Positions 1 through 35,833 of a DNA stretch of 35,833 bases are shown here, piece by piece. This stretch comes from Clostridia bacterium (GTDB lineage Bacteria > Bacillota > Clostridia > Christensenellales > UBA1242): the NCBI GenBank assembly GCA_045536095.1, contig JAZSMW010000121.1, positions 1-35,833 of the forward strand. The letters run 5' to 3'. The notes below the pieces were generated by a model that worked only from the letters and a program-made list of their open reading frames with translations, was not told the origin of the DNA and made no database searches. The stretch's first letter is position 1, and each line of letters begins with the position of its first letter. A program made the translations under genes and the position numbers.

Positions 1-1212
1 ATTAAAATTCTGTATTAATAAAATTGATACAAGCGTTTTAATGCATACACCACAAAATAGTGACAATGTTGCATACCCTGCCCTACCTATGGCTTGCAAA
101 ATTGAATTTGTAATAGTCACAAAGCATAAAAAAAACATCTCAAACATGGAAAATTTTAGCAACACATTTGCAACATTAAATAAATCGGCCGAAAGGGTTG
201 GATACAAAATTTGTAAAATATTCTCAGAGAGTATAAACATCCCTACCATACAAGGAAAAATTAAGATGTATGTAAATTTTATCATTAAGTGGATTTTTTC
301 GCCTAACTGATTTACCTTATTAAGATTAAAACACAAAATTGGCATAGCTGATAAAGCAATGGCAACAATAAGCACATTTGGCAAGTTAATTAAAGGGATT
401 ATCATTCCCGACTCTATTCCAAACAGGCTAGTTGAATAACTGGGCAAATACCCACATTTATTTAATAAGTTTACAACTAGTAAAGAGTCTATTAATGAAC
501 TTAATGGAAAAATTCCACTACTTAAACTTATTGGTACACATTCTTTAAAAAAACTAAAACAATCGTAAGATGTTACTTTTGCTTTATTTATTTTGCTCTT
601 AGAAATTACTACAAAATATATTAAACTCAACATTTCGCTTATAGACACACCTATTAAAGCACCTATTACTCCATATAATATTCCCTTTTTAATTAAAATG
701 GCAGAAAGAGTTAACCCCAATAGCAGTTTAAAAAACTGCTCCATAACTTGGCTAATTGCTGTAGGAAACATATTTGCATGCCCTTGATAATACCCCCTAT
801 ACACACTTAGCATGCATGCAAATATAAAACCAATAGAAATTGCTAAATGTCCATATGTTGCGTTTGCATTTCCTTGTAATAATGCAATTGGATAAGCCAG
901 CATTACAATTAAAAGAAAAAATACACTCCCCAAAATAAGTGCTATTTTTTTTGCAACAGCAAAATTTTTATTTTTTTGAAAAGCCGTATTTTCTGCAATA
1001 CAATATGCCGTTTTTTTTGTTAGTATAACACTTATTCCTCCCGTAATTATTACCAGTAAAAAAGAATATATAGGAAATGCCATTTGATACAACCCAATAC
1101 CCTCTGTTCCCAAAATATTTGACAAGGGTATTTTATATACAGCCCCTATAATTTTTCCAAAAATATTTGATATAAACAGAACTGCCGCTCCGTTAACATA
1201 AAAAGATTTCAC
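1..1212 (-). CDS. MOP-superfamily flippase (SpoVB/MurJ-like polysaccharide biosynthesis protein). N-terminal ~404 codons only; the gene continues beyond the left window edge.
   Basis: Hand translation of the minus strand gives an unbroken frame from GTG at 1212 to base 1. It is absent from the ORF track because no stop lies in the window. The sequence begins VKSFYVNGAAVLFISNIFGKIIGAVYKIPLSNILGTEGIGLYQMAFPIYSFLLVIITGG... and is hydrophobic and multi-pass throughout. An in-frame TAG lies 12 codons upstream of the GTG. Confidence 0.7.
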   Translation of the reverse strand, partial: MKSFYVNGAAVLFISNIFGKIIGAVYKIPLSNILGTEGIGLYQMAFPIYSFLLVIITGGISVILTKKTAYCIAENTAFQKNKNFAVAKKIALILGSVFFLLIVMLAYPIALLQGNANATYGHLAISIGFIFACMLSVYRGYYQGHANMFPTAISQVMEQFFKLLLGLTLSAILIKKGILYGVIGALIGVSISEMLSLIYFVVISKSKINKAKVTSYDCFSFFKECVPISLSSGIFPLSSLIDSLLVVNLLNKCGYLPSYSTSLFGIESGMIIPLINLPNVLIVAIALSAMPILCFNLNKVNQLGEKIHLMIKFTYILIFPCMVGMFILSENILQILYPTLSADLFNVANVLLKFSMFEMFFLCFVTITNSILQAIGRAGYATLSLFCGVCIKTLVSILLIQNFN

Positions 1213-1330
1213 ATTATTATGTTTATTTTTTTTAATTTTTTTATACTATTTTTGTTTCAACTATTTACAAACAAAAAGTTTGGTGATAAAATAACAACGA
1301 AAACTAAAAAGACAGCTTTAGGAGGCAAAT

Positions 1331-1861
1331 ATGAGTGTTATTATTAGTGCACCGCTAGAAGATAATGAGTATTGTCCAAGCCAACAATTAGGTAGGGCTT
1401 TTGATATTATTAGCAAAATGTTTTATTATAAAACAACTTATTCTCTTGCAAAAATAAAAAACGAACCAATTGATGAGGGCTACAATTTAGACAATATTGG
1501 TGTTTTTAATGATTTTGCCACTGAGATTATAACTAATATATCTGATAGAGGCTTACAAAGTTATTTAATCCGTTGCCTACGTGAAATAAGAAAAAATAAT
1601 TTAAAAGTAAATACGGTTAAATCATCTTATAACTACTTACAAAATCTGCTTACACCTAACGAACCAGGCAATTTGCTTTTGCGCGATTTAATTACATATA
1701 ATAACGGTAATGCTTTTATAGATTTTGCCTCTATTTTTAAATCGTGTAACACTTATGCCGTTACATCTCAAAGTGAAATTGGTAAAGAAATTTCAGATTT
1801 TTGCCAAAGAAGAGGTGCCGAAATTAGTGAGGCAAAATATCCATTTAGAAGGTTTAGTTAA
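1331..1861 (+). CDS. Hypothetical protein (176 aa)
   Basis: ORF track. A strong RBS (AGGAGG) lies 5 nt before the ATG. I recognise no family. Confidence 0.55.
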   Translation: MSVIISAPLEDNEYCPSQQLGRAFDIISKMFYYKTTYSLAKIKNEPIDEGYNLDNIGVFNDFATEIITNISDRGLQSYLIRCLREIRKNNLKVNTVKSSYNYLQNLLTPNEPGNLLLRDLITYNNGNAFIDFASIFKSCNTYAVTSQSEIGKEISDFCQRRGAEISEAKYPFRRFS

Positions 1862-1873
1862 TTATATTTTTTA

Positions 1874-2037
1874 TTAAAATAGCACCAAAAAATTTAAACA
1901 AGTTAAATTTTAATCATTCATAAATGAATGCTTTCTTGCTAATCGCTAGTGTTGGTGTTTTTTTAATGCGGGCGGAAATACTGTTTCAAACTTGCAAGTA
2001 AACTTGCGTCTAGAGATATTTCCTCCTACATAAAAAA
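1874..2037 (+). repeat. Terminator-adjacent structured repeat, copy A (head type 1)
   Basis: It shares the AACACCAA...TTGGTGTT head, the AATGCGGGCGG linker, the GGAAATA...TATTTCC long hairpin and the CTACATAAAAAA tail with the other copies. Its 3' end abuts the hairpin at 2036-2069. Confidence 0.85.
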
Positions 2038-2075
2038 GTTGCAATTTGTGAAAAACCCAAATGCAACTTTTTTTG
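2032..2075. terminator. Bidirectional rho-independent terminator (rsuA-like gene / upstream + strand ORF)
   Basis: The stem is AAGTTGCA (2036-2043) / TGCAACTT (2062-2069), flanked by an A-run and a T-run. Confidence 0.6.
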
Positions 2076-2104
2076 ATTATTTTTTGTATTTTATATTTTC
2101 TAAA

Positions 2105-2812
2105 TTATAAATTTTTAATTAATTGTTCTACCTCTAGATTTGTTAATTCTCTAAATTCACCTCTTTGTAGAGTTGGATCTAGTTCTAATGCACCAAAATT
2201 TGTTCTTTCTAAAAACGTTATTTTATTCCCAACAGCCCCAAACATCCGTTTAATTTCATGGTACTTTCCTTCGGTTAACTGAATATAACCCCTGTTTTTT
2301 TCTTTCATATGAATTCTACACGGTTTTGTCACATAACCATCTTTTAACAAAATTCCCGCTTCAATTTTATGCTCATTGTGTTTTGTTAATTCTTCGGCAC
2401 ATTCAAAATAATAAACCTTGCTTACATGTTTTTTTGGGGCAAGTAATTTATGCGCTGATATTCCATCATTTGTTAATATAACTAAACCTAACGTGTCTTT
2501 ATCTAATCTCCCACATGGAAAAAGCCCCATTTTTTTATACTTTTGAGGTAGCAAATCTAAAACGGTTTTTTGTCTAGCATCTTCGGTAGCACTAACAACT
2601 CCGCTTGGTTTGTTTAGCATTATATAAACGTATTTATTGTAATTTATTACCTGACCGTTATAAATAACTTTTGCAGTTTGTTCGTTAATTTTACAATCAG
2701 GCTTTTTTATTATTTCACCATCTACTGTAACTCGCCCCTTTTTTATTTCTGCATTTGCTTCAGACCGTGAAAGTGTTGCTGTTTCGGTGAAAAATTTATC
2801 TAATCTAATCAT
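2105..2812 (-). CDS. rsuA: Pseudouridine synthase, RsuA/RluB family, with an N-terminal S4 domain
   Basis: It has the N-terminal S4-like segment MIRLDKFF...LSRSEA...I..G.V.V.G and the catalytic motif GRLDKDTLGLVILTNDG. The size (235 aa) fits RsuA. Confidence 0.85.
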   Translation of the reverse strand: MIRLDKFFTETATLSRSEANAEIKKGRVTVDGEIIKKPDCKINEQTAKVIYNGQVINYNKYVYIMLNKPSGVVSATEDARQKTVLDLLPQKYKKMGLFPCGRLDKDTLGLVILTNDGISAHKLLAPKKHVSKVYYFECAEELTKHNEHKIEAGILLKDGYVTKPCRIHMKEKNRGYIQLTEGKYHEIKRMFGAVGNKITFLERTNFGALELDPTLQRGEFRELTNLEVEQLIKNL

Positions 2813-4972
2813 CTAGTCCTCTTGTTGACAATCCTTTATTGTTAATTGAATTCTCTTTTTTTGAACATCTACCGAAAGTACTTTAACATTTAGTTGTTGT
2901 CCAACTGTTAGTTCTTCTGATGGATGCTTAATGTATTTATTAGATATTTGTGAAATATGAACTAAACCATCTTGATGAACACCAATATCTACAAACGCAC
3001 CAAAGTCTATTACATTACGAACTGTTCCTTTAATTATCATACCCTCTTTTAAATCTTCTAGCCCCAAAAGTTCTGCTCTAAGTACTGGTTTTGGCATATC
3101 TTCACGAATGTCTCTTCCCGGCTTAGAAAGTTCTTTAACCATATCTATAAGTGTTGGAACACCAACCCCAATTTCTGTTGCAACTTTTTCTTCGCCTTTT
3201 AGTTTTACTAAGCTAGAAAGCGTTTCTAAGTTACCCTCTTTAACATCTTGATCTGTCAAGCTAAATAATTTTAAAAGCTTTTGTGCACTTTCATAACTTT
3301 CTGGATGCACAGCGGTGTTGTCTAACACGTTTTGTCCGTCAACAATTCTTAAAAAGCCCGCACACTGTTCATATGCCTTTGGCCCAAGTTTTTTTACCTT
3401 TAAAAGCTGTTCTCTATTAGTAAAATTATTAATTTCCTTACGATACTCACATATGTTTTTTGCAATAGACGAATTAAGCCCTGAAACATAAGATAAAAGG
3501 CTAGGCGATGCTGTGTTTAAGTCTACACCAACACTATTAACGCAATCTTCTACCACGCCTGTTAATACCTCTGTTAAACGGTTTTGCGGCATGTCGTGTT
3601 GATATTGTCCAACGCCAATAGATTTTACATCTATTTTAATTAATTCTGCAAGAGGATCTTGAAGCCTACGAGCAATAGAAACGGCACTTCTTAAATTAAC
3701 ATCAAAGTCTGGAAATTCTTCGGCGCCCAATTTACTTGCCGAATAAACAGACGCTCCGGCTTCATTTACCATTGCGTAATTTAATTTACGATTTACTTGC
3801 TTAATTAATTCGCATATAAAAATTTCAGATTCTTTACTTGCTGTTCCATTACCAACAGCAACAATGTCCACATTGTGTTTTTCTACTAACGCCTTAAGTT
3901 TAATTAATGATTCTTCTGTTTTATTAAATGGTGGGGTTGGATAAACAACTGTTGTGTCTAATACTTCTCCGTGAGAATCAATTATGGCAACTTTACATCC
4001 CATTCTGTAACCAGGATCAAAACCCATAATAACATTATTTTTTAATGGTGACTGTAAAAGTAATGGCTTTAAATTTACTTCAAACATTTTAATTGCTTGC
4101 TCGCTTGCAAAATCGGTTAATTCATTTCTGCACTCATTTTCTAAACTAGGGAATAGCAACCTTTTATAACTGTCGGCAATAACCTCTTCCATAATTTCTT
4201 TTGTTGTTGAATTTGGTTTAATGTATGCATTAGATATTTCAGTTAATGCCAATTGCTCCTCTAATTGAATACTAACCTTTAAACACTCTTCATTCTCTCC
4301 CCTATTTATTGCTAAAATTCTATGACTAGGGATGCTTTTTACAGGTTCTGAGTGTTCTGCATACATTTCATACACTTCGCTGCCCTCTTTTTCTACTAAA
4401 GTGGTGCAAATTTGTGCATGATTTTTTATAACTTCTCTTAAAGTTTTTCTAAGTTCACTATCATCTGATATTCGCTCTGCAATGATATCTTTTGCCCCTG
4501 CAAGAGCCTCTTCTACAGAGTTGACTTCCTTTTCTTCGTTTACAAATGCTTGAGCAACTTGCAAAATGTCTTGAGTTTCTTCTTGCTGTTGCAAAATATC
4601 TGCAAGAGGTTCTAGCCCTTTTGCGATAGCAACACTTGCTCTTGTTTTACGTTTTGGCTTATATGGCCTATAAATATCTTCTACTTCGGTTAATGTTTTT
4701 GCTTCCTTTAACTTTTGCTCTAATTCTTCGGTCCATTTTTCTTGCTCTTTTATAGAATTTTCTACCTCGCCCTTTCTTTTTTCGAGGTTTCTTAAATAAT
4801 TTAATCTATCTGAAAATTCTCTTAAAACTTGATCATCACATGAACCATGCATTTCCTTTCTATATCTTGCAATAAATGGGATTGTGCACCCCTCATCTAA
4901 TAAAGTTATTATGTTTTGAACATACTCCGTTTTTAAACTAAATTCTTCGCTTAATGTATTTACTATTTCCAT
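2813..4972 (-). CDS. tex: Tex transcription accessory protein (YqgF-like and HhH domains, C-terminal S1 domain)
   Basis: The N-terminus carries TIPFIARYRKEMHG. The C-terminus has an S1 motif, GMIIKGTVRNVIDFGAFVDIGVHQDGLVHISQIS. The length is 719 aa. Confidence 0.92.
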   Translation of the reverse strand: MEIVNTLSEEFSLKTEYVQNIITLLDEGCTIPFIARYRKEMHGSCDDQVLREFSDRLNYLRNLEKRKGEVENSIKEQEKWTEELEQKLKEAKTLTEVEDIYRPYKPKRKTRASVAIAKGLEPLADILQQQEETQDILQVAQAFVNEEKEVNSVEEALAGAKDIIAERISDDSELRKTLREVIKNHAQICTTLVEKEGSEVYEMYAEHSEPVKSIPSHRILAINRGENEECLKVSIQLEEQLALTEISNAYIKPNSTTKEIMEEVIADSYKRLLFPSLENECRNELTDFASEQAIKMFEVNLKPLLLQSPLKNNVIMGFDPGYRMGCKVAIIDSHGEVLDTTVVYPTPPFNKTEESLIKLKALVEKHNVDIVAVGNGTASKESEIFICELIKQVNRKLNYAMVNEAGASVYSASKLGAEEFPDFDVNLRSAVSIARRLQDPLAELIKIDVKSIGVGQYQHDMPQNRLTEVLTGVVEDCVNSVGVDLNTASPSLLSYVSGLNSSIAKNICEYRKEINNFTNREQLLKVKKLGPKAYEQCAGFLRIVDGQNVLDNTAVHPESYESAQKLLKLFSLTDQDVKEGNLETLSSLVKLKGEEKVATEIGVGVPTLIDMVKELSKPGRDIREDMPKPVLRAELLGLEDLKEGMIIKGTVRNVIDFGAFVDIGVHQDGLVHISQISNKYIKHPSEELTVGQQLNVKVLSVDVQKKRIQLTIKDCQQED

Positions 4973-4990
4973 TTTTGTAACAATTTCCTT

Positions 4991-6277
4991 TTATTTTTCT
5001 AGTTTATTTCTTATTTCATTTGCTTTTTTTATTATTGTTTGTATATTTTCGCCTATGTTAAACTCGCCATTTTTATACAGAACTTTACCATTTACCATTG
5101 TAAAATATACATCACTACCTCTTGCACTATACACAAGGTTAGAAACAATATTTTTTTCTGGTTGCATATGAGGGTCCTTTATATTTACCAAAATTATATC
5201 AGCATTTTTACCAGCCTTAATTTCACCAGAGTTAATTTGAAGTGCTTTAGCGCCATTAATTGTGGCCATTTTTAGCACATCCCTCGCGCTTACCACACTA
5301 GCATCGTATAAGCTAACCTTAGAAAGTGTTGCAACTAAAAACATCTCTTTAAACATGTCTAAACAGTTGTTACTTGCTGCACCATCTGTTCCTATTGCAA
5401 TGTTTAACCCTTTGTTCTGCATTGCATAAACTGGGGCAATTCCACTTGCCAGTTTTATGTTAGAAGACGGACATGTTGCAACATCTACATCATAGTCTGC
5501 CAAAATTTGCAAATCGTCTTTATCCATATGAACACAATGATATGCTAAACACTTTCGATCTAAGTATCCCATTTTTTCTAAAAGCGCTGGTGGAGTAAGC
5601 CCTCCATTTTTTGCCGTGCAATCTCCTACCTCTTTTAACGTTTCAGACAAATGTATGCTAAGAGACAAATTATAATCATTAGCAAATTTTAACATTTGTT
5701 CAAAAATTTCGTCGCTTATTGTATATATGGCATGCGCAAAACATGCACAAGTTATTAACCCATTTTTATCTTTTTGCTTCAGCATACTAAAGGTTTGCTT
5801 TAAATTTTCATAATAATTTGTACTATTTGAACCTTGAATTCTTGGCCCTATTCCAATTCTTGCCCTAATGCCAGATTTAGCAATAGCATCTGCCATAGCA
5901 TCAAAGTGGAAATACCCTTCTTCCAGAGTTGTAATTCCATTTTTAACACATTCGGCAATACCCAGCATTTCTGCCCAATAAATGTCCTGCTTGGTCATTT
6001 GTTGTTCTATTGGAACAACGCCATCAAACAACCACTCGTTTAAATTAACATCATCTTTTACGCCTCTTAAAATTGCCATGGGTGTGTGCGCATGTGCATT
6101 AATAAAGCCCGGCATTAAAACATTTCCACTAACGTCTATTTGTTCGTCAAAATCTCCATCCGGAAGGCTTTCTCCCGCATACTCAATAATATTATTATTA
6201 ACAACAACATATCCGTTATAATATCCGTTTGAATGATCTAAATTTAACACTTTTGCATTTTTAAATAATGTTCTCAA
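4991..6277 (-). CDS. mtaD: Amidohydrolase, 5-methylthioadenosine/S-adenosylhomocysteine deaminase-like
   Basis: It has the metal-binding motif MPGFINAHAHTPMAILRG..DD..L.EWL, plus HLSET and GTDGAASNN motifs typical of the MtaD/chlorohydrolase family. The start codon is TTG. Confidence 0.8.
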   Translation of the reverse strand: MRTLFKNAKVLNLDHSNGYYNGYVVVNNNIIEYAGESLPDGDFDEQIDVSGNVLMPGFINAHAHTPMAILRGVKDDVNLNEWLFDGVVPIEQQMTKQDIYWAEMLGIAECVKNGITTLEEGYFHFDAMADAIAKSGIRARIGIGPRIQGSNSTNYYENLKQTFSMLKQKDKNGLITCACFAHAIYTISDEIFEQMLKFANDYNLSLSIHLSETLKEVGDCTAKNGGLTPPALLEKMGYLDRKCLAYHCVHMDKDDLQILADYDVDVATCPSSNIKLASGIAPVYAMQNKGLNIAIGTDGAASNNCLDMFKEMFLVATLSKVSLYDASVVSARDVLKMATINGAKALQINSGEIKAGKNADIILVNIKDPHMQPEKNIVSNLVYSARGSDVYFTMVNGKVLYKNGEFNIGENIQTIIKKANEIRNKLEK

Positions 6278-6342
6278 AAAAAATACCCACTTTTTTATAA
6301 AATTGCTTTTATTTGTCTTATTTTAGTTGTATAATACAAAAT

Positions 6343-6356
6343 AGAACATTTGTTCT
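6343..6356 (+). promoter_or_regulatory. LexA (Cheo/SOS) box upstream of dinB
   Basis: The sequence aGAACATTTGTTCt matches the Firmicute GAAC-N4-GTTC consensus. It lies 8 nt downstream of a TATAAT at 6330-6335 and 63 nt upstream of the dinB ATG. Confidence 0.75.
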
Positions 6357-6418
6357 TGTTTTGGTTATTTCTTACTAAAACATGATGTATATTACCATAA
6401 AACAAGGGGGTTTGGCAA

Positions 6419-7636
6419 ATGAAAGAGCGAGTTATCTTCCATTGTGACGCAAATAGTTTTTATGCTTCTGTTGAAATTGCAAATAATAAAAACTTAACAG
6501 GAAAACCTGTTGCTGTAACTGGCAACCCAGAAAAAAGAACAGGCATTATTTTAACTAGAAGCCTTGAAGCAAAAAAATATGGTGTTGAAACCGGTGAAGC
6601 AATTTGGCAGGCAAAGCTTAAATGCCCAAACCTTGTTTGCGTACCACCAAATCACGCTCTGTATGCGGAATATTCTAAAAATCTACGCAAAATATATGAG
6701 AAATATACCGACCGTGTAGAAAGTTTTGGAATTGACGAGTGCTGGCTTGATATGACCGATAGTTTAAAGTTTTTTGGTTCTGCAAAAGAAGTTGCCGACA
6801 AAATAAGAGAAGATGTAAAAACCACTCTTAACATAACAATATCTGTTGGAGTTAGTTTTGGAAAACTTTTAGCAAAACTCGGTTCAGACATAAAAAAACC
6901 AGACGCAACAACAATTATAGACAAACACAACTTTAAACAAATTGTTTATCCATTACCCATAACCTCAATAATAGGAATTGGGAAACGCCTAAATAAGCGA
7001 TACAACAAAATAGGCGTTTTTAAACTTGGGGAAATAATAGATATTCCCGATAGCGTTTTAAAGAAAAACTTTGGAATTTTAGGACTACAACTAAAACAAA
7101 AACTTTTGGGCAACGATTATGACGAAGTAAAAAAATGCAATGATATATCGGCCCCTAAAAGCATTGGAAACGGAACTACAACAATAAAAGATGTATACAC
7201 TCGGGACGAAATAATGGGTGTTGTTACTGCTCTTTGTGAAGAAATTTCTACCAGATTAAGAGCAGAAAACTTTAATGCTGGAAGTGTTTCTGTCACTATT
7301 AAAACCGCAGATTTTCGTTATATTCATGAAACCTCACGACTTTTATTTAAAACAAACACAAATTTAGATCTCTGTAATTGTTGTATGCGTTTAATTGATT
7401 CTTTTTGGAAATATGGAACCGCAGTAAGAGCAATAAGAATTTGCACATACAACTTAAGTAGTTGCAATGAAACTCAATTAAACATGTTTAGCAATTCTCT
7501 TAAAAATTCCAACCTAAACAGTGCCCTAGATAAAATTAGAAACAAATATGGATACTATTCTATTACTCCCCTATCACTTGCAAAATCCACAGTTTTAGAT
7601 CTATCCAGAGTAGAAACAACCCCGCCCCGAACATAA
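6419..7636 (+). CDS. dinB: DNA polymerase IV (Y-family translesion polymerase)
   Basis: The N-terminus reads ERVIFHCDANSFYASVE and the ...GIDECWLDMT motif is present. An RBS (AAGGGGG) and an upstream SOS box support the call. Confidence 0.9.
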   Translation: MKERVIFHCDANSFYASVEIANNKNLTGKPVAVTGNPEKRTGIILTRSLEAKKYGVETGEAIWQAKLKCPNLVCVPPNHALYAEYSKNLRKIYEKYTDRVESFGIDECWLDMTDSLKFFGSAKEVADKIREDVKTTLNITISVGVSFGKLLAKLGSDIKKPDATTIIDKHNFKQIVYPLPITSIIGIGKRLNKRYNKIGVFKLGEIIDIPDSVLKKNFGILGLQLKQKLLGNDYDEVKKCNDISAPKSIGNGTTTIKDVYTRDEIMGVVTALCEEISTRLRAENFNAGSVSVTIKTADFRYIHETSRLLFKTNTNLDLCNCCMRLIDSFWKYGTAVRAIRICTYNLSSCNETQLNMFSNSLKNSNLNSALDKIRNKYGYYSITPLSLAKSTVLDLSRVETTPPRT

Positions 7637-7796
7637 AAAACCATCGCAATTTTAAATAAATTTAAAATTATGCATTTGTTCCACAAATACACTTTTGCTA
7701 TTCACAAAAGCGATGGCCCTTTGGTACGGGCGGAAATACTGCTTCAAACTTGCAAGTAAACTTGCGTTTAACGATATTTCCTACTACATAAAAAAA
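7633..7796 (+). repeat. Terminator-adjacent structured repeat, copy B (head type 2)
   Basis: It has the CCATCGC...GCGATGG head, the TGGTACGGGCGG linker, the GGAAATA...TATTTCC hairpin and the CTACTACATAAAAAAA tail. Its 5' ATAAAAAA overlaps the dinB stop codon (7634-7636). Confidence 0.9.
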
Positions 7797-7816
7797 CAGG
7801 AGAAACTCCTGTTTTA
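7790..7816 (-). terminator. Rho-independent terminator of the 7814-8872 gene
   Basis: The stem-loop ACAGGAG-AAA-CTCCTGT (7796-7812) starts 1 nt after the stop codon. The U-tract corresponds to the A-run at 7790-7796. Confidence 0.75.
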
Positions 7817-8872
7817 TCTACCCCTGTCTCTTTCATCAACCCTTGGAGGCAAATTATTTCTTTGCTTATTTTGATCAACCCACTCACCCAAAAACGAAGA
7901 ATAATCGTTTTCGGCCTCTAAATTATTCTTTTTTGTTCTTGTAGGTTTAGGCTTAAATTCTCTTGGAACATCCTTACTTGGGGTGGCAGGTTTAACCGCA
8001 GCACTCCCCTTAGAACCTCCCTTTTTCTTTTTTTTGTCGGCCTTTTTGTCTTTTCCTGCCTTCTTTTTTTTCTTTTTATCATCACTCTTTTTTTTCTTTT
8101 GAGCTGTAACAACCTCTTCTGGTGCCATAATTTTTACATTTTTAATAGCACTTAAATATGCCTCTTGAAGTAAAATCATTTTATCTAACACTGGGCCTGC
8201 AAAAACATCTTTATTTTTTAAAAGCATAGAATCTATCATTAATTTTAATTCACGCCAATATTTTTTATCGGCTTTGGTTAATTTTTTTAATTCTATTCTT
8301 TTTTTAAGTTCTAATAAAAATTGTTGTCCATAAGGGCCTGCAGTTTTAATTAATGCAAGCATTTTTAAAACATATGCCTTGTCTGCAGGAATAGAAGCCA
8401 TCAGCATTGCCTCATAATGCATTTTTAATTTTTTAAGGCGTTCTTGAATTTTTAAAAGGGTTGCATTGTCAATATCTACCCCCTCAGACTCGTCTTGTGC
8501 GTAAAGATGAAACGCCTTTTTAATTTCAATAAAAAAGTTTGCATCATTTTTTAAAACAACGCTATGCACATAAGTTTGTAAATCTTTATCTATAAAGCCT
8601 AAAGTGCTTTTTTCTAACACAAACAAGCCTGCTCTTTTTTGGTTGTTTTCTCCATCTTGTATATATACAACAAATTTAAGTTTTGCATCACCAACCTTGG
8701 CAGTTGCCAAAATTTTATTGTCAGAAAATGAATCTATAATTTTATTACATATAATAAGCTCTTGAATAATATCTTGATCAATAACATAGTTATCATCAGC
8801 ATCAAAAAAACCTAAAAGGCCACTGGCCTCTGCATCTAAATTTTTTAAATAATTTATATACTTTTTGTTCAT
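7814..8872 (-). CDS. Hypothetical protein with an extremely lysine-rich C-terminal tail (352 aa)
   Basis: ORF track. The first ~250 residues look helical, followed by KKKKSDDKKKKKKAGKDKKADKKKKKGGSKGS... I recognise no family. Confidence 0.6.
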   Translation of the reverse strand: MNKKYINYLKNLDAEASGLLGFFDADDNYVIDQDIIQELIICNKIIDSFSDNKILATAKVGDAKLKFVVYIQDGENNQKRAGLFVLEKSTLGFIDKDLQTYVHSVVLKNDANFFIEIKKAFHLYAQDESEGVDIDNATLLKIQERLKKLKMHYEAMLMASIPADKAYVLKMLALIKTAGPYGQQFLLELKKRIELKKLTKADKKYWRELKLMIDSMLLKNKDVFAGPVLDKMILLQEAYLSAIKNVKIMAPEEVVTAQKKKKSDDKKKKKKAGKDKKADKKKKKGGSKGSAAVKPATPSKDVPREFKPKPTRTKKNNLEAENDYSSFLGEWVDQNKQRNNLPPRVDERDRGR

Positions 8873-8880
8873 ATGGATTT

Positions 8881-8909
8881 ATTATATAATATATTGTTAC
8901 TTTTTGCAA
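8881..8909 (-). promoter_or_regulatory. Sigma-A-type promoter of the 7814-8872 gene, probably giving a leaderless mRNA
   Basis: On the minus strand the sequence reads TTGCAA (8909-8904), a 17-nt spacer, then TATAAT (8886-8881). Only 8 nt (AAATCCAT) separate the -10 from the ATG at 8872, and no SD sequence is present. Confidence 0.55.
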
Positions 8910-8952
8910 GTATTATTTAATAGGCCCCTAGAAAAATCCTTTTAAATTTTTA

Positions 8953-9008
8953 TAAAGTGTTTCAAGCTTGCAAGTAAACTTGCGTCTAGAGATATTTCCT
9001 ACTAAATA
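8953..9008 (+). repeat. Truncated repeat copy C' (tail hairpin module only)
   Basis: The sequence AGTGTTTCAAGCTTGCAAGTAAACTTGCGTCTAGAGATATTTCCTACTAAAT matches the 3' module of copies A and C. It lacks the GCGGGCGGAAATA 5' arm and is fused directly to copy C. Confidence 0.8.
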
Positions 9009-9170
9009 AAATAACACCAAAAAATTTAAGCAAGTTAAATTTTAACCATTCATAAATGAATGCTTTCTTTGTTAAGCGCTAGTGTTGGTGTTTTTTTAAT
9101 GCGGGCGGAAATACTGTTTCAAGCTTGCAAGTAAACTTGCGTTTGACGATATTTCCTTCTACATAAAAAA
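9005..9170 (+). repeat. Terminator-adjacent structured repeat, copy C (head type 1)
   Basis: It is near-identical to copy A over head, linker and tail. Its 3' AAAAAA (9165-9170) is the U-tract of the rpmA terminator. Confidence 0.9.
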
Positions 9171-9196
9171 GCCAAAGACAATTAATTGTCTTTGGC
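9165..9196 (-). terminator. Rho-independent terminator of rpmA
   Basis: A perfect 13-bp palindrome, GCCAAAGACAATT/AATTGTCTTTGGC (9171-9196), is followed on the minus strand by the T-run (A-run 9165-9170). Confidence 0.85.
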
Positions 9197-9211
9197 ATGT
9201 TTTTTACTTTA

Positions 9212-9490
9212 TTATTCTGCAGCTATTACACTAACATACTTTTTATCGCCACTGTTGTGAAATTTAACAGTGCCATCTACTTTTGCAAAAATTGTGTAAT
9301 CTTTGCCAAGCCCGCAATTTTCACCCGCATAAACTTTTGTTCCGCGTTGTCTAATAATAATTGATCCTGCAAGAACTGGTTGACCGTCTGCTGCTTTAAC
9401 GCCTAAACGTTTAGAGTTACTATCTCTACCATTTTTAGTGCTACCGCCACCTTTTTTATGGGCAAAAAGTTGAATATTAATAAATTTCAT
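9212..9490 (-). CDS. rpmA: 50S ribosomal protein L27 with a Prp-cleavable N-terminal extension
   Basis: The sequence reads [32 protein letters not shown].... I trimmed the ORF to the ATG at 9490, which has a GGAGG RBS 6 nt upstream. The longer ORF-track start would overlap prp. Confidence 0.92.
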
Positions 9491-9827
9491 TTTTGACCTC
9501 CAAATTAATGTATTTTTTATAGTTTTTATTACCACATAATAAGCATTTTACTGACTCTTCAAAAGTCATAAACAAAATTTGTGCTTTTTGCATTTGCTCT
9601 TTTGTTAAATCATTTGACAAAAAGCATGACAAATATGCATTATTGTTTTCTATTTTTATTATGGGCTTTAGGCTTAAAACATTTTCGAGCCCCACACAAA
9701 CCATTTGTGATAAAGACGAAATTGCTGCACACACTATGTCGCTTCCTTCACCTGCATAGCCAGAATGTCCAGAAACAACAAAGCCTAAAATTGTGCCATT
9801 GTTTTTTGTTATTTGAATTTTTGTCAT
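9477..9827 (-). CDS. prp: Ribosomal-processing cysteine protease Prp (YsxB family)
   Basis: It sits between rplU and rpmA. The motif [18 protein letters not shown] contains the catalytic His/Cys. It overlaps the rpmA start by 14 nt. Confidence 0.88.
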
Positions 9828-9876
9828 AATTTTTTACCTATCAAACATTATATAATGCTTGCTTTTAAAGGTTTAA

Positions 9877-10182
9877 TTACTTAATTTCAACAATTTTGAT
9901 TGCAGTGTATGGTTGTCTGTGACCTTGTTTTCTGCGATAGTTCTTTTTTGCTTTGTATTTGTAAACAACAATTTTATCGCCTTTTCCATGTTCAACAACT
10001 TCTGCAACACAAGTAACTCCATTAACAACTGGGTTACCAGCAACAATTGTTCCGTTGTCAGAAACAAGTAAAACATCGAAATTAACTTTTGAACCAACTT
10101 CAAGTTCTAGCTTTTCTACTTTAACAACGTCACCAACTGCAACTTTGTATTGTTTTCCACCAGTTTGAATAATTGCAAACAT
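9877..10182 (-). CDS. rplU: 50S ribosomal protein L21
   Basis: The sequence reads [16 protein letters not shown]...VEKL......[20 protein letters not shown]. Confidence 0.95.
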
Positions 10183-10262
10183 TTGCGCCTCCTAAAAATA
10201 AATCTCACTACGCACAAGGCGGGTTAAACCACTTTTTAAGCCCTGCATATGTGGCATACGGG
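10183..10262 (-). promoter_or_regulatory. Candidate L21 ribosomal-protein leader (5' UTR of rplU-prp-rpmA)
   Basis: This ~80-nt GC-enriched UTR lies between a consensus promoter and the rplU RBS, where Firmicutes carry the L21 leader. I could not verify the structure by hand. Confidence 0.5.
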
Positions 10263-10266
10263 TAAG

Positions 10267-10296
10267 ATTATACAACAAGTATACTTGTTTTGTCAA
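10267..10296 (-). promoter_or_regulatory. Consensus sigma-A promoter of the rplU operon
   Basis: On the minus strand the sequence reads TTGACA (10296-10291), an 18-nt spacer, then TATAAT (10272-10267). Confidence 0.8.
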
Positions 10297-10334
10297 CAAT
10301 TAAATTAATTAATTTTGCCTTTTGTTTAAATTAG

Positions 10335-10498
10335 AATAAAATAACACCAAAAAATTTAAATAAGTTAAATTTTAACATTCACAAATGAATGCTTCTTTGC
10401 TAATCGCTAGTGTTGGTGTCTTTTGGTACGGGCGGATATCGCATTTAATCTGAGAATAAATTCTCTTGTAAATGCGATATTTCCTACTACATAAAAAA
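10335..10498 (+). repeat. Terminator-adjacent structured repeat, copy D (head type 1, divergent tail)
   Basis: It has the AACACCAA...TTGGTGT head and the TGGTACGGGCGG linker. The tail is GGATATCGCATTTA...GAGAATAAATTCTC...TAAATGCGATATTTCC, followed by CTACTACATAAAAAA. Confidence 0.9.
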
Positions 10499-10515
10499 TG
10501 CACTAATATAGTGCA
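10492..10515 (-). terminator. Rho-independent terminator of the DUF4132-like gene
   Basis: The stem is TGCACTA-ATA-TAGTGCA (10499-10515). The A-run at 10493-10498 is the U-tract on the minus strand. Confidence 0.7.
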
Positions 10516-10527
10516 TTTAATTTTTTA

Positions 10528-12681
10528 TTATAATTTTTTTGAGGCCGAAACAGCATTTAATACATAATCGTAATATCTTGGTTCTACACCGCCAATTGCA
10601 ATTGCATTTGCTTTGTTAATTATGTATGCACTACCATTTTTTAAGCATTGGTTTAGTTTATAAAACCTAATGTTCCCTAAACTTGATGTAGAAGTGTAAT
10701 AAGTAACTGGAGTTTCAAATGCCACCTCGGCAAGTAAATTAAGCTCTGGACAAGCATGCACAAGCTCGGTTGCATCTTCGCCGTCATGTGAAATATTTTT
10801 TATAAAACCAAACTCTGCCATTTCAGAAATAAACTTAATTGCATTAATTAAAATACCATGCATACTAGAAACTTTTGAAAGCGTTTTTTCATTTTCTTTT
10901 ATTGGAAAAATCGAATTTGTAAATTGTTTAAACGTTGGGTTAGAAAAATATGATTTTGCACTTTCAAATCTGTCATCTAAATCTAACGAATGCGCAATTT
11001 TAATTTTTAAGTCATTTGCGTCTTGTGCTGTTCCTGCTATGTATTTAATTTGTTTTTCTTCTAACACAAAAAGAGAAAGCAACCTATCTTGTTTATATTC
11101 TCCAAAAACCAATTTTTGCGCTAAAATATTAAATACTTTTTTTTCAATAAAAATTTCTTCAAATTGTTGTTTAGAATAACTTTTATTTGCTATAAAGCCA
11201 GCATATAACCTCTGTTTTTGAGAAGCAATAGCCTCTTCTGTAATTTCATCGCTTGCAAGCATATCTAAAACATCTGAATTTGTTTTTTGCAAATTTTCAG
11301 AATATATAGAAACAAAATAATCTTTATCTTCTAAAAACTTTGGATTTTGTTCTTCTATTAATTTAGAAATTGTTGTAATAACTCCCGCACGTTTTGCGTA
11401 AATTAAACATTCCATAAAATATTTTGCCTCTTTGTGGCGGTTAAGTTTATATAATCCTGCAATAAATTCATATATCTGTTCCAAAAGTTGTTCACTTGCA
11501 AGAAGAGAAATTAGCCTTATTGCCCACTTCGCTTCTTTAATATCTTTCATGTGGCTAACAACAAAATATAATTTTTCGGCAAAATTGTTTAAGTCTATTT
11601 CATTAAACAATGTTTTAACGTCACTTAAACCACATAAATTTAACAGGTCTTTTTCTTCTTTAAAAATATTAATTAAATACGTTTTTACAATGTTGTTTGC
11701 CGGTGTTCCATCAACAAAATTTAAATTAACTTTTTCAAAAGCAATACCAAGCGTTCTTTCTTGAATGGTTTCAACTTTTTTTTGTGCCATTGTTTCAAAA
11801 TGCTTAGGCGAAACACCTAAATTTTGTTTACTAGAAATGCCCAGTTTAAGTTTAATAAAGTTTTTTATTTCTTCATTTTGTTCTTCTTCATACAAATCTT
11901 CTAGCCTAGCAGTAACTTCTGGATTTTCTATGCTAGCCAATATTTTTACATAGTTAAATTTTTTGTTGCCAGCCGTTTCTAAATTCTTGTCAAAAAATGC
12001 CATTGTGTCGGTATAATAGTGTTTGAGCATTTTTGCAATTAATTTATCATCTATTGCTCCAATTTCGGAATCAAAAATTTGGCTAATTGCCTTTTGCGTA
12101 TTAAACTCAAGCCCCAGCTCTAAATATGTAAGATTATGCATTGAGTTGGTTGCCACAAAGCTTGCAATTTCCTCCATGTTCTCTCTATATAAATTTTGCA
12201 AATATTCAAGCGCAGGAGCAAGCCAAACCGAAATGGACGATTTGTCGTTATCTTCTACAATAGCAAACAAAAATGGCAATACATCACCAGTTGTTATGTC
12301 TGTGCTTTTAACAACTTCTATAAAACGGTCAAAATAACGCTCTTTGTGAGAATATTCTTTATTTTTGCTAATATATGTGCTTGGCCCCACGTGCGCCACA
12401 AATAACTTTTCTAAGAACAAAATTATTGCCCAATAATTTTTAGTATGCAAAAACATTTTAGTTAAATTGCAAAGCGCAGGTAAATATTCATTTAACTGAA
12501 AAATAAGTTCAGCTAATTTGCTAACCGCATTTTCGCAATTTGCACTTACCTGTGCATTTTTTAAAAGATCTCTAATGTTAGAAAAACTCATAGCATCTAG
12601 CATTGGGATGTTAGATACATCTATGTTAAAAATTTCATTAATTTTATCACTAATTTGTTTATAATTTCTTAATATTTCCAT
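10528..12681 (-). CDS. Large helical protein, DUF4132-like (717 aa)
   Basis: ORF track. The C-terminal segment KLVFGEYKQDR...IKIAHSLDLDD...FKQFTNSIFPI resembles the DUF4132 signature as I remember it. No search was run. Confidence 0.5.
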   Translation of the reverse strand: MEILRNYKQISDKINEIFNIDVSNIPMLDAMSFSNIRDLLKNAQVSANCENAVSKLAELIFQLNEYLPALCNLTKMFLHTKNYWAIILFLEKLFVAHVGPSTYISKNKEYSHKERYFDRFIEVVKSTDITTGDVLPFLFAIVEDNDKSSISVWLAPALEYLQNLYRENMEEIASFVATNSMHNLTYLELGLEFNTQKAISQIFDSEIGAIDDKLIAKMLKHYYTDTMAFFDKNLETAGNKKFNYVKILASIENPEVTARLEDLYEEEQNEEIKNFIKLKLGISSKQNLGVSPKHFETMAQKKVETIQERTLGIAFEKVNLNFVDGTPANNIVKTYLINIFKEEKDLLNLCGLSDVKTLFNEIDLNNFAEKLYFVVSHMKDIKEAKWAIRLISLLASEQLLEQIYEFIAGLYKLNRHKEAKYFMECLIYAKRAGVITTISKLIEEQNPKFLEDKDYFVSIYSENLQKTNSDVLDMLASDEITEEAIASQKQRLYAGFIANKSYSKQQFEEIFIEKKVFNILAQKLVFGEYKQDRLLSLFVLEEKQIKYIAGTAQDANDLKIKIAHSLDLDDRFESAKSYFSNPTFKQFTNSIFPIKENEKTLSKVSSMHGILINAIKFISEMAEFGFIKNISHDGEDATELVHACPELNLLAEVAFETPVTYYTSTSSLGNIRFYKLNQCLKNGSAYIINKANAIAIGGVEPRYYDYVLNAVSASKKL

Positions 12682-12797
12682 ATTTTCTCCAATTAAATTT
12701 TATCACATCTAAAACTATTTGTAAAATTTTTTATGTAATTTCTTTTTATTGTTAAAAATAATTATTTGCTTATTTTATACAAATTTTAATTTAACAC

Positions 12798-12826
12798 TTT
12801 ACAAATGTTTTTTTTGCTGTTATAAT
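12798..12826 (+). promoter_or_regulatory. Sigma-A promoter of the ileS leader
   Basis: The sequence reads TTTACA (12798-12803), a 17-nt spacer, then TATAAT (12821-12826). Confidence 0.7.
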
Positions 12827-12834
12827 CTTTTTGT

Positions 12835-13098
12835 AAGTTTTAAAAACTTAATATAAAATGCGCTACAACAAAAGACACGGCTTATGTAACCTTGTTTTTA
12901 GAGAGTTGCCGTTTGGTGCAAGGCAATAAACAAATACACAAGTTATCCCTTTTGGAGCAGGTTTACCGAACAAGCTTTTTGTTTTATTAGGTTAACACGG
13001 GTCTTCCCGTTATAGAAGAAGTGGGTGCTAGCCCACAGCATAAACAAGTGGTATAACTCTTAGCAAGAGTCTTGTTTTTGCTAGGAGTTTTTTTATTT
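12835..13098 (+). promoter_or_regulatory. T-box riboswitch leader (Ile) with an intrinsic terminator
   Basis: It has an AG box AGAGAG (12900-12905) and a distal loop GGTGCAA (12915-12921). The candidate specifier is AUC at 12945-12947, but AUA at 12926 or 12934 is possible. A degenerate T-box core AAACAAGTGGTATAACTC lies at 13042-13059. The terminator is AACTCTTAGCAA (13055-13066) / TTGCTAGGAGTT (13078-13089) plus a T7 run, directly upstream of ileS. Confidence 0.8.
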
Positions 13099-13112
13099 AA
13101 AAGGAGATTATT

Positions 13113-16100
13113 ATGTACAAAAAAGTTGGCGAAATGAACCTTGCTCAAACCGAAGAACAAGTTTTAAAGTTTTGGCAAGAAAACAACATTAAAAATCAAT
13201 GTTTAAGCCACAACAAAGGCAAAAAGATGTATTCTTTTTATGAGGGGCCTCCAACAGCAAATGGACAACCTCATGCTGGTCACGTTTTAACAAGAACGCT
13301 TAAAGACCTATTTAACCGTTTTCATTTAATGAAAGGCTACGAAGTTCCAAGAAAGGGCGGATGGGACACTCACGGGTTACCTGTTGAAATTTCTGTAGAA
13401 AAAGAAATAGGAATTTCGGGCAAACAACAAATTGAAGCTTATGGCGTAGAAAAATTTATTACCGAATGCAAAAAAGACGTTTGGAAATATGTTGACCTTT
13501 GGAAAACATTTTCAGACCGTGTTGGATACTTTGTTAACATGGATGACGACTGCTATGTTACTTATAAAGACGACTATATTGAGAGCGAATGGTGGAGTTT
13601 AAAAGAGTTAAACAATAAGGGTCTTTTATATAAAGGTTACAAGGTTTTACCATGTTGCCCAAGCTGTGGAACAGCACTTTCCTCTCACGAAGTTGCTCAA
13701 GGCTATAAAGAACGAAACGATTTAACAATTGTTGCTAAATTTAAAGCGGCAAATCATATAAACACTTACTTTTTAGCATGGACAACTACCCCATGGACAC
13801 TTCCTTCTAACGTTGCTCTTTGCGTTAACCCTGTTGAAACCTATGTTAAAATTGAATGTTTTGAAACTGGCGAAAACTATATTTTAGCCGAAGCATTAGT
13901 TTCTTCGTTTTTTAAAGATGAAGAATTTAAAATTGTAGAAAAATACACAGGTAAACAATTAGAATATCAAAAATATGAACCACTATTTAACTTTGCATCA
14001 AGCGATGTAACAGCAAAAGCATTTTTTGTAACATGCGATGCATATGTTACACTAACAGACGGAACTGGCATTGTTCACATTGCGCCAGCCTATGGTGCAG
14101 ACGATGCCAATGTTGGAATGAAATATAACTTGCCTTTTGTTGCAATGGCTGGTCAAGACGGATTGTTTACATCCGCATGTGAAAAATATGCTGGCAAAAA
14201 TGTGTTTGATGTTAACGAACAAGTTGCAGAAGACTTAAGAACTGATGGCAAAGTGTTTAAAAGTGCAAGACACAAACACGAATATCCACACTGCTGGAGA
14301 TGTAAATCACCTCTTATGTATTTTGCAAGAGACGGCTGGTTTGTTAAAACAACAGCAATTAAAGATGAATTAATAAAAAATAACCAAGAGGTTAATTGGC
14401 ACCCAGATTCTATAAAAGACGGACGTATGGGCAACTGGCTAGAAAATGTTATAGACTGGAACATTTCTAGAGATCGCTATTGGGGAACTCCTCTTCCTGT
14501 TTGGACTTGTGAATGTGGTCACTACCATGTTGTTGGATCTAAAGCCGAACTTAAGGAACTTGGAAATTTAAGTGAAGATATAGAACTACACAAACCATAT
14601 GTAGATGATGTAACACTAACCTGCCCACACTGTGGAAAACCAATGAAGCGTGAGCCATACGTTATAGACTGCTGGTACGATAGTGGTTCTATGCCTTTTG
14701 CTCAATTCCACTATCCATTTGAAAACAAAGAAGAATTTGAACGTAGATTCCCTGCCGACTTTATTTCGGAAGGAGTTGATCAATGCCGTGGTTGGTTTTA
14801 TACTCAACTTGTGCTAGGCACTGCTCTATTTGGCAAAGCTCCATACAAGCATGTTATTGTTAACGGGCTTGTTGTTGACGATAATGGGGTTAAACTTTCT
14901 AAGAGCCTTGGAAATTACCGTCCACCAATGGAAATAATAAACGCTGTTGGCGCAGATGCTGTTAGGTGGTCCTTCTACACAACAACCCAACCGTGGAATA
15001 ACCAACCAATGTCTGTTAAAAGCGCATCAGAATCTGTTAAAAATTATTTTGGTACACTTTGGAACACTTATGCATTTTTTGTTTTGTATGCAGAAATTGA
15101 CCAGTTTGACCCAAGCAAATATAACTTAAGCGATTGTAATCTTTCTATTATGGACAAATGGGTTTTATCTGAATTTAATACCCTTGTTGCCGAAGTTACA
15201 GAACTTGTAGAAACTTACCACTGCACAGAAGCAGCCCGCAAGGTTCAAGTTTTTGTTGAAAATCTTTCAAACTGGTATGTAAGAAGATGCCGCAAACGCT
15301 ATTGGGCTGGAGGTATGACTGAAGATAAAATAAGTGCTTATGTTACTCTTTGGGAAGTTCTTGTTGGGCTATGCAAACTAACTGCACCATTTACTCCGTT
15401 TGTAACCGAAAGCATGTATCAAAACCTAGTTACTCCATTTTTTGAAAACGCTCCAAAAAGCGTTCACCTTTGTGACTATCCAGAAGTAAATACATCGTTT
15501 ATAAATCAAAAATTAAGCACAGATATGGATTTATGTTACAAGTTTACTGAGCTTGGCAGAAGTGCAAGAAACCTAAGCAATATAAAAATCCGTCAACCAC
15601 TTGCAAAGCTATATATTACAGATGCAAATGGCAAATTTGATTTGGATGCTAATTTAATTACCCAAATAAAAGAAGAATTAAACGTTAAAGAAATAATCGA
15701 AAATGAAGACTTGTCAAAATTTGTTAAATATTCTATAAAACCTCAACTAAAAACTTTAGGGCCAAAATATGGTTCACTTCTTGGTGAAATAAGAAACTTT
15801 TTTGCAAATTGCGACGCAAACCAAGTGGTTGCTTGTGTTAGAAGCGGAAATACGTTTAAAACAACCTTAAACGGCACTTTGGTAGAGTTTGCCGAAAGTG
15901 ACATTTTAATTTCGGTTGAACAAACATCTGCTTACACTTCTGCAACCGAAGGGTCTCTTGCCGTTGTTCTAGACACAACCCTAACCCAAGAATTAATAGA
16001 GGAAGGCACTGTTCGTGAATTTGTTTCTAAAGTTCAAAACTTAAGAAAAACAAGTGGATATGAGGTAACAGACCGCATTAATATAAGCGTGGATGGAAAC

Positions 16101-16250
16101 CCAGACCTTGTTGATTTAATAGTTAAAAACGAACCAACAATTGTTAAAGATTGCCTAGCTTTAAGCGTTAGTCAAGGAACCAGCGGAGAATTTAACGACG
16201 AGTTTGAATTTGACAATAAAACAATTACTGTTTATATCAGCAAAAATTAA
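13113..16250 (+). CDS. ileS: Isoleucine--tRNA ligase (type 2, 1045 aa)
   Basis: The HIGH-like motif is PTANGQPHAGHV and the KMSKS-like motif is KLSKSLGN. Zn-binding CxxC pairs are present. An RBS (AAGGAG) precedes the start. Confidence 0.95.
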   Translation: MYKKVGEMNLAQTEEQVLKFWQENNIKNQCLSHNKGKKMYSFYEGPPTANGQPHAGHVLTRTLKDLFNRFHLMKGYEVPRKGGWDTHGLPVEISVEKEIGISGKQQIEAYGVEKFITECKKDVWKYVDLWKTFSDRVGYFVNMDDDCYVTYKDDYIESEWWSLKELNNKGLLYKGYKVLPCCPSCGTALSSHEVAQGYKERNDLTIVAKFKAANHINTYFLAWTTTPWTLPSNVALCVNPVETYVKIECFETGENYILAEALVSSFFKDEEFKIVEKYTGKQLEYQKYEPLFNFASSDVTAKAFFVTCDAYVTLTDGTGIVHIAPAYGADDANVGMKYNLPFVAMAGQDGLFTSACEKYAGKNVFDVNEQVAEDLRTDGKVFKSARHKHEYPHCWRCKSPLMYFARDGWFVKTTAIKDELIKNNQEVNWHPDSIKDGRMGNWLENVIDWNISRDRYWGTPLPVWTCECGHYHVVGSKAELKELGNLSEDIELHKPYVDDVTLTCPHCGKPMKREPYVIDCWYDSGSMPFAQFHYPFENKEEFERRFPADFISEGVDQCRGWFYTQLVLGTALFGKAPYKHVIVNGLVVDDNGVKLSKSLGNYRPPMEIINAVGADAVRWSFYTTTQPWNNQPMSVKSASESVKNYFGTLWNTYAFFVLYAEIDQFDPSKYNLSDCNLSIMDKWVLSEFNTLVAEVTELVETYHCTEAARKVQVFVENLSNWYVRRCRKRYWAGGMTEDKISAYVTLWEVLVGLCKLTAPFTPFVTESMYQNLVTPFFENAPKSVHLCDYPEVNTSFINQKLSTDMDLCYKFTELGRSARNLSNIKIRQPLAKLYITDANGKFDLDANLITQIKEELNVKEIIENEDLSKFVKYSIKPQLKTLGPKYGSLLGEIRNFFANCDANQVVACVRSGNTFKTTLNGTLVEFAESDILISVEQTSAYTSATEGSLAVVLDTTLTQELIEEGTVREFVSKVQNLRKTSGYEVTDRINISVDGNPDLVDLIVKNEPTIVKDCLALSVSQGTSGEFNDEFEFDNKTITVYISKN

Positions 16251-16286
16251 AACGTCTTTTAAATAACACTTTTAAAAATATTAAAC

Positions 16287-16317
16287 AAAAGCCAAAACTC
16301 TGGCTTTTGTTTTTTCT
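16287..16317 (+). terminator. Rho-independent terminator of ileS
   Basis: The stem is AAAAGCCA (16287-16294) / TGGCTTTT (16301-16308), followed by GTTTTTTCTT. Confidence 0.75.
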
Positions 16318-16474
16318 TATGTAGTGGGAAATATCGTTTAAACGCAAATTTATTTGTGGGTTTAAAACGAGATTTCCGCTCGTACCAAAAATCACTGCTT
16401 TTGTGATAACAAAAGTGTTGAATTTATTCAAGTGGATAATTTTAAATCTATTTAAAGTTGCGGTGTTATTTTAT
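16311..16474 (-). repeat. Terminator-adjacent structured repeat, copy E (hybrid head, divergent tail), the only minus-strand copy
   Basis: Its reverse complement reads ATAAAATAACACCGC...CTTTTGTTATCACAAAAGCAGTGATTTTTGGTACGAGCGGAAATCTCG...CAAATAAATTTG...CGATATTTCCCACTACATAAGAAAAAA. The tail end abuts the ileS terminator. Confidence 0.85.
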
Positions 16475-16510
16475 CTTACAAGCAATTTTACAAATAACCT
16501 TAAATGTTAT

Positions 16511-16544
16511 AAAAAAATCAAGGGCATTTCCCTTGATTTTTATT
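16511..16544. terminator. Bidirectional terminator downstream of the secreted LRR gene
   Basis: The stem is ATCAAGGG (16517-16524) / CCCTTGAT (16530-16537), flanked by A7 and T-rich runs. Confidence 0.7.
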
Positions 16545-16545
16545 T

Positions 16546-18432
16546 CTATTTTGTATATTTAACATAACCAGCTTTGTCTTGAGTTGCGCTCTCGCTAAAC
16601 CCTTTACTTACCAACTGTGTGCTACTTAAACCATTTTTTAAGTATACGGTTGTGGTTGCAGAATTTGCTAACAAATAACCCATGTATGTGCTATTATTTG
16701 CAATTGTGCTACTATCTATTGTTACAGTTTGCAATCTTGAACAACCATCAAATGCATCGGAACCAATTCTTGTTGCAGATGCCCCAATTGTCAATGAAGT
16801 AATAGCAGAACATCCCCTAAATGCAAAGTCACCAATAACATCTGTTAATCCGGTTAAATTTACTTCACCACTTATGCCAGAGCACCCATTAAATGCCGCA
16901 AAACCTACTGAGTTTAGCTTTGACATGTTTACTGAGCCGGTTATTCCTGTGCACCCATTAAATGCATATGGCCCAACTGATGTTACATTTGATAAATTTA
17001 AACCTGTAATTTTTTTATAGTTTGTAAATTGTGCTCCCACACTTGTTACATCGCTAGGAACTGTTAATGTGCCATCAACCAATACATTGTTTATATATAA
17101 ATTTCGTGCGCTTTCAAAGATGTAAGGATTACTTGTTATTTCTATGCCAAACCACTCTTTTAAAGTTCCTGCATAATAAACATTTGATAAATTACAATCT
17201 TTAAATGCAGCAACACCTATGGATGTTACATTATCAAGCATTAAATCACCAAATATTTTTACACAGCCACTAAATGCATAAATACCAATGTTAGTTGCAT
17301 TTGATAAGTTTAAACTGCTTACAACTACATTTTTGCAATCTGCAAAGGCATACTGACCAATGCTTGTTACATTTTCTAAATCTAAAGAAATTAAAGTTTG
17401 ACATTCATTAAACGCATATTCACCAATTGTTGCTCCGCTAGCAAAGCTTAAGCTAGATATTAATTGATTGCAACCACTAAATGCGCGCTGACCAACAGTA
17501 GCTAAATTTTGCGTGTTTATAACATCAAATATTTGACTACCATTAAAAGCATATTCGCCAACCGACGTTGCACTAGTTAAATTTGCAAAACCTTTAAATG
17601 ATGTGCAACCATTAAAGGCATAATCCCCTATTGTTGTTACATTATTTAAATTAATTCCGTTAAGCGAAGTTTTACCTTTAAATGCATTGGAACTAATTGT
17701 TGTTGTGCTAGGCGTTAATGCAACATGTTTTATATTGCTAGAAAATGCATAAGCTGGCACCTGTGAAACAGCCTCTGGCAATTTAACTAAAGTATCTGAA
17801 ATTGTTGTGCCTGCAGTTTGCGATGAACCACTAGGAAGTGTTGTTAAACTAGAAATTTCTTCACTTGGTGCATACTCTTCCATATTTAAGTAGTAAGAAA
17901 AACTGCAATTTGTTGCAACATTTAAGTTTGTTCCTGGCCTTATACTAAAAAATACATCCATGCTAATTTCGTCTTGATCGGAAGAATCATCTGCTTTTTT
18001 TAAATATGAATATGATGTTAAGTTAACATTAAGTATGTTCCTTAATGTGTCGGAGGTTTTAATGTCTGACCCTACAGCTAACGTGTTTGTTGTTTTTTCT
18101 TCTTCACCCGAATAAAAATAAACACCCAAATTTTTGTTACTTAAATTTTTAATATGTATTGTTAGTTTTGTGCAAACACCAGACATTTTGCTGTTATGAG
18201 ATATTGCCAATGTTGGAATAGTTAAATCCACACCATATATGCTTTGCGTTGGCTCTAATATTTGTTCACCATTTATATAACCACTTATTTCTATATTACT
18301 ATTTGGTGGGGTTATATGTACCGTGCCACCCAAAGTTGAATTTGATGGTACAGAAGCATATACTCCAATACCAACTATACCCACACACAATATTAATAAT
18401 AAAACACTCAAAAATATTTTTTGTTTTTTCAT
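16546..18432 (-). CDS. Secreted/surface BspA-type leucine-rich repeat (LRR_5-like) protein (628 aa)
   Basis: The N-terminus is signal/anchor-like (MKKQKIFLSVLLLILCVGIVGIGVYA). A ~200 aa non-repeat region follows, then many ~23 aa units of the form NVTSIG.YAF.GC..L. Confidence 0.8.
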   Translation of the reverse strand: MKKQKIFLSVLLLILCVGIVGIGVYASVPSNSTLGGTVHITPPNSNIEISGYINGEQILEPTQSIYGVDLTIPTLAISHNSKMSGVCTKLTIHIKNLSNKNLGVYFYSGEEEKTTNTLAVGSDIKTSDTLRNILNVNLTSYSYLKKADDSSDQDEISMDVFFSIRPGTNLNVATNCSFSYYLNMEEYAPSEEISSLTTLPSGSSQTAGTTISDTLVKLPEAVSQVPAYAFSSNIKHVALTPSTTTISSNAFKGKTSLNGINLNNVTTIGDYAFNGCTSFKGFANLTSATSVGEYAFNGSQIFDVINTQNLATVGQRAFSGCNQLISSLSFASGATIGEYAFNECQTLISLDLENVTSIGQYAFADCKNVVVSSLNLSNATNIGIYAFSGCVKIFGDLMLDNVTSIGVAAFKDCNLSNVYYAGTLKEWFGIEITSNPYIFESARNLYINNVLVDGTLTVPSDVTSVGAQFTNYKKITGLNLSNVTSVGPYAFNGCTGITGSVNMSKLNSVGFAAFNGCSGISGEVNLTGLTDVIGDFAFRGCSAITSLTIGASATRIGSDAFDGCSRLQTVTIDSSTIANNSTYMGYLLANSATTTVYLKNGLSSTQLVSKGFSESATQDKAGYVKYTK

Positions 18433-18638
18433 GATTTTATTGTTTCTCCTTAATACGACTTAAACTTTAGTTTAAGTGCATGCTTGTACATATGTATGTT
18501 AACACAATTAATGTTTTTAATGCAAAACATTTAACTTATTATTTTGCTTTTTTTTATTTACATTTATTTTATAAAACCCAAAAGTTTTAATAAAGTTATT
18601 CTTATTTGTTATTGAATTTAACAAAATATCTCGCACAA

Positions 18639-18802
18639 ATAAAAAACCATCGCAATTTTAAATAAATTTAAAATTATGTATCTGTTTCACAAATACTCTT
18701 TTGCTATCCACAAAAGCGATGGCCCTTTGGTACGGGCGGAAATACTGCTAAAATCTTGCGAATAAATTCGCCGATTTACGATATTTCCTACTACATAAAA
18801 AA
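18639..18802 (+). repeat. Terminator-adjacent structured repeat, copy F (head type 2, divergent tail)
   Basis: The head is near-identical to copy B. The tail is GGAAATACTGCTAAAATCTTGCGAATAAATTCGCCGATTTACGATATTTCC, followed by CTACTACATAAAAAA. Confidence 0.9.
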
Positions 18803-18822
18803 CGGGCTCATAATTGAACCCG
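18797..18822 (-). terminator. Probable terminator of the holin-like gene / phage-like operon
   Basis: The stem is CGGGCTCA (18803-18810) / TGAACCCG (15-22) with one mismatch. The A-run at 18797-18802 is the U-tract on the minus strand. Confidence 0.5.
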
Positions 18823-18829
18823 ATTATAA

Positions 18830-19051
18830 TTATTCTTTTTTATCATTAGTGTTATCTTTACTTTGATCTTTGCCTTTTGGCTTCTGAACAATACCAAAAA
18901 CCACAAGCAAGCCACATATTGAAAGAATTATTTGTTCAACGCCTTTAACATTTATGCTTATGCCAAGGGTATCGTTTATTGCTATAAACAAAAGCCCAAC
19001 AGCTCCAGCAAGCGTTGTCCAAAACTTATAAGACTTAATTAGGTTTTTCAT
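18830..19051 (-). CDS. Small membrane protein, holin-like (73 aa)
   Basis: It has two hydrophobic segments and a charged Lys/Asp-rich C-terminus. It is the last gene of the phage-like operon. Confidence 0.5.
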   Translation of the reverse strand: MKNLIKSYKFWTTLAGAVGLLFIAINDTLGISINVKGVEQIILSICGLLVVFGIVQKPKGKDQSKDNTNDKKE

Positions 19052-19277
19052 CTTTTTTCCTTTTTGTTTGGTCGTTTTTTAACAAACATTTTTTAATTTT
19101 TGATACATCTTGTTTTATTTCGTCTACAGTATTTAAACTGCTCGATAAACAATCGATAATGTTTTGGTATTTTGTCTCTCTTTTTTTTGTATCCTTTAAA
19201 ACATAAACTAGTAGAGCCACAAACAAACATGCAAATATCCCATTGCTTAATGCAATGTTAAACACATCCGACCACAT
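19035..19277 (-). CDS. BhlA/UviB-family holin-like protein (80 aa)
   Basis: It has a single N-terminal TM segment, NGIFACLFVALLVYVLKDTKKRETKY, which resembles the BhlA signature (..FA.LF..LL.Y..K.sk.RE.K) as I remember it. A coiled C-terminus follows. Confidence 0.6.
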   Translation of the reverse strand: MWSDVFNIALSNGIFACLFVALLVYVLKDTKKRETKYQNIIDCLSSSLNTVDEIKQDVSKIKKCLLKNDQTKRKKDEKPN

Positions 19278-19280
19278 AAA

Positions 19281-20186
19281 CTATTTAAGTTGTAATTCCT
19301 CTAATAATTTATTATAGTTTTTGTTGCCCAATTGATTTATAAATGCACTGTTATTTTTAAGTTCGTTTATGGCATCTTCTTTACTCATTTGTGCAAAATA
19401 ATTTTTTGCAATTTCCAATTTTTCATTTTGTTTTAAAACATCAAATATGGCAGAGCCATACTTACCAATAAGTTCGGCTAAAGAAGTGGTTTTATCAAAG
19501 TTATCATCATTATTTTTTTTATCCCACTCTGCTTGAATTTGTGCTATTTGGTTGTTGTATTTAATAACATCTTGCTCGTTTTTATAAACTTCCTCATTTA
19601 TTCCGTCTATTTTTTCTTGCAATTTTACTGCATAGGCAATATCAAATGCATTTAGGGCATTTTGCTTTTGAGTTTGTAATAACGCCAAATCCCCGTTATA
19701 TGCATCTATTTTTTCATTAATTTGTTTTGCCTTTTCAGAAAGCTCGTTTAACATTTGCTGATCATGTTTTGCAAGCGTGTTAACAATTATACTAGAGCGA
19801 GCAAGACCTCTTTTTATTGCATCCTCTTTTGCCTCTTCTTTTACATTATCGTATGCACTTATTATGTTGTTTGTTTGATTTTTTAAATCTTCCTTTAAAT
19901 TGCTAATGCTTTTATTTGCTTGTTCTTGCTTTTCCAAATATTCATTATTTATAGAATCAATACCTGATGTTTTATACTCTTGCAAACTGTCTTTAGCCTT
20001 TTTTGATATTTCTTCGTCGGTTGGCTTTGAATAGTTCATTTTTTCCAAATTTAATTCATTTTCCCCTTTTGCAAGTGTATTATATTTGTTATCTATTGCA
20101 CCAAACTGGTCAAAAATCGCTTTTGTTTTTGCTGTTGTCGTTTTTAATTTGTTTGTTGTGTCTTCATCAAAAATATATTGATACAT
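19281..20186 (-). CDS. Phage-like coiled-coil structural protein (301 aa), positioned like a tail needle, plug or ejection protein
   Basis: The sequence has long heptad-like, K/E/Q/N-rich stretches. It sits after the putative tail hub gene. The call is by position only. Confidence 0.35.
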   Translation of the reverse strand: MYQYIFDEDTTNKLKTTTAKTKAIFDQFGAIDNKYNTLAKGENELNLEKMNYSKPTDEEISKKAKDSLQEYKTSGIDSINNEYLEKQEQANKSISNLKEDLKNQTNNIISAYDNVKEEAKEDAIKRGLARSSIIVNTLAKHDQQMLNELSEKAKQINEKIDAYNGDLALLQTQKQNALNAFDIAYAVKLQEKIDGINEEVYKNEQDVIKYNNQIAQIQAEWDKKNNDDNFDKTTSLAELIGKYGSAIFDVLKQNEKLEIAKNYFAQMSKEDAINELKNNSAFINQLGNKNYNKLLEELQLK

Positions 20187-20261
20187 TGTCTTCTCCTTTT
20201 AGGAATTTTTGTTTGTTGTACCTTTTAAAAATTAGTTTTAATAAATTATAATCTATAATCA

Positions 20262-21761
20262 TTAATTTGAAATCCCCACCATAATAACCGGGCAAGAAAT
20301 TTCGGTTTCTCCAGCTTCATCAACCATAAAACCCACTTCTATTTGCTCTCCACTTAAGTTTAATTTTATTCTTTGAGCTATTTCACTACCCTTTATAAAA
20401 AATTCTTTACACTGCTTATTTGTGTTTATTTTAATTTTGCAATTACCCTTAGTTTTTATTAAACACTCTTTAATGCGTTTTATTTTGCTTGGGTATCCCA
20501 TGCTACTTTTTGGGCTAATCCATTTTTTTGGCAATACTGTGCCAAAAACACAACCATCTGTTGTTAGTTCGCCAAGTTTGCCCGAATGTTCTCCGTTAAA
20601 GCAGGCAACAACTTTGCCAAACGATCCATCATCTAAAGCAAGCATAGACGCAATATCCACACCTCTGGTAATAGAAAGCTCATTTGTAGAAAGATCAATT
20701 TCTAAAAGTGCATTATTTATATAGCCGTTAGAATAATTTTCGCAACCTATTTTTTCGCCGTCATTAAAGTTTAATCTACAAGCCAATAAAAATTTATTGT
20801 TGAAATAAACAGCACATGCATTTTCATTGTTTACACCATCAAATAAACTATCTATCCCTAAATTTATTTTTTGAGTTGAGTACCCATCAAACACGTGCAC
20901 GCCATCTCTAGCAAGAAGTAAAACTTTATTGCCACAAAGCGTTGCTGTGTTGCCATATAGCTTAACGCTAGATGTAAACAATTGTGAAACGCTAAAATCT
21001 TGCTGATCTCCATATGCCGAAAGCCTTGTTACACCAAAATCCCTAAATACATAAACGTAATCGTTATATGAAATAACAGAACTTAGCCCGCCTCTCTCGT
21101 CTTGCATTTCTATAAAGCCACCTCCAGATAAGTCTTCTGTCCAATCTGTTGGATCTAAATTTGCCGAAAATGCTAAGCGGTTTCTTTCCCCGCCAACAAC
21201 TGCAAATAATCGTTCATAATGCAAACACATCGATTTTATATATGGGCTGTCTTCCACCTTTTGAATAGACTGATTTTGTGCATACTTCCACATACCGTCT
21301 GTTTCACTTGAAATTATTAATGTGTCGATAGAGTTTAATCTGTAATTTAGTGCGTTTGGAACACTAGTTAATGTTGTGTTTATATCTAATATTCCAACAA
21401 GTGGGCTATTAGATTTTAACAAACACGTTCTTACTTCTCCATTTTCGCAAAACATTATTAACTCATTATTGGCAGACTGTGTATCGGGATCAAAATATTT
21501 ATAGTGCCACAATTTTTTTACTGGGCTTGAAGGAGGAATAATTTCTCTTTGCCCACCACTTTTGTTTGGCAAACATAAGTTTTTAAAACCATAACCATTG
21601 GTTAAGCTTCCTTTTTTTACATTAAAATTGTAAGATATTTTTGCTTTTTTATATGGAAGCAATGCCTCATCCACTTCGGTATCCATTGAAGCTTCAAAAT
21701 TTGTAAAGTTAATTTGTGCATTTGTAACTTGTTTTTTAGGAGTTACTCTTGGATAAATCAT
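20262..21761 (-). CDS. Phage-like tail hub/nozzle candidate (499 aa, beta-rich)
   Basis: Size and position after the adaptor-like gene parallel P22 gp10 / T7 gp12. The sequence is beta-strand-rich with repeated G/D/Y/F turns. No Walker A motif is present, so it is not a terminase. Confidence 0.4.
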   Translation of the reverse strand: MIYPRVTPKKQVTNAQINFTNFEASMDTEVDEALLPYKKAKISYNFNVKKGSLTNGYGFKNLCLPNKSGGQREIIPPSSPVKKLWHYKYFDPDTQSANNELIMFCENGEVRTCLLKSNSPLVGILDINTTLTSVPNALNYRLNSIDTLIISSETDGMWKYAQNQSIQKVEDSPYIKSMCLHYERLFAVVGGERNRLAFSANLDPTDWTEDLSGGGFIEMQDERGGLSSVISYNDYVYVFRDFGVTRLSAYGDQQDFSVSQLFTSSVKLYGNTATLCGNKVLLLARDGVHVFDGYSTQKINLGIDSLFDGVNNENACAVYFNNKFLLACRLNFNDGEKIGCENYSNGYINNALLEIDLSTNELSITRGVDIASMLALDDGSFGKVVACFNGEHSGKLGELTTDGCVFGTVLPKKWISPKSSMGYPSKIKRIKECLIKTKGNCKIKINTNKQCKEFFIKGSEIAQRIKLNLSGEQIEVGFMVDEAGETEISCPVIMVGISN

Positions 21762-22331
21762 TTAAAACCATCCTCTTTTTTTAAGTTTAAGTTCTCCCTT
21801 TTTTCTTGCATTTACAAATAGCGCATTTTTAAACCTGTTTTCCCATATTGTAGCATCTTCATAAAGCATCTCTAAAAAACAAAACTCGCTTGCAACACCA
21901 TAAGCAAGTATGCGTGCAGAAAGTTTACCACCAAATGTTTCTGCTTCGCTTTCGAGTGTTATTTTTGTTGGATGAGCCTTATATGTTACTACAACATTCG
22001 TTGCAAAACAAATCACCTTATTGTTAATTAATTTATACTTTAACTCTCTTCCAAATTTAGATTTTATACTTACAATTTCATGAATGTTTGGATCTATTTC
22101 AAAAACTTCTATTTGACCATTTTGCAGGGTCATTTCTTTTTGCCTTAAAAGCGGAATATATTCAGTTGCAATTTCTTCTGTAACTAAATTAATACAGTTT
22201 ACCATTTTGCCTATTTCCAAATTTTCTTGGTTGGTTAAACTTGTTCCACCCTCTTCAAATAAATTACTATTTAATATTTCTTCTTTTCCTAAATACACAC
22301 AAACATTTTTAATTATTTCTTTTGCTTTCAA
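21762..22331 (-). CDS. Phage-like head-tail adaptor candidate (189 aa)
   Basis: Its position downstream of the capsid gene and its size are comparable to P22 gp4 / T7 gp11. It overlaps the upstream ORF by 23 nt, which suggests translational coupling. Confidence 0.35.
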   Translation of the reverse strand: MKAKEIIKNVCVYLGKEEILNSNLFEEGGTSLTNQENLEIGKMVNCINLVTEEIATEYIPLLRQKEMTLQNGQIEVFEIDPNIHEIVSIKSKFGRELKYKLINNKVICFATNVVVTYKAHPTKITLESEAETFGGKLSARILAYGVASEFCFLEMLYEDATIWENRFKNALFVNARKKGELKLKKRGWF

Positions 22332-22641
22332 TATTTTTCTCCATTTGCTCTAATAAATTTTTTTGCTCTTTTTTTAAAAGGAGAGCATTTTCGTTTTCAA
22401 TTTCTTGTAAATATTTTTCTCGATTTTGAATTTCGCTTTTTTGAATATGTATCAACATTCGCTCATCTATTTGGTTAAACGGGAATGTTAAAGAATACTC
22501 ACAGGGTTTTAAACTGTTTTCTTTTATTTTTAACACATACTTTTTAGTTTTTATGTTATAAAAAACCCTATAGTGCTTATTCCATGCTTTAATTCTTTTT
22601 ATTATTCCTAGAGCATCGCTCTTTATTTCAAATTGTTCCAT
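22309..22641 (-). CDS. Phage-like hypothetical protein (110 aa)
   Basis: ORF track. It lies between the capsid and adaptor-like genes and has a coiled C-terminus. Confidence 0.45.
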   Translation of the reverse strand: MEQFEIKSDALGIIKRIKAWNKHYRVFYNIKTKKYVLKIKENSLKPCEYSLTFPFNQIDERMLIHIQKSEIQNREKYLQEIENENALLLKKEQKNLLEQMEKNIESKRNN

Positions 22642-22767
22642 TTACCCTCCTTTTTTAGAGCATTTTTATTGGTTTGAATTTTCAAAACATACCAAAAAAG
22701 TATGCGGTTTTATTCTAGCCAAATAACCATTGTTTTCTTTTGTTAAACAATTGAACAAAAAAATTAA

Positions 22768-23964
22768 TTAAGCGTTTACAACTGTTGTAAATGGATTAGT
22801 TACAGTGCTAGAAATACCAGTAATTTTTGCCTGTCCATTAGGTTTGTCGCAAATTAAATCTGCGTATTTAACTAATGTTGCACTGTAAGTTGGGAATCCC
22901 ATATTTTGACGAATAACTCTTCCGTCTTCACCTTCTAACCATTTCCAGTCGCATAATTGATGAAGTGTAAAGTCATCTGTATTTAATAAATACATTGTGT
23001 CATCAGCAACAAATCTATCTGCCACAAGAGGAATTCCATTATAAGAAATTGCCTTGTAACCACCGTTTAGTTCTTGAATATCAATATTTCTTCTATATGC
23101 ACCTAAATATTCTTGATAAGCTCGTCTTACTGCGCTTGAACACGCAATGTAATTAATGTTAGAGCCTGAAACTTCATCTAAAAAGTCAATTGCGCTTTGA
23201 ATTAATCCATCGCTAATTTCTCCAGCTTCCGTTTTAATATATGGTGAAAGCCAAGGAAATTCAGATCTTTTTAAACCATAAAGAGTTTCAGAATTAGAAA
23301 ATAATTTACCAAGCCCGGTTATTTCAAAATCTTTAGAGTTTTGAACATAAATTTTGTCACCTACTGCAAGTTCTATTTCAGTGTCTAAATAAACCGCTTT
23401 GTTTACTCTGTCAACATATTTAATTCTTACACCACTTTTTGCTTCTACTTTTGCATCTTGAGTATAAACATCAATAACCATACCCTCTATTAAATTTTTA
23501 ACAGAATCACATGTTATTGCTTTTGTTTCACTATCAAATGCACTAACAGTTGCAAGTAGCCCTGTGCCATCACCATAAAGCATACGACCAAAGTTAAATG
23601 AAGATGCCTTAATTAACCCCTCCATTTCATCGTTTAAAAGATTTACAAATGCCCCTGCATTGTTTTCTGATGCTCTTATTGCTTTGTCAGAAAGTTCAAT
23701 TTTGCCATATAAATTTTTAAGCTCTGAAATAAATTGAACATAGTTGTTTCCAGCGGCCTTTGGCAAAGCATCTGTTTCTGCCCCAGCACCAATACCACCA
23801 TTAATTCCATATGGAGCAAGTTTTCTTACTTCTTTGCCCCAAACATCTTTTGTAGATTGTTTAATTTTTCCAAGAAGTGGGTTTGCATTAATATTTAATT
23901 GGTTAGAAACCACTCCAAGGTAAACTGTTTTTAATGCGCTTTCTGCGCTTTGTAAAGTAACCAT
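22768..23964 (-). CDS. Major capsid protein candidate (HK97-fold expected, 398 aa)
   Basis: It lies immediately downstream of an acidic helical scaffold-like gene and the portal gene. The size is typical and the sequence is rich in G/A/N/T. Confidence 0.6.
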   Translation of the reverse strand: MVTLQSAESALKTVYLGVVSNQLNINANPLLGKIKQSTKDVWGKEVRKLAPYGINGGIGAGAETDALPKAAGNNYVQFISELKNLYGKIELSDKAIRASENNAGAFVNLLNDEMEGLIKASSFNFGRMLYGDGTGLLATVSAFDSETKAITCDSVKNLIEGMVIDVYTQDAKVEAKSGVRIKYVDRVNKAVYLDTEIELAVGDKIYVQNSKDFEITGLGKLFSNSETLYGLKRSEFPWLSPYIKTEAGEISDGLIQSAIDFLDEVSGSNINYIACSSAVRRAYQEYLGAYRRNIDIQELNGGYKAISYNGIPLVADRFVADDTMYLLNTDDFTLHQLCDWKWLEGEDGRVIRQNMGFPTYSATLVKYADLICDKPNGQAKITGISSTVTNPFTTVVNA

Positions 23965-23968
23965 TTTT

Positions 23969-24640
23969 TTATCCTTTTAAATTAAATAGTTTCTCCACCA
24001 TTTGTTTTGCCTCCATCATGGTTGTTGGCTCTTTTTTTTGAATTCCTGCAACCACTCCAGTTTTTGCAATAACTGGTGGAGTTTTTGTGTTTTGTAAATT
24101 TTTAAAGTATTCATCTAATACTTGCTTTTTAACTTGCTCTTGACTCAAAATTTTTTCATTTATGAAGTTTTGATCATTCGCCAACGTTTGCGGGTTCTTG
24201 TAATTATCTTTCATTACTCTAGCCCAAGCAAGCTCTAAGGCATGCGGAGATGATTGTAAACTTTTGTCTTTTAAAATTTCGTTTGCAATATCCCCAGAAT
24301 ACTCTTTAGCCTCAGAATTTTGCTTTAAAAAAGTAGATACATTTTGCTTCCAATCGTCACTTTCGTAAACTGGAAATGTCTCTACTTTTTCACTTTTACC
24401 TTGCTCTTGCTTTTGCCCCTCGAGAAGGCTACTCACTTCGCTTAGTTTTTGACACTTTTTAGTAAACTCTGCCTGCAAATTGTTATAGGCCATAAGCAAA
24501 CTTTGAGCGTCTTTAAATTTTCCTAGGGAGCCATCATTCTCTTGCGTTAAAGCAGTACCTTCTTCCTCTTCTTTAACAATTTCACTTTGTACATTAACCT
24601 CAAGATCAAGCGGTTGTTCCCCGTTTATTTTTTCTTCCAT
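23969..24640 (-). CDS. Capsid scaffolding protein candidate (223 aa)
   Basis: It is acidic, E/K/Q-rich and looks helical. It sits between the portal and capsid genes with 3-4 nt gaps. Confidence 0.55.
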   Translation of the reverse strand: MEEKINGEQPLDLEVNVQSEIVKEEEEGTALTQENDGSLGKFKDAQSLLMAYNNLQAEFTKKCQKLSEVSSLLEGQKQEQGKSEKVETFPVYESDDWKQNVSTFLKQNSEAKEYSGDIANEILKDKSLQSSPHALELAWARVMKDNYKNPQTLANDQNFINEKILSQEQVKKQVLDEYFKNLQNTKTPPVIAKTGVVAGIQKKEPTTMMEAKQMVEKLFNLKG

Positions 24641-24643
24641 ATT

Positions 24644-26524
24644 TTATATTCCCTTTTTATTATCATTATTTGTTAAACCATTTTGCATTGCATCAAACTC
24701 TTTGTGTTTTCTTATATGTTCTAAAATGTTTTGTTCAATTTTTTCACTGGTTTTCTTTTCGTACTCACCACTTAGCATAAATGCAATATGCTCATCTATG
24801 TGTAATTTATGATTATCTATTTCTTTAACTTGTGGCATTTGCCCCTCAATAAATTCTGCATTTTCTGCCGAAGCCTTTTTTTGATGTAATTCATTTATGT
24901 CTTGTGCGCTTTCCCACACACCAAACCCTAAAAGTTCTAATGCTTTAATTCTCATACGATTAGACAATTTTCCATTTTCATCTTGAAGTAGTCCTGCCTT
25001 TAATAAATCAAAAACCATGCTACGACGCTGAGCCAAAGACTCATTTAATTCTGTATCCGTTTCAAAGTTTACCTCATCGCTAGAGATATCCGATGATGAG
25101 AAATACATAACCTCTAATTCACCATGATCTCCAACAATTTTTAAAAGCCTTGGCACAGTGGCAAATTGTTTATAAAGCCTTAAAATATGTTTTGCCATCT
25201 GCTTTATTGCAAACTTTAATTGATCACTTGTTACAGAAATTCTAGTTTCATCTTGCTCAATTAAAAGTTGAAGAGCAACACCGCTCATATTTGCATAAGT
25301 TGAAGTGTTATTAAGGATATCCGACACTCCAGATATTGTTTTAAATTCATCTAAAAGTCGCTGTTCTTCTAGGGTAAAATCTGCTGGCACGTTTGTGTTA
25401 GCCATAAAGTTTGGAGCATTTGCGCCTTGCCTATATACTAAAATTTTCCCTGGAGACAATCCCTCCTCTTCTAAATTATCAACATCCACAGAGCCATCTT
25501 CAACGGTTAAAACACCCATAGATAGCCTATTCAAAAATTCGTGTTTCCTATTCTTTACTGCATTATAGGCTCGTTGAATAGGTATAACTCTTTCTATAAT
25601 TGAAGTGCCCCAAAAACATCCCGTTTGTTCAATACAAACCTGTTGAATAAATGGAAAAGTTCTTTCGCCGTCTGCACCATTTTTATATGGTAATTCTCCA
25701 ACATATAGTAACTCATCACCAGCAACAATAATTAACCTGCCATTTGGATATTCAATGCTCGGCTTTTCATATTTTTCTATAACTATTGCATAGTTACATT
25801 TTTTTGTATTGATTATTTTTGTAGCCTGCGAATTATATCCAAGCCCACCAATTCCCGAATTTGAATTGTCTAATGAGAACACATTTATGTCCTCACCTTC
25901 TACTTTTTTACCCCAAATTGCCTCAATATCATTAACATGATAAGCCTTTGCATGTATTATACTTTTTGAGTCTTCTAACGTACTTGTTGTACTTTCTGGA
26001 AATATTTCAAACGGTGTGCATACGGCAATGTTCACATCACCCATTTTTAAACTTTTTCCAGTGTCATCTTTTGCATAGGTTATGCCCTTATCGTTATCCC
26101 AAAATATTTTGTAAAAAACTGTTCCTGTAACTTCGCTCCATTTTGTTGCTTCAGATATTAATTTAGACATTTCCTCCTTCTTGTATATTGCGTTAACAAT
26201 TTTTTTAGAAAGTTTAGCGGTTTTTACATCCGATTCATCATTAGACACGGGAACAATTGTCATTGTTGGCCTAATTGTATGCAATTTTGCTAACCTTGCC
26301 TCAACAATTGACGCAATATGGTTAAAAACTTCTCGTTGTTGCCAAAAATATTCTTTGTCAAACTCTTCTATTTCGTGATTATAGCCAATGCTACAATACT
26401 GATTACCCATTAAAAAGTTCATGTTCAACTGCCATTGGGCATCAAACGCCTTACGTTCTTGTTGCCTCTTTTTAAAATCATTTTTAATATTTTCAACTAG
26501 TAACTGTTCTTCTTTTTTCTTCAT
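24644..26524 (-). CDS. Portal protein candidate (626 aa)
   Basis: Size and position upstream of scaffold and capsid fit a portal. The N-terminal W..N..F..GNQY-type motif is common in podovirus portals as I remember it. No Walker A motif is present. Confidence 0.6.
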   Translation of the reverse strand: MKKKEEQLLVENIKNDFKKRQQERKAFDAQWQLNMNFLMGNQYCSIGYNHEIEEFDKEYFWQQREVFNHIASIVEARLAKLHTIRPTMTIVPVSNDESDVKTAKLSKKIVNAIYKKEEMSKLISEATKWSEVTGTVFYKIFWDNDKGITYAKDDTGKSLKMGDVNIAVCTPFEIFPESTTSTLEDSKSIIHAKAYHVNDIEAIWGKKVEGEDINVFSLDNSNSGIGGLGYNSQATKIINTKKCNYAIVIEKYEKPSIEYPNGRLIIVAGDELLYVGELPYKNGADGERTFPFIQQVCIEQTGCFWGTSIIERVIPIQRAYNAVKNRKHEFLNRLSMGVLTVEDGSVDVDNLEEEGLSPGKILVYRQGANAPNFMANTNVPADFTLEEQRLLDEFKTISGVSDILNNTSTYANMSGVALQLLIEQDETRISVTSDQLKFAIKQMAKHILRLYKQFATVPRLLKIVGDHGELEVMYFSSSDISSDEVNFETDTELNESLAQRRSMVFDLLKAGLLQDENGKLSNRMRIKALELLGFGVWESAQDINELHQKKASAENAEFIEGQMPQVKEIDNHKLHIDEHIAFMLSGEYEKKTSEKIEQNILEHIRKHKEFDAMQNGLTNNDNKKGI

Positions 26525-26528
26525 TTAT

Positions 26529-26738
26529 TTACCTCAATTTTTTTTGTTTTTTAAAGGGTGCATCAACGCTTTTAGGCGTTGTAAACTTTGCGTATGTTTC
26601 ATATATTTTTTTTAAACAATCTTCACACAAACACATCTTTTTCTTGCTATCGCTTAAAAATTCCAAAGAAAATTCTGCCAAGTTTTTACACCCAGAAAAA
26701 TCGCATTTAATTTTGTTAGATATTTTTTGTAAAATCAA
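26529..26738 (-). CDS. Small Cys-rich (zinc-ribbon-like) protein (69 aa)
   Basis: The Cys pattern is C-x4-C ... C-x-C-x2-C. It has a TTG start with an AAGGTAGGG RBS. It occupies the slot where a large terminase would be expected. Confidence 0.45.
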   Translation of the reverse strand: MILQKISNKIKCDFSGCKNLAEFSLEFLSDSKKKMCLCEDCLKKIYETYAKFTTPKSVDAPFKKQKKLR

Positions 26739-26754
26739 TTTTTGCCCTACCTTT

Positions 26755-27096
26755 TTAATTATTTTGTTCTTCTTGCGGTTTATCTTCTAAAACCCTTTGC
26801 AACATATTTACATTTGTTAATTTTTGATACTCCTTAAAAAGCCTTATCATTTCTGCATCTAATTCTTCATCTGTCATATTTTCAAAAGTTCCTGATTCAT
26901 TAAAAAACTCCAATAACATTTTAGAAGCAGTCATGTCTCCAGGAACATATTTTTTTGTAATCTTTTTTTTAGTTAAACATTCTTTGCCATCTTCGTAAGA
27001 ATATTCCTCAACAATTTCGTCAGCATAATATCCAACCGCCTTTTTTAAAAGAGCCTCTTTAATTTTTTTTAATTTACTTTTTTCTATTTCACCCAA
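26755..27096 (-). CDS. Small phage protein, possible small terminase subunit or DNA-binding protein (113 aa)
   Basis: I trimmed the ORF to the TTG at 27096, 6 nt after an AAGGAGG RBS. The motif A.GYYADE..EEY..EDGKE...KK.TKKYVPGD..ASK.LLE resembles Firmicute phage TerS-like proteins as I remember them. Confidence 0.4.
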   Translation of the reverse strand: MGEIEKSKLKKIKEALLKKAVGYYADEIVEEYSYEDGKECLTKKKITKKYVPGDMTASKMLLEFFNESGTFENMTDEELDAEMIRLFKEYQKLTNVNMLQRVLEDKPQEEQNN

Positions 27097-27251
27097 CACA
27101 ATCCTCCTTTTTTTTAGGTTGTATTTTATAACCAAATACAAATTTTAAGCATTTTTTTTGCTTTCAAAAAAATTGTACTATGTTCATTTTAAAAACAAAA
27201 TACCCCCATGCCAATTTTTTTTATTTTTTATAATTTTTATATAAATCACTA

Positions 27252-27280
27252 TTGACTATTAACTGCCCGTGTGATATAAT
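27252..27280 (+). promoter_or_regulatory. Near-consensus extended -10 sigma-A promoter of the four-paralog operon
   Basis: The sequence reads TTGACT (27252-27257), a 17-nt spacer, then TGaTATAAT (27272-27280). An RBS (AAGAGGTGA) precedes the ATG at 27308. Confidence 0.8.
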
Positions 27281-27307
27281 TTCGCCAAAAGAAAAAAGAG
27301 GTGACTT

Positions 27308-27625
27308 ATGTTCAGCAAAAGGCTTTCTACTTGTGACATACAAGAATTTTTAACCACATATTTACATAAAAAAGTTAAAAAAATAAATTCCAATTTAAAC
27401 ATGTCCGATTTTGATGACCCAAACAAAACTTTTTGTGCAACCGCAAAACTTAAAACAGCCGACACTATTTTTGGCAAAAATATTCGTATTTTATTTAATG
27501 ATACAACATTTGTTATTTATGAAAATGATATAAAGCTAACATACAATCTTTCTTGGAAAAATTTTATGATAAAAAAATTTGGTGCCGACTATAAAGCTAA
27601 ATATAACTTAGATAGGCAAAAATAA
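27308..27625 (+). CDS. Small paralog 1 of 4 (105 aa), unknown family
   Basis: The shared motifs are L..(D/E)I..FL at the N-terminus and W..F...KFG..Y at the C-terminus. The stop overlaps the next start (TAATG). Confidence 0.65.
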   Translation: MFSKRLSTCDIQEFLTTYLHKKVKKINSNLNMSDFDDPNKTFCATAKLKTADTIFGKNIRILFNDTTFVIYENDIKLTYNLSWKNFMIKKFGADYKAKYNLDRQK

Positions 27626-27924
27626 TGACAGAACTTAAATTTGCAAATCGTCTTACCAAATTAGAAATATTAGAGTTTTTAAACAGTGTTAACATATATC
27701 CAAAAAAAATAAAAGTTGATATCAAACTAAATGGATGTTTGGGCTCTATTGGCTTAAATATAACTTATTTCATAACACCAAATCACGCCCTATATGCAAC
27801 ATGCAACGACTACTCTTTTATAGCCTCAACAAAATGCTTAAACTTATCAAGCCAATGGGTTAAATTTTTAGAAAAAAAGTTTGGGAAAATATACATAAAT
27901 AGTACTAATACACAATCAAAATAA
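27625..27924 (+). CDS. Small paralog 2 of 4 (99 aa)
   Basis: It carries LTKLEILEFL ... WVKFLEKKFGKIY. Confidence 0.65.
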   Translation: MTELKFANRLTKLEILEFLNSVNIYPKKIKVDIKLNGCLGSIGLNITYFITPNHALYATCNDYSFIASTKCLNLSSQWVKFLEKKFGKIYINSTNTQSK

Positions 27925-27934
27925 TGGAGTAATT

Positions 27935-28282
27935 ATGACAAACAAAACAAACTACGCAAAACTTTTAAAAAAAGAAGATATTATTAGGTTTTTAACCGAC
28001 AGTGCAATTTCTACACATATTGCCTCTAATGATTTATCAAACATAAAATTATTAGGCCTTTTTTCTCTTACAAATGAACTTATAGAAATTCAAGTAACCA
28101 ATAAAAATTCTCATGGCCAAGAAGTTGTTATTGCTCGTTTTTCAGATTTTATGTTTGAAACTGCAAACGGAGAATTTAAGTTTAATGAAGAGTGGCGTAG
28201 GTTTTTAAAAAGGCTGTTTGGTCAACCATATGTAGATGCCTATAAAAAATGGATTGTAGAATCCCTTTCTGAAATTAAATAA
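27935..28282 (+). CDS. Small paralog 3 of 4 (115 aa)
   Basis: It carries LKKEDIIRFL ... WRRFLKRLFGQPY. A GGAG RBS is present. Confidence 0.65.
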   Translation: MTNKTNYAKLLKKEDIIRFLTDSAISTHIASNDLSNIKLLGLFSLTNELIEIQVTNKNSHGQEVVIARFSDFMFETANGEFKFNEEWRRFLKRLFGQPYVDAYKKWIVESLSEIK

Positions 28283-28298
28283 TAAGGAGGACCCAACC

Positions 28299-28652
28299 AT
28301 GCAATTTGTAAATAAATTAACTTATAATGACTTTTATAATTTTTTTAAAAGAAAGCATATAACAATTAAAAAGCTAACAATTACTTCTAAAAAACCAACT
28401 TGTTTTTTAGATAAAGACAGCATTGGTTTTAGCATTTTAACCGATCAAAACAAAACAATAACTTTTACCGTTTCCGATTATAGTCTTATATCCAATTGTT
28501 ATTATTTTGACGAATGCTGGCAAATATTTTTATACGAAAAATTTGGGGAGGTTTACGCAATCGCCCAAAAAGAGCATTTTAAAAACTTAACAAAAAACAA
28601 AATTTATATTAAAAGAGCTCAAGCATATTTACCAACAACATTAATAAAATAA
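28299..28652 (+). CDS. Small paralog 4 of 4 (117 aa)
   Basis: It carries LTYNDFYNFF ... WQIFLYEKFGEVY. An AAGGAGG RBS is present. Confidence 0.65.
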   Translation: MQFVNKLTYNDFYNFFKRKHITIKKLTITSKKPTCFLDKDSIGFSILTDQNKTITFTVSDYSLISNCYYFDECWQIFLYEKFGEVYAIAQKEHFKNLTKNKIYIKRAQAYLPTTLIK

Positions 28653-28677
28653 CAATAACCTTTAAACCTTTTAAAAT

Positions 28678-28713
28678 AAAGAAACCACACAGTGTGTGGT
28701 TTCTTTGATTTTC
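28678..28713 (+). terminator. Rho-independent terminator of the paralog operon
   Basis: The 13-bp stem AAAGAAACCACAC / GTGTGGTTTCTTT (28678-28706) is followed by GATTTT. Confidence 0.8.
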
Positions 28714-28796
28714 TACCTATAATATTACACAGAACACAAACTTGTCTTTCTCTCTTGTAATACACTATTTGCTTGTAAAAAAATTTAAATTAACAC

Positions 28797-28825
28797 AAAA
28801 AAATAGCGGTTACCGCTATTTTTTA
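28797..28825. terminator. Bidirectional terminator downstream of the 253-aa LRR gene
   Basis: The stem-loop ATAGCGG-TTA-CCGCTAT (28803-28819) is flanked by A7 and T6 runs. Confidence 0.75.
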
Positions 28826-28834
28826 TTTAGTATT

Positions 28835-29596
28835 TTATCGTATAGAATCATTATTTGTTTTTGCGACATCATCTCTTGTAAATTTTTTGTTTAATGTTTT
28901 ATATTCCTCCAATTTTGGAAAATGACTAAAAAGATATCTTGCCAAATCTAACGAATAATCTGTTCTATATGGTGTTTGTATTTGTTTTACATTGGTACAC
29001 CCTTCAAACACAGTCCAGTTCTCTAAAGATAATTCTCTTGGTATAAAAATTTCTTCTAAGCTAGTGCATCTTGCAAATGCATTAGATTGGAATTGGCAAA
29101 ACCCACCCAATGAAGGTGTAAAATAAATGTTTTTCAAGCTTGTGCAATCTGCAAATGCATTCATGCCCAAAACTTTTAAATCACTTGGCAAGCTAACTCC
29201 TGTTAAACTTGTGCATTTAGAAAATGCGCTATCACCGATTTTAGTCACCTTGTCTGGTATCTTTATGCTTTCTAAGCGTTCACAGCCACTAAAACACTTA
29301 AGCCCTATTTCTTTTAAACTTCTTGGCAACTCTACTTTTTTTAAACTTGTACAATCTTTAAAAGCACCAATTCCTATTGATGTTACACCTTCTGACACAA
29401 CAACCTCTTCAAGATTTGAAAGATAGCTAAAACCACTAATTGCCTCCGCACCTGGCAATAGTTCTACCTTAAAAACCGCAGGACTAAGTTCATTGTCTGC
29501 ACAAATTTCGTCAAAATCTTTGCTTGTTATCGAAGCTTTTTTTACAGTACCATTAATGTTTATATAAAGCACTAAAACTTCATCTAAATTGCTCAT
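28835..29596 (-). CDS. Cytoplasmic BspA-type LRR protein, short paralog (253 aa)
   Basis: There is no signal peptide. The N-terminal module is LDEVLVLYININGTVKKASITSKDFDEI.ADNEL. About six AF..C.SL..V.LP units follow. The C-terminal module is LARYLFSHFPKLEEYKT.NKKFTRDDV. Confidence 0.75.
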   Translation of the reverse strand: MSNLDEVLVLYININGTVKKASITSKDFDEICADNELSPAVFKVELLPGAEAISGFSYLSNLEEVVVSEGVTSIGIGAFKDCTSLKKVELPRSLKEIGLKCFSGCERLESIKIPDKVTKIGDSAFSKCTSLTGVSLPSDLKVLGMNAFADCTSLKNIYFTPSLGGFCQFQSNAFARCTSLEEIFIPRELSLENWTVFEGCTNVKQIQTPYRTDYSLDLARYLFSHFPKLEEYKTLNKKFTRDDVAKTNNDSIR

Positions 29597-29617
29597 ATTT
29601 TCTCCCTCTATAGTATC

Positions 29618-29646
29618 ATTATATCACCAGCCCATAAAAAAGTCAA
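29618..29646 (-). promoter_or_regulatory. Near-consensus extended -10 promoter of the 253-aa LRR gene
   Basis: On the minus strand the sequence reads TTGACT (29646-29641), a 17-nt spacer, then TGaTATAAT (-10 at 29623-29618). Confidence 0.75.
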
Positions 29647-29687
29647 CCCATACTTTCGCTTTTTGTCTACTTTAATTTAGTTTATAT

Positions 29688-29742
29688 ACGTGTGCTTGTC
29701 TGTTCGAGCAAGCGAGAACACTTGTATATGACAAGCACACGT
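29688..29742. repeat. GC-enriched 13-bp perfect inverted repeat enclosing a second hairpin
   Basis: The arms are ACGTGTGCTTGTC (29688-29700) and GACAAGCACACGT (29730-29742). The 29-nt spacer contains TGTTC...GAACA (29701-29720). It sits between two divergent promoters and no U-tract follows on either strand. Confidence 0.7.
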
Positions 29743-29841
29743 CTCGGTGCCAAAATATCTTTTTCAATAGATATACAAAATAAAAATTGTATGCTATAAT
29801 AAATTATCAGTCAATTGATAACTTAAAAAAGGACACGCAAT

Positions 29842-30798
29842 ATGAAAGAAATTTACAAAGATAGCACTTATAGTATTTATATTATTGAACCTAATGGAAA
29901 CGGATTTTATTTTCCTTATGTTATGTGTGTACCATCAAATCTACAAGATGGAGAAACATTGTTTGTTGAAACAAATAATGAAGAGAATCCAAATGAATTA
30001 AATAATTCAGCAAAATTTACTACGAAGAATATTTTAAATTTGATGAATGGGAGTTCAAATAAATCTCCCATAATAGTACCAATATTGCCTACAAACGGCA
30101 TTAATGGTAGACCTTATTTTCAGCAATTAAGTCATGAATGTTTTACAGATTCTTTACCTGAAAAACATCAAAGAATAGATTTGCAATTAGTAAGAATTAT
30201 AAATGATGCTAAAAATAAAATATTTGAAATAACTAACAAAAAAATGGAAGATAAGATTTTTATGCATGGATATTCTTCAAGTGGAGTATTTGCTCAGAGA
30301 TTTGCGCTTGCACAACCAGAATTAATTGGCGAATTGTGTATAGGTGGAGCAATAGGAAGTATTCCTATGCCAATGAGTGAGTATAATGGGTTTAAATTAG
30401 ATTATCCTGCAGGAATTAATAATTATCAAGAAATATTTGGAAAAGAATTTAATGTTGATGCATTTAAACTTATAAAGTTTAGATATTATGTTGCCGAAAA
30501 AGAAGCAGATAGATTAAGTAAAACTAGAGTTAAAGAAGATGGAAATCCAGCACCAATGCACGATATGTCATACATGGATAGAAGCATGTCAAGCAAAGTT
30601 GGACAAAATCTTAGAAATGCTTTTGGTTTAGATATGAATGAAAGGTGCAGAAATCAATTAAATATATATAAACAAATGGGTATAGATGTGTCAGCCCATG
30701 AACCATATAAAGGGATTATGCATAATGAAATAAGAAATTCAGCATTTAAGTATATAGATGATTGCTTAAGTGAAGTCATAAAAACCCCAATAATATAA
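29842..30798 (+). CDS. Putative alpha/beta-fold hydrolase (318 aa)
   Basis: It has a nucleophile-elbow-like motif, IFMHGYSSSGVFAQRFA (an atypical G-x-S-x-S). A TGcTATAAT extended -10 lies at 29792-29800. I am not certain of the family. Confidence 0.45.
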   Translation: MKEIYKDSTYSIYIIEPNGNGFYFPYVMCVPSNLQDGETLFVETNNEENPNELNNSAKFTTKNILNLMNGSSNKSPIIVPILPTNGINGRPYFQQLSHECFTDSLPEKHQRIDLQLVRIINDAKNKIFEITNKKMEDKIFMHGYSSSGVFAQRFALAQPELIGELCIGGAIGSIPMPMSEYNGFKLDYPAGINNYQEIFGKEFNVDAFKLIKFRYYVAEKEADRLSKTRVKEDGNPAPMHDMSYMDRSMSSKVGQNLRNAFGLDMNERCRNQLNIYKQMGIDVSAHEPYKGIMHNEIRNSAFKYIDDCLSEVIKTPII

Positions 30799-30804
30799 TA
30801 ATGC

Positions 30805-30839
30805 AAAAAAGAACTCAAATGTAACTGAGTTCTTTTTTT
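30805..30839. terminator. Bidirectional terminator between the hydrolase gene and the 373-aa LRR gene
   Basis: The stem is AGAACTCA (30810-30817) / TGAGTTCT (30826-30833), flanked by A6 and T7 runs. Confidence 0.8.
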
Positions 30840-30890
30840 GCTAGTTTCAAAAGGGATAACCCTTTATTTCTCTTTTTTTATTATTGCACA

Positions 30891-32012
30891 CTATTTATTG
30901 TGATTGTTTGTTCTGTTTGTTATATCTTCTTTTGTAAATGTTCCGTTTTCTGTTACAACACTTTCTAAACCTGCCAAATTGGTAAACAACCTCTTTGCCA
31001 ACGCTTCATCTGCTACAGGAGTTATCACCGTTTTTACTGATTTTAATTTAATAAATGAAAGCCAATTAACATCTCGTATGCCGTCTTGGATTTCCAAACA
31101 TGTTACATTGGAACAATTATCAAACGCGTTTATGGCTATTTGTGTTGCCCCATTTTGAATTGTTACTTTTTGTAAACCAGAACAATTTGCAAATGCTTTA
31201 GAACATATTGTTTTTACGCTTTTTGGTATTGCTATGCTTGTTAACCCAGTACAGCTAGAAAATGCAAAAACATCTATTTTGGTAACACTCTCTGGAATAG
31301 ACACACTAGTTAAACCTGAGCACTTACTAAATGCAGACATTTCAATTTGTTTTACACTATTTGGAATTTCTATATGACTCAAACCAGTACATCCAGCAAA
31401 TGTATGCTTAGGTATAACCGCTAATTTTTTAGAAAGTTCTACACTTGTTAAACAGATGCACTCTGCAAATACAGCATTCCCCATATTTAATACGCTGTCT
31501 GGAATGACTACACTTCTTAAATTCGTGCATCCAGCAAATGTTTTATGAGGCAAATAAGTTATTTGGCTTGGAATTTCTACACTTTTTAATCTTTTACAAT
31601 TTAGAAAGGCGCTCTCCCCAATTTTTATTACTGAATTAGGAATTTGAATACCAGACAATCTTTCACATCCACAAAAAGCTTCATTTCCTATTTCATATAA
31701 ACCGTCTGGAATGTCTACTATCTCTAATTTGGAACAACCATGAAACGCCCTAGGTGATATTTTTCTTAATTTTTTTGGTAGAAAAACTTCTCTCAAGTTA
31801 GCAAAAGAACTAAACTCAAATACCCTTAAATTTTCTAAATCTCTATCATTGTTTATTTTAGTAAAAGAATCTAAAACCTCAATTTTATAAACGCAATCTG
31901 CAAGTTCTTTGTTTGCACGAATCTCGGCAAGGGATTCTTCTGTTACAACAACTTTCTTTAATTCTCCATTAATATTTAGATGCACCTCAGCAATTTCATG
32001 TATATTATCCAT
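30891..32012 (-). CDS. Cytoplasmic BspA-type LRR protein, paralog (373 aa)
   Basis: There is no signal peptide. The N-terminal module is MDNIHEIAEVHLNINGELKKVVVTEESLAEIRANKELADCVYKIEVL. About ten LRR_5-like units follow, then a conserved C-terminal module. Confidence 0.8.
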   Translation of the reverse strand: MDNIHEIAEVHLNINGELKKVVVTEESLAEIRANKELADCVYKIEVLDSFTKINNDRDLENLRVFEFSSFANLREVFLPKKLRKISPRAFHGCSKLEIVDIPDGLYEIGNEAFCGCERLSGIQIPNSVIKIGESAFLNCKRLKSVEIPSQITYLPHKTFAGCTNLRSVVIPDSVLNMGNAVFAECICLTSVELSKKLAVIPKHTFAGCTGLSHIEIPNSVKQIEMSAFSKCSGLTSVSIPESVTKIDVFAFSSCTGLTSIAIPKSVKTICSKAFANCSGLQKVTIQNGATQIAINAFDNCSNVTCLEIQDGIRDVNWLSFIKLKSVKTVITPVADEALAKRLFTNLAGLESVVTENGTFTKEDITNRTNNHNK

Positions 32013-32042
32013 ATTTTCTCCTTTTTAATTAATAGCTAATTT

Positions 32043-33335
32043 TTATCTAATATTACCAGTTCCGCTTTTTATATGTTCATTAGTAAATGTTCCCTTTTTT
32101 GTTACCACTCTTTCTAAACTGTGAAAATTAGTAAACAACCTCTTAGCCAACTCGTCATCTGCCAAAGGAACTATCATTGTTTTTAGCGTTTTTAAATGCA
32201 TGAACCAAAGCCACCCAACATCTCGTAATCCATCTTGAATTTCTAATGTTGTTATACCTTGGCAACCAACAAACGCTCTTTCGCTTATAAATGTTGCCCC
32301 GTTTTGAATTATTACATGCTGTAAACTAGAACAATTTCTAAAGGCACCAGAAATCACCCCTTTTACACTTTTTGGTATTGTCACACTTATTAACCCCGAA
32401 CATCCAGTAAAAGCCCACATGTCTATTTGCGTTACCCCTTCTGGAATAGAAACATTAGTTAAACCTGAACAGCCCATAAATGCAGATGATTCAATTCGCT
32501 TTACGCCTTCGGGAATTTCTACATATATTAAACTTTTGCAACCGGCAAAAGCACCTTCTGATATGGTAATTACGCCCTTAGGAATTACTACACTTGCCAA
32601 ACTCGTACAATCTGCAAATACCTTTCTCCCTATTTCTGACACGCTTTCTGGAATAGCTACACTTGTTAACTTAGTACATCCAGCAAATGTTGAATGGCGT
32701 AAAATAGTTACTTTGCTTGGTATTTCCACCTTACTTAAACTTTTACAATTTTTAAAAGCAAAATACCCAATTCTTCGTACTTCATTAGGAATTTTAATAT
32801 CTGCCAAACTTTCACATCCACAAAAAGCTTCATTCCCTATTTCATATAAACTTTCTGGAAGACTTATGTGGGTTAAACTTGTGCAACCTTTAAATGCGCC
32901 GGAGCCTATTCTGCCCACCCCCTCTGGAATACTTATGTTTGTTAAGCTGGAGCAACCTAGAAAAGCTGAACCTCCTATTTCTATTACCCCATCTGGAATT
33001 TTTACTGATGTTAAATTAGAACAACCATCAAATGAATGTTCAGAAATGCTTCTTAAATCTTTTGGCAAAACAATTTCTCTTAAATTAGTAAAATCACTAA
33101 AACCAAACTTACTTAATTTTTCTTCTTTATATATATAACCAAACGCATAAAGGTTTTGGCGTTCTCTATCAAGAGCTAATTTAATAAAACCATCTAAAAC
33201 TTCAATTTTAACAACACAATCTGCAAGTTCTTTGTTTGCACGAATCTCGGCAAGCGATTCTTCTGTTACAACAACTTTATTTAATTCTCCATTAATATTT
33301 AGATGCACCTCAGCAATTTCATAAATATTATCCAT
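32043..33335 (-). CDS. Cytoplasmic BspA-type LRR protein, paralog (430 aa)
   Basis: The N-terminal 43 aa are almost identical to the 373-aa paralog. More LRR units are present and the C-terminal module (LAKRLFTN...LE.VVT..GTFT.E.I) is shared. Confidence 0.8.
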   Translation of the reverse strand: MDNIYEIAEVHLNINGELNKVVVTEESLAEIRANKELADCVVKIEVLDGFIKLALDRERQNLYAFGYIYKEEKLSKFGFSDFTNLREIVLPKDLRSISEHSFDGCSNLTSVKIPDGVIEIGGSAFLGCSSLTNISIPEGVGRIGSGAFKGCTSLTHISLPESLYEIGNEAFCGCESLADIKIPNEVRRIGYFAFKNCKSLSKVEIPSKVTILRHSTFAGCTKLTSVAIPESVSEIGRKVFADCTSLASVVIPKGVITISEGAFAGCKSLIYVEIPEGVKRIESSAFMGCSGLTNVSIPEGVTQIDMWAFTGCSGLISVTIPKSVKGVISGAFRNCSSLQHVIIQNGATFISERAFVGCQGITTLEIQDGLRDVGWLWFMHLKTLKTMIVPLADDELAKRLFTNFHSLERVVTKKGTFTNEHIKSGTGNIR

Positions 33336-33355
33336 ATTACCTCTTATTTGCCTTT

Positions 33356-33384
33356 ATTTTATTACAAAATTATTAAAATGTCAA
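33356..33384 (-). promoter_or_regulatory. Sigma-A promoter of the two-gene LRR operon
   Basis: On the minus strand the sequence reads TTGACA (33384-33379), a 17-nt spacer, then TAAAAT (33361-33356). Confidence 0.65.
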
Positions 33385-33444
33385 GAATCTCTCAAAATGA
33401 AACCAGCCATATATATTACATAAATAATAATTAAATAACATTAT

Positions 33445-34851
33445 TTAAATTGTTTCTATTTTTACTAAATTTGTGTTTGTCATATTTCCGGTCCCTCCGG
33501 TTATAACAATGTTATCTCCAGCCTTTAAATTTGCCTCTTGTTTTGCAATTTGTGATGCGTTTTTAAAAAGCACATCTAATGTTTTATAATCTTCTGTTAA
33601 AATTGGTTTAACACCCCAGCAAAGAGATAACTTATGGAACATTTTACTATTAGTAACAAGACCTAAAATGTCTATTGGCGAACGGAATCTTGCAACCTTT
33701 TTAGCCGTTCTACCAGTTTTTGTACATGCAACAATTACCTTTGCATTTGTGTCTATTGCAAGCCCAATTGTTGCCCTAGAAATTGCATCTAAATTCGACT
33801 CTTTTTCCACCTCAAAAGTTTTAAACCTTTTAATATAATTAATATTATTTTCTGTTTCTTGCGCAATTTTACTCATAGTTTTTACAGCAAGAACAGGATG
33901 CTTACCCATTGCAGTTTCACCAGAAAGCATAATTGCAGTTGAACCATCATAAACAGCATTTGCAACATCCGATGCCTCTGCCCTTGTTGGTCTTGGGTTT
34001 TTAATCATGCTTTCTAGCATTTCTGTTGCAGTTATAACAATTTTACCTTTTTGTAGGCATTTGTTAATTAGGTATTTTTGAATTTGAGGAAGTTTTTCAA
34101 AATCTATTTCAACCCCCATATCTCCTCTACCAATTAAAATTCCAGCACATTCTTCTAAAATTTCATCTATGTTGTCTACACCTGCTTGGTTTTCTATTTT
34201 TGCTATAATATCAATTTGTTCCCCACCGTTTTTATTTAAAAGTTTTCTCACATTTAAAACATCATTTTTGCAAGAAACAAACGAACACGCAATGTAGTCT
34301 ACATCATTTTTAATGCCAAACAAAATGTCTTCTTTATCTGTTTTAGAAATATATTTATTTTTTAAAACCTTTTTAGGAAAATTCATACTTTTTTTATCGG
34401 AAATTTCTCCACCATCAACAACCTTGCAAACAGCATCAGTTTGTGTAAGTTTTGTAACCATCAAAGAAATTAGCCCATCACATACTAAAACCACATCTCC
34501 CACTTGTAATTCGTTTATTAAATTTTTGTAATTAACCGAAACAATGGTTTCATCGCCCAAAACATTTCTTGTTGTTAACGTAAATTTTTGTCCTTCTTTT
34601 AAAAACTCTTTACCATTTTTAAAACAACCAATTCTATATTCCGGCCCCTTTGTGTCTAGCATTATGGCAATCGGTTTTTTTAATTTTTCTCTAACTTTTT
34701 TTACATTATTAATTTTAACCAAATTATCTTGGTGCGTCCCATGTGAAAAATTTATTCTTGCAACATTCATTCCTGCATTTACCATTTCTTCAATTATATT
34801 AACGCTTTCGCATGCTGGCCCAATTGTACAAATAACTTTTGTTTTTTTCAT
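33445..34851 (-). CDS. pyk: Pyruvate kinase
   Basis: The sequence reads MKKTKVICTIGPA...MNVARINFSHG...MLDTKGPEIR-like...GDMGVEI. I trimmed the ORF to the ATG at 34851, which follows an AAGGTGGGG RBS. Confidence 0.93.
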   Translation of the reverse strand: MKKTKVICTIGPACESVNIIEEMVNAGMNVARINFSHGTHQDNLVKINNVKKVREKLKKPIAIMLDTKGPEYRIGCFKNGKEFLKEGQKFTLTTRNVLGDETIVSVNYKNLINELQVGDVVLVCDGLISLMVTKLTQTDAVCKVVDGGEISDKKSMNFPKKVLKNKYISKTDKEDILFGIKNDVDYIACSFVSCKNDVLNVRKLLNKNGGEQIDIIAKIENQAGVDNIDEILEECAGILIGRGDMGVEIDFEKLPQIQKYLINKCLQKGKIVITATEMLESMIKNPRPTRAEASDVANAVYDGSTAIMLSGETAMGKHPVLAVKTMSKIAQETENNINYIKRFKTFEVEKESNLDAISRATIGLAIDTNAKVIVACTKTGRTAKKVARFRSPIDILGLVTNSKMFHKLSLCWGVKPILTEDYKTLDVLFKNASQIAKQEANLKAGDNIVITGGTGNMTNTNLVKIETI

Positions 34852-35000
34852 ATCCCCACCTTTACTAATATAGTTATACCACAAAAAAAACAATTGTAAA
34901 AGTTTTTTATAACTCTTATTAACTTTTTATTTAAACGTTTCTTTAATATACCAAAATAACTTTTAAGGTCCCCCGCAAAAGGCAAGAAAAAAAAGAGGGT

Positions 35001-35060
35001 TTAACCTCTTTTTTCTTGTCCACAAACATCTTGTTTTACCGATTTTGTGTTTTTTCCCAT
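35001..35060 (-). CDS. Candidate small ORF (19 aa, MGKNTKSVKQDVCGQEKRG)
   Basis: An AAGGGG RBS lies 7 nt before the ATG. A promoter reading TTGCAA, 17 nt, TACAAT lies ~25 nt upstream (plus 35084-35112). The stop codon is embedded in the strong hairpin at 34983-35018. It is below the ORF-track size cut-off. Confidence 0.25.
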   Translation of the reverse strand: MGKNTKSVKQDVCGQEKRG

Positions 35061-35163
35061 TTACTATCCCCTTTTTTTGTTATTGTAGCTTACTTTATCA
35101 ATTTTTGCAACTCATTTTATTTTTTTACAACTCAAAATCAGTAATTATATAAAATTTATAATT

Positions 35164-35199
35164 AAAAAAAGCACAAACAGAATTTCTTCTTATTTGTGC
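35164..35199 (-). terminator. Rho-independent terminator after the khpA-like gene
   Basis: On the minus strand the sequence reads GCACAAA, a 15-nt loop, TTTGTGC, then a T7 run. Confidence 0.75.
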
Positions 35200-35238
35200 G
35201 ATAGTTTAAAATTGCATCTTAACTATAAATTATGCAAT

Positions 35239-35469
35239 TTACTTGTTTATTTTAACATTATATCTGATTTTTTCTTTTGCAGAAACAGATTTAACAATTG
35301 CACGAATGCTTTGCGCAATTCTACCATTTTTGCCAATAACTTTACCAACATCCTCTGGAGCAACTGTTACCATAATGTTTATTTCGTCACCTTCTCGGTT
35401 AGACTCAATTTTTACTTCTTCTTCATTGTCAACTAAATTTGTTACAATGTATTTAACAAGTTCTTCCAT
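35239..35469 (-). CDS. khpA: KH-domain RNA-binding protein (UPF0109 / YlqC-KhpA family)
   Basis: It is 76 aa with the GKVIGKNGRIAQSIRAIV GxxG KH motif, and it lies directly downstream of rpsP as in many Firmicutes. Confidence 0.88.
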   Translation of the reverse strand: MEELVKYIVTNLVDNEEEVKIESNREGDEINIMVTVAPEDVGKVIGKNGRIAQSIRAIVKSVSAKEKIRYNVKINK

Positions 35470-35513
35470 GTTACACCTCTTGTAGTTTGTTTAGTAAATT
35501 GTATAATTTACAA

Positions 35514-35771
35514 TTAGTTTTTCTTATCTTCAATTGCACCACTTTTTACAAGCAAGTTTCTTGCTGTGTCTGTTGGTTGAGCGCCATTTTTAATCCATGT
35601 TTTTGCTTTTTCGTTGTTTATTTTAATTTCAGCTGGATTAGTTAATGGATTGTAAGTTCCAAGAATGTCAATAAATTTACCATCTCTTGGTGAACGTGAG
35701 TCTGCAACAACTACACGGTAAAATGGTGCTTTTTTATCTCCTAATCTTGTAAGTCTAATTTTTACTGCCAT
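35514..35771 (-). CDS. rpsP: 30S ribosomal protein S16
   Basis: The sequence reads [35 protein letters not shown] trimmed the ORF to the ATG at 35771, which follows an AAGGAG RBS. Confidence 0.95.
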
Positions 35772-35833
35772 GTTTTTTCTCCTTTTTTTTAATAAGTCGG
35801 AGGCCAAGCGGTCTTAGGAAGACAACACTTGAA

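Follow-up and report, generated by a model that had tools for sequence, protein, structure and literature searches.

The group A repeats (bcr1-bcr3) of the Bacillus cereus group include bcr1, a repeat of about 155 bp with TTTAT at both ends, compensatory base changes and a predicted multi-stem, 'cruciform-like' fold (PMC3184786; PMC6542083; PMC6199540). It is intergenic and multicopy, with many partial copies, has no known transposase and occupies different locations in different strains (PMC3184786; PMC6542083; PMC6199540). For about 20 years it has been debated by what means bcr1 and other small structured repeats are moved. ISGst2, an element of the IS200/IS605 family from Geobacillus stearothermophilus, has TTTAT as its transposon-adjacent motif, and gene-less PATE-like derivatives are present in the same genome (PMC10055086). 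REP sequences, which are recognised by Y1 enzymes, are searched for as a GTAG or GTGG followed after 0-2 nt by a hairpin whose basal stem is fully paired (PMC6006769). The SPRITE, RUP and BOX repeats of Streptococcus pneumoniae are regarded as non-autonomous parasites (PMC3049150).

Here we describe a repeat family in a 35,833-nt stretch of DNA from a Clostridia bacterium (GCA_045536095.1, JAZSMW010000121.1), called the window below. An earlier note on this stretch had placed six full copies and one fragment in it, and alignment and a repeat-family listing found all of them in these places. Covariance models recovered exactly the six known full copies (E = 1e-18 to 1e-36), and the search of the window with these models yielded no further full copy. 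We read the element in orientation T, which is the reverse complement of the reading direction used before and organises the facts on terminators, TTTAT and arrays. In T, the order is host hairpin and T-run ending in TTTAT, GTAG, long hairpin D1, head D2 and a final TTTAT (TTTAA in copy A). The unit is better delimited as GTAG...TTTAT, with a TTTAT-like pentamer just beyond the GTAG end; its length from GTAG to the terminal TTTAT is 141-157 nt, or 146-162 nt with the upstream pentamer. The overall GC content is approximately 30-38%, and no coding capacity was found in the element. The family is new, comes from uncultured gut-type Clostridia and most probably represents a small mobile element of parasitic nature. 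With a probability of roughly 55%, we regard it as a non-autonomous, structure-dependent mobile DNA element that is mobilised in trans by a Y1/HUH enzyme, that is, a gene-less (PATE-like) derivative.

Copy B (7633-7787, − strand, 166.6 bits) illustrates the architecture. On the − strand, D1 (7787-7723) is followed by the linker AAAGGG (7722-7717), the stem P1 (7716-7710 paired with 7647-7641), which encloses three hairpins, and the tail TTTTTTAT (7640-7633). Alignment and folding bore out the anatomy given in the earlier note, with its ATAAAA lead, a P1 stem around three small hairpins, the GC-rich linker GGTACGGGCGG, a hairpin of approximately 50 nt (GGAAATA...TATTTCC) and the end CTACTACATAAAAAA; the stem variants listed for P1 and for the apical stem were found as well. 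The linker had been described as unpaired, which holds for part of it; its GTAC end can pair with a GTA beyond the long hairpin, and these putative pairs are without compensatory change. The head D2 is a four-way junction composed of P1 (5-7 bp) and three hairpins with nearly no unpaired junction bases. P1 and the hairpins are conserved almost only as pairing. An A-run on one side of D2 and a T-run on the other give it the look of a two-way terminator. In D1, the foot GGAAAT/ATTTCC and the flanks GTAGTA and GCCCGTACCAAAA are conserved in sequence and the upper part only as pairing. All 21 copies carry GTAG unchanged, 2 nt ahead of the foot, and the 6 bp of the foot are invariant as well.

Every copy folds 3 to 6 standard deviations better than dinucleotide shuffles. 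Covariation was analysed in an enlarged alignment of 21 copies from five lineages; since these copies are related and the alignment was fitted to the model, the following values are to be read with that in mind: standard pairs occupy 88.6% of the pair cells versus 74.3% in shuffles and only 35-46% when the partners are slid by 1-3 columns, 34 of the 51 pairs are changed on both sides, and none of 500 shuffles reached the observed covariation score of 0.388 (0.151 in shuffles). The signal is strong, extends to the long-range stem P1 and supports the earlier proposal that selection acts on a folded single strand and not on primary sequence. Nearly all stem pairs are of the Watson-Crick type and G·T pairs are scarce whichever strand is read, and the counts of G·T and A·C pairs gave no clear strand signal. 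Such a composition agrees with DNA hairpins no less than with RNA.

Direct reading in T showed that all six window copies start immediately after a hairpin and T-run. Copy A (1874-2029, GTAG...TTTAA on the − strand, 96.9 bits) adjoins the target pentamer TTTAT at 2030-2034 and lies behind the host hairpin of an rluB-like gene (2038-2067, − strand), which is imperfect, has the shape of a two-way terminator and is followed by TTTTTTAT. Copy B is preceded by the hairpin CAGGAGTTTCTCCTG (7797-7811, − strand) after a 352-aa gene and then by TTTTTTTAT (terminator scan: 7815-7793); the far end of this copy overlaps the dinB stop codon (7634-7636). The intrinsic terminator hairpin of rpmA (L27; 9171-9196, − strand) and TTTTTTAT precede copy C (9006-9162, − strand), with the target pentamer TTTAT at 9163-9167. 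Copy D (10336-10490, − strand, target pentamer 10491-10495) is located behind the terminator hairpin of a DUF4132 gene (10499-10515, − strand) and TTTTTTAT. Copy E (16321-16474, 127.2 bits) is the sole window copy with GTAG...TTTAT on the + strand; it is inverted along with the + strand terminator of ileS (hairpin 16285-16310, then TTTTTCTTAT), and its preceding pentamer is CTTAT (16316-16320). Copy F (18639-18794, − strand, target pentamer 18795-18799) follows the terminator hairpin after the last small gene of a prophage lysis cassette (18803-18822, − strand, then TTTTTTAT). An independent terminator scan flagged five of these six hairpins, those before copies B to F; the one before copy A was missed because its stem is imperfect.

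Of the five exact TTTAT|GTAG junctions in the window, four follow a perfect hairpin; among the other TTTAT sites, such a hairpin stands in front of 7 of 72 that are intergenic and 4 of 277 that are genic. At the related loci L003, L004 and L006/L012, a hairpin and T-run is also found in front of the element, in L003 with seven intervening bases; the arrays L001, L002 and L009 do not begin right behind a hairpin. The element inserts with a single orientation on the 3′ side of a TTTAT-like pentamer, and in almost every case this pentamer forms the tail of a terminator-type hairpin. Part of this position bias could be explained by selection against insertions elsewhere. The genes near the copies are housekeeping genes. 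For five of the six copies, the T reading lies on the G-rich strand, the lagging-strand template, an assignment that is confounded with gene orientation. IS608 reportedly shows a lagging-strand-template bias. To our knowledge, a preference for terminators is not known for IS200/IS605 elements.

TTTAT or a one-base variant precedes GTAG in all copies, always in the same relative orientation, and TTTAT forms the 3′ end in nearly all of them (in the window in all except copy A). TTTAT-like pentamers flank both sides of nearly every copy, as would be expected for a classical cut-and-paste MITE in the broad sense (bcr1-like), moved by a DDE transposase or a double-strand recombinase, with TTTAT being duplicated and the hairpins being incidental or serving the host. 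The literature describes bcr1 in this way (PMC3184786; PMC6542083; PMC6199540), and MITEs typically have the size, AT-richness, intergenic sites and tandem or nested insertions seen here (compare the pneumococcal repeats, PMC3049150). However, comparison of the two ends, GTAGTAGGAAATAT... and ...GGTGTTATTTTAT, by eye revealed no terminal inverted repeats (the criterion is about 15-30 bp), and a copy's orientation strictly follows that of its asymmetric target. The two flanking pentamers are unequal in copy A, copy E, L009 and the first unit of L004, and the 3′ one is almost constant across copies, as if it were borne by the element. Covariation in P1, a stem with a range of 75 nt, needs a long single strand and thus also counts against a MITE, and no DDE transposase was seen near any copy. 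We consider this origin rather unlikely.

Tandem arrays are common: in related uncultured Clostridia, arrays of 2-4 units with a single TTTAT at each junction were found in L001, L002, L003, L004, L011, L007 and L008. The element's own end (P1 stem, T-run, AT) reproduces the target. Strain L007 is 99.1-99.6% identical to the window in most flanks and 97.9% in one block. The elements at site A are 97% identical between the two, and those at site B agree in 162 of 164 positions, similar to the flanks. At site D, the identity is only approximately 85%, because D1 of L007 has been exchanged for one of the copy F type; across the copies, D1 and D2 types occur in reshuffled combinations. At the rpmA site, L007 and L008 (97-99%-identical strains) carry two tandem copies versus one (copy C) in the window, a difference that could be attributed to unequal recombination between tandem units. 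In the syntenic relative L013, the same genes have terminators ending in TTTTTTAT or similar and zero copies of the element; a true empty site was not recovered from a close relative. The independent Logan contig L018 breaks off within copy F.

The transcriptional context of the copies is inconsistent, with some located behind a terminator and others (A, B and L004) lying antisense inside the 3′ UTR of a convergent gene, a pattern that speaks against a role as a cis-acting RNA. Nor is the element an ncRNA gene that stands on its own in a uniform transcriptional context; the hairpin-linked one-way placement, the TTTAT on both sides, the arrays, the strain variation and the absence from the syntenic relative show that the element behaves as an insertion. 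A module for RNA 3′ ends that serves the host (as terminator booster, mRNA stabiliser or small RNA), is spread by duplication or recombination and is kept for its folded transcript would be in line with the strong covariation and stable fold, the two-way-terminator-like position of D2 between A-run and T-run and the location of copies at gene 3′ ends; the pneumococcal SPRITE has been proposed as a terminator (PMC3049150). Yet the copies are located behind an already complete terminator, so that a T-sense transcript would be rare, and at A, B and L004 the 3′ UTR contains the opposite sense. Arrays of up to four units and fragments, a syntenic relative that keeps the same genes without the element, a turnover faster than that of the flanks and the lack of a G·U excess on either strand also speak against such a module, which we judge to be unlikely. 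Side effects on the host (extra terminator-like structure, 3′-UTR hairpins) are possible and would be secondary.

In the preferred reading, a mobile DNA element moved by a Y1/HUH enzyme, the element would be mobilised in trans while it is single-stranded. The enzyme would most likely be a transposase of the IS200/IS605 or REP-associated type, which might recognise the conserved D1 foot together with the GTAG tag and cleave 3′ of TTTAT at the two ends of the element. Insertion behind terminators would then be followed by stacking into tandem arrays, and bcr1 of Bacillus might be the same kind of element. Contrary to an IS200/IS605 reading, no convincing guide tetranucleotide that pairs with TTTAT was found beside the hairpin foot, and the D1 and D2 hairpins are unrelated in sequence, D2 being nearly without conserved sequence. 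A parasite outside the known IS200/IS605 and RAYT rules, which homes to terminators by recognising stem and T-run in single-stranded nucleic acid and, by rebuilding this shape at its far end, provides its next landing site, appears quite improbable to us; its extreme form would be an RNA-copied, SINE-like retroposon primed on the terminator T-run.

Such a retroposon would be copied from RNA in the orientation of the earlier note, its A-rich 3′ end CUACUACAUAAAAAA annealing to the nicked terminator T-run and priming reverse transcription. The A-rich end indeed faces a T-run in every copy, and aborted copies would retain the D1 end. The fragment in the window (8957-9005, − strand) comprises only the first approximately 49 nt of D1; it begins right behind the terminal TTTAT of copy C and is followed by TTTAT again (8952-8956), so that it is TTTAT-bounded on both sides. 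All four partial copies (the fragment in the window and L007 and the last units of the L001 and L002 arrays) keep the GTAG/D1 end and have lost D2. However, a sample of four fragments is too small (such an outcome has a chance of about 1 in 8), two of them have no TTTAT at the truncated side, and the fragment in the window is equally explained by an internal deletion that spared both termini. In addition, the A-run is never longer than an ordinary terminator T-run, and the 173 kb of DNA available from these genomes yielded no reverse transcriptase. We know of no bacterial element of the retroposon type that is primed on a terminator T-run, and we regard this route as very improbable.

An element left over from a class C group II intron, or living as its satellite, would share the target with these introns, which are said to insert just after intrinsic terminator hairpins with their T-run and in the orientation of the terminator, but this reading is close to refuted: neither Intron_gpII nor any other Rfam family gave a match above chance level even at E up to 5 (7560-10600), 155 nt is a tenth of the intron size and far too short for a ribozyme, the termini GUAG...UUUAU (GTAG...TTTAT in DNA) misfit GUGYG...AY, and no reverse transcriptase ORF was found in the 173 kb.

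The Rfam scan of the whole window gave no match at gathering score, in agreement with the earlier view that the element is unlike any named ncRNA, and at E up to 5 only chance-level matches were seen in the region of three copies (7560-10600). The same library detected a weak T-box upstream of ileS, showing that its sensitivity in AT-rich DNA is adequate. ARAGORN reported no tRNA or tmRNA, and blastn found no match to the element in plasmid and phage collections. No gene for a transposase, reverse transcriptase or recombinase was found in 173 kb from these genomes, and the same holds for tnpA, tnpB and iscB; a tblastn search of the 173 kb with an approximate IS608 TnpA query was also without match. 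Scans of genome, metagenome and viral data revealed no longer element with the same ends, and the D1 pattern yielded only short elements. The wider view that no named element is alike overlooked both bcr1, with its approximately 155 bp, TTTAT at both ends and compensatory changes, and the gene-less IS200/IS605 derivatives with a TTTAT target motif.

The family is an unusually clean system, with an invariant recognition module (GTAG, D1 foot, GC-rich flank), a second module in which shape alone is constrained, a landing site that is sharply defined (terminator hairpin, T-run, TTTAT) and self-generated arrays. If a Y1/HUH enzyme is the partner, single-strand transposition would be extended to a terminator-linked niche, and this would hint at the mobiliser of bcr1-type repeats. 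In practical terms, the element breaks assemblies of these uncultured Clostridia and makes 'novel structured RNAs' look more numerous in metagenome screens than they are.

Altogether, the element is best read as a fresh variant of a type already described, with bcr1 and the PATEs being nearest by description. SPRITE, RUP and BOX are likewise small structured repeats of AT-rich sequence, found preferentially at 3′ ends and between convergent genes (PMC3049150). SPRITE, however, consists of one 18-bp duplex and a U-rich tract and is itself terminator-like (PMC3049150), whereas the element adjoins a host terminator distinct from itself and is built of two elaborate covarying domains. With GTAG 2 nt 5′ of the hairpin foot, the element follows the REP search rule (PMC6006769; PMC3733652), and it resembles REPs and REPINs in being extragenic, often at gene 3′ ends, and clustered. 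REPs are 20-40 nt long, GC-rich (at least 3 G/C in the first four stem bases), usually arranged as inverted pairs and mainly proteobacterial; the element, in contrast, is approximately 155 nt long and AT-rich, is arranged head to tail, has a second large domain and a foot starting with GGAA, and no RAYT gene was seen.

Like PATEs, the element inserts strand-specifically 3′ of a pentanucleotide and is without inverted repeats, and the two share hairpin-bearing ends, the lack of coding capacity and a lagging-strand-template bias; PATEs are mobilised in trans (PMC10055086). IS200/IS605 ends normally carry similar hairpins left and right, whereas the two ends of the element are unlike each other and one of them is a four-way junction. 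Other differences are that no tnpA, tnpB or iscB was found in the 173 kb, that Rfam gave no HEARO match and that the end and target motifs are identical, a condition favourable to tandem insertion. The resemblance to bcr1, compared by description only, extends over the size, TTTAT at both ends, the multi-stem fold with compensatory changes, the intergenic and multicopy occurrence, the partial copies and the strain-variable locations; blastn against plasmids, some of them bearing bcr1, gave no Bacillus match, which is a weak test. The host of bcr1 is Bacillus and that of the element an uncultured Clostridia lineage. The strict placement behind terminators, the self-copied target and the tandem arrays are properties of the element that are absent from the bcr1 descriptions (PMC3184786; PMC6542083; PMC6199540).

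Six full copies (A to F) and one fragment of the repeat had been reported in the window by the earlier note, and all of them were found in place by alignment, by a repeat finder and with covariance models. Copies A-F align with a mean column identity of 76%, the repeat finder returned them as direct and inverted families, and the covariance models recovered the same copies with E values of 1e-18 to 1e-36; a covariance-model search of the whole window revealed no further full copy. The note was right about the parts of the element and about the variants that it gave for P1 and the apical stem. Sequences are read here in orientation T, the reverse complement of the orientation used before. Each unit runs from GTAG to TTTAT and has a TTTAT-like pentamer just outside its GTAG end. 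The repeat family is real, well defined and new. Comparison with Rfam gave no match at gathering score for the whole window and none at E up to 5 for a 3-kb stretch with three copies. The Rfam library does detect a weak T-box leader upstream of ileS (12856-13077, + strand; 82 bits, E = 2e-18), which was missed in the default scan because its score is under the gathering score of 93; this leader has a near-consensus promoter (12798-12826) and a terminator (13055-13089).

All copies have a single architecture, in which D1, a long hairpin at the GTAG end, is followed by D2, a four-way junction at the TTTAT end. In D1, sequence is conserved at the foot (GGAAAT/ATTTCC) and in the two flanks, TATGTAGTA and GCCCGTACCAAAA; the upper stems are variable and compensated. 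D2 is closed by stem P1 (5-7 bp), which encloses three hairpins with hardly any unpaired bases at the junction. P1 occurs as CCATCGC/GCGATGG, CACCAA/TTGGTG, GCGTTG/CAACGC, GCATTG/CAATGC, GCATTT/AAATGC, CCATTG/CAATGG and in further variants, and its own partners are paired in 59 of 64 cells, compared with 46% for partners taken across copies. A first covariance model (R1) had a poor consensus structure, due to misalignment of the two P1 types by MAFFT, and was replaced by R2, which was built from a hand-specified structure and to which 21 copies were aligned. On this alignment, which is fitted to the model and draws on only about five lineages, 88.6% of the cells are paired, a share that falls to 74.3% in shuffles and to 35-46% after the partners are shifted by one to three columns. 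Both sides have changed in 34 of the 51 pairs (6/6 in P1, 10/10 in the middle hairpin), and the covariation score of 0.388 (0.151 in shuffles) was matched by none of 500 shuffles. On either strand, the stability of every copy exceeds that of dinucleotide shuffles by 3-6 SD. Selection acts on the single-strand folding of the element, as the note had claimed from the paired changes, which exceed those in shuffles.

The window is a bacterial chromosome segment of ~31% GC, and its relatives in the genome scan are uncultured Clostridia MAGs. It carries rluB-like, tex, amidohydrolase and dinB genes, the L21-Prp-L27 operon, a DUF4132 gene, ileS and BspA-type leucine-rich-repeat genes; from ~19 kb follows a prophage-like block with holin and P22-like portal, then pyruvate kinase. 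GC skew is negative over the entire + strand and the majority of genes are on the - strand. The L21-Prp-L27 operon has a perfect consensus promoter (TTGACA, 18 nt, TATAAT; 10296-10267, - strand), which sits just downstream of copy D and is followed by a weak L21_leader match (region 10193-10296, - strand; 18 bits, E = 0.25). The four BspA-type genes (16546-18432, 28835-29596 and 30891-33335, - strand) contain 69-nt (23-aa) periodic repeats, and the two at 30.9-33.3 kb are partly duplicated, with repeats spaced 1149 nt apart at 70-89% identity. The prophage-like block (~18830-27140, - strand) encodes a P22-like portal, a DUF7934 protein without relatives in IMG/VR, a BhlA holin and a 73-aa ORF; its structural genes lack Pfam matches. 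Copy F is located directly behind the terminator of the last gene of this block.

Read in T, a host hairpin with a T-run immediately precedes each of the six copies. The sequence before GTAG is GTTGCATTTG...CAAATTGCAAC TTTTTTAT in copy A, CAGGAGTTTCTCCTG TTTTTTTAT in B, GCCAAAGACAATTAATTGTCTTTGGC TTTTTTAT in C, TGCACTATATTAGTGCA TTTTTTAT in D, ACAAAAGCC...GGCTTTTGT TTTTTCTTAT in E and CGGGTTCAATTATGAGCCCG TTTTTTAT in F. These hairpins are mutually unrelated, and five of the six were flagged by an independent terminator scan. In the window, a perfect hairpin stands before four of the five exact TTTAT/GTAG junctions, as opposed to 7 of the 72 remaining intergenic TTTAT pentamers and 4 of the 277 within genes; judged by eye all six copies have one, the stem at A being imperfect and the pentamer at E being CTTAT. 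The sole inverted copy, E, lies behind the terminator of ileS, the only + strand gene concerned, and having been inverted along with this terminator it shows that orientation follows the hairpin and T-run. Placement 3' of TTTAT at such sites is orientation-specific. In three related contigs (L001, L002 and L009) the array does not directly follow a hairpin, so that hairpins are strongly preferred without being obligatory. Copies C, D, E and F each follow a complete terminator; copies A and B, as well as the array of a further related contig (L004), are in the opposite sense, between the stop codon of a convergent gene and a shared two-way terminator. The stop codon of dinB falls within the terminal ATAAA of copy B (7633-7636), so that the inserted copy either adjoins the end of this reading frame or provides it.

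Besides the window, the element was found in contigs L001-L004 and L006 from the genome scan and in L009, L011 and L012 from the metagenome scan; matches in L005 and L010 were due to chance. Arrays of two to four head-to-tail units are frequent, with one TTTAT common to each junction. The far end of the element consists of stem P1, a T-run and AT and is a copy of the landing site, which accounts for the tandem arrays. In several arrays the last unit is incomplete and retains the GTAG/D1 end alone: the fragment of the window (8952-9005) and of its near-identical strain L007, in the window with TTTAT at both sides, and the last units of L001 (2992-3050) and L002 (~1990-2034). Internal deletion, an alternative end or interrupted copying could each have produced such units.

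Turnover of the copies is rapid. L007 and L008 are contigs of the same species from other samples, with flanks 99.1-99.6% identical to the window (97.9% in one block). After rpmA they hold two full units and a fragment, where the window holds one and a fragment. At site D (window 10336-10490, L007 940-1097) D1 is wholly different between the strains and D2 is unchanged; the D1 of L007 matches that of copy F. Between strains, 5 of 164 positions differ in copy A, a rate several times that of the flanks, and 2 of 164 in copy B, which does not exceed its flanks. Among the window copies, four types of D1 (a, d, e, f) are variously combined with two types of D2 (I, II), which together with the D1-only difference at site D implies recombination at the conserved CCGCCCGTACCAAA linker. 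D1 and D2 behave as exchangeable modules. The element is absent from a related species (contig L013; a 352-aa protein is 64% identical), which has the same gene order with ordinary terminators and zero copies. No precise empty site was found in close strains, since L007, L008 and the Logan contig L018 are filled at all shared sites; L013 is empty, but its divergence (64% protein identity) prevents alignment of the junctions. L018 ends inside copy F, as expected where a repeat breaks assemblies. At 9850-9900 of L013 the rpmA terminator is followed by TTTTTTGTAGAATATAGGGGTAG, similar to the opening bases of the element (TTTTTTATGTAGAAGGAAATATAG); this could be the remains of a decayed copy or a coincidence, and R2 gave no match there.

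The covarying stem with a range of 75 nt requires a long single strand, which could be RNA or DNA exposed by replication. The stems are nearly all Watson-Crick. Single-sequence folding gave 56 G·U pairs in T and 69 in the other orientation, and the fitted alignment has 62 G·T against 30 A·C, 18 of the 62 being one conserved T·G by an internal loop; these counts carry no usable strand signal and are not decisive. No internal promoter was evident by reading either orientation, promoter-like sites in a promoter scan of the element were no more numerous than in shuffles, and the transcriptional context of the copies is inconsistent. The element does not represent a new class of ncRNA gene. The only ORFs that cross it are frames arising by chance in the conserved motif, none with a protein match; at its conserved start, ATG TAG TAG, two stop codons directly follow a start codon (e.g., 7781-7789, - strand), and in copy A GGAGG comes next. 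A phage or plasmid origin found no blastn match in phage and plasmid collections and no pattern match in viral contigs. ARAGORN detected no tRNA or tmRNA likeness in the four-way junction.

The element is a small structured non-autonomous mobile repeat, a kind already known, of which this family is new; its distinguishing traits are an orientation-fixed landing site adjoining a terminator and a self-renewing target. That it is a selfish repeat of this kind we regard as highly probable. It would move as a single strand with the help of an enzyme acting in trans, the most plausible candidate being a Y1/HUH transposase. Comparison of the two ends by eye showed no terminal inverted repeats, and insertion is strand-specific beside a pentanucleotide, which points to such an enzyme. 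The same is suggested by TTTAT, the adjacent motif documented for ISGst2, an IS200/IS605-family element of another Firmicute whose genome also has gene-less PATE-like derivatives (PMC10055086), and by the invariant GTAG 2 nt ahead of the D1 hairpin foot, an arrangement shared with the REPs that RAYT enzymes recognise (PMC6006769). The T strand is on the lagging-strand template in five of the six copies, which is consistent with this enzyme and confounded with gene direction. Against it, the hairpins at the two ends are dissimilar, no guide-like tetranucleotide is evident in the element, and no partner gene was found in the DNA searched. The D1 pattern matched short elements only (in four MAGs, of which three have real copies, and in a small number of metagenome contigs), tblastn with IS608 TnpA as an approximate query found no Y1 transposase in the 173 kb of DNA searched, and no transposase is present among the window ORFs or the neighbouring ORFs, the latter of which encode Ku, a PLP enzyme, a restriction enzyme, trigger factor, a glycosyltransferase and similar proteins. 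Members of the IS200/IS605 family are not known to favour terminators. The specific HUH route is tentative, and we give it somewhat less than even odds. As a whole, a non-autonomous, structure-dependent mobile element that is mobilised in trans, likely by a Y1/HUH enzyme, is the best explanation, with a probability of roughly 0.55.

PATEs (gene-less derivatives of IS200/IS605 elements), REPs, SPRITE and class C group II introns have some features in common with the element, but each fails at least one defining feature. Judged by description, bcr1 of the B. cereus group comes nearest: it is ~155 bp long, carries TTTAT at each end, forms a cruciform-like fold kept by compensatory changes and exists in many partial copies, and no transposase is known for it (PMC3184786, PMC6542083, PMC6199540). 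The family described here is a tractable case for how bcr1-type repeats move.

Follow-up and report, generated by a model that had tools for sequence, protein, structure and literature searches.

A probable bcr1-like family of ~155-bp non-autonomous repeats located 3' of terminator T-runs in an uncultured Clostridia bacterium

Repeats of the bcr1 kind, which are small, interspersed and devoid of inverted repeats, have been on record for 25 years; to our knowledge, neither how they insert nor which enzyme mobilises them has been established. Class C group II introns enter directly behind the hairpin of an intrinsic terminator, oriented like the terminated gene, and use single-stranded DNA of the replication fork for this. 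For IS200/IS605 elements, insertion takes place in one orientation and 3' of a 4–5-nt target, and their left and right ends normally carry similar hairpins. In the Bacillus cereus group, the group A interspersed repeat bcr1 is about 155 bp long and flanked by TTTAT (PMC3184786, PMC6542083). It is non-coding, lacks a transposase and forms a stem-loop ('cruciform-like') structure kept by compensatory changes; its copy number and position vary among strains, partial copies are common, and it often lies within UTRs (PMC3184786, PMC6542083, PMC6199540, PMC3446304). SPRITE is a small AT-rich repeat with a fold that ends in a stem and a T-rich tract, and it is strongly enriched between convergent genes and near the 3' ends of genes; neither a mobilising enzyme nor empty sites have been identified for it (PMC3049150). 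REP systems depend on single strands and on structure: the RAYT enzyme cuts GTAG next to a palindrome on single-stranded DNA, and reports of GTAG REPs cover Proteobacteria, Cyanobacteria, Chloroflexi and the PVC group but not Firmicutes (PMC3733652). About as large as a small RNA gene and without an enzyme of its own, the ssr9 module of ISPpu9 (IS110) is copied in trans, always in one orientation, into palindromes outside genes (PMC12288879).

Here, a stretch of 35.8 kb from an uncultured Clostridia bacterium, referred to as the window, was analyzed. As a metagenome-assembled contig, the window may contain unreliable joins at repeats. Repeat search, alignment and a covariance model revealed six full copies and one 5' fragment of an element of 153–157 nt. 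The copies probably constitute a lineage-specific, bcr1-like family of ~155-bp non-coding, non-autonomous interspersed repeats without terminal inverted repeats, which insert behind the T-run and AT of a terminator and always face the same way. The sequence family is new; its behaviour is already known from bcr1 and is mechanistically unexplained.

Copies and junctions in the window

Coordinates are given in window numbering and were measured from GTAG through the terminal TTTTAT. Copy A (1873–2029, minus strand; covariance-model score of 165 bits; hairpin-1 type a, 3' module type 1) is located 3' of an rsuA-like gene (2105–2812, minus strand), between convergent genes. It adjoins the T-tract plus AT of the rsuA-like terminator (2030–2037, ATAAAAAA on the plus strand), the hairpin of which (2038–2067, minus strand) has −8.5 kcal/mol. 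Copy B (7633–7787, minus strand; 157.6 bits; hairpin-1 type a, 3' module type 2) adjoins a T7AT tract (7788–7796) and a bidirectional terminator hairpin (7797–7811, minus strand) common to a dinB-like gene on the plus strand and an ORF on the minus strand (7814–8872). The stop codon of the dinB-like gene (7634–7636) falls within the terminal ATAAAAAA of copy B. Copy C (9006–9162, minus strand; 170.7 bits) lies 3' of rpmA and adjoins a T6AT tract (9163–9170), which is preceded by the rpmA terminator hairpin (9171–9196, minus strand); the 5' fragment (8958–9005, minus strand), comprising about the first 48 nt of the element (the hairpin-1 half), is joined head-to-tail onto the 3' end of copy C. 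Copy D (10336–10490, minus strand; 147.8 bits; hairpin-1 type d with compensatory changes) is positioned 3' of a DUF4132 gene, with its terminator hairpin at 10499–10515 (minus strand), and 5' of rplU. Copy E (16321–16474, plus strand; 131.1 bits) is inverted relative to the other copies and follows ileS (plus strand), its terminator hairpin (16287–16308, plus strand) and TTTTTTCTTAT. Copy F (18639–18794, minus strand; 156.4 bits; hairpin-1 type f, 3' module type 2) is found at a prophage end, 3' of a gene for a 73-aa holin-like membrane protein (18830–19051, minus strand) with a terminator hairpin at 18803–18822 (minus strand). Element copies take up 6 of about 7 terminators in 19 kb. A seventh locus, after ssb on the conspecific contig L134 (3530–3693), has the same layout as the window copies.

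The preliminary description of this DNA had placed every full copy against the T-tract of a terminator in one relative orientation. This was confirmed for all six full copies and for the locus on L134, and all six hairpins that had been named are present. Read in the direction of the gene, every full copy shows the order gene, hairpin, T6-7(C)AT and then GTAG-NN-GGAAATAT... The tract between hairpin and element is TTTTTTAT in copies A, C, D and F, TTTTTTTAT in B and TTTTTTCTTAT in E, and the element starts directly after it with GTAG(G/T/A)(A/G)GGAAATAT. At the 3' end, GGTG(T/C)TATTTTA(T/A) or GATGGTTTTTTAT is found, which agrees with the GGTG and GATGG types described before. The arrangement of hairpin, T6-7(N)AT and immediately adjacent GTAG occurs at seven independent loci of one species and in a variant of locus F. 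GTAG was invariant in 14 of 14 copies, all of which follow ...T(T/C)TAT, or TAAT in L132.

TTTAT or TTTTAT is present at both junctions in copies B, C, D, F and G and is imperfect in A (TTTTAAT) and E (CTTAT/TTTAT). Considered as a candidate target-site duplication, the string common to both element ends has no fixed length; it measures 4–10 nt, and only 4–6 nt in C, D, E and A. The 10-nt match reported previously for copy B (ACATAAAAAA) is real at 7631–7640; its second site is at 7786–7795, one position away from the coordinate then given. As each subfamily has its own 3' T-run, the greater part of this run is attributable to the element; the related species offered no empty site that could be aligned. 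The right-hand flanks share nothing (GTTCGG, TCTAAT, CTTACA, TTGTGC, TTTGTT), and the terminator hairpins differ in sequence among loci, with only the T-run common to the left side. There are no terminal inverted repeats, as the 5' end GTAGNNGGAAATAT and the 3' end GGTGTTATTTTAT are not inverted copies of one another, and the only inverted pairs found in a repeat search of the window were whole copies.

Terminator adjacency exceeds chance. Outside element bodies, 46 intergenic T≥4-AT sites were counted, 9 of which follow a terminator-like hairpin, and the five occupied sites that fit the regular expression are all among these 9 (hypergeometric P = 9e-5). With T≥6-AT sites only, the respective counts were 18, 7 and 5 (P = 0.0025). 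Recognition may involve the hairpin itself or just the T-run and AT, with selection against insertions elsewhere as a confounder, and selection alone could enrich insertions behind terminators. The divergent copy from another metagenome (L123, 833–1002) is preceded by ...AATCTAT and has no hairpin in front of it.

Fold and coding content of the element

Independent MFE folds of 11 copies gave one architecture, i.e., a long hairpin, a conserved linker and a four-way junction. Read with the upstream gene, the element consists of GTAG, 2 nt, hairpin P1 (~53 nt), the linker TTTCCGCCCGTACCAAA, stem P2 closing around P3–P5, and TT(A/T)TTTTAT. P1 starts at a distance of 6 nt from the 5' end; at the other side, 8–9 nt separate the P2 stem from the 3' end, which, as a stem followed by a U-run, is terminator-like. 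P1 (GGAAATAT...ATATTTCC) and P2 (CACCAA...TTGGTG or CCATCGC...GCGATGG) have no sequence in common. In the model-fitted alignment, compensatory changes were observed in 17 pairs, and G-U pairs outnumbered A-C pairs (38 vs. 18). Paired cells amounted to 86%, compared with 37–51% for slid partners, and none of 500 shuffles reached the observed values. The gene-direction strand folds better by 11–13 kcal/mol in B, E and F, while A, C, D and L123 show no such preference; the antisense strand also folds (z = −3.6). An additional helix proposed by RNAalifold ('P0', upstream U-tract and AUG with the A-rich linker) was rejected, its 5' side being invariant and the linker variants showing no covariation.

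No conserved ORF was found in the element. An ORF on the antisense strand was discarded: it reads MNAFLLIASVGVF... in copies A and D, gives an unrelated peptide in B and F, has a stop in C and shifts frame in D. The promoter scan detected no conserved site within or just upstream of the copies, and tRNA and tmRNA searches gave no match. Rfam yielded zero matches at gathering score in the whole window; at E ≤ 10 over 7600–10550, the best sub-threshold match was Qrr, with 26.5 bits compared with a gathering score of 50, because of the rpmA terminator. Neither Intron_gpII nor group-II-D1D4 was matched, either at gathering score in the whole window or at E ≤ 10 over 7600–10550. The core strings of the element are absent from 94 of 94 repeat-family files of a 2008 stem-loop compendium. 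The window contains no transposase, reverse transcriptase or recombinase domain, and no Y1 HUH domain was found in the window plus about 25 kb of extra conspecific sequence (~60 kb of the species). Thus, the search for a mobilising enzyme that had been suggested earlier gave no candidate domain within this sequence.

Related genomes and comparison with known elements

The syntenic loci are element-free in three related species (L124, IleS 87% identical; L130, 80%; L125–128, 79%), as determined by blastn and the covariance model, and they keep compact terminators of hairpin and T-run. This check for empty sites had been proposed in the preliminary description, and its outcome, together with the window being free of an enzyme gene, supports the view taken there of non-coding, non-autonomous insertions that enter at the edge of the terminator T-tract in a fixed orientation, as the junctions at all six copies show. 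This points to lineage-specific insertion. Between genes, the sequences of the related species have diverged beyond alignment, so that loss and gain are not formally separable. Weak covariance-model matches in L125 (15711–15811) and L130 (9676–9837) proved to be coding DNA or antisense of the ileS leader.

All six of the loci shared with conspecific contigs are occupied, and base-resolution presence/absence polymorphism was not seen among these contigs. Conspecific strains differ by one tandem copy and by swapped hairpin modules, the copies exchanging modules at the linker. Locus C comprises one full copy and the fragment in the window, and two full copies and the fragment in the conspecific L001/L002, with array junctions that read exactly ...TTATTTTAT followed directly by GTAG...; unequal crossing-over could be an alternative source of this one-copy difference. 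Synteny with the conspecific contig L132 ends between 18802 and 18803, at locus F. A metagenome scan with a long gapped pattern gave one true match, the divergent copy L123. Viral contigs, phage records and PLSDB plasmids contained no true match, and about 750 kb of unrelated genomes contained no copy. The 119 stretches matching TATGTAGNNGGAAATAT in genome contigs were chance matches according to blastn and, for 100 of them, the covariance model. Exact-protein look-ups matched L27, L21, S16 and the cluster member P0121 and did not match the 352-aa ORF, pyruvate kinase or IleS.

The preliminary description knew of no ~160-nt element with this habit. This does not hold, since bcr1 measures about 155 bp (PMC3184786, PMC6542083) and the published B. 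anthracis copies, about 21 in number, include at least 8 with an ATAAA end (...GCGGGATAAA) that meets an intrinsic-terminator hairpin directly. The Clostridia element resembles bcr1 in unit length (153–157 nt vs. ~155 bp), in TTTAT-type junctions and in one fixed end lying against terminators. Also as for bcr1, the distribution is not conserved between related genomes and a partial copy occurs, here the one 5' fragment. In sequence, the two are unrelated by the comparisons made: when 28 transcribed B. anthracis bcr1 sequences were searched with an nhmmer profile of 13 element copies, the best E was 0.94; for a bcr1 profile on the window it was 3.7, and blastn of the element against bcr1 returned only chance matches of 30 nt or less. 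Moreover, bcr1 is one long G+C-rich hairpin, whereas the Clostridia element combines a hairpin with a four-way junction. The hosts differ as well, bcr1 being reported as limited to the B. cereus group and the present element coming from an uncultured Clostridia MAG. Many bcr1 copies lie off terminators or lack a hairpin, whereas 7 of 7 loci of the Clostridia species are at terminators.

SPRITE differs in its length of ~105 bp, its AAAA/TTTT termini and in being itself terminator-like, and none of its copies is reported to lie exactly against the T-tract of a terminator that was there before. Like GTAG REPs and PATE-type IS200/IS605 derivatives, the element has a terminal GTAG by a palindrome, lies mostly 3' of genes and lacks inverted repeats. 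However, REPs are 20–40 bp long, usually G+C-rich and often arranged as inverted pairs, while the element has 155 nt and two unlike end structures. The dissimilarity of P1 and P2 at the two ends also sets it apart from IS200/IS605 elements, and the lack of terminal inverted repeats from a classical MITE; no RAYT or TnpA was seen in the ~60 kb of the species. Class C group II introns are ribozymes of at least 600 nt, usually with a reverse transcriptase ORF; in contrast, the element has 155 nt and no intron domains and cannot reverse-splice. The ssr9 module has a sequence-defined REP target, conserved A'/B' boxes and a known enzyme, whereas the targets of the element share only the T-run and AT.

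Possible routes of mobilisation

In the proposed mechanism, an enzyme encoded in trans would integrate the single-stranded, folded element 3' of a T-rich ...TTAT site. The target may be exposed as single-stranded DNA beside the extruded terminator hairpin, probably on the lagging-strand template. The gene-direction strand corresponds to the inferred lagging-strand template in 5 of 6 copies; the orientation of copy E is opposite to that expected from this rule. A peel-and-paste-like insertion without inverted repeats, carried out by a Y1 HUH transposase of the RAYT or IS200/IS605 type, is favoured because the terminal GTAG by a hairpin is the motif cut by these enzymes in REPs. Further features of this type are the subterminal hairpins and the orientation-specific insertion 3' of a short target. 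The 3' end of the element, with stem, T-run and AT, would rebuild the target and in this way account for the tandem arrays. After its insertion, the element probably serves as a second terminator or 3'-UTR structure.

It is unlikely that the copies are instead a structured RNA module (an accessory terminator or 3'-UTR stabiliser) or a multi-copy sRNA that was selected for its function and spread by recombination without a transposition enzyme. The conserved secondary structure with covariation, the terminator-like 3' stem and U-run, and the position right behind gene ends, where read-through transcription is likely, are in line with such a module, as are bcr1 and SPRITE, which are transcribed or have been proposed as terminators (PMC3446304, PMC3049150). 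On the other hand, no upstream promoter is conserved, since every locus has its own, different terminator there; the genes on either side have unrelated functions, the sister species lack the element at the same genes, and the exactly repeated junctions of TnAT with GTAG, together with the head-to-tail arrays, are typical of insertion. A role as RNA in the inserted state would agree with the insertion of a bcr1-like repeat and is not opposed to it. The alternative offered in the preliminary description, an antisense-oriented sRNA gene ending at bidirectional terminators, is disfavoured and appears extremely improbable. Several of the abutting hairpins are indeed placed between an A-run and a T-run, and the antisense strand folds too, but its fold is worse in three copies, the promoter scan of this strand showed no conserved site within the copies, the F hairpin lacks a T-run on the antisense-reading side, L123 has no terminator there, and the loci are empty in the sister species.

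Two other enzymatic routes were considered. Transposition by an IS110/IS1111-type DEDD recombinase via a circular intermediate, as for ssr9, with a short core (AT or TTAT) in junction and target, is quite unlikely: the bridge or seek RNA reads both sides of the core, yet the right flanks are unrelated and the hairpins differ, and the sequence examined contains no DEDD transposase. This route would account for the short identical string at both element ends; IS110 elements lack inverted repeats and enter palindromic REP-like targets orientation-specifically, and the ISPpu9 transposase makes circles of the sRNA module alone (PMC12288879). Improbable, too, is a retro-mobilised SINE-like element, the read-through RNA of which ends at its own U-tract and is copied at T-tracts by a reverse transcriptase, e.g., that of a class C group II intron. 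Such introns do go behind terminators in gene orientation, the UUUUAU at the 3' end of the RNA could base-pair with the ATAAAA strand of the target, and in B, E and F the gene-direction strand gives a much better fold. Yet the sole truncated copy keeps its 5' end and misses its 3' end, which is the reverse of abortive reverse transcription, and the 3' T-run goes with the subfamily and is not a copy of the individual target; ribozyme domains are lacking, an Rfam intron was not matched even at E ≤ 10, and the window has no reverse transcriptase.

With insertion of a bcr1-like repeat as the preferred reading, a second, sequence-unrelated family with the same unit size, a TTTAT-type junction and end-on terminator abutment is present in distant uncultured Clostridia. 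This suggests a shared mechanism rather than a Bacillus oddity. More speculatively, and with considerable doubt, bcr1 and the Clostridia family may be products of one uncharacterised, widespread Firmicute mobilisation system that reads terminators as structure (hairpin, T-tract and AT, as single-stranded DNA) and pastes any folded ~155-nt cargo ending in a terminator mimic. If true, this would be a structure-guided, terminator-seeking transposition for elements without inverted repeats or a gene of their own. The invariant GTAG boundary, the conserved linker and the terminator-mimicking 3' end provide handles for further searches. In their host, the copies put a second stem and U-tract behind terminators, swap modules between loci and mark a synteny breakpoint. 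Thus, they can change 3' UTRs and cause rearrangements, and they can mislead metagenome assembly as well as the prediction of terminators and sRNAs.

Copies of the element and their junctions with terminators

Six full copies of the element (A–F; unit length 153–157 nt, with coordinates running from GTAG to the terminal TTTTAT) and one 5' fragment were located in the window, a 35,833-bp NCBI MAG contig from an uncultured Clostridia bacterium. On the minus strand (a slash marks each junction) lie copy A (1873–2029; left CAAC-TTTTTTAT/GTAGGAGG), copy B (7633–7787; left CCTG-TTTTTTTAT/GTAGTAGG, right GATGGTTTTTTAT/GTTCGG), copy C (9006–9162; left TGGC-TTTTTTAT/GTAGAAGG, right GGTGTTATTTTAT/TTAGTAGG, the latter being the 5' fragment), copy D (10336–10490; left TGCA-TTTTTTAT/GTAGTAGG, right GGTGTTATTTTAT/TCTAAT) and copy F (18639–18794; left CCCG-TTTTTTAT/GTAGTAGG, right GATGGTTTTTTAT/TTGTGC). 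The fragment (8958–9005, minus strand) abuts copy C. Copy E (16321–16474; left TTTG-TTTTTTCTTAT/GTAGTGGG, right GGTGTTATTTTAT/CTTACA) lies on the plus strand. In the reading direction of the upstream gene, copies A–F are each preceded by a hairpin and a T-run that ends in AT. The terminator hairpins named in the preliminary description are all present, and the single relative orientation noted there holds for 6 of 6 copies, this rule being an automatic consequence of the asymmetric target. The 10-nt match described for copy B is real, with its second occurrence at 7786–7795 rather than 7787–7796. Non-coding and non-autonomous, the element is located 3' of a T-run plus AT in one orientation. 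Since the stop codon (7634–7636) of the dinB-like gene (6419–7636) falls within the terminal ATAAAAAA of copy B, dinB transcripts would have to cross the entire element in antisense before the shared terminator at 7797–7811.

T≥4-AT sites were counted in the intergenic DNA of the window, with element copies excluded. Nine of the 46 sites were preceded by a terminator-like hairpin, and all five occupied sites that fit the pattern were among these nine (P = 9e-5). When only T≥6-AT sites were considered, 7 of 18 followed a hairpin and 5 were occupied (P = 0.0025). Six of about seven terminators in the first 19 kb carry the element, and several in the remainder of the window are unoccupied, e.g., one with TTTTTTAT (28798–28824). 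The same layout was found at a seventh locus, on the conspecific contig L134: ssb, hairpin GGAGAGAAAAAAATCGTTTTTTCTCT, then TTTTTTAT/GTAGTAGG, with GGCGTTATTTTAT as the copy end. The 430-nt ileS leader (12682–13112) contains a strong terminator (13055–13089) followed by TTTTTTTAT and carries no element; no Rfam family, including the T-box, attained its gathering score in this leader or elsewhere in the window.

The window encodes housekeeping genes, BspA-type leucine-rich-repeat (LRR) proteins and a prophage remnant, and no gene for a transposase, reverse transcriptase or recombinase was found in it. The phage-like island spans only about 10 kb (about 18830–28700), encodes a BhlA holin (19035–19277), a 73-aa membrane protein, DUF7934 and a P22-like portal (24644–26524), and contains no element copies. 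Several BspA-type LRR genes are present (16546–18432, 28835–29596 and 30891–33335); one tandem paralogous pair has segments that are 70–89% identical. The LRR homologue beside ileS comprises 628 aa in the window, 1855 aa in the conspecific contig L132 and 1089 aa in L124 from a related species.

Fold and distribution

Independent MFE folds of 11 copies yielded one common architecture. Six unpaired bases (GTAGNN) at the 5' end precede P1, a long hairpin whose base is formed by GGAAATAT and ATATTTCC and whose middle and tip vary. Next come the linker TTTCCGCCCGTACCAAA, G+C-rich against a genomic 32% G+C, the closing stem P2 around three hairpins (P3–P5) and the terminal TT(A/T)TTTTAT. A covariance model was built from this architecture and 13 copies were re-aligned to it. 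In this alignment, which is model-fitted and thus biased towards structure, 86% of the cells are paired, compared with 37–51% with slid partners, two-sided changes occur at 17 pairs, and none of 500 shuffles matched the observed values. The structure of the element is under selection, since a divergent copy from another metagenome (L123) retains every helix despite its different sequence. The gene-direction strand folds 11–13 kcal/mol better in copies B, E and F; copies A, C and D and L123 show no strand preference. G-U and A-C pairs number 38 and 18, respectively.

No Rfam family matched the element in the whole window, nor did any at E ≤ 10 over 7600–10550, and a tRNA and tmRNA search gave no match. 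A coding function was rejected, as no ORF is conserved and the antisense frame has a stop in copy C and a frame shift in copy D. No conserved promoter was found, the DNA preceding each copy being a different terminator.

The family is narrowly distributed and, locally, dense. With a specific gapped pattern, one copy was obtained from the JGI metagenome collection, namely L123, which is flanked by the comF-like and yabP genes of a spore-former, with ...AATCTAT in front and no hairpin before it. Viral contigs, phage records, plasmids and about 750 kb of unrelated genomes yielded no copy.

Empty loci in related species and turnover between strains

Syntenic contigs of three related species were recovered via IleS relatives, with IleS identities to the window of 87% (L124), 80% (L130) and 79% (L125–128). 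L124 and L130 mostly keep the gene order (amidohydrolase, dinB, lysine-rich ORF, rpmA-prp-rplU, DUF4132, ileS), and L125–128 have only the ileS locus in common with the window. Neither blastn nor the covariance model detected a copy in these contigs. Gene ends in the three species carry compact hairpin and T-run terminators, e.g., in L130 behind the lysine-rich ORF (...CAACTCAGTC-TTTTTAT/GCTC) and behind ileS (...GGGGTG-TTTTTAT/TGCAC). These terminators look as empty targets would be expected to; the intergenic DNA is too diverged for base-by-base comparison. If copy B is taken out along with one terminal ATAAAAAA, a 30-nt bidirectional terminator common to dinB and the convergent ORF is restored, and the corresponding spacer of L130 shows the same shared-terminator arrangement. 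The mobile-element reading of the preliminary description was largely supported.

L124 carries a short interspersed repeat of a different kind (82 nt, 80% identical; 3405–3486 and 9342–9423), one copy of which lies in the spacer between dinB and the lysine-rich ORF. A conserved, structured-looking stretch upstream of rplU (10190–10290), with a perfect TTGACA-18-TATAAT promoter, also occurs in L124 (5900–5990); it is probably an L21 leader, and Rfam gave no match there even at E ≤ 10.

In the conspecific contigs L001, L002, L132 and L133 (97–99% identity), all six shared loci A–F are occupied. Locus C of L001 and L002 holds two full copies and the fragment, with the exact junction ...TTATTTTAT/GTAG.... 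The P1 module at conspecific locus D is of the F type (100% identical over 77 nt), and that at locus F of L132 is of the D type (96% identical). The modules concerned are located at 10418–10498 and 18726–18802 in the window, 937–1013 in L001 and 10923–11004 in L132. This swap separates the window strain from the strain(s) of samples ERZ27317464 and ERZ28593407, with 3' modules and flanks unmoved, and thus points to exchange of the first hairpin at the conserved linker.

At locus F, the identity between the window and L132 (97–99%) ends exactly at the boundary of T-tract and hairpin, i.e., between 18802 and 18803 in the window and between 11004 and 11005 in L132. Past this boundary, a 180-aa gene and PPDK follow in L132, both missing from the window, and a prophage-end gene follows in the window; the terminator next to the copy is that of the 180-aa gene in L132 and that of the prophage-end gene in the window. 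This breakpoint reflects either recombination between copies of the element or an erroneous join of the MAG contig at this repeat. Overall, the strain differences fit recombination among copies (or, at locus F, misassembly at the repeat) and show turnover, short of proof of recent transposition. Elsewhere, about 4 kb with 1213-aa and 86-aa ORFs (L134 10711–14632) lie between the KH-domain gene and pyruvate kinase, a segment absent from the window (34894–35242).

Possible routes of insertion and likeness to bcr1

At its 3' end the element has a stem, then a T-run plus AT; it forms head-to-tail arrays, and its fold is conserved. A trans-acting enzyme probably integrates the element as a folded single strand, on the 3' side of a T-rich ...TTAT site; terminators would present this site on single-stranded DNA beside an extruded hairpin. 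The preferred candidate would be a Y1 HUH transposase of the RAYT or IS200-IS605 type, since the element lacks inverted repeats, has subterminal hairpins at both ends, inserts in one orientation 3' of a short target and has an invariant GTAG boundary beside a hairpin. This is the motif of RAYT, which recognises and cuts GTAG next to a hairpin in single-stranded REP DNA (PMC3733652). GC skew indicates that the minus strand is the leading-strand sequence, and the gene-direction strand lies on the lagging-strand template in 5 of 6 copies, which also favours this class but is confounded with gene orientation. Against it, the hairpins at the two ends are dissimilar, copy E departs from the strand rule, and no Y1 HUH gene was seen in the sequence examined. 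The lack of conservation to the right of the element junction weakens an IS110-type route like that of the ssr9 module of ISPpu9 (PMC12288879). A retro-element route is weakened as well, since the sole truncated copy lacks the 3' end, not the 5' end, and ribozyme domains are absent. Once inserted, the element would probably provide a second terminator or a structure in the 3' UTR.

Among known elements, bcr1 of the Bacillus cereus group comes closest; it is about 155 bp long, flanked by TTTAT and without a known transposase; its stem-loop structure is kept via compensatory changes, its positions vary between strains, partial copies are numerous, and transcription as part of UTRs is frequent (PMC3184786, PMC6542083, PMC6199540, PMC3446304). 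Of 31 published B. anthracis sequences (PMC2267715, supplement file 3), about 21 keep the ...GCGGGATAAA end, and in at least 8 of these (ban:2, 6, 7, 13, 14, 17, 18 and 29) it is directly followed by an A-run, then a hairpin rich in G+C and a T-run. On the opposite strand this reads hairpin-TTTTTAT/CCCGC..., the layout of the Clostridia element. The terminator-abutting habit is therefore not new, however much or little the bcr1 papers emphasise it; the preliminary description knew of no element of about 160 nt with this habit. SPRITE (PMC3049150), GTAG-tagged REPs (PMC3733652) and class C group II introns also resemble the element by behaviour. Profile and BLAST comparisons revealed no sequence homology to bcr1, and the folds differ; the element forms a new family of the bcr1 kind without belonging to bcr1 itself. 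With a second, unrelated family sharing the habit of bcr1, the bcr1-type mechanism becomes more tractable.

Follow-up and report, generated by a model that had tools for sequence, protein, structure and literature searches.

A split podovirus-derived head and lysis gene system of uncultured gut Clostridia, probably GTA-like

What kind of element is encoded by a compact cluster of podovirus-like head, tail-hub and holin genes that lacks the remaining functions of a phage? This question is raised by an 8.3-kb block (positions 18830-27096) of a 35.8-kb stretch of Clostridia DNA, which was analysed over its whole length and is referred to as the window. Profile searches detected no integrase, replication gene, fibre, endolysin or large terminase (TerL) in the window, and neither tRNAs nor att-like flanking repeats were found there. 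A first-pass annotation of the sequence had offered three explanations, i.e. a satellite that depends on a helper phage, a freshly deleted prophage and a domesticated particle of podoviral ancestry resembling gene transfer agents (GTAs). We consider the last of these probable and propose that the operon in the window provides the structural and lysis genes of a split, GTA-like particle system that uncultured gut Clostridia have domesticated from a podovirus.

Gene content of the operon

The block consists of 11 close-packed and co-oriented minus-strand ORFs, all of which had been correctly listed in the first-pass annotation and are intact (Table 1). Intergenic spacing ranges from about -23 to +126 nt, and the genes appear to form a single transcription unit between a promoter-like site, whose position is conserved in part among close relatives, and a terminator-like hairpin.

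Table 1 Features of the operon, with their presence among 84 loci and dN/dS values where determined for the individual gene.
Feature	Position	Strand	Basis	Loci	dN/dS
Sigma-70-like promoter match, TTGGCA-17-TAAAAT	27186..27214	-	upstream of the first gene; 10/12 consensus positions, consensus match alone		
TerS-like, 113 aa, gene 1	26755..27096	-	phrog_309 TerS (6e-5)		
Zinc-ribbon protein, 69 aa, CX4C...CX2C	26529..26738	-	invariant Cys; no family match (Pfam, PHROG, NCBIfam)	67/84	
Portal protein, P22 type, 626 aa	24644..26524	-	PF16510 (3.9e-25), PF23899 (3e-9), phrog_156 (9e-46)		0.065
Scaffold-like protein, 223 aa	23969..24640	-	position and size only; no family match	79/84	0.22
Major capsid protein (MCP), podovirus family, 398 aa	22768..23964	-	NF033394 capsid_maj_Podo (4.4e-82, above family cutoff), phrog_14242 (1.7e-54)		0.065
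Conserved 110-aa protein	22309..22641	-	no family match; same slot across loci	82/84	0.21
Putative head-to-tail adaptor, 189 aa	21762..22331	-	position and size only		
Tail nozzle/hub, beta-propeller type, 499 aa	20262..21761	-	AF2 model and Foldseek		
DUF7934 helical protein, 301 aa	19281..20186	-	PF25588 (2.3e-39)	40/84	0.28
BhlA-family holin-like protein, 80 aa	19035..19277	-	PF10960 (3.5e-18), phrog_2429 (7e-16)	72/84	
Small holin, 73 aa, last gene	18830..19051	-	phrog_297 (1.6e-6), phrog_962 (5e-6); PF04531 (8.8e-4) below cutoff		
Intrinsic-terminator-like hairpin and T-run	18803..18822	-	8 nt past the holin stop; 8-bp stem, 5 GC pairs, then TTTTTT		

The portal, capsid, BhlA and holin assignments of the first-pass annotation were borne out by profile matches, and that of the nozzle by structure comparison. 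The MCP belongs to a large family: clustered at 90%, its homologues number more than 5,700, and many of them are 70-93% identical to it and located on contigs of up to 405 kb. The TerS-like ORF begins with a TTG start codon preceded by a AAGGAGGA ribosome-binding site, and gene callers assign it 113-114 aa in same-species contigs; 21 of the 23 members of its family match the phrog_309 TerS profile (best 1.4e-8), with matches covering only about 50 residues (profile positions 197-242 of 319). In the zinc-ribbon protein, C12, C17, C38 and C41 are 100% conserved among 68 homologues. The 223-aa protein is encoded between portal and MCP, as are Jasmine gp15 and Shocker gp22, and is a candidate scaffold.

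The 499-aa protein was modelled with AF2 from a 40-sequence alignment (pLDDT 87.3, pTM 0.88), and a Foldseek search of the PDB with this model retrieved the tail of Pa223 (E 6e-24, TM 0.76), VP1 (TM 0.74), P22 gp10 (TM 0.60-0.67) and T7 gp12, while the BFVD matches included "P22 Gp10, DNA-stabilising". The predicted structure thus confirms a podovirus tail nozzle/hub, whose fold is common to these proteins although the sequence identity amounts to 9-13%. As in the known systems, the nozzle gene follows a small adaptor-sized gene, which lies directly upstream of it in every locus. The 189-aa product of this gene has no PDB, PHROG or Pfam match, its hhalign comparison with Shocker gp32 and Jasmine gp23 was not significant, and its single-sequence AF2 model reached a pLDDT of 34, so that the designation as putative adaptor follows position and size. 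Neither a needle like P22 gp26 nor a spike like P22 gp9 was identified in the element. The DUF7934 protein, which has no PDB sequence match, is an optional component found in about half of the loci.

A large terminase encoded in trans

TerL is encoded in trans on the strand of the operon, about 18 kb upstream of it, and is missing from the window because the latter ends short of this separate locus. For the window species, the evidence comes from a same-species contig of a separate assembly (ERZ28593407 scaffold_701), which overlaps the window at positions 35790-35048 (99.5%) and 35059-31087 (97.4%) and harbors an intact TerL (Terminase_6N) about 9.2 kb past the right end of the window, on the strand of the module. 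The scaffold_701 TerL and the module, here 99.2% identical to the window, occur together in one Logan sample, and in the closest other species TerL and operon lie about 18 kb apart on one contig. The absence of a large terminase noted in the first-pass annotation therefore holds for the 35.8-kb contig, but not for the element. No TerL was detected among the 11 ORFs: tblastn with related TerLs gave no match in the window, and the sole Walker A pattern in the module, AKDDTGKS, occurs by chance within the portal, in line with the earlier reading that the cluster has no such motif. The 499-aa ORF, with its nozzle fold, is not a terminase.

The TerL and MCP families are equally widespread, and Walker A is intact in the TerL sequence inspected (L016). 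On scaffold_701, TerL adjoins groESL and is accompanied by a RinA/Xpf-like sigma-type gene; TerL, a minus-strand ORF and the sigma-like gene are found together beside groESL in three lineages. Also next to TerL lies a divergently transcribed gene for a secreted or membrane protein. The sigma-like protein shows sub-threshold matches to sigma-70 region 4, RinA and the Xpf-type "positive control sigma-like factor" (NF005385), and a promoter motif common to the TerL locus and the operon was not established.

More divergent relatives of the element display the contiguous order TerL, small protein, zinc-ribbon protein, portal and onward, with the TerS-like gene directly downstream of TerL, and this arrangement probably represents the ancestral state. 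A similar order (TerL, two small genes, portal, scaffold-like gene, MCP) is found in the nearest isolated phages, i.e. the actinobacterial podophages Jasmine and Adat (Jasminevirus) and Microbacterium phage Shocker, so that TerL is located upstream of two small genes and not, as the first-pass annotation had assumed, between TerS and portal. The similarity to these phages is remote (MCP 25-28% identity; for Shocker and Jasmine, portal 23% across 97% of the length and TerL 1e-44), and they are complete phages of 45-47 kb with tail spikes, endolysin and replication genes. At least one relative (L123) is probably a true phage, in which genes for an endolysin and tail accompany the shared block of head and tail-hub genes, and in two others (L100, L101) tail proteins (phrog_5302) directly follow the nozzle. 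From the contiguous distant relatives and the phage-like one we conclude that the element is an old, domesticated and split podoviral system.

The location of the "missing" TerL makes a GTA-like element the most likely reading, ahead of a decaying prophage or a satellite. In the latter case, a capsid-forming island or other phage satellite would build its own head but rely on a helper phage for TerL and tail components, which would match a window with head genes and without TerL, fibres and endolysin. The chromosomal TerL of the same species, however, is cognate, and integrase, att site, tRNA target, replication gene and regulatory module are all lacking.

Conservation and selection across species

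The synteny comparison proposed in the first-pass annotation revealed a conserved locus. The operon, with 10-11 genes in the same order, was present in 80/80 species-representative genomes examined, which were drawn from at least 556 tblastn-confirmed species-representative stretches, and was invariably surrounded by housekeeping genes (Tex, PGI, def/fmt, ABC transporters, pyk etc.). Its site is fixed and syntenic within lineages. The carriers are gut Clostridia, according to the record names mostly Christensenellales or Christensenella, and MCP identity among the 80 species extends down to 68%.

All 11 genes are under purifying selection, with dN/dS values of 0.065-0.28 compared to 0.04-0.11 for the flanking pyk, khpA and rpsP; these values are rough, since dS (0.6-2.1) is near saturation. 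Between the window and MAG-R039, module proteins are 46-83% identical, as against 88% for Tex, 66% for an amidohydrolase and 56% for RluB, i.e. they diverge at host-like rates. Moreover, their divergence tracks that of the flanking ABC ATPase (Spearman 0.84-0.90, 153 species pairs), a comparator which is adjacent and could in principle be co-transferred. We searched for neutral dN/dS near 1, patchy presence in close relatives and frequent pseudogenes, and found none of them.

The fixed chromosomal sites, the co-divergence with host genes and the number of carrier species further argue against a satellite, which we reject as very unlikely. The idea of a recent prophage remnant, i.e. functionless podoviral leftovers of a deletion that have not yet decayed, draws on the relative that is probably a true phage and on the many phage functions missing from the element, but we likewise reject it, and regard it as even more improbable: the identical reduced gene set persists across the 80 species despite the MCP divergence, all ORFs are intact and constrained, and the split TerL locus beside groESL is itself conserved across lineages. 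The domesticated GTA-like particle fits the cross-species conservation, the purifying selection and the split TerL.

Proposed function and comparison with known systems

In such a GTA-like system, both loci would be co-regulated, the sigma-like activator turning them on in part of the cell population. Procapsids would assemble at the portal, TerL and the truncated TerS-like protein would package short pieces of cellular DNA into them by a headful mechanism, and adaptor and nozzle would close the portal. The particles may then be released by the holins together with a cell-wall hydrolase encoded elsewhere, and deliver host DNA. For two genera of Christensenellaceae, QANA01 and HGM11616, virus-like particles from faeces have been described in which host DNA fragments of about 4-6 kb were packaged in a GTA-like manner, and the study assigned this packaging to no gene cluster (PMC12946183).

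A less probable, but still plausible alternative is a domesticated particle, DNA-filled or empty, that serves PBSX-like killing, DNA release or another lysis-linked role without delivery to recipients. Conservation and selection would suit any host-beneficial function equally, no tail fibre, receptor-binding protein or endolysin gene was found in the window or within 10 kb on either side of the two loci in the lineage of the window, and the phrog_2429 annotation ties the BhlA family to bacteriocin production or immunity. PBSX, a comparable Gram-positive element, packages DNA reportedly without injecting it (PMC12946183). On the other hand, purifying selection has retained nozzle, portal, TerS-like protein and TerL alike, a set that suggests packaging of DNA and a channel for its exit. 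Killing in known systems relies on tails that are contractile or long, and the element has neither kind. The tail proteins after the nozzle in L100 and L101 suggest that adsorption parts may be located elsewhere in the genome, as in operon II of the FpGTA described below. We therefore favor the GTA-like reading.

Among known systems, capsid-forming PICIs and other satellites resemble the element in being compact blocks with their own capsid and portal that fall short of a full virion. Phage satellites move between genomes and are equipped with an integrase, att sites and genes for replication and helper sensing, features that the element lacks. PBSX of Bacillus subtilis is likewise a Gram-positive defective phage-like element, and it is controlled by the sigma-like positive factor Xpf, the model of which (NF005385) is weakly matched by the TerL-adjacent protein. 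PBSX is, however, contiguous and myovirus-like, with about 28 kb, a contractile tail and a repressor, whereas the element combines an 8.3-kb podoviral operon with a separate TerL locus.

With the classical GTAs (RcGTA and relatives, BaGTA, VSH-1, Dd1, VTA), the element shares the vertical inheritance of a domesticated phage structural cluster, genes at multiple loci, lysis-mediated release, which here would depend on the holins, and the lack of self-propagation functions (PMC12946183 and general knowledge). Most of the described ones resemble siphoviruses and come from proteobacteria, spirochaetes or archaea, in contrast to the podovirus-like element of Bacillota.

By analogy, the closest described counterpart is FpGTA, a GTA-like element of Faecalibacterium prausnitzii (Nat Commun 2026, PMC12946183), for which particles and packaged DNA were demonstrated. 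Its capsid belongs to the N4-gp56 family, to which the MCP of the element has no match; with the MCP in a different NCBIfam family, the element is not an FpGTA orthologue. In addition, FpGTA carries a Prp-like gene at the place of the 223-aa scaffold-like gene and has contiguous TerS, TerL and portal genes, a second operon containing those for fibre, RBP and lysis, whereas in the element it is TerL and its activator that are set apart, the holins being encoded alongside the head genes. Nevertheless, both are found in gut Clostridia, are near-ubiquitous in their host clade and combine podovirus-type head and short-tail genes at more than one chromosomal locus with holin-based lysis genes, without replication or integration genes, and the TerS of FpGTA, too, reportedly lacks an obvious DNA-binding domain (PMC12946183).

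Gene content of the phage-like operon

The window is an entire contig (35.8 kb) of chromosomal DNA of a bacterium with a low GC content of about 31%, and carries the housekeeping genes ileS, rplU-prp-rpmA, tex, dinB, pyk, khpA and rpsP as well as genes for several BspA-type LRR surface proteins. Embedded in it, the module of eleven co-oriented minus-strand ORFs described in the first-pass annotation was confirmed, and profile searches supported its portal, capsid, BhlA and holin assignments. The features of the window and of related loci are compiled in the table below.

Features of the window and of related loci; positions are those of the window unless a relative's locus is named, and values are the scores of the respective matches
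Feature	Position	Strand	Evidence and remarks
Phage-like operon, eleven ORFs	18830-27096	-	co-oriented
Promoter-like site	27214-27186	-	upstream bracket of the operon
Terminator-like hairpin	18822-18803	-	downstream bracket of the operon
Portal, P22-type		-	PF16510, 3.9e-25; phrog_156, 9e-46
Major capsid protein (MCP), podovirus		-	phrog_14242, 1.7e-54; NF033394 capsid_maj_Podo, 4.4e-82, above the family cutoff
301-aa protein		-	DUF7934, 2.3e-39
BhlA-family holin		-	3.5e-18
Second small holin		-	phrog_297, 1.6e-6
Intergenic repeat of ~170 nt, six copies	1875-2037, ~7650-7819, 9001-9180, 10335-10501, 16272-16474 (reverse strand), ~18650-18802		core GGTACGGGCGGAAATACTG...CGATATTTCCTACTACATAAAAAA
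352-aa protein	7814-8872	-	lysine-rich tail; no family match
717-aa protein	10528-12681	-	DUF4132
Four tandem ORFs, 99-117 aa	27308-28652	+	divergent from the operon; weakly paralogous
Variable LRR-type surface proteins, window	16546-18432, 28835-29596, 30891-32012, 32043-33335		BspA LRR_5, PARCEL repeat, LRR adhesin-like
Variable LRR-type surface proteins, relatives	L127 11794-14277; L019 3646-6012; L134 10409-14050		
Locus L123 (IMG/VR, 30 kb)	L123 1-13645		tail protein, Hoc-like decoration protein and amidase endolysin upstream of TerL, then portal-to-nozzle block

The structure model of the 499-aa protein, which was built from an alignment of 40 sequences (pLDDT 87.3, pTM 0.88), found its top structural matches in Pa223 (E 6e-24, TM 0.76), VP1 (TM 0.74), P22 gp10 (TM 0.60-0.67) and T7 gp12, and its matches in BFVD included proteins named 'P22 Gp10, DNA-stabilising'. 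By its predicted structure, the protein is the nozzle or hub of a podovirus tail and has the beta-propeller fold of gp10/gp12, the feature by which a P22/T7-type podoviral tail hub is recognized; the earlier assignment as a hub- or nozzle-sized protein held. The idea that one of the module ORFs conceals a divergent large terminase (TerL) was rejected, since structure prediction shows the 499-aa protein to be a nozzle. The first-pass annotation had seen no Walker A motif in the module; a single such pattern does lie inside the portal, where it is a chance match, and none occurs elsewhere.

The remaining small proteins gave less specific results. Four Cys residues of the 69-aa ORF are invariant across 68 homologues. 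The TerS-like protein starts with a TTG at 27096, which is preceded by a AAGGAGGA site, and 21/23 members of its family matched the TerS family phrog_309 (best 1.4e-8), but only over about 50 residues corresponding to profile positions 197-242 of 319; searches of PDB sequences with the TerS-like and DUF7934 profiles yielded no meaningful matches. The 223-aa protein is putatively scaffold-like and the 189-aa protein a putative adaptor, both labels being given by position and size alone. For the latter, nothing usable was obtained from a profile search of PDB sequences, a comparison of the family (20 members) with PHROGs, hhalign against Shocker gp32 and Jasmine gp23, or a single-sequence AF2 model (pLDDT 34).

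As the first-pass annotation had stated, the window itself lacks TerL (tblastn) as well as integrase, replication, fibre and endolysin genes (module and flanks scanned with Pfam, PHROG and NCBIfam), and neither att-like repeats nor a tRNA target were found in it.

Location of the large terminase

The earlier statement that the element lacks TerL holds for the window; it does not hold for the species. The ENA contig ERZ28593407 scaffold_701, which belongs to the same species, matches window positions 35790-35048 at 99.5% and 35059-31087 at 97.4% identity. Between these blocks, with khpA on one side and pyk on the other, it carries a 3.85-kb strain-specific insertion that is absent from the window and codes for an LRR protein of 1213 aa. 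Beyond the right end of the window it continues with ffh, hemN, lepA and SSB, followed by TerL, whose stop codon lies about 9.2 kb past the window end. TerL is on the strand of the operon, and its stop codon precedes the operon by about 17.9 kb. One Logan sample holds both a module contig (99.2% identity to the window) and a second contig that is identical to the TerL locus of scaffold_701. The closest other species (GCA_054298215.1), which shares the rpsP-khpA-pyk flank and has an MCP with 93% identity, shows the same arrangement: TerL is located about 18 kb upstream on the same contig, and SSB, lepA, hemN, hisS, ffh and rpsP lie between TerL and the operon. From this we conclude that the terminase is absent for two reasons, namely that the window ends short of it and that the architecture is genuinely split. 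An NCBI protein on a contig of 19,128 nt (P0171) shows 88% identity to TerL of the nearest other species, the closest among the 120 TerL homologues listed; it may originate from the window's own assembly, which we regard as only a hint.

This TerL has a homologue in the nearest isolated phages (1e-44), and its own Walker A motif is intact (GNRSGKT, read in the sequence of the related locus L016). In 16/80 of the loci fetched from relatives, TerL shares the strand of the operon and precedes it by 2.5-4 kb, with one large surface-protein gene in between. More divergent relatives in IMG/VR show the contiguous order TerL, small protein, Zn-ribbon, portal, scaffold, MCP, 110-aa protein, 189-aa protein and nozzle, the first part of which corresponds to the order TerL, two small genes, portal, scaffold-like gene and MCP in the phages Jasmine and Shocker. 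Therefore, the slot between the TerS-like and portal genes, where TerL had been assumed to sit normally, is not its place in this lineage.

In every chromosomal TerL locus examined, TerL is preceded by a gene for a protein of 187-226 aa with similarity to sigma-70 region 4, whose matches to sigma families, RinA and the Xpf-type 'positive control sigma-like factor' are all sub-threshold. A divergently transcribed ORF of 228-350 aa lies between this gene and TerL; its frame opens with a lysine-rich stretch and it gave only weak SH3_3 and surface-protein matches, so that it is possibly a secreted or membrane protein. All three genes adjoin groES-groEL in three lineages, and no head operon was detected within the 10 kb fetched on each side of the groESL-linked TerL of another lineage. 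We also compared the regions upstream of the operon and of TerL by k-mer counts and alignments. A GGGGTATTG...TATATT-like block upstream of the operon is kept only in the closest relatives of the window, and no promoter motif common to both upstream regions was found.

Distribution, inheritance and neighbouring features

At E<=1e-5 we retrieved more than 5,700 MCP homologues, many of them 70-93% identical and located on contigs of up to 405 kb. Scanning one genome per GTDB species confirmed at least 556 operon-bearing stretches, which according to their record titles belong to Christensenella, Christensenellales, Catabacter or unclassified Clostridia and Eubacteriales MAGs. The synteny comparison across related MAGs revealed a conserved locus, as the gene order was constant in 80/80 species-representative loci fetched (10-11 genes, about 8.3 kb, the DUF7934 gene being present in about half of them). 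Housekeeping genes flank the operon in every locus and differ by lineage, for example an ABC transporter, or the pairs tex/PGI and def/fmt on opposite sides.

The module proteins diverge like those of the host: compared with the relative MAG-R039, they show 46-83% identity, and the neighbouring Tex, amidohydrolase and RluB show 88%, 66% and 56%, respectively. Relative to the closest other species, dN/dS was 0.065-0.28 for all eleven genes and 0.04-0.11 for the flanking pyk, khpA and rpsP, these ratios being rough because dS is near saturation. In addition, portal, MCP and nozzle co-vary in pairwise identity with the flanking ABC ATPase (Spearman 0.84-0.90 for the 18 species having that gene). 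Host-like divergence, low dN/dS and co-divergence together exclude a prophage remnant left by a recent deletion, one of the readings of the first-pass annotation, and argue for long vertical inheritance under selection. Caution is warranted with annotations in which such loci, 38 of which are included in IMG/VR, are called incomplete prophages or viral contigs, as they behave like host genes.

Locus L123, whose MCP shows 61% identity, is a probable true podophage relative and may serve as a model of the ancestral phage.

Most copies of the intergenic repeat are located just past gene 3' ends, one of them right after the operon terminator, and further copies occur in the relatives L088, L130 and L134. 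RNAalifold predicted 33 pairs and showed compensatory changes in 8, and a search of Rfam gave no family match. The four small plus-strand ORFs have a C-terminal W..F...KFG..Y motif in common and match no family; they were rejected as components of the system, since outside contigs of the same species only the closest relative yielded homologues, with two copies in L088. The LRR-type surface proteins recur beside both the operon and TerL in different lineages. They may be tied to the particle system, e.g. as receptor or adsorption parts, or may simply be abundant in these genomes. The 352-aa and DUF4132 proteins, encoded among ribosomal-protein genes, appear to be unrelated to the operon.

A probable gene-transfer-agent-like system and its comparison with FpGTA

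Features by which gene transfer agents (GTAs) are recognized were found for this element. Its structural genes reside in the chromosome and come with no functions for integration, excision or replication. It is inherited vertically, with purifying selection acting on it across the host clade. Its genes are found at more than one locus, TerL and the sigma-like gene lying beside groESL, about 18 kb away from the operon, both in this species and in its closest relative. Encoding the particle requires no less than 8.3 kb for the operon, another 1.4 kb for TerL, and further sequence. A phage satellite or capsid-forming island borrowing from a helper, another reading of the first-pass annotation, is excluded by the lack of an integrase, att sites and a replication module, and by a cognate TerL that is chromosomal and leaves no helper dependence for TerL. 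The analysis established gene identities, split arrangement, conservation and selection, and among the readings of the first-pass annotation a domesticated GTA-like particle of podoviral ancestry is the best supported.

The gene set corresponds to what is needed for building and closing a DNA-filled podovirus head (portal, scaffold-like, capsid, adaptor-sized and nozzle proteins), and contains no functions for lysogeny control, replication or integration. The holins are attached to the head operon, and the packaging motor and the late-activator-like regulator are found at the second locus. We infer a sequence in which the activator would switch on both loci in some cells, TerL and the truncated TerS-like protein would package cellular DNA by a headful mechanism, and particles would leave the cells through lysis that is triggered by the holins and aided by a hydrolase from another locus, and would then deliver their DNA. 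In the lineage of the window, genes for a fibre, a receptor-binding protein (RBP) or an endolysin were found neither near the operon nor near TerL, and a tail protein is encoded directly 3' of the nozzle in some relatives.

The Christensenellales are a prominent gut-associated clade. To our knowledge, GTA-like elements outside the Alphaproteobacteria are few, and the Faecalibacterium element FpGTA (2026) is the only podovirus-like one described. GTA-like packaging has been reported in Christensenellaceae, with fragments of about 6.3 kb in QANA01 and about 4.1 kb in HGM11616, the genes not being named (PMC12946183, Supplementary Data 1). Our literature search found FpGTA only in PMC12946183 and returned no mention of DUF7934 and no phage-like particle locus in Christensenellaceae. 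Compact and distributed across the order, the split podoviral system is a strong candidate for the source of this activity. We tentatively propose, as a reading that may well hold but falls slightly short of probable, that the operon and the groESL-linked TerL/RinA/Xpf-like activator locus constitute an independently domesticated podovirus-type GTA, which has been passed down vertically in a large part of the Christensenellales, in at least about 550 species, and which is the basis of the 4-6 kb packaging reported for Christensenellaceae in human faecal virus-like particles. The capsid-portal-nozzle operon and the groESL-side terminase and activator provide a concrete, testable locus for this packaging in hundreds of species. 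Intermediate stages of domestication are on record as well: a probable true phage relative, contiguous TerL and operon, TerL one surface-protein gene off, and TerL 18 kb off.

The closest described system is FpGTA, which is podovirus-like, consists of a 10.5-kb head operon and a 5.5-kb tail/lysis operon located 125 kb apart, and forms 40 nm particles containing 8.4-8.9 kb of host DNA (PMC12946183). On paper, our element would function in the same way. Operon I of FpGTA is contiguous (TerS-TerL-portal-Prp-like-MCP), whereas the window operon is devoid of TerL and encodes the scaffold-like 223-aa protein between portal and MCP, for which Pfam and NCBIfam scans gave no Prp match. Fibre, RBP and lysis genes are part of FpGTA operon II, whereas the holins of the window operon accompany the head genes; an equivalent of operon II was not found in the stretches searched, which fall short of whole genomes. 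The FpGTA MCP (RCH50849.1) is named as N4-gp56 family (PMC12946183, Supplementary Data 2), whereas NF033394 was the only NCBIfam match of the window MCP at E<=0.01 and N4-gp56 gave none, a comparison by family names only. The genes that have been split off differ between the two systems, and by the features that could be compared, i.e. MCP family name and gene order, the window element stands outside the FpGTA family.
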